In this document: positions 1 to 64,000 of the stretch, one piece after another
Position numbering within the stretch: position 1 is the stretch's first letter
How the letters are laid out: each line of letters opens with the position of its first letter
NCBI RefSeq assembly: GCF_902652985.1
Contig: NC_047023.1
Location: 15,996,001-16,060,000, forward strand
Length of the DNA: 64,000 nucleotides
Direction: 5' to 3'
Origin: Pecten maximus
Taxonomy: Eukaryota
Notes under the pieces: model-generated
The model's database searches: none
The model's input: only the letters and a program-made list of their open reading frames with translations
What the model was told of the DNA's origin: nothing
Program-made: the position numbers and the translations under genes

Positions 1-582
1 TATTCTTCTGTTTCTCCACCTTCTGTTGCCACGTCGGTACACGTCACTTCCGTATATATCACGATTCCATGCGTCATTACCCCAGCGATTGGATCCCCAT
101 TGACCCAAACCTGTATCCCAACTGTTACCAATTATACCGTCCAACAAAAAGGAATCCCGACTTCCTCCTGTAAAGGTTATTGTTTTATTAGATGTGATCA
201 TCAGCATTAACAGAAACTGTAATGTATCTAGATATATGTTAATATGTAGTAGACAGAAAATCAAATACAAAACACGAAATAAATTACAGAGAAATTGTTA
301 AAGTAGGTCTGTATGAATATAAAATACAACTTTTTTTTATTTTGTTTTATTGATCTATTTTTATTTTCTTTTATAATGTTTTGTGAAGAAATATGACAGA
401 TTACCATAACGACGAGATAAAATGAAAATGAAAAATACATTAACATGTTCTCGTGGAAATTATTAATAGTATTTAGGTGTGTATATATACATAATGAAAT
501 CGAAGGTAAAATGAGAATACTTACGATATGATTGGCACATGACACAGGCCATCAGACAGGAGAGTACGATCAGCTTCAGCAT
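1..582 (-). CDS. Secreted Trp/Arg/Asp-rich small protein, class A copy 1 (3' end runs off window); coding exons 582-525 and 167-<1
   Basis: ATG at 582 gives MLKLIVLSCLMACVMCQSY + 1 nt, then GTAAGT donor. Acceptor TTTACAG before 167; in frame RGSRDSFLLDGIIGNSWDTGLGQWGSNRWGNDAWNRDIYGSDVYRRGNRRWRNRRI... Non-coding exon 1 ends at 1023 (GTAAG); paralogous to 7248-7912. Confidence 0.88.
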
Positions 583-1103
583 CTTCACCTTTTTTCTGTA
601 AACAACATTTTGAAAATGTATTATTCTGTGTACTTAACAGAAAACCTACATCTGTGTTTGTAATATAATACTTTCTAATATAAAATGTTCACCTACTTAT
701 TTACAATGATAGCTTTGCCGAGTTTATTGTCACTAGCTGTCGTTCTTACACACAAGACTATGGAAGCCGTTGCTATAAACTGAGATTCTAAGGTAACTAG
801 CTATGATTGTTGTCTAAATAGACAATATTTAATATACTTTATCAATATGTATGGCAAGTAACTGCAAATTTGTAAGTAACTATTTCAAATTAAATATCAG
901 TAATTGTGTGTGCCATAAATGAATATGAAATATCATCAACTACTTCCTTAAAACAACCAAATCGGTTGACGATTCTATCATTACTTGCTGTCAAAAACGC
1001 ATAGAAAAATCATCAGCCTTACCTGTATTCACTAACGTACAGTAGCTTACACTTGTTCAATCTCTGTCAGAGCTTGTTGTGTTTGAAAAGGAATTATTTA
1101 CAC

Positions 1104-1241
1104 TTTTATATACATTCTGACGAGGAAATCGAACGTGTTTTTATTTCCTCATTTTCCTATGTTCGCATTTATTGCGATTACGAACATATATCTTACTCTA
1201 TTTATAGCAATCTGGGATTGCCATATATCTGCTATGACGTA
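1104..1241 (-). promoter_or_regulatory. Core promoter of class A copy 1: TATATAAAAG (1104-1112), ATTTCCTCGTCA (1118-1129), TGACGTA (1235-1241)
   Basis: TATA upstream of non-coding exon 1; motifs conserved in the paralog at 8410-8548. Confidence 0.65.
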
Positions 1242-2416
1242 CATGTTAGTGATATGGCGACCTTACCTGAGTTTTTGATGAGATGACATTGAGGTGACCA
1301 TATATCTACCTGATTTGCATAAACCCGACAGTCTGTTTGTATTCGTTAATTATGATTAGTCGACCTTTTTCTCCCCTGAAGGAGTTTAGATAGAAGATGG
1401 ATTGTTTTCTATTAGTAACAACTCTGGCCATCAGGTTTGATTATTATAAGCTGATAGCCTGTTCATAATAGTTAGAAAATTAATTAATTTATCATTTATC
1501 AATATATGATATAGCTTTGTGTTAACTTATTAAAATAATAACACAAATAGGTAAAATTGATGGTATGTTTGTGATATTCATTGTTTAAGAACCTTTTCTG
1601 CACTTTATATCTAATATAACAAACAAACGAACACTAGCAAAACAACAGTTAAATTATCCAACTATTATTTTTCTGAGATGGATATAATGTTTATTATAAA
1701 AATGAGTTTTATAATAGATGTCAACCACAATATTGCCGTTTAAAATGACGATATCTACAACGCGTACAATCAACATGCAATCGAGGCTTGATGCTATGTA
1801 AGATCAATTGTGAAATTATACGTAAATGTCGCCACGCTGTTGTCTAAAGAGTGTGAAATGTGTGTATTTACTATATAGCATAATAAATTTCAAAAGGTAT
1901 ATGTTTTTGTTGTAGGATATTCAATTGTTTCTTTTACTTGCTTTCCTTTTGATGTTCTACACTTGAAAACAAGATATCGCCATATTGTCAATTGGCTGTG
2001 TTCTGCTCTTACATGGTTGGTTGTGCTTGCCTACCATTATCAAAGTATTGTAATGTTTTATCGCGGACGTTCCGCAAAATAGCAACTTTTACTTTATTTT
2101 GATCCGAAACAAAAACATTGTCGGATTTCAATGCGATGAATAGAAAGTACTTTTTTGATTTGTAACAAGCTATCGACTTGATGATTTCTTGCAATTGAGC
2201 GGTAAATATGTAGCAAATTGACTTATCACCTACATAATAAGAAACAGATAAAACATACTTAGGTTTTAATACTTATAAACATGAGGCTGAATTCCTCAGA
2301 AACAGTTCCGACACCGTCATTCTTTCTTTGTTAAAGGACAACGTATAGGCTTCCTCATCAAATTATCCAGACAAAAAATTAGGTAAATGTAAAGAATCAA
2401 CTTGAAAAAAAACAAC

Positions 2417-5250
2417 ATGACGGTATTGTGAAGAGTGAAGGTTGACAAGTATAAAGTAGCGTGTAATAATAAACAAAGTTTAAATGAACATATTAGTTTG
2501 GCTTAAACAGGCCTACTGAATTCCACTTTCTTGTATGTCTAGCTTACCAATGCGGGTAACGTTAGGGGAGAGGGGATCAGTTGGGAGAGGAGAGGGAAAG
2601 AGACTACGAAGAGATGGCGGCCTACATTCCTTAAAAGACTAAGCGAGATATTTACACGACCAATAATATAAACTTCGTTTTTTAAAGTTACAAATGAATA
2701 ATGATTTATATATATTAACTTGCCTTTTTCTTTGATTCCAAATATCATATTAAAGGCAAGTTTGACTTTTGCTAACCTGAAGAAATTGTTGATATTATTG
2801 ATATTTACATTACAATTTTATTTATTGAATGTCAAGTCACATGCCTTAATGGCATAATTTATATGCAGGAAGAAACATAACAAAAAATATCAAGTTTTTC
2901 CTCATGGTATAAATCATTTTCTTCGAGCCAATAACGCTGTCGTAGTTTTGTTTTATATAGGTAAACAAACTGGTTTGAAGTAGCATGATCTTTTTTCTTA
3001 AATCGTGCATAATAAAAAAAGGACTGCAGATATGTATCTACAAAAATAGGGAATTTTATAATTTTGACAACCACTCTTTTCTGAAAACTGCATGGCATGG
3101 CATAATAAAGAAAGGTTAATATTTCAAACAGCGTATATTTTTGATTATGTTCAGATGTATATAATTGAATTTAAAGGATTTATGACGGTATTGTGTAGAG
3201 TAAGGTTCACAAGTATACAGAAGAGTGTAACAATAAACAAAAAGTTTCAATAAACAAATCAGTCTGGCTTAAACAGCCCTACTGAATTCCACTTCCTTCA
3301 TAAGACCACATTTATGTCCAGCTTACTAATGTTGGTAACGATATGGGGGAGGGGGGTAAGTTGTTCCTGGAATGCTGCTAATATTTCGCATCATTGTTAA
3401 TGTTATCCTCCATAATATACATGTATGCACCTTAACTTCGACACTTATTTGTCCTTGTCTTTATTTCTCTATTTACAGTGTTATACGTGCTCAATAAACA
3501 TTTCAAATGAAAGTGCACATTGTCCTCTGTATAACGACGGCCCTATCAGGTCACTCGCATATTTTGTTAGGTCACGTGACTGCATGGTGAATGTGGTGAC
3601 ATTAACACCGTTATCGATTTTTGCTAAGTGCAACCTCTAAATCACCTTTTTAACAAGGTATCTTAAATCAATGGAAAGAATATATCAATATACATCTGAA
3701 AAGTAATATGCATCTGATTGATGTTAACGATTCCCTTAAAGACTATTGATTTATTGTCGGGGAGAGGCCCGTTTTGGCTTGAAAATCGAATTTTGCCCTA
3801 TTCTTTACGGAAATCATTCAGATGCACAACAAAATCTACTCTATCCGAAAAGTATCATTTCATATTTTTTAAAGTTTGATGCAAAGTTGCACATTTGAAC
3901 ATTTTCATTGATTTAAGTGTAGAAAGGCGGCATAGAAACAAACAAACATCACTAAAAGAACGCAACGAATAGTATTTAATTAAATGGATTATTTGAAGAC
4001 AATTTTAAAAGACATACTGTATTAGATGCAGCGTTGTAAGTTATACGTACAAGTTTGTACGTTTAAAACCACGGCCTTCATCGTTGCCATGACAGTCGAT
4101 CCCGTCTTCGATCAGGAATGCGGTGACAAAATGAAAGTATAATTCTTACGCTAACTAGCCTTTTCTCGTTAAACTATATCCATAGCTAGTATAATTTCAT
4201 GTTTCTGTATTACATCTAATCAATTAAAACATCGCAAAACTGACATAAGCACTGCAAAATCCAAAATGAAGCCTTCGTGTCAGGCGGTACAAAGACAACG
4301 TGGAACCTGTAAACAATGTGACGTCATCGGAATGTTGAAGTTTCAACAAAGTACAAAAATACTAATTTTACATGAATACACTAATGAGCAACATAATAGG
4401 GTACAACATGATCAGTGATGCGTATATTTTTGCAATTGGGAGGATAGCATTTTGATTATAAAAATGTAGATGAAATATTTTTCGTTTGAAATTTCTACTT
4501 AAAAATATCTAATGATGTATGTCGCCGATGCGCTGTTTAGTTATGTCAACGTTTTACATGTCTCCTGAGAGGTTTTTTTTTTTTACAATAACAGCAAACC
4601 TTGAAGGATGCAGGCAACTGAGCATGATTCTGCCTTGCAAGGTCCTAGCTAATGACATCACAAGCTTCATCTCCAAGGAGGTTGTGCGAATTCAAATTCT
4701 ACAAGCCATCGGGTTTTAAAAAGACCCTGTTACCGTTTTAGAACAACCTAAATTGAGAATACATAGCCACGTGAAAAGATCTTCAGGGTTTCGCAAGCTA
4801 GACATGCAGAACATAGTACCAGCGGGAGAGAAAAAGACTACGAAGAGGTGGCAGACTGCATTCTTTGATAGACTAAATTAGTTTAATCTTTACACGACCA
4901 AAAATATAAATGCTTAAACTTTTTGTTAATATTAGTGATACTTACATCACAGTTCTATTTATTGAATGTCAAGTCGCATGCCTTACTGACCAAATCTATA
5001 TGCAGGAAGGATCATAACAAAATATATCAAGTTTTCTCTTCATGGCATATTTTATTTTATTCGGGCCAATAACGCCGCCGTAGATTTTCGTAAAGGTAAC
5101 TAGCTGAAAAACTCGTTTGAAGTAACAATATTTTTTCTTGAATCGTGCATAATGAATAACAATGCAGATATTAATCTTCATAAGCAGAAAATGTATGTTA
5201 TTGACAAACAATCTTTTCTGAAAACTGCAAGTCATGGCATAATAAAGAAT
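2417..5250. repeat. Locally duplicated repeat/TE fragments (2417-2580 ~ 3181-3360; 2595-3110 ~ 4830-5250)
   Basis: Visible direct similarity; ORFs 2859..3098 and 4996..5235 are homologous non-coding translations. Confidence 0.6.
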
Positions 5251-5389
5251 GGCAATTCTTTGTCGTTTTTTTTTTTATTATTTTTTATATTATTGATATC
5301 TTTTGATCTAAATAGGAACAATCCTTTTAATCTTTCACTCGTTAGACCATGAAATTCTGCACCCTTAGCAAGATTTTCACACAGATTTT

Positions 5390-5700
5390 ATTTTGATGTT
5401 GCCAAAACAACATTGTATTAATATGTCACCAAAACAATATTGTAGATATGTGTCGCCAAAGCAACATTATATTCATACCTGGCTGGTGCAACATTATATT
5501 TTTTGTTGCCTAAACAACATTGTATCAATATGTCGCAAAACACAATTTTATTTATATGTCGCCAAAGCAAAACCATGCTTTTATGATGCCAAAGCAACGT
5601 TATAATTTCTTATGTTGTTCAAAGCAACATTTCATCTATTTGTCGACAAAACAATATTATGGACTATATATCGACAAAGCAACATTATATCTATATGTCT
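5390..5700. repeat. Degenerate ~29-30 bp minisatellite (TGTCGCCAAAGCAACATTATATTTATA-like)
   Basis: About 10 recurrences of a CCAAA(A/G)CAACATT-like core. Confidence 0.75.
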
Positions 5701-6164
5701 CCTTAATTGTATTACATACCTTCACACAGTATATTTACATAGTACCGTTCAATGTTTAATGTATTTCAAAACGTTTATAACCTGTGCGAAATTTTACCTT
5801 CTAGTGGTTTGCACTTAAATCATATAGAATGGAACATATCAACGTTTATTTCGGATTAAAATCAATGGTTCTCGAATGAATGAGTTGATGTTTCAGTTGG
5901 CAAAGGGTGACTGAAAGCCATGGCTTTGTTCTCATTCTATGCGAAAATTAGCGATACATACTACAAAATAAAAATTAATTGAAAATGCTTTTCAACAATG
6001 TTGATGATGCTGCAATAACCATAAAAAATAGGATGATGACACTATAATCTATACAGTCGTTTCTTCTGTAGTATGATGTCAACTCTTTTCAAGATAAGGT
6101 TTACAGCTGAATGTATCACTACGCCTAATTCAATTTACCATTTATCGCTGATCCATTTTTACAT

Positions 6165-6545
6165 TTTTTACTTAATTCATATTACAATAGGTATGCATTA
6201 AATTTATTACTATTTTTATATTACATAACTTGTATATTACATATATTGTTATATTCCTATAACATTATGTATATGTTACATCTATTGCTGAATCAATATT
6301 ACCTTAGGTATGTATTACATTTATTTGGTTATTATAATATCATTTGGTATGCATACTATCTATTTATTTATTCATATTACATTAGTTATATACTACATAT
6401 ATTACAAAATTATTCATATTACCTTAGGTAAGTCATCTATTGTTAAATGCATAACATTTGGTAGTTATTACATCTATTACTATTTTCTCATTACATTAGT
6501 CATATACTACATGTATTACTTCATTCATATGACATAAGTACATGC
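6165..6545. repeat. Degenerate AT-rich ~40 bp minisatellite (ATTCATATTACATTAGGTA...)
   Basis: Recurring CATATTAC(A/C)TTAGGTA / TATTACAT units. Confidence 0.65.
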
Positions 6546-7247
6546 TATTGACGAGTGGGACTTTTTGCATAGGAAGACAGATATAACACAGTCGTTATCA
6601 TATACCGATTTAGGTGATTGTTGTCACATGTGGTGCGTACCCGTTGTGGGAGTCTACATCTTCCCTTTCGATTTTTGTTCCTGAATCTGTTACTTTCAGA
6701 ATTTCAACATTAGTTGAGCTGAGTTTAAAAAAAAAAAAAATACCAGTGTTATAGATAGCCCAAAAATACGAACAATAAAACATAAATACAAATATATGAA
6801 TTTATTAACAAATTATTTGTGAATGTGAATTTACAAATGAATGTATTGTTGGAAGATGACAATGGATTTTCCGGTTTGAGTCTTTGGTCACATGGATCTG
6901 GAAAAGAACAAAAATAAAATTGAATAAATATTCAGCATCCTATATAGACAATTCCATCATACCAGTCTCCATTACCGTTTTATGACAAAATAGACAACAC
7001 CCTATACATAACGGTATATTTCAGCAACGTGACAATCTGCAGCAACGATTGTTTTAATTGTATATCAAAACTTTGCTAACATTATTTGATAATGTTTTGA
7101 TATATTGTTAACACGCCATCAGTTTGTGTCTCCCTATTTAGTTTTTTTTCAATGTTCATCTGATAATATTTAGCGAAACATATCATACGATACAATTTTT
7201 TTACTATTCTTAATAAATACCTTTTTCATCACTTCATGGTCTCTAAA

Positions 7248-7703
7248 TCAATATCTGTCGATTCTCCTGTTTCTCCACCTTCTGTCTCCACGTCGGTACA
7301 CGTCACTTCCGTATATATCACGATTCCATGCGTCATTTCCCCAGCGATTGGATCCCCATTGACCCAAACCAGTATCCCAACTGTTACCAAGGATACCGTC
7401 CAACAAAAAGGAATCCCGACTTCCTCCTGTAAAGGTTATTGTTTTATTAGATGTGATTATCAGCATTAACATATATGGTGCTGTATCTAGATATACTCTG
7501 ATACAGTTGGCAGAAGATTAAGTTCAAGCACGAAACCTTTTACAGAGACATTTTAAGTAGGTCTGTTTGAATATCAACACTACTCGAGATTACATTTCGC
7601 CATTTATTTTGAAATCATATTTATTACAGAGAAACTGTTTAAAGTAGGCCTGTATGTATTTAAATAGCACTTGAGATAACATGTCTCCATAGATTTTGAA
7701 ATT

Positions 7704-7741
<38 letters not shown>

Positions 7742-7912
7742 GAAATACAACAGATTAGCAATAAGACGAGATTAAATTTTTTTTTTGTTAAAATTATTAA
7801 TAGTGTATATGTATATATATATACTGATATCGAAGAATAATTGAGAATACTTACGATACGATTGGCACACGACACAGGCCATCAGACTGGAGAGTACGAT
7901 CAGCTTCAGCAT
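7248..7912 (-). CDS. Secreted Trp/Arg/Asp-rich small protein, class A copy 2, 78 aa; coding exons 7912-7855 and 7426-7248
   Basis: MLKLIVLSSLMACVVCQSY|RGSRDSFLLDGILGNSWDTGLGQWGSNRWGNDAWNRDIYGSDVYRRGDRRWRNRRIDRY*. GT-AG phase-1 intron; exon 1 donor after 8334; 3'UTR intron 7220-6898; AATAAA at 6806-6801. Confidence 0.92.
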
Positions 7913-8409
7913 CTTCAGTTTAGTATTTCTGTAAACGACATTTTGTAACTGTATGGTTCTGTGTACTTTACAGAAAACCTACAATTGTGATTGTGATGGA
8001 ATAGTTTCGCATATAAATTTTAAGATTATCACAGTCTTATTTACAATAATAGCTTTGCCGAATCTAGCTGTCATTCTTACACACATACAAAGTAATCGAA
8101 GGCCTTTGTGGGAGACTTTGATATTTTATTACACTATATAGAAGTCACTGTTATCATATAAGGTTATATTTTAACTAGCTTGCATTGCTATTCATATAGA
8201 CAATCTTCAATAGACTTTAATATGTATGATTGGTTACTATTGTTTGATATAAATGAGTATAAGATATCATCGGCAACTTTCTTACATCCACCATAGACGT
8301 GGCTGATTTTACACAAATCATCATCAGACTTACCTGTATTCACCAATGTAGCTTACACTTGTTCAGTCTCTGTCGGGGCTGGTTGTGTTGAAGAAAGAAT
8401 TATCAACAC

Positions 8410-8548
8410 TTTTATATACAATCTGACGAGGAAATCGTTTGTTATTATATTTCCTCATTTCCTATATTCGCATTTGAATTACGATGACAACCAGAACAAT
8501 GCACACTATTTATAGCAATCTGGAATTCCGTATTTCTCACATGACGTA
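8410..8548 (-). promoter_or_regulatory. Core promoter of class A copy 2 (TATA 8410-8418; ATTTCCTCGTCA 8424-8435; TGACGTA 8542-8548)
   Basis: Position relative to exon 1 and conservation with copy 1. Confidence 0.65.
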
Positions 8549-10253
8549 CATGTCGGTGAAATGACGACCTTAAGTGAGTAGGAGGTTTTTTATGAGATGG
8601 AATCGAGTTGATCATATATCAACCTGATTTGCATAAAAACGCTATACTTTAATTGTTGATGATAATAAATCGACCTATTCTCCCTTGATTAACTGTTTTA
8701 CCTTTTGTCGTTAGGTTTTATACAGTATACAAGATGTGAATGATCATTTTATTTGTATTAATCGCAACTATGGTCATTACGAGCAATTTACACAAGTTCC
8801 TAACTTAATACTGAATTTTTGTAAAAGAAGTTGATATATTCCTTTAATGTATATACTTGATATGTGGGGCGGGAGGTGTGCAAGTGTGAAAGCAAGGGAA
8901 AGAAGATACAATATTTAGGATAATGATGGTATTCCGACATCATGTGAAAATAACATCACGTCATTATCTCAGTAATAAAAATTATTATTTTATTTTCATA
9001 TAAATGTAGATAAGAATGTTTATTAAACGCAGAGCATATATGTACGCTTGTGTAAGGTTCTTTTTTGGGAAAATTTAATTTCTAATGATATAGAGAAGGT
9101 GGTATACTTTAATATCCATATTTATTCAGAAGAGGCAGATAAGATTAACGTATATTCTTAATCAACATTGTTTCATTTGTTCTATGTGACTATATATTCA
9201 GATTCCACATGTAAAGGCAGTATATCATAAAGAAAAATATTATCAAATAGATATATAATACATACATTGTATGTTATTACCATATAGACATATGATGACG
9301 TCTATAATTTAGGCCTCAGATTATGATCGTCACACTGCCCCGGGCTAAACGTCTTTCTGTATCAATCATCATTAATTTGTAATACCTTTCATAATGTACG
9401 TGTGTGAACATACACAATGTATGTTCATTAATACTCCCAAAGATAAAAATATCTCACTACTTTAAGAAAAAAAAAGTAAAATATTTCAGATGGAAAATAC
9501 AGGAAGACAAATATCTATGAATAGTTGCATGTCGTTGTTACGTTTAGTCAATAGGCAGGTTGAGGTACAGGAAATTATACTGCCCGATGTCATCGGTTAG
9601 TTTCAACAAATCGCGCAATCAATGTAAAAAATTAACACACTTAAAGACAAAATCGATTACTTCAAAGAATTTACTAGAGTTTCACCAGATGTATATTGGT
9701 GGTAGCCCTTGATTAAGTAGAATGCACTTTTTCCTCCTGAAAACTTTCCCTTGTGATATCCTAAGTGTCCCCCTGTTATTTGTTATTTGAATTTATCTCG
9801 GTATTATTTTCTTTTATGCCTTATGCCATTCATTGTTTAGCGAATGTCGGTTTTGAGTTTGTTCTATTTTGACAACACAAAACAGCAGAAATGTTTTGTA
9901 ACCGAAAGTGATATATAAATCATAACCGTTTCGTGCGATGAAACATTTAGTCGTAAATTATAACCTAATGATAGAATAGTAAGAAAACACTAATTATTAT
10001 ATCCAGTGACTATTATAGCAAACAATGAATTTACACACAATTGACCACAGAGCAGGGTTTCCTGTAGAGTCGTTAAACTAATGGATCATATGTATCGCCA
10101 CACCACCGACATCAAGTATCCCTAGGCCATCCTATCATCGGGCCGTTCCCGTTATTGGTCAAACCTCTATCACCTATACAGAGAATACGCAGATAACCAC
10201 AATTCAGGGGTCAAATAATAATTAAAGGAAGATTAATGAGAAAGGTTACGATG

Positions 10254-10280
10254 ATTTCCTGGTCACATTGTATATAAAAG
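10254..10280 (+). promoter_or_regulatory. Core promoter of class A copy 3 (ATTTCCTGGTCA + TATATAAAAG)
   Basis: TATA 10271-10280; exon 1 donor AG|GTAAGT at 10348/10349. Confidence 0.65.
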
Positions 10281-10637
10281 GATCAATGTTTTGTTGTCCA
10301 ACACAACCTGCCCTGACAGTATCAGAACAAGTAAACACTATAGATAAGGTAAGTCTAGGAATGTCTGTATGCTCAAAGCTTATTTATATCATTACGTGTA
10401 GTTAGTAAAAAAGGAGACAATAAGATTTGGTGCTCAAAAATGAAGAAATCTTTAAGATATTTCAATTTTTAACATTTCAAGATCTGGTCATATATTTGGG
10501 TATATTAAGCATACAAAAAAAACATTCATTTATCAGAATACTACTTTGTATATAATTACCATGTATTCCCATGCTATGTAAATCGTATCAATCAATTTCA
10601 ACTTGACATTTACAGAATTTAAAATACCAACCTAAAG

Positions 10638-12295
10638 ATGCTGAAGCTGATCGTCCTGTCCTGCCTGGTGGCCTGCGTAGTGTGTCAATCTTACCGTACG
10701 TTATATATCTTATTCTCTTGTTGCATTATACACAACTCCTACTTATTACACCTATCACAGGCAGTAAGGTTTTCAGTTTTTATTCCCTTTATCTACCATA
10801 AAATAACACAGTCAACATCACTTTATTTCAGTTAATTCATATTAAAACTTAATTATGTATGGTGTTTGTTTTGAAAGAAATAGTAAATTAACGAGACAAA
10901 ACATTACAAATACAAATAGGTGATGCATTTACTTCGGTAATCATAGTAACATTGACTCAATTTAATAGTTTACACTTATTTAACAATATACTGTATGCTG
11001 GCCCATCATATATGAAAGCAGAGAATATTAACCTGTAAACAAGATCCTGGTTCTAACTCAAAACTTAAAATATGAACAAATACAGATTTTCTTTGAAAAA
11101 TACCAAGGAAATCTAGATCAGGTGTTTAAGAAGTATAAGCTCTTCTCCTTCATCGGCGACACACACCATGGAAATCTAGGTCCAATATCGGTAAAGTCGT
11201 GTTCACAAAATGAGAACCACTTAGTGGCATCTGAACTTCGTATCGGAATATAATTATAAGTGGCAAAGGACTGTGAAAGTGTGTTACCTGTTCGAGGTAG
11301 AAATGAGTAAACTCAGCCAAGGACTGGTACTATCAAACAAAACATAATTTGAGGCAAAGTCGAGTCCGTTAGAGATTCTAAACACACACCGATGTGAAAT
11401 GTAGATAAGTGTATCAAAAATTATATAAACGAACTACATGAAGTTTGAACTGAATTATTACCGCCACCTCTCTCAGTTACACGTCAAATCATCCATATAA
11501 AGAAATGACGTCAATTCTATTTGCGCCGAAGGTATTTGGCAGATAGGTAGCGTATGAGTTTTCCCTGTCTAATTTACGATAGGGACTGCTGCACAAAAGA
11601 CACGTCAGTACATGATATCTTTGATCATATTTTTTGTAAAAAAACAACAACGTATATATCGAAAATACTAATAAAACTGCATCATACAGCTGTTTCGTCC
11701 TTCTAGAAATCGTTAGTAATGCTATGTGCATAAAAATAGAGGATGGGTTTAACGGGAAGCCGGGAAAATAAATCAAACATAGCATGGACATATGTTCAAA
11801 TATAGAAGCGAAGGTGCATTAATCTTATTTTGATAACATAAGCTTGTTATAATTCGTTATTTATTTTATGAGGAACACAAACAGCCCTAGGGCTTACATT
11901 AGCTTAATTATGTCCATTCTTTATATTGAATAATTTTAATATACATTTAATACCTAGGTATAATATGGGGCGGTGTCATCTAATTATTTTTTAATTATTT
12001 TGATTTAAATCATTCTTTCTAATTATATGGATGATTATAAACAATACATTATCAGTGTTTGTAAAAAAAAAAAAAAAAAAAAGTAAAAATAGTTATCACC
12101 ATTACAGGACCAATCGGAGGAAGACGTGACTCCTTCCTGTTAGACGGTATCATTGGTAACAGTTGGGATACTGGATTGGATCGTTGGGGATCCGATCGCT
12201 GGGGTAATGACGCATGGAATCGTGATATATACGGAAGTGACGTGTACCGACATGGAGACAGAAGGTGGAGAAACAGGAGAATAGACAGATATTGA
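10638..12295 (+). CDS. Secreted Trp/Arg/Asp-rich small protein, class A copy 3, 81 aa; coding exons 10638-10695 and 12108-12295
   Basis: MLKLIVLSCLVACVVCQSY|RPIGGRRDSFLLDGIIGNSWDTGLDRWGSDRWGNDAWNRDIYGSDVYRHGDRRWRNRRIDRY*. Donor GTACGT, acceptor ATTACAG; 3'UTR intron 12322-12819; AATAAA 12913-12918. Confidence 0.92.
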
Positions 12296-15084
12296 TGTAG
12301 AGGCCATGAAGTGTGGAAAAGGTATTTAATGAAATTCTACACAACAAGATTAAAATCAGATATTAAAAATATATGTGACATACAGAGGAAAACATCAAAG
12401 AATAAATGTACAAAGATTTGAATTATATCTTAACAAGCTACTCATGTTTTTTTTAATCAGCTATAACTGATCATATTAGATAATATTTACTTTAACTACT
12501 TAATTAGAGTTAACATTTGAATAGTTATGCTTTAGAATTTTCACAAGTATACATGATAATCACAGCGTTATATGTTTGAGATGACAAATATGGGGAAATT
12601 GCTCCTTTATTTCATATTAATATCATGATGTGATTAGAGATATAAAACAGTACTTATTTAAATAATGGGTTTTTTTCTCTATGAAACGCCTTCAAATATC
12701 ATTTAAATTTAACTCTTGCTAAGATTTATATATGTTTTACTATACAGTGAAACAATTAAAGGATTGATTATCAATGATACAAGTATTAGATACTTATTTG
12801 TGTTCTGGTCTATTTTCAGATCCATGTGGCCAAAGATTGAAATTGAAAAATCCATTTAAAAGTGAATTCTTTCATTGTTACACTCATTTGTAAATTCATA
12901 TGCGCCCATGTAAATAAACTCATATTCAATATAAACATATTTACTGTATTTGTTTCTGTTTCCGAAAGAGTAAGATGTAAGATGTAAGATCAATCAATTT
13001 GATATAATATCAAAACGTGCTGATTTATGAATATTTTGGATACAATTTGTCAATGTGAAACACACAAATCAGGTAAAATGACCTCGTCGGAATCTCCCTT
13101 AAGGGATTAAAACAGATAATAGACAAAGCATTACATAATTGAGTCATTCGAATTATGTATAACGACGTCTGCAGGTTTTCTGTCCTGTAGTCATTACACG
13201 AAATGTATACATGATATAATGCAATTTTAGATTTGACCTATAACCCTAAGCAAATGTGACGTATCTTAACATAATACTGGAGAAGATTCAATGTATTACT
13301 GAGAAAATCCCACTCGCCAATGTGTCTCCTTTCATATTACGAAACATACATCTGTCACACTATATAGACCTAGCTGTATTCTAGTCAGATTCACGACCAT
13401 ATATAGCCTGTTTGAAGTTATAAGTCTGTGTTTGTTAGTATGATGTTATTGTGGCAGTGTCCGTAAAAGGCTCTACTGAAAAGTTAACTCGTAGTAAGAG
13501 TAGATTTGTTCATTTTACAAATGTCTTAATTATTATCAACGAATATTGATAATCTAAAATCATGTATGATGTAGATTAAGAATAAATTCTGATAGAATGA
13601 AAAACATCAAAATACTGGAAAATTATTCAATACATCTACATGGAAAGTGTGAACATATGACAAAACTGAAAGAACAATGAATATTTACATAGATGCGGTC
13701 ATGACGTGATTGTTACGCCATTTTGATCAACGTCATGGGAATGGTTCGCTATGCGATATTAATTAATCAAACTCAACGAGGATTCTAATTGATAACAGTT
13801 AGGTTACTGTGATGTCATTCAGACGCTATGTTGATCTTTGTCCCAGTAATGCTTTGTACTGTGTGTCAAATTGGTTGCGAATCAATCACAAAAGGAATTT
13901 GATTTCAAGATGTTATTCTTTCAAATAATGATGCAGGGAAATGAATTAAAATAAAGGACGTGTTAATAACTTTAGGAAATACAAAGTTTAATCTATATAA
14001 ATGTAAATATACCAATTAAATGCTTGTTGGATTGTAATTATTGTCACTTTAAATAAAATCTTGAAGACAGATGACTATTCGTGGCGCCCTTCCTAAAGGA
14101 CGCCATTTTATGTATCTGTCACCAAGATAGCATTTATAGTGACAATAAATAAAATTTAACAAGCGTTTAATTATTCATGATATACATTCTGAAATCTACT
14201 GTTTGATGCAATTCTCGTCTTATACATTATCATATCAGATCTAAGTTCTAATATTTTTATTTATTTCATTTTTTTTTCTATTTTCCTAATTGTAATGAAT
14301 CGTATCTAAATATCTTATTTTTTTCGTAATTTTATAAAAATTACGACGAAAATAAGAAAGAAAAAAACATGGAACATATAGAATTTCATATCGCAAAAAT
14401 AAATTGAATATTTAGATAAATACCACGAAACACATGAAAATGGTCAAACGAAGAATGTTTGGATACTACTGCATTTATTAGAACGATAAACTCTTCGTCA
14501 CACATTGTTTCCGTAATTTTTACACATCTGTAATGAATCTGTATGTCAAACGTCATGCGCCAAAATAAAGCCATTGATCGAAAAAGACAAGTTACTATTT
14601 TGATAGGGTAAACATGATTTCGATATGTCTGACAGACTCATTTTCTCGACTTCCCTTCTGTTTTAGGCTCACCCCTTAACATCGATGACGAATCATAGAA
14701 TGTTTTAAGTGTGATTAAAAGACTGTTACCAGTATGTGTGTTTCAGATGAGGGAGTAGTTGAACATTCTACAAAAACAATTAAAACATCGCAAATGTAAT
14801 AACCGACTGTTTATTATCATATACCAAACTGTATGAGATAATTGTTCATCTGGTGCGGTATTACTGCTGTAGACGCTTAGGAAGCTATACATCTTGGTAC
14901 AAGATCTGTACACGAGGATTGTAGCAGATTATCAAAATCACTAGCGATATAAAGATCACAATATTTCAAAAGCTAGTTGTGTATTATATAAATTCTAGTA
15001 AATATAGAGTAGCATATACATTACGACAAACAACGTGGCTCTACTATTTTAGATGATGTAGTGTTTCCGAATCACTCTGTAGCT

Positions 15085-15961
15085 TCACAACCACAAGGGC
15101 GATCTATTATTACTTCCTCTAATGTTGCTGAGGTGTTGGTCTCTTTGTGACTGTCGGTCACTCATTACCTGGTCAATATGCCCCTGTAGATCACTCTGTA
15201 TCTGCTGGTTTCTTTCTTGCATGTCACTTATGAGCTGACTATTGATCCAAGGGTTGTTGTTTATAGGTGAGCCCCAGTGGGCGCCGCCTGCCAATGGATG
15301 ACCCATCCTATATGGATTCACCATCCGATCTAAACAATCAATAAAGAACATGAAGGTAGTGGGTATTTTAACTACAGTAAAATATTTATATAAAAGTTAT
15401 ATGTATATAGCTATCATCCATAAATCAAGATGTATAGGTCCAAGTTGGTATTGCAGAAATTAATATTTATATAAAAGCTAAATGAATACAGCTAGCATCC
15501 ATAATTCAAGATGTACAGGTCCAATGTATATTAAAACGCAGTAGTTATTGGAGTGGATACAACAGGGGGAGGGGTGGTATTATAATTAGAAATACAATAT
15601 ACAGCGTTATTGAGGCATAGAGAATATATATCTGTAGTACAATTGTATTATGTAAAATATCACTACATACAGTATAAGATAATGTCCTTAAATGGTATTA
15701 AAAGCAATTGATTGATTATAAGCACAGGACAGAAAACTAGTGTCAGCGTTCTATTCTGCGTTTATGATATAAACTACAACGTCACAGAATGCCAATTAGG
15801 TCGTATCTGACGCTTTCTCTATCATAGCATCAACATCTTAACACAAACTATGGTATGTAAACATGGACGACAAAAACCATGCTGTTTGGCTACTTACTGT
15901 AAATTGGCTGGCATGCAGTCAGAACGACTAGCAATGGTAAAAGGCCAATCACCCGCAACAT
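15085..15961 (-). CDS. Secreted Asn/Gln/Asp-rich small protein, class B copy 1, 102 aa; coding exons 15961-15898 and 15329-15085
   Basis: MLRVIGLLPLLVVLTACQPIY|NRMVNPYRMGHPLAGGAHWGSPINNNPWINSQLISDMQERNQQIQSDLQGHIDQVMSDRQSQRDQHLSNIRGSNNRSPLWL*. GTAAGT donor, TGTTTAG acceptor, phase 1; exon 1 donor after 17601; TATA ~17648-17657. Confidence 0.88.
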
Positions 15962-16084
15962 CTTGATTGTACTGTTTCCTGTGGACAAATAGATATCAGT
16001 CAGACAATCCATAAATTCCACCTCTGTTTACAGCCTAAACGCACAAAGCTGATAAGGACTTATAAGTCTTAGCGCGCGACTTTA

Positions 16085-16600
16085 GTGGTCCCCTACTTCT
16101 TTGGAAACAAAACTTTTTTTGCAGACTCCTTCACCTACTTATTCTGATACAATACCATTTCTGGAGACACAGTCCCCTACTTCTTTCGACACAGTTCTAT
16201 TTATGTAGACACAATCTACTTATTTAGATACAACGTTTTTTCTATAGAAACAGTCCCTTACTTTTTAAGATACAATACTACTCTGTAGAAACAGTCCCCT
16301 ACTTCTTTAGATGCAATGATATTTCTTTAGATACAAACCCCTATTTTTTTTTAGATCAGATACTATTTCTATAGAAACAGTCCCTTACTTTTTAAGATAC
16401 AATACTACTCTGTAGAAACAGTCCCCTACTTCATTAGATGCAATGCTATTTCTTTAGATACAAACCCCTAATTTTTTTAGATACAATACTACTCTGTAGA
16501 AACAGTCCCTTAAATTTCTAAATACAATAATATTTTGGTAGACACTGCCCCCTTTTACTTAGATACAGTATTTTCCGGTAGACACTTTCCCTACCTTTGT
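16085..16600. repeat. ~41 bp minisatellite (GAAACAGTCCCCTACTTCTTTAGATACAATACTA...) in intron 1 of class B gene; duplicate at ~25605-26125
   Basis: About 12 degenerate units visible. Confidence 0.8.
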
Positions 16601-17159
16601 TGAGATATATTCATTTCGGTACATATATTCTTTTGTGTTAGACCATACCTAGACTTATAATAATATAAGCTATGATGTCATGCAAATACTTTACACACAT
16701 TGCTACTGCAGAATATTTACATTTCCACTGTGTGTTCTCTATATGGAGGTACTAACAAAATTAGCGTTTATTCCTAGGTGAACAATTAACCTGCCACGTA
16801 TGAATACATACAGTACATTGTTGACGGTGCCACGTAGAATGCAGAAGTGTGAATATAACATCGCGTTTGATTACACATGAAATAATGTTTTATCAACTTT
16901 AAAACTTGTTAATAATTGTAAAATTGAAGACAACATTTCAATATTTTTCTTTATGATGATTAAAATAATGAATTTGTGTGGAACTATATTTTGTGTACTT
17001 GTGTACTTGATTACCTTTCCCGCCAAATTGGAACTATCTGTTACGCTGTTACATCGAACATTCAGCTGTTTCGTCACTACGTATAACGAACGTAGAATAC
17101 TGTTTCTTATGATTTTTTTCTAAGATTACGTTGAAAAATAGTTTTGAAATGTAAATATT

Positions 17160-17318
17160 AGAAATAATTGTTATTTTTTGTTGTTCACTGGTGTATGAAC
17201 GGCATTTTTTGACAGATATTTCAACATGACGCGCTAACGCTAACGCGCGTCATTTAAAATATCTGTCAAAAAATGCCGTTCATACACCAGTGAACAACAA
17301 AAAATAACAATTATTTCT
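17160..17318. mobile_element. Hairpin/MITE-like element with ~62 bp perfect inverted arms
   Basis: AGAAATAATTGTTATTTTTTGTTGTTCACTGGTGTATGAACGGCATTTTTTGACAGATATTT and its reverse complement at ~17257-17318. Confidence 0.75.
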
Positions 17319-18698
17319 TAACACACAGCCATTAAAAATATCTTAAGAGTCTTTCTGCTTCTATGGACACAATATTATTTCTCAATACACATTGCTGTTT
17401 TTGAAGATTCACAGCCAGTGAAAATAAAGCCTAGTAATTGATATAGATAGTTTACTAATGTCGATTAACATATCAATTAAAGTAGTGTCCTATTAGTTTA
17501 AATATTTGTTGAAATGGGTCACATTTTATATACGTTTATACGTTAAGTGCGTACATATCCACAAAACTAATGACTGAATCTTTTAGTAACGTGAACTTAC
17601 CTTTGTCGTGTCGCCTGACCAACTACAGTTAAACTGCTATCTGCCGATATATTTATAAACCAGAGTGACAATGAATTCAGTCGAAGATCGATGTATACGT
17701 CAGTAGGTTAACATATTTATGCAATAATTATAAAGTTATTCACACTTTGTACGGCGACAATTTTATGGTGATATTTAAGAGTCACCTAATGAAATATAAA
17801 ATGTGGTCTATGTGAGAGAGCTACATGAATATTTAATTATGTATGTGTGTAGCTTCCTTATTTCTATTCTCACCAGGTGAACACATTGATATTGCAGTGT
17901 TAGATTAATTTGATATACCTTTCACTTTTCAGATTTTTATATTTTTGCATCTTAGCTTACCTTGTTTTGAGTTTTTATTTTGCCTTTCTTTGTTGTGCGC
18001 CAGTGTCCAAACTTCAGTCATGTGATTCTACTTCCCTGTCCACCACCAACACTTATGTAATATGCTAGCTGCTTCCAATTGACTTTGCTAGGGAGTAAGT
18101 AACCACGGGAAAGACACACTATTTCTAAGGATTTGTTTAGGGAGTGCGTAACCAGATAAAATTCTAGCTGCATTCTATAGACTGATGAAAATATCTCACT
18201 TTTTAGACGAGCGTTACAACTCTAAGCGAATGTTCATTAGTTCGGTCTTAGGCGGAGGTCCTGAAATCCATATTGTATCACATTGTATATAAAAAGATCA
18301 ATGTTTTGTTGTCCAACACAACCTGCCCTGACAGTATCAGAACAAGTAAACACTATAGATAAGGTAAGTCTAGGAATATCTGTGTGCTTGTAGTATATTT
18401 ATAATATCACGTGTAGTCAGTAATGTTATACCATCAAGACATGTGTGAACATTTATATGACAATTAGAAGAAAATAGCAACATGAAAACATTACAAATCT
18501 AAATCGATAGCTAAGATGAAGCAGATATAGATTTACATGAAAAAAAGGGGTACATTAAGCATTAAAAGCCATTATTTTTATCACTGAAAGAGATAATTAT
18601 ATTACTTTGTATGTAATTATCATGTATTCTCATGCTATGTACATTGCATAAAAGAGTTTTAACGTGTCATTTACAGAATTGGAAATACCAACCTAAAG

Positions 18699-20372
18699 AT
18701 GCTGAAGCTGATCGTACTGTCCTGCCTGGTGGCCTGCGTCGTGTGTCAATCTTACCGTACGTTATATATCTTATTCTCTTGTTGCATTATATCACAGGCT
18801 GTAAGGTTTTCGATATTTGTTCTATCGGTGCTCCCTTTATCTACCATACAATAACACAGTGAACATCACTTTATTTCAGTTAATTCATATTAAAACTTAA
18901 TTATGTATGGTGTTTGTTTTGAAAGAAATAGTAAATTAACGAGACAAACATTACAAATACAAATAGGTGATGCATTTACTTTGGTAATCATAGTAACATT
19001 GACTGAATTTAATAGTTTACACTTATTTAATAATATACTGTATGTTGGCCCATCATATATGAAAGCAGAGAATATTAACCTGTAAACAAGATCCTGGTTC
19101 TAACTCAAAACTTAAAATATGAACAAATACAGATTTTCTTTGAAAAATACCAAGGAAAACTAGATCAGGTGTTCAAGAAGTATAAGCTCTTCTCCTTCAT
19201 CGGCGACACACACCATGGAAATCTAGGTCCAATATCGGTAAAGTCGTGTTCACAAAATGAGAACCACTTAGTGGCATCTGAACTTCGTATCGGAATATAA
19301 TTATAAGTGGCAAAGGACTGTGAAAGTGTGTTACCTGTTCGAGCTAGAAATCGGTTAACTCAGCCAAAGACTGGCACTATCAAACAAAACATCATTTGAG
19401 GCAAAGTCGAGTCCGTTAGAGATTCTAAACACACACCGATGTGAAATGTAGATAAGTGTATCAAAAATTAAATAAACGAACTATATGAAGTTTGAACTGA
19501 ATTATTACCGCCACCTCTCTCAGTTACACGTCAAATCATCCATATAAAGAAATGACGTCAATTCTATTTGCGCCGAAGGTATTTGGCAGATAGGTAGCGT
19601 ATGATTTTCCCTGTCTAATTTACGATAGGGACGGCTGCACAGAAGCCACATCAGTACATTATATCTTTGATCATATGTTTTGTAAAAAAACAACAACGTA
19701 TATACCGAAAATATTAATAAAACTGCATCATACAGCTGTTTCGTCCCTTCTAGAAATCGTTAGTAATGCTATGTGCATAAAAATAGAGGATGGGTTTAAC
19801 GGGAAGCCGGGAAAATAAATCAAACATAGCATGGACATATGTTCAAATATAGAAGCGAAGGTGCATTAATCTTATTTTGATAACATAAGCTTGTTATAAT
19901 TCGTTATTTATTTCATGAAGATCACAAACAGCCCTAGGGCTTACATTAGCTTAATTATGTTCATTCTTTATATTGAATAATTTTAATATACATTTAATAC
20001 CTAGGTATAATATGGGGCGGTGTCATCTAAGTATTTCTTAATTATTTTAATTTAAATTATTCTTTCTAATTATATGGATGATTATAAACAATACATTATC
20101 AGGTAACCAATAATGTGTTTGTAAAAAAATTTAAAAAAAAAATAAAAAAAAAAAAAAGGTAAAAATAGTTATCACCATTACATGACCAATATGAGGAAGA
20201 CGTGACTCCTTCCTGTTAGACGGTATCATTGGTAACAGTTGGGATACTGGATTGGATCGTTGGGGATCCGATCGCTGGGGATAATGACGCATGGAATCGT
20301 GATATATACGGAAGTGACGTGTACCGACATGGAGACAGAAGGTGGAGAAACAGGAGAATAGACAGATATTGA
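18699..20372 (+). pseudogene. Class A copy 4, disabled duplicate of 10638-12295
   Basis: Signal exon 18699-18756 intact. Exon 3 acceptor CAG>CAT (20183), in-frame TGA at 20192-20194, +1 A at 20281 producing GGA TAA; upstream promoter removed by the duplication junction. Confidence 0.85.
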
Positions 20373-23300
20373 TGTAGAGGCCATGAAGTGTGGAAAAGGT
20401 ATTTAATGAAATTCTACACAACAAGATTAAAATCAGATATTAAAAATATATGTGACATACAGAGGAAAACATCAAAGAATAAATGTACAAAGATTTGAAT
20501 TATATCTTAACAAGCAACTCATGTTTTTTTTAAATCAGCTATAACTGATCATATTAGATAATATTTACTTTAACTACTTAATTAGAGTTAACATTTGAAT
20601 AGTTATGCTTTAGAATTTTCACAAGTATACATGATAATCACTGCGTTATATGTTTGAGATGACAAATATGGGGAAATTGCTCCTTTATTTCACATTAATA
20701 TCATGATGTGATTAGAGATATAAAACAGTACTTATTTAAATAATGGGTTTGTTTTCTCTATGAAACGCCTTCAAATATCATTTAAATTTAACTCTTGCTA
20801 AGATTTATGTATGTTTTACTATACAGTGAAACAATTAAAGGATTGATTATCAATGATACAAATATTAGTTACTTATTTGTGTTCTGGTCTATTTTCAGAT
20901 CCATGTGGCCAAAGATTGAAATTGAAAAATCCATTTAAAAGTGAATTCTTTCATTGTTACACTCATTTGTAAATTCATATGCGCCCATGTAAATAAACTC
21001 ATATTCAATATAAACATATTTACTGTATTTGTTTCTGTTTCCGAAAGAGTAAGATGTAAGATCAATCAATTTGATATAATATCAAAACGTGCTGATTTAT
21101 GAATATTTTGGATACAATTTGTCAATGTCAAACACACAAATCTGGTAAAATGACCTCGTCGGAATCTCACTTAAGGGATTAAACAGATAATAGACAAAGC
21201 ATTACATAATTGAGTCATCCGAATTATGTATAACGACGTCTGCAGGTTTTCTGTCATGTAGTCATTACACGAAATGTATACATGATATAATGCAATTTTA
21301 GATTTGACCTATAACCCTAAGCAAATGTGAGGTATCTTAACATAATACTGGAGAAGATTCTATGAGAAAATCCCACTCGCCAATGTGTCTCCTTTCATAT
21401 CACGAAACATACATCTGTCACACTATATAGACCTAGCTGTATTCTAGTCAGATTCACGACCATATATAGTCTGTTGGAAGTTATAAGTCTGTGTTTGTTA
21501 GTATGATGTTATTGAGGCAGTGTCCGTAAAAGGCTCTACTGAATAGTTAACTCGTAGTTAGAGTAGATTTGTTCATTTTACAAATGTCTTAATTATTATC
21601 AACGAATATTGATAATCTTAAATCATATATGATGTAGATTAAGTATAAATTCTGATAGAATGAAAAAAATCAAAATACTGGAAAATTATTCAATACATCT
21701 ACATGGAAAGTGTGAGCATATGACAAAACTGAAAGAACACTGAATATTTACATAGATGCGGTCATGACGTGATTGTTACGCCATTTTGATCAACGTCATG
21801 GGGGAATGGTTCGCTATGCGATATTAATGAATCAAACTCAACGAGGATTCTAATTGATAACAGTTAGGTTACTGTGATGTCATTCAGACGCTATGTTGAT
21901 CTTTGTCCCAGTAATGCTTTGTACTGTGTGTCAAATTGGTTGCGAATCAATTACAGATAGGAATTTGATTACAAGATGTTATTCTTTCAAATAATGATGC
22001 AGGGAAATGAATTAAAATAAAGGACGTGTTAATAACTTTAGGAAATACAAAGTTTAATCTATATAAATGTAAATATACCAATTAAATGCTTGTTGGATTG
22101 TAATTATTGTCACTTTAAATAAAATCTTAGAGACAGATGACTATTCGTGGCGCCCTTCCTAAAGGACGCCATTTTATGTATCTGTCACCAAGATAGCATT
22201 TATAGTGACAATAAATAAAATTTAACAAGCGTTTAATTATTCATGATATACATTCTGAAATCTACTGTTTGATGCAATTTTCGTCTTATACATTATCATA
22301 TCAGATTTAAGTTCTAATATTTTTATTTATTTCATTTTTTTTCTATTTTCCTAATTGTAATGAATCGTATCTAAATATTTTATTTTTTTCGTAATTTTAT
22401 AAAAATTACGACGAAAATAAGAAAGAAAAAAGCATCGAACATATAGAATTTCATATCGCAAAAATAAATTGAATATTTAGATAAATACCACGAAACACGT
22501 GAAAATGGTCAAACGAAGAATGTTTGGATACTACTGCATTTATTAGTACGATAAACTCTTCGTCACACATTGTTTCCGTAATTTGTACCCATCTGTAATG
22601 GATTTGTATGTCAAACGTCATGCGCCAAAATAAAGCCATTGATCGAAAAAGACACAAGTTACTATTTTGATAGGGTAAACATGATTTCGATATATCTGAC
22701 AGACTCATTTTCTCGACTTCCCTTCTGTTTTAGGCTCACCCCTTAACATCAATGACGAATCATAATATGTAGTGTCAAAACAACTGTATTCATAAAGAGT
22801 CACTGACCATGTCTATTGTAATATTTAACTTTAAATAAATTACTCTGTAGCTATGAATACACAGCTAGTTAGGTATGGATCACATTTATGCCTGAAGCCT
22901 ACAACACGTCTTCGGCTGTCATATAATTGTCATTTAAGACAGACAACATATATAAATATGTATATGTACACATGATAGCCCTTATTAAAAGTTATTAGTA
23001 CATTTACATAATTATCTTTCAAAAATATCACCTCAATCTGTCAACAACGATGCACTTGGTGACATGAATTCTGAAATGTTTCTATATTTAGAACCATTAG
23101 ATTATTAGACGTGAGCCTTCCATTTGCCTTTTTTGCTTACTGAGACTTCCTCAACCTAGGGCCTGTTCGTTTATGCAGTCAAACAGGTTCGTCTGAAATA
23201 ATTTTAAATCAGCTTAAATTGGGATGAGTCCACACAATGCTTCTCCAACTCTATCAACCATAGGTACCTCAAGGTTTTGATAACCTGTTCTTGAAACCGC

Positions 23301-24603
23301 CTGAAGAAATGAGTCTGATATAAATGAAAACGGCCAAACTAAAATGTTTTGAAAATGTGTTTATTCACATTTTATCATTTCCAGCCATTGATGTAAGAAC
23401 AAAAATCCAAAATATCGTTTTATATCATCCTATTAAATCCCCACCGCGACCATCCCAGTTCCAGTTAACGTGAGTGTGTATCATTCCCTCCCCATCAAGT
23501 CGATCCCCGTTAGATAATATTGTATAACAACCCCTTTAGCAATCATTAAACCCTAATTAATTTATAATCAACTCAGACGCAGAATCCAATACACCATGTT
23601 CTCATTTTACCAATTCTATGGCATGGTATTCAACATAATTCGTACTATCTTTGTATTTATATTCCATTTAATGGAAGGTGTATCTCGGTAATATGGACAC
23701 TTCATGAAAAGCTCTTGTAGATTATCTTTTGGAATGATACCATGATCTCACTAATGTTGCGGGTTGGACAGAGCGCTTTCTCGATCAAGAAACATTCAAA
23801 ATAGTATCGAACGATTAACAAATAACCAACAAACCATCACAGAGCCACTGGGAAGCATGATTATGGACTTTCAGTATTTCCAAGCAAATGCAATATTTTG
23901 CCGTTGAAGTGATTGTTTTTTATTCACCATATGTATTTCCAGATCAAGGAATACTTAAAAAACCAATAAGTACAAAGGCAAACATTGACAGTATATTAAG
24001 TTATTAACCGACTGTTTAATTCCGTCTGTCTTATATCAGATGATATATTAAGGTCGTGGCTATGGAGGTGTGTAGAACAGTCTTTTTAGATGGGAAAAAG
24101 GCAGTTCAGACATAGTTAATAGAAATAAAGGGAAAAAACCTACCGATTGTTTTGCCACGATCTGTCATATATAGAGGTTTTCATTATATTTTCATCGTGT
24201 CACTGTTAATCTAAGTGTGATTAAAAGACTGTTACCAGTATGTGTGTTTCAGATGAGGGAGTACTTGAACTTTCTACAAAAACAATTAAAACATCGCAAA
24301 TGTAATAACCGACTGTTTATTATCATATACCAAACTGTACGAGACAATTGTTCATCTGGTGCGATATTACTGTTGTGGACGCTTAGGAAGCTATACATCT
24401 TGGTACGAGATGGAAAAGAACTGTACACGAGGATTGTAGCAGATTATCAAAGTCACTAGCGATATAAAGATCACAATATTTCAAAAGCTAGTTGTGTACT
24501 ATATAAATTCTAGTAAATATAGAGTAGCATATACATTACGACAAACAACAGTGGCTTTACTATTTTAGATGATGTAGTGTCTCCGAATCACTCGGTAGCT
24601 TCT

Positions 24604-25480
24604 CTACCACAAGGACCATCTATTATTACTTCCTCTAATGTCGCTGAGGAATTGGTCTCTTTGTGACTGTCGGTCACTCATTACCTGGTCAATATGCCCC
24701 TGTAGATCACTCTGTATCTGCTGGTTTCTTTCTTCCATGTCACTTATGAGCTGACTATTTACCCAAGGGTTGTTGTTTATAGGTGAGCCCCAGTGGGCGC
24801 GGCCTGCCAATGGATGGCCCATCCTATATGGATTCACCATCCGATCTAAACAATCAATAAAGAACATGAAGATAGTGGGTATTTTAACTACAGTAAATTA
24901 TTTATATAAAAGTTATATGTATATAGCTATCATCCATAATTCAAGATGTATACGTCCAAGTTGGTATTGCAGAAATTAATATCATTATTAATAAAAGCTA
25001 TATGAATACAGCTAGCATCCATAATTCAAGATATACAGGTCCAATGTATATTAAAACGCAGTAGTTATTGGAGTGGATACAACAGGGGGAGGGGTGGTAT
25101 TATAATTAGAAATACAATATATGCGTTATTGAGGCATAGAGAATATATATCTGTAGTACAATTGTATTATGTAAAATATCACTACATACAGTATAAGATA
25201 ATGTCCTTAAATGGTATTAAAAGCAATTGATTGATTATAAGCACAGGACAGAAAACTAGTGTCAGCGTTCTATTCTGCGTTTATGATATAAACTACAACG
25301 TCACAGAATGCCAATTAGGTCGTATCTGACGCTTTCTCTATCATAGCATCAACATCTTAACACAAACTATGGTATGTAAACATGGACGACAAAAACCATG
25401 CTGTTTGGCTACTTACTGTAAATTGGCTGGCATGCAGTCAGAACGACTAGCAATGGTAAAAGGCCAATCACCCGCAACAT
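24604..25480 (-). CDS. Secreted Asn/Gln/Asp-rich small protein, class B copy 2, 101 aa; coding exons 25480-25417 and 24845-24604
   Basis: Same structure as 15085-15961, splice sites intact; exon 1 donor after 27065, TATA ~27111-27122; ends ...DQFLSDIRGSNNRWSLW*. Confidence 0.86.
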
Positions 25481-28400
25481 CTTGATTGTACTGTTTCCTG
25501 TGGACAAATAGATATCAGTCAGACATTCCATAAATTCCACCTCTGTTTACAGCCTAAACGCACGAAGCTGATAAGGAATTATAAGTCTTAGCGCGCGACT
25601 TTAGTGGTCCCCTACTTCTTTGGAAACAAAACTTTTTTTGTAGACTCCTCCACCTACTTATTCTGATGCAATACCATTTCTGGAGACACAGTCCCCTACT
25701 TCTTTCGACACAGTTCTATTTATGTAGACACAATCTACTTATTTAGATACAACGTTTTTTCTATAGAAACAGTCCCTTACTTTTTAAGATACAATACTAC
25801 TCTGTAGAAACAGTCCCCTACTTCTTTAGATGCAATGCTATTTCTTTAGATACAAACCCCTATTTTTTTTTAGATCAGATACTATTTCTATAGAAACAGT
25901 CCCTTACTTTTTAAGATACAATACTACTCTGTAGAAACAGTCCCCTACTTCATTAGATGCAATGCTATTTCTTTAGATACAAACCCCTATTTTTTTAGAT
26001 AAAATACTATTTCTGTAGAAACAGTCCCTTACATTTCTAAATACAATAATATTTTGGTAGACACTGCCCCCTTTTACTTAGATACAGTATTTTCCGGTAG
26101 ACACTTCCCCTACCTATGTTGAGATATATTCATTTCGGTACATATATTCTTTTGTGTTAGACCATACCTAGACTTATAATAATATAAGCTATGATGTCAT
26201 GCAAATTCTTTACACACATTGCTACTGCAGAATATTTCCACTGTGTGTTCTCTATATGAAGGTACTAACAAAATTAGCGTTCATTCCTAGGTGAACAATT
26301 AACCTGCCACGTATGAATACATACAGTACATTGTTGACGGTGCCACGTAGAATGCAGAAGTGTGAATATAAAATCGCGTTTGATTACACATGAAATAATG
26401 TTTTATCAACTTTAAAACTTGTTAATAATTGTAAAATTGAAGACAACATTTCAATATTTTTCTTTCATGATGATTAAAATAATGAATTTGTGTGGAACTA
26501 TATTTTGTGTACTTGTGTACTTGATTACCTTTCCCGCCAAATTGGAACTATCTGTTACGCTGTTACATCGATCATTCAGCTGTTTCGTCACTACGTATAA
26601 CGAACGTAGAATACTGTTTCTTATGATTTTTTTCAAAGATTACGTTGAAAAATAGTTTTGAAATGTAAATATAAGAAATAATTGTTATTTTTTGTTGTTC
26701 ACTGGTGTATGAACGGCATTTTTTGACAGATATTTCAACATGACGCGCGTTACTTAACACACAGCCATTAAAAATATCTTAAGAGTCTTTCTGCTTCTAT
26801 GGACACAATATTATTTCTCAATACACATTGCTGTTTTTGAAGATTCACAGCCAGTGAAAATATACCATCCACCATTAGCACCTGTCTATAAAGCCTAGTA
26901 ATTGATATAGATAGTTTACTAATGTCGATTAACATATCAATTAAAGTAGTGTCCTATTAGTTTAAATATTTGTTGAAATGGATCACATTTTATATACGTT
27001 TATACGTTAAGTACGTACGTATCCACAAAACTAATGACTGAATATTTTAGTAACGTGAACTTACCTTTGTCGTGTCGCCTGACCAACTACAGTTAAACTG
27101 CTATCTGCCGATATATTTATAAACCAGAGTGACAATGAATTCAGTCGAAGATCGATGTATACGTCAGTAGGTTAACATATTTATGCAATAATTATAAAGT
27201 TATTCACACTTTGTACGGCGACAATTTTATGGTGATATTTAAGAGTCACCTAATGAAATATAAAATGTGGTCTATGTGAGAGAGCTACATGAATATTTAA
27301 TTATGTATGTGTGTAGCTTCCTTTTGTTTCTATTCTCACCAGGGAACACATTTATATTGCAGTGTTAGATTAATTTGATATACCTTTCACTTTTCAGATT
27401 TTTATATTGTTGCATCTTAGCTTACCTTGTTTTGAGTTTTTATTTTGCCTTTCTTTGTTGTGCGCCAGTGTCCAAACTTCAGTCATGCGATTATACTTCC
27501 CTGTCCACCACCAACACTTATGTAATATGCTAGCTGTTTCCAATTGACTTTGCTAGGGAGTAAGTAACCACGGGAAAGACACACTACTTCTAAGGATTTG
27601 TTTAGGGAGTGCGTAACCAGATAAAATTCTAGCTGCGTTCTATAGACTGATGAAAATATCTCACTTTTTAGACGAGCGTTACAACTCTAAGCGAATGTTC
27701 ATTAGTTCGGTCTTAGGCGGAGGTCCTGAAATCCATAGCCCCACACCCCAACCCCCACATCCTCATATTACTATTATCCTTATTACCTCTTCATCTAAGG
27801 ATATCAGATTATATGTTTACCTCTATTTCCCCCTCTTCAGCTAGATAAAAATCCCTTCATGGGACCAACAGAAAAATAATTTATAGTTTATAGTCTGGCA
27901 TTCTATCCCAAAGAAATTGTTGGATATACACATCGTTAATACAAAATCAATTCCTCTTAATTCAAGTGCTATCCAGATCAAATTTGGTTTGCAGACAGAT
28001 GGGCGATGGGCGATAGGTAGACATAAATTTGTAGGAAGAAGTTGGTTTTTTCTTCAGAGAAAGGTTACGAATTTTGAATTACCATGTTGTATCTGTACCT
28101 GATGATGAAGTGCCATATGCCTACTACACACGTCTCATTACATTAATTGATAAGCATTTTTACAAAAAAGTAATTTCACTTGTCTTGTTTGAGGTTTCCC
28201 ACCCACTACTGTTAATCAAAATCAGCCGATAGCTTTATAAACCGATATGACAAGGAGAAGATCGATGTGAATGTCAGTTGATTAATATGTACCAGTATCA
28301 TTAATGAAATAATTCACGTTTTAACTTCGGAAACGATTTTATATTGATTTTTATCGTCATTATGCAGTTTAAGATATAGCCGTGCGTTATGGAGATACAT

Positions 28401-28969
28401 ACTAATTGATAGCGATATACACATTTACATCACCACGTGGCGTGAATTAAATATGTCCTTCACCTGACATTTCCATTACATGGATTTCATTTGACTTTTT
28501 CCTCTTTCTTATACAATACTTAGTGAGTTTTGGTCGGTAAAAGCCTATCTTCCTCTAACACCCCCTAACCCCGTATGTCCTTCGTCTACATCGAGAATAT
28601 GGTACATTGGATCCATTCCTTTCATCACATAACTGTAAACCTTATATTAACTAACAGTTGAATCTGTATCACGTGATTCCGTTATCATAACGAATTAAAT
28701 GACAGTTACAAAGACATAATGATTTTGATTTACACATGTTTTATTATCTAAAATGACAAATGGATGAGAGACAAGCTCTTACAACTTACAACCACTTTTA
28801 TGTCCTTCTCATGAATACAACATGTACATTTAAATTTAGAATTTATAATGTTACTAAGTGAAAATAACATGTATTTTGCTTCAATCAAATTTTTGTATTA
28901 GCTTAAAGAGGAGAAAATGGAATACAGAAGGTAGATACAGAGGAGCCAAGTGCAAATTAGAGTTTAACA

Positions 28970-29490
28970 TACAGCTTTTTCGTCGTTATATGTCTCATCA
29001 GTGATGTTAAGGACATCATGCAGCTGTTTCGTTATTTTAGGCCTCGTCAGTGATGTTAAGGACATCATACATCTGTTCTGTCGTTTTAAGCCTCGTCAGT
29101 GATGTTAAGGACATCATACAGCGGTTTCGTCGTTTAGGCCTGGTCAGTGATGTTAAGGACATCATACAGCTGTTTTGTCCTTCCAGAACTCGTCAGTGAT
29201 GTCAGGGACATCATGCAGCTGTTTCGTCCTTCTTGGACCCATCAGTGATATTAGGGATACCATGCAGCTGTTTCGTCCTTCCAGAACTCGTCAGTGATGT
29301 TAAGGACATCATACAGCTGTTTCGTCATTCTAGACCTCGTCAGTGATGTTAGGGACATCATACAGCTGTTTCGTCGTTTTAAGCCTCGTCAGTGATGTTA
29401 AGGACATCATACAGCGGTTTCGTCGTTTAGGCCTCGTCAGTGAGGTTAAGGACATCATACATTTAGGCCTCGTCAGTGATGGTAAGGACC
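28970..29490. repeat. 49 bp tandem satellite, ~10 units (CAGCTGTTTCGTCGTTTTAGGCCTCGTCAGTGATGTTAAGGACATCATA)
   Basis: Head-to-tail units with internal TGATGT-N5-ACATCA palindrome. Confidence 0.92.
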
Positions 29491-30090
29491 TAAAGTTTTG
29501 ATACTTTGGCAGCAGCGACTGAAGGAGCTCAAGGTAAGTTGAGAGAAATGTCAAAACCTGGATGGGGAGATGTAGAAAAAGGTCCATAACTCAATACAGT
29601 TCATAACTTAAATTATTGAAATTTGAAATAAAGCTAAGTACATACGCATATTCTACACAGTTGCTGCTCAAATTAATTTAAATACATTGCAAAATCAGAT
29701 TGTCTTGTCACCCGAACTAATCCCACAAAAGTACTAGCTAATTAACATGCAAGCTTCAAAAAAAATCTTTGCAAACCACAATGTTTTGATCGCTTAGCTA
29801 TCGACTTAAAATTTACAAAATGATGTACAGTTGTAAAGGCTGTATACTCCAAAAGCGTGGATTTTGAAGAAATCCAAAGATTCTTTTTAATACATTTTGA
29901 GCATCTGCTCTGAAAACGTCCTTGACTTTTCCAAGCAGAAGAGACGCATTCGTTCGAGTTTAATGATATTATTAACTTCTGGTTTGCAATATTGGTCTTG
30001 AGTTTGGTGTCAAGATCTTCTATCGACCTACCTAAAGAAATAACCTAGGTGATTTTCTTGGCCAACATACCAGAGGAAGTATTCAAAGAG

Positions 30091-33000
30091 CCTATCCGAA
30101 CCACAGGCGCTTTGCATAGAAAATGTTATGTTCAATTATTTTTTTTTTATTTGACAGTGGTATGTGTAATATGTTAAGCTCAAGGCCGGAAATTCCGCCA
30201 CGAGCGAAACGGCAGACCACTACACTTCAATCGACTAAAAAACACATTTATTCAAACTGACACGGCGCACACTATATGTGACCGTCATCAGAAAACATTC
30301 ATCTTTAACCTATCGTGCCACTCAATACGAATTGTTACATCCAAAACACAATAATCCGTGAAAACATCGCCGAATTCCTCGCTCAGAATGCCATTTTTCA
30401 AACGGCTCCCTCAGCCTGTCCAGATTCTTCATTTACATACGGGGCTCAAAGGTCATGCGAATATATGATCGTCAGTCGTCAGGTGTACTTTTGGGGGTCA
30501 TCTCTGCATGCATTTTGTCCGGAAAATGCTTCGGCTCGCTGAAGAGTTTCGTCTAATTTACGATTATTTATTAAATTGTTTATTAAAGTTTCGTCAATGA
30601 ACGATGATTCATAATCATAAATTATTCATTATTTTGAACGTTAGAGTACCATGCACCGTATATGACAGTACACAGCAAGCGCTGATCCAGGAATTGGAAA
30701 GGCGGGGGGGGGGGGGGGGGGGGGGGGTTCCAGTAATTTAGTGGTTATGCGAGCGCCTATAGGCGGGAGCCGATCTTTTTTTGGCGAGGGGTCTGGGGGC
30801 CAAAATTTCGGAACAAAATTTCCAAAAAATGAAATGATCAAATGATTATAGGAAATTTTGCAATCTTTCGAGAATAAGATTTTCGATAAATGGAAGGGGG
30901 GGGGGGGGCATAAATTGATTCACACAGAACGTCACTATCGTATCGTTTTCTAAATAATGAACGGCTTTTAAGGCTATAAACAATTTTTCCTCATCCGAAA
31001 AGGGGGGGGGGGATCCTGACCCCCTGGACCCCTCCCTCCCCCTCTGAATCCGCTAGTACACAGGAAAAGCAAAAGAAGTCAAGAATAACTAATCTGCAAT
31101 CACATTCACGTAGTAGGCCTAGACATTTTATACTTAAAATTAAAAAAAAAGGTAACAGGGAAATTGATTCGCATACTTTTGTCACAAAGGTAGAACAAAA
31201 TGCTTATTTATTGAGTTACTTTTGTTAGTTTACTGAAATCTGGACGAACAAAAAGAAAAGTGAATCACGAATAAGACTGTCATCAGGTTACTGGAACGTA
31301 TACATGTGTACCAACACTACTTACTTCAGACCTGTTCATTTATTTCTGCACATGTCGTCGTCAAATACGAAAATCATACTTCAGACCTGCCAAACGATTT
31401 GTACGTTGTGATCGATGATCCATCATCAATTTATTTTCATTTCCCACAATGTTAGATTTAATGTTTGCCAGAAGTTCTTCGAGTTCAATCCAAATTTTAT
31501 GAGTACATACAAGACTTGCCTATAGATCTATCACTGTATGATTATCGAAATATTGAGGAGGAGTTCCTTTAGTCATTTTGTTTTAAACCCCTTTTTATTC
31601 CAATTTTCGAAACAGAATTACTTTCTTACTTGATTTCGATTTTAATACACTTGATATCAGTTTGCCCCTTAGTGTCTACAATCGGGGGGGGGGGGGGGGG
31701 GGGGGGACAGGATTTTCAATAATAATTAAATAAGTATTTATATAATAATCCAAATTTTTATGTTAATGACCGTAGCGACTAAACAACAACTGTGCTGAAT
31801 ACATAATGGCACAATTAGATGATCTGACCTCACGGGTACATTGTACGATGTTTACTTGCCGAAATATACGCATTTTAATTTCAATCCAAACCGCCTAACA
31901 GCTTCAGGTCGCCATCTTTGCTCAAATCAAAGCATCTGTGCGTTTGAAAGAGTCAGTACTGCAAAGCTTCTAAACGATCTTATGATGCAAATTTTAAGAT
32001 AATAATAGAAACGAAATATGGATTTTAAAATGATTTGATTTCAATTACTTGTGCTTTAGGTTAGCAAATCGTAGCAACTATTTACAACGAAAATTTAATG
32101 TTGCACTAAATACTGATCACAATATTTTTATTTTGTCATTTTTTATTCATTTCATTTCATTTCATTTCATTTCATTATGAGTGTAATTTAGATTTCCCAA
32201 TAAATTCGCGGGAAATGAATTTGATGACGTAACCGGAAGCTCACATGCTATTAGAACGTGACCCGGAAAACATGACGATAATAAAAACAGAAGTTCTTGA
32301 ACATTACCGGATTATTTTCACATTTTTTTGAGACACCAATGTGCTAAAATACAACGGAAAGTAACACTGATTATGTTCATAGCTATCGTATCAAGTAAAA
32401 CGAACAGTTATTGCGAAAATAGCAGTATTTGCTTCACCCAGAGTCTCTGCTTCACCTAGGCTAGACCTACTTTCGTTTTCCAGTTTACAGTTATGGTCAT
32501 ATTAAATAATTCATCTTCTCAACCATGGTCGATCTTATCCGCGAGATTTTTCTATTTAGAATATTTGTACTTCTCATGTACAGTGCTTCTTTGTTTAAAA
32601 TAGACTGGTCTGCAGGTCTGATCTGACTCCCTCAGCTGACCCTGATTATGACCATAGGGCCACCTCATAATAAATGTATCAACGGCAGACTCGTCTGGAT
32701 TACTACAACTTTTACCTTTTAAATACTTTAATATATAAATACTTATTACCGGTTAGCTTGTAATAATAATAATAATAATAAAACTTTATTTCACGAGGGT
32801 TACATATTTAGTACTGTACTAATCTTACATATGGCCCTCACCTAAAACATGAAGAAAACAAAAACATTCATTTTGACAGCAATACAAACATCGTAACTTT
32901 TTTGTCAATATTTCCTTCACACATTCACTCACTCACACAGACACGTCTAATTAAAAATCAAAACATATTAACAATTATTTGTTAATCATTTACAAAAATA

Positions 33001-34166
33001 CTAGAGCGACAGTAGCATAGTGTTTTTTAACGTTCTTTTTGAAGACAAATAGTGATGTCACACTATTGGCAATTAGGGGGCGTGCGAAATTAAAGGGGGG
33101 GGGGGGGGGGGGTGTCCGCGGGTACTCCACCTGAAAAAAAATAGCAGGTAAATGCAAAATCCTGCATTCTAGTGTATTTCACGATATATGCATACCTGGT
33201 GTATTTTTAAAAAAAAACAAGTATATGAGAGATGTTTTTTAACGATTTTATATTATTATTTCGCTGATTGATACGGGAATTCGTTTTTTAAGATACCCTT
33301 ACTTTGACAATTTTAGGGGGAGGCTTTAAAATCCGCCAGTGACAATGTCAAATAGTTTAACACATTGTAAAGTATTCTTTGTAATACTGATTATCCATTA
33401 ATTCCACTTTACATCACTCGCATATATGAAATTTAAGTTATTGATGAATTACCTGATTAATGGAGTGTGTAAGCATCACATGCTACTCTAATAATAAATA
33501 AGCTAGCTGAAGCGCTTACAGAATTTCAACTGATACTGCTTGTTCACAGTATACGTATAATGTCCCGGCCCTGTCTTGAACAAGTTATTGAGCACCGTTA
33601 TATGCAATTTTTTTTATTGAAAACGAAGTTCAACAATTACCGAAATGATGCAGTTGAAGAAAAGAAAAGGACGATCTCATCACTGCATGGCATTAAAACA
33701 TTTTATCTTATTAGTCCGTGATATCGCAAACGACGTCCTGTGCATGCAACTGTAAAATAAAGTATGCCGAGATGAACCCAAAAAGTGCACCTGGTGACAG
33801 TCGATTATATAATCGCTTGACCTTTCAACCCCGTATGTAAATGAAGAATCTGGCCAGGCTGAGGGAGCCGTTTGAAAAATGGCGTTCTGAGTGACGAATT
33901 CGGCGATGTTTTCACGGATTGTTGCGCTTTGGATGTAACAATTCGTATTGAGTGACACGGTAGGTTAAAGATGAATGTTTTCTGATGACGGTGGCATATA
34001 GTGTGCACCGTGTCAGTTTGAATAAATGTGTTTTTTAGTCGATTGAAGTGAGATGGGGTGCCGTTTCGCTTGTTTCGGGCCTTCTGTATTACACAGTACA
34101 CATACCACTGATATCATTTTTTTTTTAATTCTCATTTTCTATGCAAGCGCCTGTGATCCGAACAGG
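30091..34166. mobile_element. Putative ~4.1 kb non-autonomous DNA transposon with ~410 bp inverted termini (30091-30509; 33764-34166) and nested poly-G MITE-like fragments
   Basis: Termini are diverged reverse complements (ORFs 30315..30542+ and 33680..33958- are homologous); no transposase ORF, no clear TSD. Confidence 0.65.
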
Positions 34167-36051
34167 TCATAAACACCTTTATTTAATATGTGTAGCCTGT
34201 AGATAACAGGACGTGTATCAACCATATAATAACAGCTATGTTTACATCACCGCCACACCTTTACCTTTTTGTCAGTCCCGATGTTTATCGTTACCTGCTG
34301 GTCATGTCGTTTTAATTCATGATTTTGAATAGTGACACGGTTCAGTTTTACTTTTTTTTTCAATATTGAAAATTATAAAAATTATCTAAGTTCATTGACA
34401 TGTGTCCGAATGGTGCAGTTTAATTCATTCCAGCTCTACTGTATCTGCCACTTAATTTGTTTCGAATGGTGTTAATACCATGTGTCTTGCGTACAATGCT
34501 TTACATTGTTACCGATACGGAGAGTTAAAAATAAAGTTACATGCTAAGCGTTACGAATTTCCTATTCTTAAATATTCATTTCCAGATAATAACATCTTTG
34601 TTTCTCAAACTAACAGTGTTTAAGACCCTAATTGTTTATGTATCTATTTGCGTGTTACTGACGCCATGTGCGTGATAAATATCGATCGAATATTGACGTG
34701 AAAAATAGAGCACGTGGTTTTGGGAGGTCCGGTGCAGTATAACTTTTGACATTTTAAGATGGCAATGACTTGTGGGGTCTCCACCGCGGTACTCATTTTG
34801 AGAAAGTGACATTACATGGAACGGGATGTCAAATATCTTCGTTAAATCTTCATATCTTCCCCAAGTTTAGAGGTAGAGTTACGGTTTAGGTCACCTGCCA
34901 CTATTCTCTCAATGCTTATAACAGTACATATTCCTGTAGGTATGAATGCGTCTTATTATGGATAATTTGTTTAAAGTCCAAGACAATTTTACGTGAAATA
35001 AATTGTATTAACCATTTGTTTTATCCTACTTAAATACAAATGCGATATATTTCAGAATTTTGCTATTCGCTATTGTATAGATGTGAAGAATTCTTCTTAT
35101 TATCTAAACTTGAAATCATGAAAAGTTCTACCATCATACCGCACCATTATGTTTTAGGTGACAAATCCCAGCTTCATTGTTTTAATAAGTTAAAGTGTGG
35201 CATAATTTATGCATTAAATTTAGTTTCTGCATTAAATTGATCGATATGAATGTGTCTCGTTTACTGCGTTTGAATACCAGTCAACCAGTTCATTTATACC
35301 ACGGATTACAGTCAAAGATCGATGTGTGTTAACTTATGTTTGTAATTTTTGACGGATTGGGCGGCGAGGATTTTTATTGTCCCTAATTTAGAAATGATGT
35401 GAAAGTTATGCACGCCTGTATAGGATGATGAGTTTTACTGCGTTTCGTCGGGTTTTTTTTAATTACGCTTCAAAACACATTTACCTCACCGCGTGACATA
35501 TATTTGATTTTCCTTTACTATACATGTGCTTTTTGATTTCCGAATTTATCATTCTTTTTATCATGCACTTCCGACTGACATGAAAAATGCTACATACCAA
35601 TGTATTAAATGTCACCCATGATAAAAAAAAGTATCGTTATTGATATACAAATACAAACTCAATAAATACTTCTCAGGCCAAAAACTACATAATTTATAAA
35701 GAGGTGTAGTTCAATGTAATTTTTTCGGGATGTAAAATTGTTTATTCATTATAAATTTAAAAAAGTCCCTAACAGACGCTCAATTTTTGGAAGTGTTAAT
35801 GTAAATTATGTAACACGTTGTATTGCATAAAAATGCCCAACAGTCCATTCTCGTTGTCAGTCGAGCATAATTACTCATTTGTCATGAATGTCACATCTTT
35901 AATGTTTGCCTCCGTAATACATTATCACGTAGCCCGAGAGCTCCTATAAGTGTTTACCACTTGAATGTATATCCTCCATCTGACAAAATATAATGACCTT
36001 CATTTTTTTCTATTGTGTTCATTGTTAGACATAAATCTAGTGGCAAGTGAT

Positions 36052-36756
36052 CAGTTGAACCATAGGTGCTTAGCACCTTTATAAGTCCAAGACCGATTAT
36101 AGACTAATTTATAGAGAAAGGTCTGGAACTCCTCCGTCCTGGAAAAATTGGTCAATTGCATTCAAAGTGTCGTCAAAATTTTACCAGAAAAGATTTTTCA
36201 ATGGCGATAGTCTTAATCAAAAGTTAAGACAGTAACCTTTACATGACACCAATAAATCATAATTACATGTAAATAGTCTATTTCGTTCCTGCGCAGCTTC
36301 GAAACTCTGAAAAGTGATGAATTTTCTTTAGCCGGACACGATCGAGAACATTTTTTCAAACGAAAATGTCTATTCGCTACACAGAAAACGTGACGGTCTA
36401 CAATTACAGAGTTTGGTGGTCATAACAAACTTATTTACTTGTCTAACGCTTCATACCATTTCCCCTCTCGTGCTCCCCATGGTTGTTTTCTGCATTGACA
36501 GGTATCAGTGTCAAGTCGACGGCCATCTTGCTACTTGCCATTCAAGTTTTGTAAAACGAGATTCATTGGTCAGCTATTGGCAGTGACGTGATGGCCGTCG
36601 ACTTAACACTGATACCTGTCGATGCAGAAAACATAAAATGTTGACAATGAAATTGACCAATTATTGCAGGACGGAGGAGTTCCAGACCTTTCTCTATATA
36701 TTAGTCTATAATCGGTCATGGACTTATAAACGCGATAAGCACGTATGGTTGAACTG
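36052..36756. mobile_element. MITE ~705 bp with ~105 bp TIRs (CAGTTGAACCATA...TATGGTTGAACTG) and an internal ~42 bp-arm palindrome (~36486-36631)
   Basis: TIR match includes TATAGAGAAAGGTCTGGAACTCCTCCGTCCTG; no TSD seen. Confidence 0.8.
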
Positions 36757-37450
36757 TTTGTCTGATCATTCGTTCTATCTTTCTACTTATTCGTACGACC
36801 TCTTGGCTAGACTTTGAGTTTATCGCCGTGTCTCTTACACTGGACACTGGCTTTCGTCAGTCAGCAAACATCATGACGATGTTTATATTTCGTGAGGAGC
36901 AATCGGGAACCTTCGGCACTCTCCGTAAACGAGTAGACCATCTAGTCAGATTAGAAACATTTATTCGAGAAGCTTTCATGCATTAAACTGCTGTGCGTGA
37001 GAATCTCCCCAAATTCATTTCAAATTACATATCTGACAGATATCGGGCACACATATCCTACTCATTCGTTCCTTTAAAAAAGAGAAGATCAACCAGTATG
37101 CCATGCACTCAATTCACAGTGGGGCATTAATAGAATGTTCCGATTTAAGCACATCCGTGATATCTATTTCTGAGTCCCGGATATGAAAACTCTTTCAATT
37201 TCTTGGATTTGAAAGCACTATTTAGCTATTTGAAAGACGTTGATCTATTCTATATACTTTGATGTCCTTTTACCATACTATATTTGACTTTAATGTACAT
37301 ATCACAAAGTTCACATCAATTATTCGTTATATTTATCATTTAACCCCCTTTTTATTTTAATAATCTAAATATACAATACGAACGCTTTTAAAGATAAACA
37401 TTTTTATCTGATTTTAAACACAAATAAAATTATAGTTTATTGTTTGACCC

Positions 37451-37488
37451 TAAATGACCTTAGCTGTCGATGGGCCGTAAAACCCAAA
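37451..37488 (+). mobile_element. Possible SINE 3' tail fragment (AAATGACCTTAGCTGTCGATGGGCCGTAAAACC)
   Basis: Resembles mollusc SINE 3' ends from memory; short. Confidence 0.35.
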
Positions 37489-38042
37489 GAACTATTATAT
37501 CAAAAGTGACCAGTTTTTTTTTCTCTGGGCAGCTGCTGAATAAGCACTCTTGTTGTAACTTCCCATCGCTCTTCACCGCTTGAGTCATGTTCTGTTAGAT
37601 CTTTGTGACATTGCCAACACCATTCCTTCCCCCAAGGAGACATGTCGTTTAAGATTCTACATGTGGACTAAACTGGCATTTTATTTACTATAGCTCTTTA
37701 TATGTCGCAATTACAGTTCCTCTTTCAGAACGCATAAAGATCGCTTAATTTAGTCCATTACAGTCCTGACAATGATATGGGAGAAGGTAAGCTATAAAAC
37801 TAGAAACGCATAACCGCACGCCGAAGCTATCAAACTAAGATGACATTTGTAGTGCAAATTTTGAAACAACAAACATGTGTGTTAGATAGACGTTCCAGAA
37901 TATTAATTCCGAGCATTTGTTATGTAAATTCGAGCAAAATACAATGTAGCAGAATTTAGCTTGGATTACATGTTTTTCTTCATTAGATATTATATGGACA
38001 TCCTTCACAAGGAACAGGATCGTATGCATTTGATGATTTGAC

Positions 38043-50500: not shown

Positions 50501-51706
50501 TAACACTTCAGATTCTACCATTATATGCATATAAGCTCTACATTTTACATTCTACATCGAAAATTAATGTTTGCCTCTGAATCGTCGTTCAGCCTTTAAA
50601 AACGAGCAACACAAGACTCTTGGAAATGCAAATTGATTAAAACCATGGAAAATTGGTTATGGTTGACATCATGATAATCTTTTCGGAAATATTTGATATC
50701 CATGAGCGATATCAAATAAGATTTGCCAGATGTGTGTTGGCATTCTTAGTGATTCTGTTTCCACCAATCTATCTCACATCTTAACAATCTGAATTAACTC
50801 AGGTTTGACCTTGATTTGATGAAGCAGGAGACGCTTGCTCTCCGTAACACCTGGTCTTTTTCTCCATGTTCTTTTTCAAGGTTCTCCATGTACTTTTGTT
50901 CTCATTTTTTCCTCATTTTTTACGATTTTGATTAAGAATTACGGTTTCGTTTCAATTTCGATATTTTCTGTTTTCGGCAGGTTTTGTCCTGTTATTCATA
51001 TAATTCTCTCCTTTGTAAAATATTGAAGATGTCTCTGAATAACGCAACAGCTAATGTTGCCAGTAGTAATTTTGCTTTTTAAAGAAATTACTTTTAAATC
51101 TTTTTCATATTCTTTATGGTGCACCTTCCCGGCTGGCGAACAACCTTATCATCGATTTCGTACATACGTTTGTTAAGCTTTAATTAAAATAACTCCTAGC
51201 AGGAACACTTAAATCTGTTCGTTATATTGATTATTTTATCAGTAGATAAATATAGTAAAAACACAGGTCATTTGTCAGAAATATTTTATTAGAGAAAATC
51301 TTTTTTGGTAATAAATAAGGTGATGGTCATGATGATGGTGATGATGGAATATACTGTGTTAGATGAATCTGCAATGAAAGAAGAACTATTTAAATAATTG
51401 CCAAGGAAAGCATATTTATATATATAGGAAAGCTAATATACATCTACGTTCGTATCGACATTTTGTATATATCATTTGCTTAAGACATGATACGCATAAA
51501 GCTGTTATTTTTGCATTATTTTCCTTTTTACGATGAAGAGTTTGTGCTACCTTCACGTTAAATTGCGTACTCTCCTGATTTAATATGATCTAATAATACA
51601 TAACACACAACACTCAATAACTATGGAAAATAGAAACTTAGAAATTTGCCAAATTCAGAACAGATAGTTCATCATAATACTGAGCTTACCTGTAATTTCT
51701 GCTGTC

Positions 51707-52315
51707 TTAATATCCACCAATTACAGGACTTCTCCTCATCCCTCTGTTTCCGTATCCACGTCCAAAGCTTCCTAGTCCGTTTCCTCCTCGGCCGTAGATA
51801 TTTCCAAATCCAGATCCATATCCAGATCCAAAACCGGATCCAAATCCGGATCCAGCTCCAAATCCAGATCCAAAACCGGATCCAAATCCGGATCCAACTC
51901 CGGATCCAAATCCTGATCCGAATCCAGATCCAAATCCATCATTACCAGAAAATCCAAGATCTTGTCCATATCCATCGTCAAATCGTGATGACCCAAATCC
52001 ATTTCCAAAACCATTACCAAAGGAATTTCCTGCGATAAATGGTTTATTGTTTAGTAAAACTAACAATACTTATTTACATATTTACTGGATTTCATATAAA
52101 GATCAATGAACATAAATAATTGTCTCGTAGTTTTTTTTTTATATTCTTTACAAAGTTAAAAAAAAAAATGAAATAAAATGATGTAACAGATTATCAGCTA
52201 CAGGAAATAACAGGTGTCACTTTTGTAGTGTGACCTGACTGTATGAGTACTCACCATAATAATGGCAGAGCCCACTAGCCACGAGGCAGGACAACAGAAA
52301 CAATACCTTCATCAT
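51707..52315 (-). CDS. Secreted (GSGF)n glycine-rich protein, class E copy 1, 127 aa; coding exons 52315-52255 and 52029-51707
   Basis: MMKVLFLLSCLVASGLCHYY|GNSFGNGFGNGFGSSRFDDGYGQDLGFSG...(GSGF)n...GMRRSPVIGGY*. GTGAGT / TCGCAG; exon 1 donor after 53094; TATA 53159-53166; 3'UTR intron 51689-51369; AATAAA 51290-51285. Confidence 0.93.
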
Positions 52316-53084
52316 GGTGTCGGGTTGGTAGGGACTGAAACATAGCAAAATTAAATCATAAGATAATAGTTTGTAACGCCTGGAACTAAAACATGCTCAG
52401 GAACTAGGGTATAATATTTAATCGAATCAAACATTTAAAACATCATTATATATTTTGTTTCAATTTGCATGTTCATAATGGGCTGTGAGTGCCATCAGAT
52501 TCTTGTAACTCGATACAAAGGTAAATATATGATACTGCATAGTTGTTTAATATCACAGGGCTAATATTTCGCTGTTGTCCCAGCCAGACCTAGTTCGCAG
52601 GTTTTAAGTTTCGCTACGCCTTGTAAACTTTCAGCAGTAAACAAGCGAAATTAATTCTAAATTAACTACTTTACATTTCTTGAGATATTAGGTTCAGGGA
52701 ATATTTGCAGTAGCGATATCAACTCCAGCTTATTTATGCAATTACAATTAACTAGTGAAACATTCGCAGGCTCTGGTGGTATACCAAAACAATAGAATTA
52801 TCTTCTGATTATCTAAAACGAATTTCGATATCATTGACACCGCTTATAACAGTAATGTTGTATTGCTAACACATTATATGAGTCGGAAACTCCATACTCA
52901 TGGTAAGTATATACACGACAAGGAAATAAATACTCATCAAAGAGAAACTTTAGTTTTAACAACAATGCCAAATAAACGAAACATAGCGTCAAAAATTCGA
53001 AAGATATGACTTCAGACGTAAAAATAATTATTAAACTTAATATAAGGACAAAATTCAAATGACAAAATAAATACTACAAATACA

Positions 53085-55990
53085 GGTACTTACTTAGACG
53101 TCTGTACGATTCGATGTCAAGTAAAGATTGAGAATGGTTCATGGATGATTCTCTTCCATATTTATACTAGTTCCACTAGAAAATTAGGAAATGTATCTCC
53201 AATTCGATTTGATAATAATAATGCAACAATACAACTAATGACCAGTGACGGTCACGACGTACATATTACAACCAATGACCTATGTCCAGTGAGTTTTATT
53301 GGCAGGAACCAGCGGACCAGTGACAACTGCCCGAGGCTGTACTACACAACAGTCATACAACGGAATGAGTGTCATTGTCTATTACTTATGTTTTAGAAAT
53401 CGTCGGACATTTTTGTATGTATCGTGTACTTTAAAACAAGAAGATAATAATTAGGTGTAAACGAACTCATATAATTCAATCTCAAATCGATAACAGCTAG
53501 AAGAAAGAAGGATACATAAGAGAACACACGGACGTTAAAGAGGTTACTGACTCTTTCTAAACTAACCAATAAATTCCCATTAAGCAATCACAAAATAGAC
53601 ATTCAACATTGTTAAGATGTCACAATAAATTATATATTAAATCATTGTACCTAAAACATTACATTATACAATAACACAAGATAGCTCGTGGTCATTGTCC
53701 TAACCATATTCTCTCTTTTGCCGTATAGAATGCACTGTCCGATGGTGTTAGTAGAATACATCCATAGTTAACCTTACAAATCCCTTAACAAGGGTAACTG
53801 TCTGATTCCATCTCATTATAACTGTTACAAACGACACATTTACCAGCCACGACTGTCAATGGTTTGTAGTTCTCTCAACAGTAATTTTTTTCAAACGAAT
53901 TCATGTTCTATGTGTTATTGCAATAAGGTTGTTAAAACTACTGACCACTTCCTCCCCCATTGTCCTACCGGTATATACCAACAACTTAGGATATAGTGCT
54001 TCATGAGTATTCCTTCTAACTCCGACGTCAACAGTCTCTTAACTAGAAACCTGTATGTCAAATAAATACCACAATACCATGTGAATGTCTTCGATTGTGC
54101 CAAATTGTATTATTGCTTCTCTTAAAGCTGTTCTAAAAATGTAATCAATATGTGCAGCTCCATACTTTATGTATGCATTTGCAGCCAATTGATTCTAATA
54201 CAATGCAGTGATGCAGTTCGTTGCTATTTTCTTTACGTAACCCTTTCTCTATTTAACTTATATTGTTCTTGAATATTTTGTATTCCTGTTACATACATTA
54301 CACTACCGACACATGATCGCTTGTCGAAAAAAGACAATTGATATAAGTACTTCGTACCTGTTTTTGAATCCTTATTGTAGAGTGTATAACAATTGTACTA
54401 TATATATGGTATAGGTCAATTAAATGAGGAGATTAGTTTATGAGATGCTTGAATTTAGGTAAATATGAAACAAAATGCGATTTTAATTTGATATAAAAAG
54501 TGTTTAATGGCAATAGTATTGAAAAATATATATTGATAGGGAAGCCAGCAAATATTTTATTAACAGAAAATTTGGAGAGCGGGGAGAGCTAAAATAAATC
54601 ATATTAAAGATGTGAAATATTCATGTCTTCTCAATGCATTACTACGCATGCACCTATTAAGATGTACTTCTATAAACACGGTTGTCATTTTTACACACGT
54701 TCCTTCTCATGTTGAAAGGAATAAGAGTATGAATGATGCATGTAATGTAATACATCGTTTATTCAAGAAACATAATGTACACGTGATGTCATTTAACTAA
54801 ATAATCCCTATACTGTTTAATATTTCCTAATGCTAGCTCTACTTCCGCAAAGGTTGTTGACCATGTCTAGAGACGTCCGGGTAATAGGAAAGAGGAATAA
54901 AAAATATCATGCCTGTTTCCGGAGCTCAAACTAGTGAGCATTCGTACTCTAAGAGGACATCCTACAGTTAGGCTTAATGGCTAAATAAATACATTATCCC
55001 AAACCAATTAAAACAACAAGCAAACAAACAAACAAAAACAAAAAAACAGAGAGCAGCAAAAACGAAAGTTCTTTGCTAAATATATATATATTTTAATTTC
55101 CTGTCTAATTTCATTCCTAAAATTAAATTTAAAATTAAAGTTCAATATCTGTCTCGTATCAACGACGCAACATTAAATCCAATATATAACGAATTCGTGT
55201 TAGATGTTCCATCTGTTATAAAGTAATTATCTGACTTTTATGTTAGGTACACTCTTTCAATTCAAAGGAAACAGTTTACAGTTGATGTTTAGAATGAATA
55301 GAAGTCATTTTTAAGATTATTTGAAACGTGGTAAGTATATGTAAGTACCTAATTAAATTATATCGTTGTAATTTGATATAGTATTTATTTAAATATATAT
55401 TTGATTAGTGCAGTAATATATACATTGAAGGCATCTAAACACGACTAATGAATATATAATGTCTTCTTACTGCTGTTTTGTCACTCTTCAAAGGACAGAA
55501 GTGTGAAAATCCAGAAAAAAAGAAATCGGTAAAAACAAATGCTCACATATGTTTTGGGAAATATTATATACAAAGGAATTTGGCAAGTTTAAATAAGGAA
55601 AAGTAACCAAACAACTTCAAACTTCAAACACGTCGGCTCTATGTCCTTATCTAAAATGTTCCGCGATATACATGTATTTAAAACACAAGTAACGGACATT
55701 GACACAGATATCCTACTTATTGTGTGACTCGTGTAGTACAGCCTCGGGCAGTTTTTATCACTGTTTAACATAACTCACTGGACACAGGTCACTGGAAGTA
55801 TGGATACGTCACGATCGTCACTGGTCATTTGCCGTCATAACTATGATTTTTTGTCATTTTTACGAATCGTAATTGACAAACATTTCCTGATTTTCTACTG
55901 CAACTAGTATAAATAAGGAGGGAAATCACTCCCTAACCATTCTCAATCTTTACTCGACAGCGAATCGTACCGACGTCTAGGTAAGTACCT
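53085..55990. promoter_or_regulatory. Divergent paralogous promoters/exon 1 of the two class E genes (53085-53360 inverted-homologous to ~55720-55990)
   Basis: Inverted similarity covering exon 1, TATAAATA, ATTTCCT and the TGTACTACAC...TGCCCGAGGC block; the middle of the interval is unrelated. Confidence 0.7.
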
Positions 55991-56912
55991 GTCTTAGCAG
56001 TGAGCTTTGAAGTATATAACTCGTTTGTCTTGTACTATCGAAGTCAATGTTACGCATTACTGTTACAAGTCGTTTTATTATCAAACTTTAAGTAACATCT
56101 TTACATTGCCACCTCAACATGGTGCGAAAGAATAGAATACCAAGGATATCTCTTTATTACCTTTTGTAATTATAATTACCTTTTCTAACAATGATAACCT
56201 TTTAATAATGATTCCCTTTTGTATGAATAATTAATTCACAACTGAAAAATTGATGTTCGACATCATGATCTCATTTAAAAATATTCCATTTCCTTGTACG
56301 ATATACATGTACGATCAGTTCGATTCCTGTTGATATGCCTAGGGATTCCTAATAATATAGCGCTTACTCTTCCTGAACACGTTGTCTCATTATCTTTGTA
56401 CTTATTCAATAGTTTCCATGCAAATCTATATTTATGTTCGAAATTTTGTTTAAACAACAATTTATGGTCGATACCATTTATAACAAATAGGACATATTAA
56501 TGTTCTTGATTGATATGAAGTAACGAAGTTCTCTCTTCTGGAACGCCAGGTTAATCCTCACGTATTTCTCAAGGGATGACATGTGAACAACTATATTGTT
56601 CTTATTGTTTCTTTTATCATATTATGGTTTTTAATTTAAAGTAACAGTTTTTGCTTGGTTGTGGGTATTCTCTTCTGTTATATGTATATCATTATGTTAC
56701 AAATTGAAGGGAAATATTTAAAAAAAAAAATAATAATAATAATAATTTAAAATGATGATCCATCGCTATTAACCCCTAGAAACCGACATCATGCTAAAAC
56801 TGTGAGTAAAATTACAAGGTCATATTGTTAATTTGGTATGGTTCATTTCCAGAAATTACAAAATAATAAAATGTAAATTGGGTATATGTTACAGACCCTA
56901 CCACCCGACACC

Positions 56913-57586
56913 ATGATGAAAGTAATATTTCTCCTATCCTGCCTCGTGGCTTGTGGGCTCTGCCATTACTATGGTGAGTACTCAGTATTTGTTTATACAT
57001 CGATGTTTATCCACTTAGTGTAGACTATTCTGCTTGATCACCATCTTATATATCAGTAGTCATCATGGGTTCATATATACAATTGAAGCATATCTTAATA
57101 ATCATTCTTATTGATAAATGACATCAACAAACCAAATAGATGCAATTTTTACTTCAAGGTTATATGTTCGTCACGATAATAGACATGAACCCTGTATATC
57201 ATTTTACATTTTGGTCTTTCATAGTCAGACCAACGTCTAAATCTAATCCACAACTTTAAATTGCAGACAATTCCTTTGGCTCGGGCTTTGGATCAATGAT
57301 GGACAATGGATATGGACAAGATCTTGGATTTTCTGGTTATGATGGAATGGGTTCTGGATTTGGATCTGGCGTTGGATCCGGATTTGGATCCGGATTTGGA
57401 TCCGGATATGGATCTGGATTTGGATCTGGAGTTGGATCCGGATTTGGATCCGGATTTGGATCTGGATTTGGATCCGGATCCGGATATGGAAATTTCAACG
57501 GCCGAGGAGTAAGCGGACTTGGCAGTTTCGGACGTGGATACGGAAGCAGGGGGATGAGACGAAGTCCTGTAATTGGTGGATATTAA
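56913..57586 (+). CDS. Secreted (GSGF)n glycine-rich protein, class E copy 2, 126 aa; coding exons 56913-56973 and 57267-57586
   Basis: MMKVIFLLSCLVACGLCHYY|DNSFGSGFGSMMDNGYGQDLGFSGYDGMGSGFGSG...GMRRSPVIGGY*. TATA 55908-55915; exon 1 donor 55980/55981; 3'UTR intron 57604-57937; AATAAA 57967-57972. Confidence 0.93.
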
Positions 57587-60500
57587 GACAGTAGATATTC
57601 TAGGTAAGGAAAAATACTCGTTGTTCAATATGGTTTGATTCTGGAACTGGTTTGTATTGTCCACCATATGTTATGATCTATGTTATTAGTTTTCCTAATT
57701 AAACTTGATTTGGTAATGAGACTTATATGACAGTAAGATACGTGTGTTTGTCAGTAGAACACAGTTCCCCTTTAACTTATACAAATGTATAGCTCTGACA
57801 GGAAAAGAATACAAATGTCACCTTAAATAAATTGAGTGATGGAAACATAAACATGTCGAAGCGGTAATTGACATACATATTTGTAACTTTTATAATGTTA
57901 AACTTATTATTATAAACAAAATTCTCTTTCTTTGCAGATACATCTCATGCAACATTAAGACATTTAAATAAAATACCAAACAAAATGATAAAATAAAAAA
58001 TACGGTATAGACTGAATATTTCTACCCGTGATATATTGAAAAATTGAAGATCAACTTTTGAAACTGTTTGCTTCCAACGAAAGTTGCGACATTACTTTTG
58101 GGCACATGGCGTCATCTTAATGTACTTGCAACTTGTGACTAGCGAATAAGGAGACACATCTTCCGGCCTAAACCATACTTTGAACGTGAAGGATTTACGA
58201 AACGTATACTAGTGAATAACACCTTATTTGGTGATAGATATAACTAAATTCTCCTAATGAAAAAGGCCAAACGTGTATACAGTAAATGATACCGTGAAAA
58301 TCAAAATAAGTCCTAACAACTTTTTAAGAGTGATTGACAGATGCATCAACCCGTTAATTAATTTAGACAGTTTCTAATTTGTTTTGGGAATGCATTTAAA
58401 ACAAAAATAATAATACGTGTGTATATTCTAATAGAATGTCACTATTTACACTCGTGAAAATATTTAAGGATTATTTTATTTTCTGTAAGCAAGCGCACCA
58501 AGATATAATACAAGTGTAATATTCAGTTACCTCAAATCAAACTTCAAAGTAAAAAATAAAACAAAAATATTCTTTATATTTACACTACGCAGCTCGGTTA
58601 TTTCATGCAATATTAGAAAAAAAAATCAATTACCTTATACACACCGCTTAAACAACGGTGAGTTTATTAGAACAGCCAAATTAAACCTAATTAAGCATAA
58701 GGTTACGCTGCAGTACGTGTGAATGACGTCAACAGTTAACGAAGTAGTTCGAAGAAAATAATGATATTTTTAATATTTTTTACTAATATTTTCCTATAGT
58801 ACATGCATCGAAGTGTATCACAACTGCAAATAGTAATGTTATTCTGCATGATGATCAACGAGTAATAAATAGTGAGAAGACCAGACTGGCTTGAGTCTAG
58901 GGCGGTCGCGGGGCCAGGTCGTCAAGACTGTAATAATGTCATTTCAATATTCTTCCATTTTACCGAACTCAATTCCGTAAGAAGCCACGATATCTTCCAG
59001 AATGTTCCGGTTCAGTCCGGCTGACGTAGAAAATTCGAATGAAATCGACCGCAACTGGATTCATGATGTCAATACAGAGTGCAGGCGACAAGATTCCAAT
59101 TTCGCGTCTGTTTGGAACAAGGTTTCTTTACTCTTGAAGTGCACCCGGAACGAAAAGAATATTCAAATATGTTATTCTATGTAATCGCCAATGAAGAATG
59201 TCACAATCCACATCAAAATCGATTGACCAAGTGCCGAGATATCGCACATCGAAGTACGCGATTTGCACCTGTCGGTCGACTGCTAATCAGCGCATCGGTC
59301 AGTCACGCTGATTTGGGACTCTTCAGTTTATGACGTCTGAGGTTTAACGGAGTTAAATGTAGTGGCAGTCAGCAATAGATGCGATCTGGACATGAGTATT
59401 AAGATTGAAGACTTGCCCACAAGAAAATGGAATCCAACCCTATTAGTTTGAGCCTTTTAAAAGAACACGACATCAGCCAATGTTTTGATTATGTGTCATT
59501 TTATTCACAAATAAATATTCAAATAAACATTCATCGACTTTCTCTCCCGTTGTAAAAAAAATACTTCTACAGATACAGACTGCTTTTTTATGTACATGTC
59601 ATGGTCTCATGGCTTACCGACGATTAAATGCTTAAGAAATATACGAGTATATCTACGATCATTGTCAATGAAATTACGTAAAACTGCTGCACAGCAATTA
59701 TATTCAAATGAAACGTAAGGATTGAAATATCTTAACACGATACAGGACATTAAACTACCGTTCATGGTTAGCTAAAAATTCAAATGGTTGAAGTGTCATT
59801 TAACCATTTTCAACATTGTATCCTGGAAGCACATATTTACAATTATCGGAATATAACTGAGTGTGTTTAAAATTCAACATATTGTAAAAATAGCTATTAC
59901 GTTCAGAATTGCATCACCCATTTGGAATATATTACCACAATCTGTTGTAGAGGCAGACAACATACTACATAAGAAAACGTTATACAGTAAATTGATGAAA
60001 AGGTATTAAAGGAACTCATGTGGATTTGCATATATATTGTAGCTATAGCATTTTCAGTAAAATGCATTACTTTATTTCAAACGTTTAATTTATGAATGTA
60101 TTATAGGTTATTATCAAAACCATAATTTCAGCTCCATTTTTAATAGTGTAACACGAAAAAGACAGACAATTAAGTCAATGGTGAGTAATTATAACTAATA
60201 CTAAAAACGTGTTAGACTGTTATGTAAACCCCTCGCTATGAATAATGGGTAATAACATTTATTTATATTTGTATAAATAAATACATTTATATAAGTCTGT
60301 AATTGTTTGATTATTATATGATGAGAGGGGCAGTTGGACCCTCTCGTCTTCCATTTGTTTCTGGTTATTATGGGGATGGGCTAACAATGAGGGGTCAAGA
60401 AGGAGGTCCTTAGTTGGGCCACGTGATGGAAAATTCCCAGGACTTGACTGACCTCTGGTCATTTTGGCTGAAGCGATAACAGCTTTTGATTGGTCAGCCA

Positions 60501-63500
60501 ATCAGCAGGCACGTAGCCCAGCATCCGGACCTATCACTGAGGAGATTGACCCTCAGCAGCGTCACCTCCATTTAGAAAATCGAATGTAAAAATTTATCTT
60601 CATTGATGGAAGTTTTTTAACACTTTTGATTTCCCACCCTTATGCCCACCCAGTGTAACATGTAAAGAATTGTCAATTTTAGATTCCTTATGCTTGCTAA
60701 TATGTATATACCAACTTTTCATCATGTTGAAAATGGTATCTTGAGGTTACACAATCTTTAATAATTATTGCTGATAATTATTGCTTTAAATCAATTATGG
60801 ATGCATTGTTTGTGTAATATACATGTCGTGCCTATTTTTTATTTCGCTAATTTATAACTTGGGGGTCTGTAATTGATTCGTCATTAATAAATGACCTTTT
60901 CAACACATATTATGTCTTCATTATCAATTTTGATTGTTTCTTAACAGCAAACTAGCTGTGGTCACCTAGCTCGTGTATAAGACAGAGATGAAACAAAGTG
61001 CTTTATTAAATGACCTATCGTGAAGTGATTGGGATCCTTGTGATTTACTTTCCAGTCTTGTGTCGCAAGTCATGACTTTAAAATGTTTATACAGCCATCT
61101 TTGGACAATTACGTGTACTCGACTACGAGTGGATTAGTATACCTCTAAACAATTACAAGGTGTGAAATAACGGTGTAAGCGCTTATCACACCTGTCACAG
61201 CATCACAGGTATCTGTGCTTTCTATTCGGCGTATTGTTTCCTTGCACATCAAAGTTGTTCCGAATTTATGCTCTTACAAGTTGTATGTTAAGTTAGCTTG
61301 AATTTTTTTAATTTCGTTAATACTATAGGAGATTCATATTTTGTTTAAATTTAAGATATAGTTTTATATATGAATTCAGTGAGTTTCGTTTTCTCGTTTC
61401 GTTTTCTCGTTTCGTTTTTCCTACCAGCATCAGAATTCTAATAGCAAAAGTTTGCCAACGAAGTAATTAACCTAAGTTGGCTCATTCATATCACGTGCTA
61501 TAAATCGTGGAAAGCCACTCCAGCCAAATGGCCTTCGGTAATTGCAAATTGAACATCCACGATATTAAAAGTTTAGTCTTTTAACCTTTTTTTAAAAGTA
61601 CTAACCTTCATGGACAAGTTTTATCACTTTTGTACTATTATCCGAAAGTCCCTAGATAGCGGTGTCTTCAAGTGGATTTGCAAAGTACCAATTGCTGTTT
61701 CACATCATGTATGGATTGCATTTTAAACTTCTATTACTGAAAGTATTATGATCGAAATCAAAATGTGTATGCAACAACCCATTTCCTCATTATACCGGCT
61801 TTAAGCAGGATGATGTAAGTGGTTAGATGTTATAATAGAACATTATTCAAATGATGCATTATATGTATACGGACCGTTATAATAGAAAATTATGTCGCAA
61901 ATATAAATTACGTTGATGATATATAATCATCCATCGCTAACGATTAATGTACAGACAGACTGTCAACGAAAAATATCGGCATATCAACACAGCCCACGCC
62001 AGACTTCATATCGCACAATGAAATGGAATGTTTTTAAATGAGATCATGATGTCCATCCCGTGGACTTCAGCAACTTGCATCACTCGAAGCATTTTGTTGC
62101 CATTTACTCAAAATTGCTGAAATCGTTATAAAACTATCTAAGTATATTGAATATAATATAAATCTACAATTGAAAATTAACAATTTGGAAATTCGCGTTT
62201 ATCATATTATCTGCTGGTTATATGGTTAGTAGAGATAAAACATAGTTGCTAAATCTTTAGGTGACTTTGAAGGGCTATGTAAGCTCACTTTTAGATTCTT
62301 TATAGGACAATCAATATAATCAACCTTGTATGAAAACAGTAAGTTTTCAAAGAAAGAAGCACATTTTTTTCCAAACGGGTGTGCCAAAAAAAGCTGTTGG
62401 AAAGTCTACCTAACAAACTCGCTATTTTCACCTTGGTTTTATTTTTAGTCATTAAAGAAATATACTCCATTAAAAACCATAACTTAGAAAAAAATCCTTT
62501 ACTTAGAATTCTGTGTCCATTTTATTAAAAATGTCGAAGGGTTTCTTAAAGTTTATATTGGTGAATGGTAGTAATATTTGGCATATCAAAAGTTTCTGGA
62601 AAGTCTCCCTGGTTATCAATACTAGTTCCTTTTACAAACTGGAACTATAATCGTGATTTTAGACTGGGATTAAATCAGTAGATGCCTTTTCCATAGGAAT
62701 ATCCTCAAACCTGTCATTTAGATAAGTGTGGTTTTGACATCAGGGAATAAAGACATGTAAATTGTTTTCAGTTTAGATATTAAGCTGTACACCAATCTAT
62801 TAATTATGGACCTAATTGTAGAATGCTGTGATGCTGATTTGACTCATTTTCTGGCATATTCATCCCCGATATCCTTCAGTATTTTAATATTCATATTTCA
62901 TTTAATGGAAACACTCTCTCGATTATTCGAAGCTTTTCTGAAAATTTTTGACTTTGTCATTGTCACTAACAAATTAATAATAATCTTCAAAAAAATTCAA
63001 AACTCAAGTTTCTGGTGCCATTATATTAATTAAGCATTTCAAAAGAGTATGTACAGCTTTTAGTGCATCTACACACTTACAAGAAACAAGTTTAGGGGCC
63101 CCTTGGTCTAACGCCAAGGGACATAACTCCCATGAAATAAATGGACAATAAATTAATTATATTAAGTTGTATAACCCTCATGAAACCTAAATGAAAAAAA
63201 ATGTAAAATACGAAATAATTCTATACATAAATTAAGCTTAATATTTAGTTACCTTATGGGTGGCATTGTATATTATACTGTATATCAATATTGTTTATGC
63301 TAGGGGATCATTATCATCATGATCAGTTACTTCTATAAATCGTTGACATTTTATGCCATACACCAAGCGAAATGAACATAAAATATTTTTCTCTATTTCT
63401 AAGACTCCATAAACAAAGTGATATCAACAAGTTTAAATAGATGCCCCGAATATTTACTTAATTGTTCGTGATTTAAAATCCAATCAAACTTTATTTGTTA

Positions 63501-64000
63501 CACGCTTGACCATATAGTTTATAATATGTTTTGCCACGTTGTGTCCATTTTGAGTTTTAATTACGGTATTGTGTGTATGTTTCTATTATCTGTTTGTTAT
63601 CATGAATTTTGCAAAAACTCTACAATTGAAAGCTGAATATGTTCTTCATTCCGATCTTAAATGCTTCAATATGACAATATTTAATCTAAGCAGTGCAGTG
63701 TATTTACCAACTCCCTCCTTGGTAGAAAGGCAGCACTTTTAGAGCTTTGTCAAAAGAGAAAATGAGTGGGAAACACTATTTTCTCTGCTACCACCTCGAG
63801 AAAAGTTAAGACCGCCTCATTTCAATAACATGCATTATTTTTATAGAGGAATACAAATGTAGAAATGTAACAAAAGTAATCTCGGATTCAATATTGCGTT
63901 TTAAGAAAGCGCAAAATACATATACTAAAAAGTTCCGTACTAATTAGTTGAAAACTAAGTCAGCTTATCGTCGAACAAGATTAAAATGCTGAACCATAAC

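Follow-up and report, generated by a model that had tools for sequence, protein, structure and literature searches.

A scallop tandem gene cluster in which most genes place a common promoter and signal-peptide module ahead of differing cysteine-free secreted proteins

The window analysed here, 64,000 nucleotides of the Pecten maximus genome (C9:15996001-16060000), is only the centre of a larger tandem gene cluster. The whole cluster covers 224 kb of contig C9 (15.893-16.117 Mb) and holds about 35 small spliced genes, most of which share a promoter and signal-peptide module ahead of differing Cys-free secreted proteins. We propose, at a probability of roughly 45%, that this scallop tandem super-cluster encodes disordered secreted proteins that are built into an extracellular material. 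The genes fall into five classes, with about 22 genes in A, 2 in B, 1 in C, 1 in D and 9 in E. Classes A and E each consist of many near-identical copies, and classes C and D are single-copy in the genome. Of the 26 matches that a degenerate signal-exon pattern yielded across the 918-Mb genome, 24 lie within the single 224-kb stretch; the reversed-pattern control yielded 2. An earlier note on this DNA had described a hidden cluster of ten genes at positions 1-57972. The ten signal exons are indeed present, but the cluster far exceeds the window; and "hidden" suits the in-window class A3 and E1 genes, for which no database protein was returned, but not the two class B genes, already in RefSeq as uncharacterized proteins. 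Standard annotation thus catches only part of the cluster.

Each gene follows a plan of a short 5' exon, a phase-1 signal-peptide exon and one exon encoding the entire mature protein. The ten signal-exon ATGs in the window are located at 582(-), 7912(-), 10638(+), 15961(-), 18699(+), 25480(-), 41835(-), 48914(-), 52315(-) and 56913(+). All ten signal exons end at a canonical phase-1 GT donor after 55, 58, 61, 64 or 76 coding bases, and a splice acceptor lies 10-23 nt 5' of each ATG. The mature exons, one per gene, contain no Cys, have AG acceptors and lie 225-1823 nt 3' of the signal exons. The features are as follows, in window positions.

1-167, minus strand: mature exon of gene 1 (class A3); its final 11 nt, with the stop, precede the window start
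525-582, minus strand: coding part of the gene 1 signal exon, 58 nt, phase-1 donor GTAAGT; TATAAA at 1103-1110
7248-7426, minus strand: mature exon of gene 2 (class A3), 58 residues plus junction codon and stop
7855-7912, minus strand: coding part of the gene 2 signal exon; start of exon 2 near 7928, TATAAA at 8409-8416
10638-10695, plus strand: coding part of the signal exon of gene 3 (class A3), donor GTACGT; TATAAA at 10273-10280
12108-12295, plus strand: mature exon of gene 3
15085-15329, minus strand: mature exon of gene 4 (class B, RefSeq LOC117334766), long alpha-helix predicted
15898-15978, minus strand: signal exon of gene 4, ATG at 15961, 64 coding nt, phase 1
17961-18021, minus strand: portion of gene 4 exon 1 with the in-frame upstream ATG of the RefSeq model
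18699-18756, plus strand: signal exon of gene 5 (class A3), intact
20185-20373, plus strand: broken mature exon of gene 5, acceptor AG changed to TG and frame shifted by a 1-bp insertion
24604-24845, minus strand: mature exon of gene 6 (class B, RefSeq LOC117334768)
25417-25497, minus strand: signal exon of gene 6, ATG at 25480; exon 1 with upstream ATG at 27426-27486
41304-41503, minus strand: mature exon of gene 7 (class C), rich in Asp, Phe, Tyr, Arg and Gly
41781-41835, minus strand: coding part of the gene 7 signal exon, 55 nt, phase 1
46450-47015, minus strand: mature exon of gene 8 (class D), 39-bp in-frame tandem repeat, 13-residue units ending Gly-Arg-Arg
48839-48937, minus strand: signal exon of gene 8, ATG at 48914, 76 coding nt; 1823-nt intron backed by a transcript contig
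49514-49586, minus strand: TATAAATA box and predicted exon 1 of gene 8, ending at the GTAAGT donor; TATA-to-donor distance 73 nt
51707-52029, minus strand: mature exon of gene 9 (class E1), Gly/Ser/Phe repeats; the transcript runs unspliced to at least 51405
52255-52334, minus strand: signal exon of gene 9, ATG at 52315, both ends in transcript contigs
53094-53166, minus strand: TATAAATA box and exon 1 of gene 9, whose end at 53094 is the contigs' 12-nt loose end
55908-55980, plus strand: TATAAATA box and predicted exon 1 of gene 10, with 83% identity to the module of gene 9
56895-56973, plus strand: signal exon of gene 10 (class E1), ATG at 56913, 61 coding nt
57267-57586, plus strand: mature exon of gene 10, 12-bp in-frame tandem repeat

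The architecture that had been described for ten loci holds for the signal exons and phase-1 donors of all ten, but for an intact mature exon in only nine. The exception, gene 5, is a pseudogene or an assembly error, given its lost acceptor and 1-bp insertion. Two of the predicted junctions, 47015|48839 in gene 8 and 52029|52255 in gene 9, occur in public transcript contigs exactly as predicted. The contigs also contain the exon 2 start of gene 9 at 52334, with a 12-nt loose end that matches 53094-53105, adjoining the GTAAGT donor. Furthermore, RefSeq proteins agree with the predicted junctions of class B and of one flanking class A copy. For these genes, the junction check proposed in the earlier note has come out in its favour, and the presence of spliced secreted-peptide genes is confirmed. 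Its assumption of co-regulation was not supported by the runs compared: one run has contigs of gene 9 (depth 100-300) but none of gene 8, and another has gene 8 but no gene 9, although contigs show presence and not absence. The occurrence of genes 8 and 9 in separate runs counts against a role in a material.

Genome-wide profile searches with the signal exons link four of the classes. With a profile built from class A only, the top non-A matches in the 918-Mb genome were class C (E 0.78) and class D (E 2.5). With a class-E-only profile, the top non-E match was class C (E 0.024), and class A copies appeared within the next four ranks. The class C signal exon, that of gene 7, is thus the best non-self match genome-wide for both profiles. 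Because class C and D exons rank top in these searches, we regard the A, C, D and E signal exons as homologous; the signal peptides of the cluster are of the MLKLIVLSCLVAC type. Classes A, D and E also agree upstream, each with a TTTCC motif, a TATAAA box and a short exon 1 that closes with GTAAG; in D and E alike, 73 nt separate the TATA box from the donor. The TATAAA box and short exon 1 were located for seven genes, all of class A, D or E. Upstream of the broken gene 5 there is just one promoter-like module, and it lacks the TTTCC motif; no TATAAA/short exon 1 module was found upstream of the class C gene. Descent of classes A, C, D and E from one ancestral 5' module, comprising promoter, exon 1 and signal exon, is supported by these sequence comparisons.

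Class B stands apart. Its signal scored 5 bits against the A/C/D/E profile, which is the level of random open reading frames, and its signal exon as a genome query recovered class B only. Its exon 1, 2 kb upstream, is not clearly non-coding because it contains an in-frame ATG. The single ancestral cassette and related signal peptides put forward in the earlier note thus stand for classes A, C, D and E, by profile ranking and, for A, D and E, promoter motifs, and the genome-wide search it suggested bears this out; class B, which it took for more distant kin, has no detectable relation. The claimed TATA box and short exon 1 were found for the seven genes above but not for class C, and the non-coding nature of exon 1 is doubtful in class B. 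The class B mature protein is predicted to form one long helix, and class B and class D, with its Gly-Arg-Arg repeats, may have acquired other roles.

No Cys occurs in the mature exon of any class, and no between-class alignment of mature exons was significant, just as had been noted from the sequence. In classes A, C and E, Lys, Glu and Cys are all absent, so that Arg and Asp are the sole charged residues, and Tyr lies near both ends; this composition without Lys, Glu or Cys is upheld over about 30 genes. Class A contains 19-33% Arg and 12-19% Asp, the latter spread along the peptide, and class E about 40% Gly, about 20% aromatics and 3-4% Met. Classes A1 and E end in Gly-Gly-Tyr after an Arg-rich stretch, and classes B and C are roughly neutral in charge. 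An AlphaFold2 model of class A has a pLDDT of 50 and is devoid of secondary structure, and an Atlas model has a pLDDT of 0.52; the mature proteins are accordingly predicted to be intrinsically disordered. Mature exons change length through short in-frame tandem repeats: arrays of 39-bp units are seen in gene 8 and of 12-bp units in gene 10, and the copies of class A1 vary in steps of one complete 7-residue unit.

From composition, we infer that the products may serve in a material or secretion, and a secreted structural or cross-linked material would be their most likely role, with defence peptides as the main rival. In our proposed model, the signal peptide would be cleaved after its last Cys to give small proteins rich in Arg, Asp, Gly and aromatics, with Tyr near both ends. 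These would be produced in bulk and incorporated into the shell organic matrix, periostracum, ligament or a similar extracellular material. Assembly may involve phase separation driven by aromatic residues and Arg, together with Tyr-based cross-linking, as has been proposed for abductin.

Class A has a pI of 10-11.7, a net charge of +2 to +11 and many Arg-Arg pairs, with Trp and Arg concentrated C-terminally. This cationic character counts against a material, fitting processed defence peptides equally well. The products would then be a host-defence family: secreted precursors, with cleavage at Arg-Arg in class A, would release linear cationic peptides that lack Cys and are rich in Arg/Trp or Gly/Tyr, and these would act on microbial membranes at mucosal surfaces or from haemocytes, like the myticalins of mussels. 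Myticalins are likewise described as confined to certain taxa and as having a conserved signal, mature regions that diverge and lack Cys, and many tandem genes with pseudogenes among them; the predicted helix of class B is in keeping with such peptides, and class E appears to resemble the Gly/Tyr-rich defence peptides of nematodes and arthropods. We nevertheless consider this explanation unlikely, albeit less so than the other alternatives below: selection within classes is purifying and not diversifying, Asp amounts to 12-19% throughout class A, classes B and C are roughly neutral, the myticalin signal consensus is not matched, and there is no conserved Lys-Arg with an anionic extension, the intron coming right after the signal.

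The mature exon of class D is prohormone-like, encoding some eight units of 13 residues that each close with Gly-Arg-Arg or Gly-Arg-Lys, which also speaks against a material. If the cluster encoded neuropeptide or hormone precursors, the N-terminal Gln found after the predicted cleavage site in classes A, B and C would cyclise, and convertases would cut dibasic sites to release partly amidated signalling peptides. The class D transcript is real and class A has several Arg-Arg pairs, but most of these pairs lie within Asp/Arg repeats without a Gly donor, and class E has almost no dibasic sites except one near the C-terminus. Neuropeptide genes are not typically as numerous as the roughly 22 near-identical copies of class A or the 9 of class E. 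Moreover, six peptide strings were looked for in the text and the available supplements of the Yesso scallop ganglion neuropeptidome (63 precursors), and none was found. Such a role for the cluster therefore appears improbable.

Within classes, dN/dS is 0.16-0.46 in the five sub-classes A1, A2, A3, E1 and E2, and introns are more diverged than the protein, so that these classes are under purifying selection. The mature regions are hence conserved within classes, and the conotoxin-type picture of a hypervariable mature region, invoked in the earlier note, does not apply. The same values bear on a mixed cluster of no common function, in which a duplicated promoter and signal module precedes low-complexity exons, some of them young, weakly selected or decaying. 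There are decayed copies, namely gene 5, a class E1 gene with a frameshift (C9:16063457) and one degenerate gene (C9:15950694); classes C and D have just one gene each, and class B paralogues show a dN/dS of about 0.9, from few changes. However, the class A core is kept across sub-classes and in Mizuhopecten, the composition rule extends to some 30 genes, and the class D and E1 transcripts are spliced and abundant; we give a mixed cluster only a slight chance.

A class A profile search of 1.84 billion representatives returned only one P. maximus and one Mizuhopecten yessoensis protein, the latter with the same signal peptide, and no homologue outside scallops, which suggests that class A is scallop-restricted so far. 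The class E search gave weak low-complexity matches only. None of the searches run matched the products to a named protein family, in agreement with the first impression from the sequence. The search of shell proteomes that had been suggested as a check gave no support: none of the cluster peptides was found in the accessible part of one shell-proteome supplement or in the available paper texts searched.

If these are material proteins, the cluster is a large, tidy and hitherto unstudied set of genes underlying a secreted structure specific to scallops, and its composition rule (Arg and Asp as sole charges, Tyr at both ends) can be tested in phase-separation and cross-linking work. If they are defence peptides, they would form the first large linear Cys-free family of this kind in scallops. 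Under either reading, the locus illustrates how a signal-exon cassette and short-repeat expansion give rise to new secreted proteins. In a broader and rather doubtful version, the promoter/UTR-exon/signal-exon module would be a cradle for new secreted proteins, in which tandem duplication set it ahead of exons whose interiors in-frame microsatellite expansion (7-, 13- and 4-residue units) remodelled, strictly without Lys, Glu or Cys. The outcome would be several seemingly unrelated disordered proteins for a scallop-specific extracellular material and at least one derivative, class D, turned into a multi-copy precursor of amidated signalling peptides.

Among known systems, conotoxins share with the cluster a conserved signal encoded apart from a divergent mature region and tandem family expansion, but the host here is a filter-feeding bivalve; membership was rejected, as there is no Cys framework and dN/dS is not above 1 in the five sub-classes. 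The sequence pattern of multi-copy amidated neuropeptides is seen in class D, not in classes A, B, C and E. The shematrins and KRMPs of pearl oysters have a conserved signal, a Gly/Tyr-rich low-complexity body and a short basic C-terminal tail with a final Tyr, to which the ends of classes A1 and E are similar. However, classes A, C and E contain no Lys, the defining residue of KRMPs and of the shematrin tail, and the searches gave no homologue beyond scallops for class A and just weak low-complexity matches for class E, so membership was rejected.

Myticalins are linear cationic antimicrobial peptides of Mytilus (PMC5577615). Like the cluster, they form a taxon-restricted multigene family with a conserved signal, divergent Cys-free disordered mature regions and pseudogenes, a 5'UTR-only exon 1, an intron 1 ending just before the ATG and a phase-1 intron. 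In myticalins, exon 2 encodes both signal and mature peptide, and the phase-1 intron lies in a conserved anionic C-terminal extension after Lys-Arg (PMC5577615), whereas the cluster intron directly follows the signal, no such extension exists and selection within classes is purifying. The consensus MKGxxLLLLTIxxALCMIxECEG is not matched by the cluster signals either, and myticalin membership was rejected.

Abductin is the elastomer of the scallop hinge ligament (Cao et al. 1997, reviewed in PMC9999432), and its Tyr residues have been discussed as possible cross-link sites (PMC9999432). The P. maximus abductin genes lie on another chromosome (C8:22.78-22.88 Mb). Their signal exon (MNTYICLA...) recovered five C8 copies only genome-wide and is not among the top A/C/D/E-profile scores, so that no kinship with the cluster signals is detectable; a back-translated pattern of the Met-centred abductin repeat GGFGGMGGGX hit contig C8 and scattered single sites but nothing in the cluster. 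Abductin contains about 58% Gly, against about 40% in class E, and classes A-D are not Gly-dominated. The likeness in exon plan may be only an analogy, since phase-1 signal exons are common among secreted proteins. Still, the cluster genes show the abductin plan of a 5'UTR intron with its acceptor just 5' of the ATG, a phase-1 signal exon (55 nt in abductin) and one low-complexity exon, Gly-rich in abductin, and the abductin proteins too are small (about 130 residues) and disordered, carry Tyr close to either end and come from genes duplicated in tandem.

Our analysis showed that the small, disordered secreted proteins encoded here form a family that is restricted to scallops, has been amplified in tandem and shares one 5' module. 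Upon a looser scan, the window (C9:15996001-16060000; GC 30-39%, zero N) yielded exactly ten signal-like exons, the number proposed in the earlier note, and the five signal peptides quoted there were all found, at seven window sites. The ten genes, with the position and strand of each ATG, fall into the following classes.

Class A3: gene 1, 582 (-); gene 2, 7912 (-); gene 3, 10638 (+); gene 5, 18699 (+)
Class B: gene 4, 15961 (-); gene 6, 25480 (-)
Class C: gene 7, 41835 (-)
Class D: gene 8, 48914 (-)
Class E1: gene 9, 52315 (-); gene 10, 56913 (+)

In every signal exon the acceptor lies 10-23 nt 5' of the ATG, and all ten end at a canonical phase-1 donor, either GTAAGT, GTACGT, GTGAGT or GTGAGA. 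The coding part of the exon is 55 nt long in class C, 58 nt in A, 61 nt in E, 64 nt in B and 76 nt in D. Putative cleavage sites of the signal peptides were assigned by the -3/-1 rule. The proposed single mature exon per gene was found as an AG-bounded open exon downstream, except that the mature exon of gene 5 is broken (acceptor AG changed to TG, plus a 1-bp insertion); that of gene 1 extends 11 nt beyond the window start. The predicted products comprise 78-81 (A3), 101-102 (B), 84 (C), 213 (D) and 126-127 (E1) residues. An Rfam scan of the window returned zero RNA families, and the other window ORFs gave no match to Pfam.

Transcript contigs of four public RNA runs (X1, X2, X7 and X9) from four studies were compared over window 46401-52400. 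A 628-nt contig of X9 links 47015 to 48839, as predicted for the junction of gene 8, with a minus-strand intron of 1823 nt bearing GT..AG ends. Likewise, an X7 contig links 52029 to 52255, the predicted junction of gene 9. The X7 contigs end at 52334, the predicted start of exon 2 of this gene, and 12 extra letters on them match 53094-53105, beside a GTAAGT donor; the exon 1 donor of gene 9 is located 73 nt past the TATAAATA box. Given the X7 joint and the 12-letter end beside the donor that follows the TATAAATA box, the full architecture of TATA box, non-coding exon 1, signal exon and mature exon is demonstrated for gene 9. For class B, independent support comes from RefSeq, as the junctions are as predicted in the Pecten maximus models XP_033750458 (LOC117334766, gene 4) and XP_033750459 (LOC117334768, gene 6), both of which begin at an in-frame ATG in exon 1, 2 kb upstream. 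In X7, gene 9 reaches a contig depth of 100-300 and gene 8 was not seen; in X9, gene 8 is present and gene 9 was not seen. As contigs prove presence, not absence, this split argues weakly against the previously suggested co-expression of the classes.

A GT-like, donor-like site (AAG|GTA) is conserved 15-25 nt past the stop codons of classes A, C and E (e.g., window 51685-51695). A 3'-UTR intron at this site was rejected, given that the gene 9 contig is unspliced there. Low-depth contigs of X1 and X2 cover window 47085-47985, in the gene 8 intron, and the intergenic stretch 50237-51033; they could stem from RNA still carrying introns, from carried-over genomic DNA or from repeats. At window 50289-50497 there is a 34-bp tandem array.

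The actual cluster is much bigger than had been drawn from the window. Searching the whole genome with a degenerate signal-exon pattern gave 26 matches, 24 of which lie within C9:15893143-16116675 on the contig of the window, against 2 matches for the reversed-pattern control. Across the window and both flanks we counted about 35 signal exons: class A has about 22 genes of sub-classes A1 to A5, mainly left of the window, and class E has nine, extending rightward, alongside two of class B and one each of classes C and D. Among them are one frameshifted copy of E1 and one degenerate copy of class A. In the E1 paralogue at C9:16063457 (+; position 3457 onward of the fetched stretch L012), the mature exon frame-shifts into a long Trp-Ile repeat. 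Within the window, an 8-kb tandem duplication (10538-18272 versus 18599-27737, 95-97% identical) bears a pair of A3 and B genes; in the second unit, 1.4 kb is inserted at about 22764-24212 and the A3 copy is broken. A class A signal exon is also present on an unplaced contig (C1900:8617-8673), with a profile score equal to that of the A2 copy at C9:15921043, and is probably a haplotig or uncollapsed copy.

Repeats occur elsewhere in the window. Two 42-bp tandem arrays (about 11.5 copies, 70% matches; 16088-16567 and 25607-26086) sit in the first introns of the two class B genes, immediately 5' of the signal exon, and a 49-bp array (10 copies, 84% matches; 28968-29461) lies between classes B and C, where genes are sparse. 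Direct repeats of 431 bp, 100% identical and 2.2 kb apart (35994-36424 and 38165-38595), may represent either a young LTR-like element or a duplication made in the assembly; ORFs near them gave zero Pfam matches. At 30203-30509 and 33764-34070, two inverted copies of a 308-bp repeat (91% identity) are separated by 3.3 kb and may correspond to transposon ends.

The earlier note regarded all the signal peptides as related, with class B more distant. Genome-wide profile searches upheld this relationship for classes A, C, D and E, but detected no kinship of class B. A class-A-only signal profile retrieved 22 A copies at E about 1e-9, followed genome-wide by class C (E 0.78) and class D (E 2.5), both in the window. 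A class-E-only profile retrieved the nine E copies, then class C at E 0.024, with class A1 copies within the next four ranks. Since the best non-self matches in the 918-Mb assembly sit in the same 64 kb, the signal exons of classes A, C, D and E are homologous. The class B search returned its own two copies only, and against the A/C/D/E profile class B scored 5 bits, as random ORFs do; thus, class B was set aside from the shared signal cassette. Classes A, D and E also have a promoter module in common, in which a TTTCC motif is followed 10-25 nt on by TATAAA[AT] and 58-84 nt later by a GTAAG donor; in D as in E, 73 nt separate the TATA box from the donor. This module was looked for upstream of class C and not found. 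A direct-repeat-1-like element, TGGACAnAGGTCA, at window 53276-53288 (-), roughly 110 nt 5' of the TATA box, is conserved between the promoters of genes 9 and 10.

Within classes, the mature exons are under purifying selection, with dN/dS of 0.46 (A1), 0.26 (A2), 0.16 (A3), 0.37 (E1) and 0.19 (E2), values unlike the hypervariable conotoxin pattern cited as a parallel in the earlier note. Intron divergence exceeds protein divergence, and the pattern resembles the amplification of a conserved product to raise gene dosage. Mature exons of different classes gave no significant alignment, in agreement with the earlier note. The best case, a short DND-aromatic-x-RD stretch between A and C (hhalign E 0.22, BLASTP E 0.014), is suggestive only, and the alignment of D against A was not significant; homology between mature exons of different classes is thus not established.

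Against 1.84 billion representatives, the class A mature-exon profile matched two proteins, with zero matches outside scallops. XP_033750872, the protein that RefSeq models for an A1 copy in the flank, is spliced exactly as predicted; OWF53962, from Mizuhopecten yessoensis, has a near-identical signal peptide and a body that is about half-identical. Homology queries were exons taken separately, and full-length queries were the database proteins P0014-P0017 only. Protein homologue searches gave no candidate for the A3 mature exon and weak low-complexity matches only, without a self match, for that of E1; from this absence in the protein collection, the in-window A3 and E1 products appear unannotated. 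None of eight mature exons exceeded the Pfam threshold. Accession or locus names and peptide strings gave no match in the literature, nor did the accessible portion of shell-proteome papers contain a match to these proteins.

The AlphaFold2 model of class A, from a 13-sequence alignment, has a pLDDT of 50 and zero secondary structure. In the model predicted for class B, the head is disordered and residues 26-73 then form one long helix (pLDDT about 90). Against the ESM Atlas, class A gave no usable match and class B noise-level matches only. The classes are compositionally not independent: Lys, Glu and Cys are absent from A, C and E, in which Arg and Asp carry all charge and aromatic residues account for 12-23%. 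In nearly all classes, a Tyr is found 2-4 residues past the predicted cleavage site and another at the C-terminus or close to it; the last three residues of A1 and E are Gly-Gly-Tyr. How the mature interiors change is seen from tandem arrays that keep the reading frame, with units of 39 bp in D and of 12 or 42 bp in E1, and from the varying number of a 7-residue unit among A1 copies.

We infer that the products are bulk extracellular proteins, which would condense and get cross-linked into a secreted material. The Arg-, aromatic- and Gly-rich composition, the use of Asp over Glu and the Tyr near both ends fit such a material, as do the TATA promoters, the many conserved copies and the very abundant transcripts. 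The high pI and Arg/Trp richness speak for the main rival, a family of myticalin-like defence peptides, but the abundant Asp, the purifying selection and a precursor layout unlike that of myticalins argue against it. Neuropeptide precursors fit only class D, and six test peptide strings are absent from the accessible portion of the text and supplements of the Yesso scallop neuropeptidome. The secreted-material reading is preferred, and the abductin genes of P. maximus, at least five signal exons of which were found between 22.78 and 22.88 Mb of contig C8, offer a comparison.

C8:22774001-22794000 and C8:22829001-22839000 (fetched stretches L019-L021): abductin cluster, mature exons of GGFGGMGGG and GGMNGGG repeats

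An exon adjoining these genes (L020:1021-1212) is a GNGFGNG-type variant. Kinship with abductin was rejected on the location on another contig, C8, and on a signal that is not detectably related; the abductin genes share their exon plan and terminal Tyr with the cluster.
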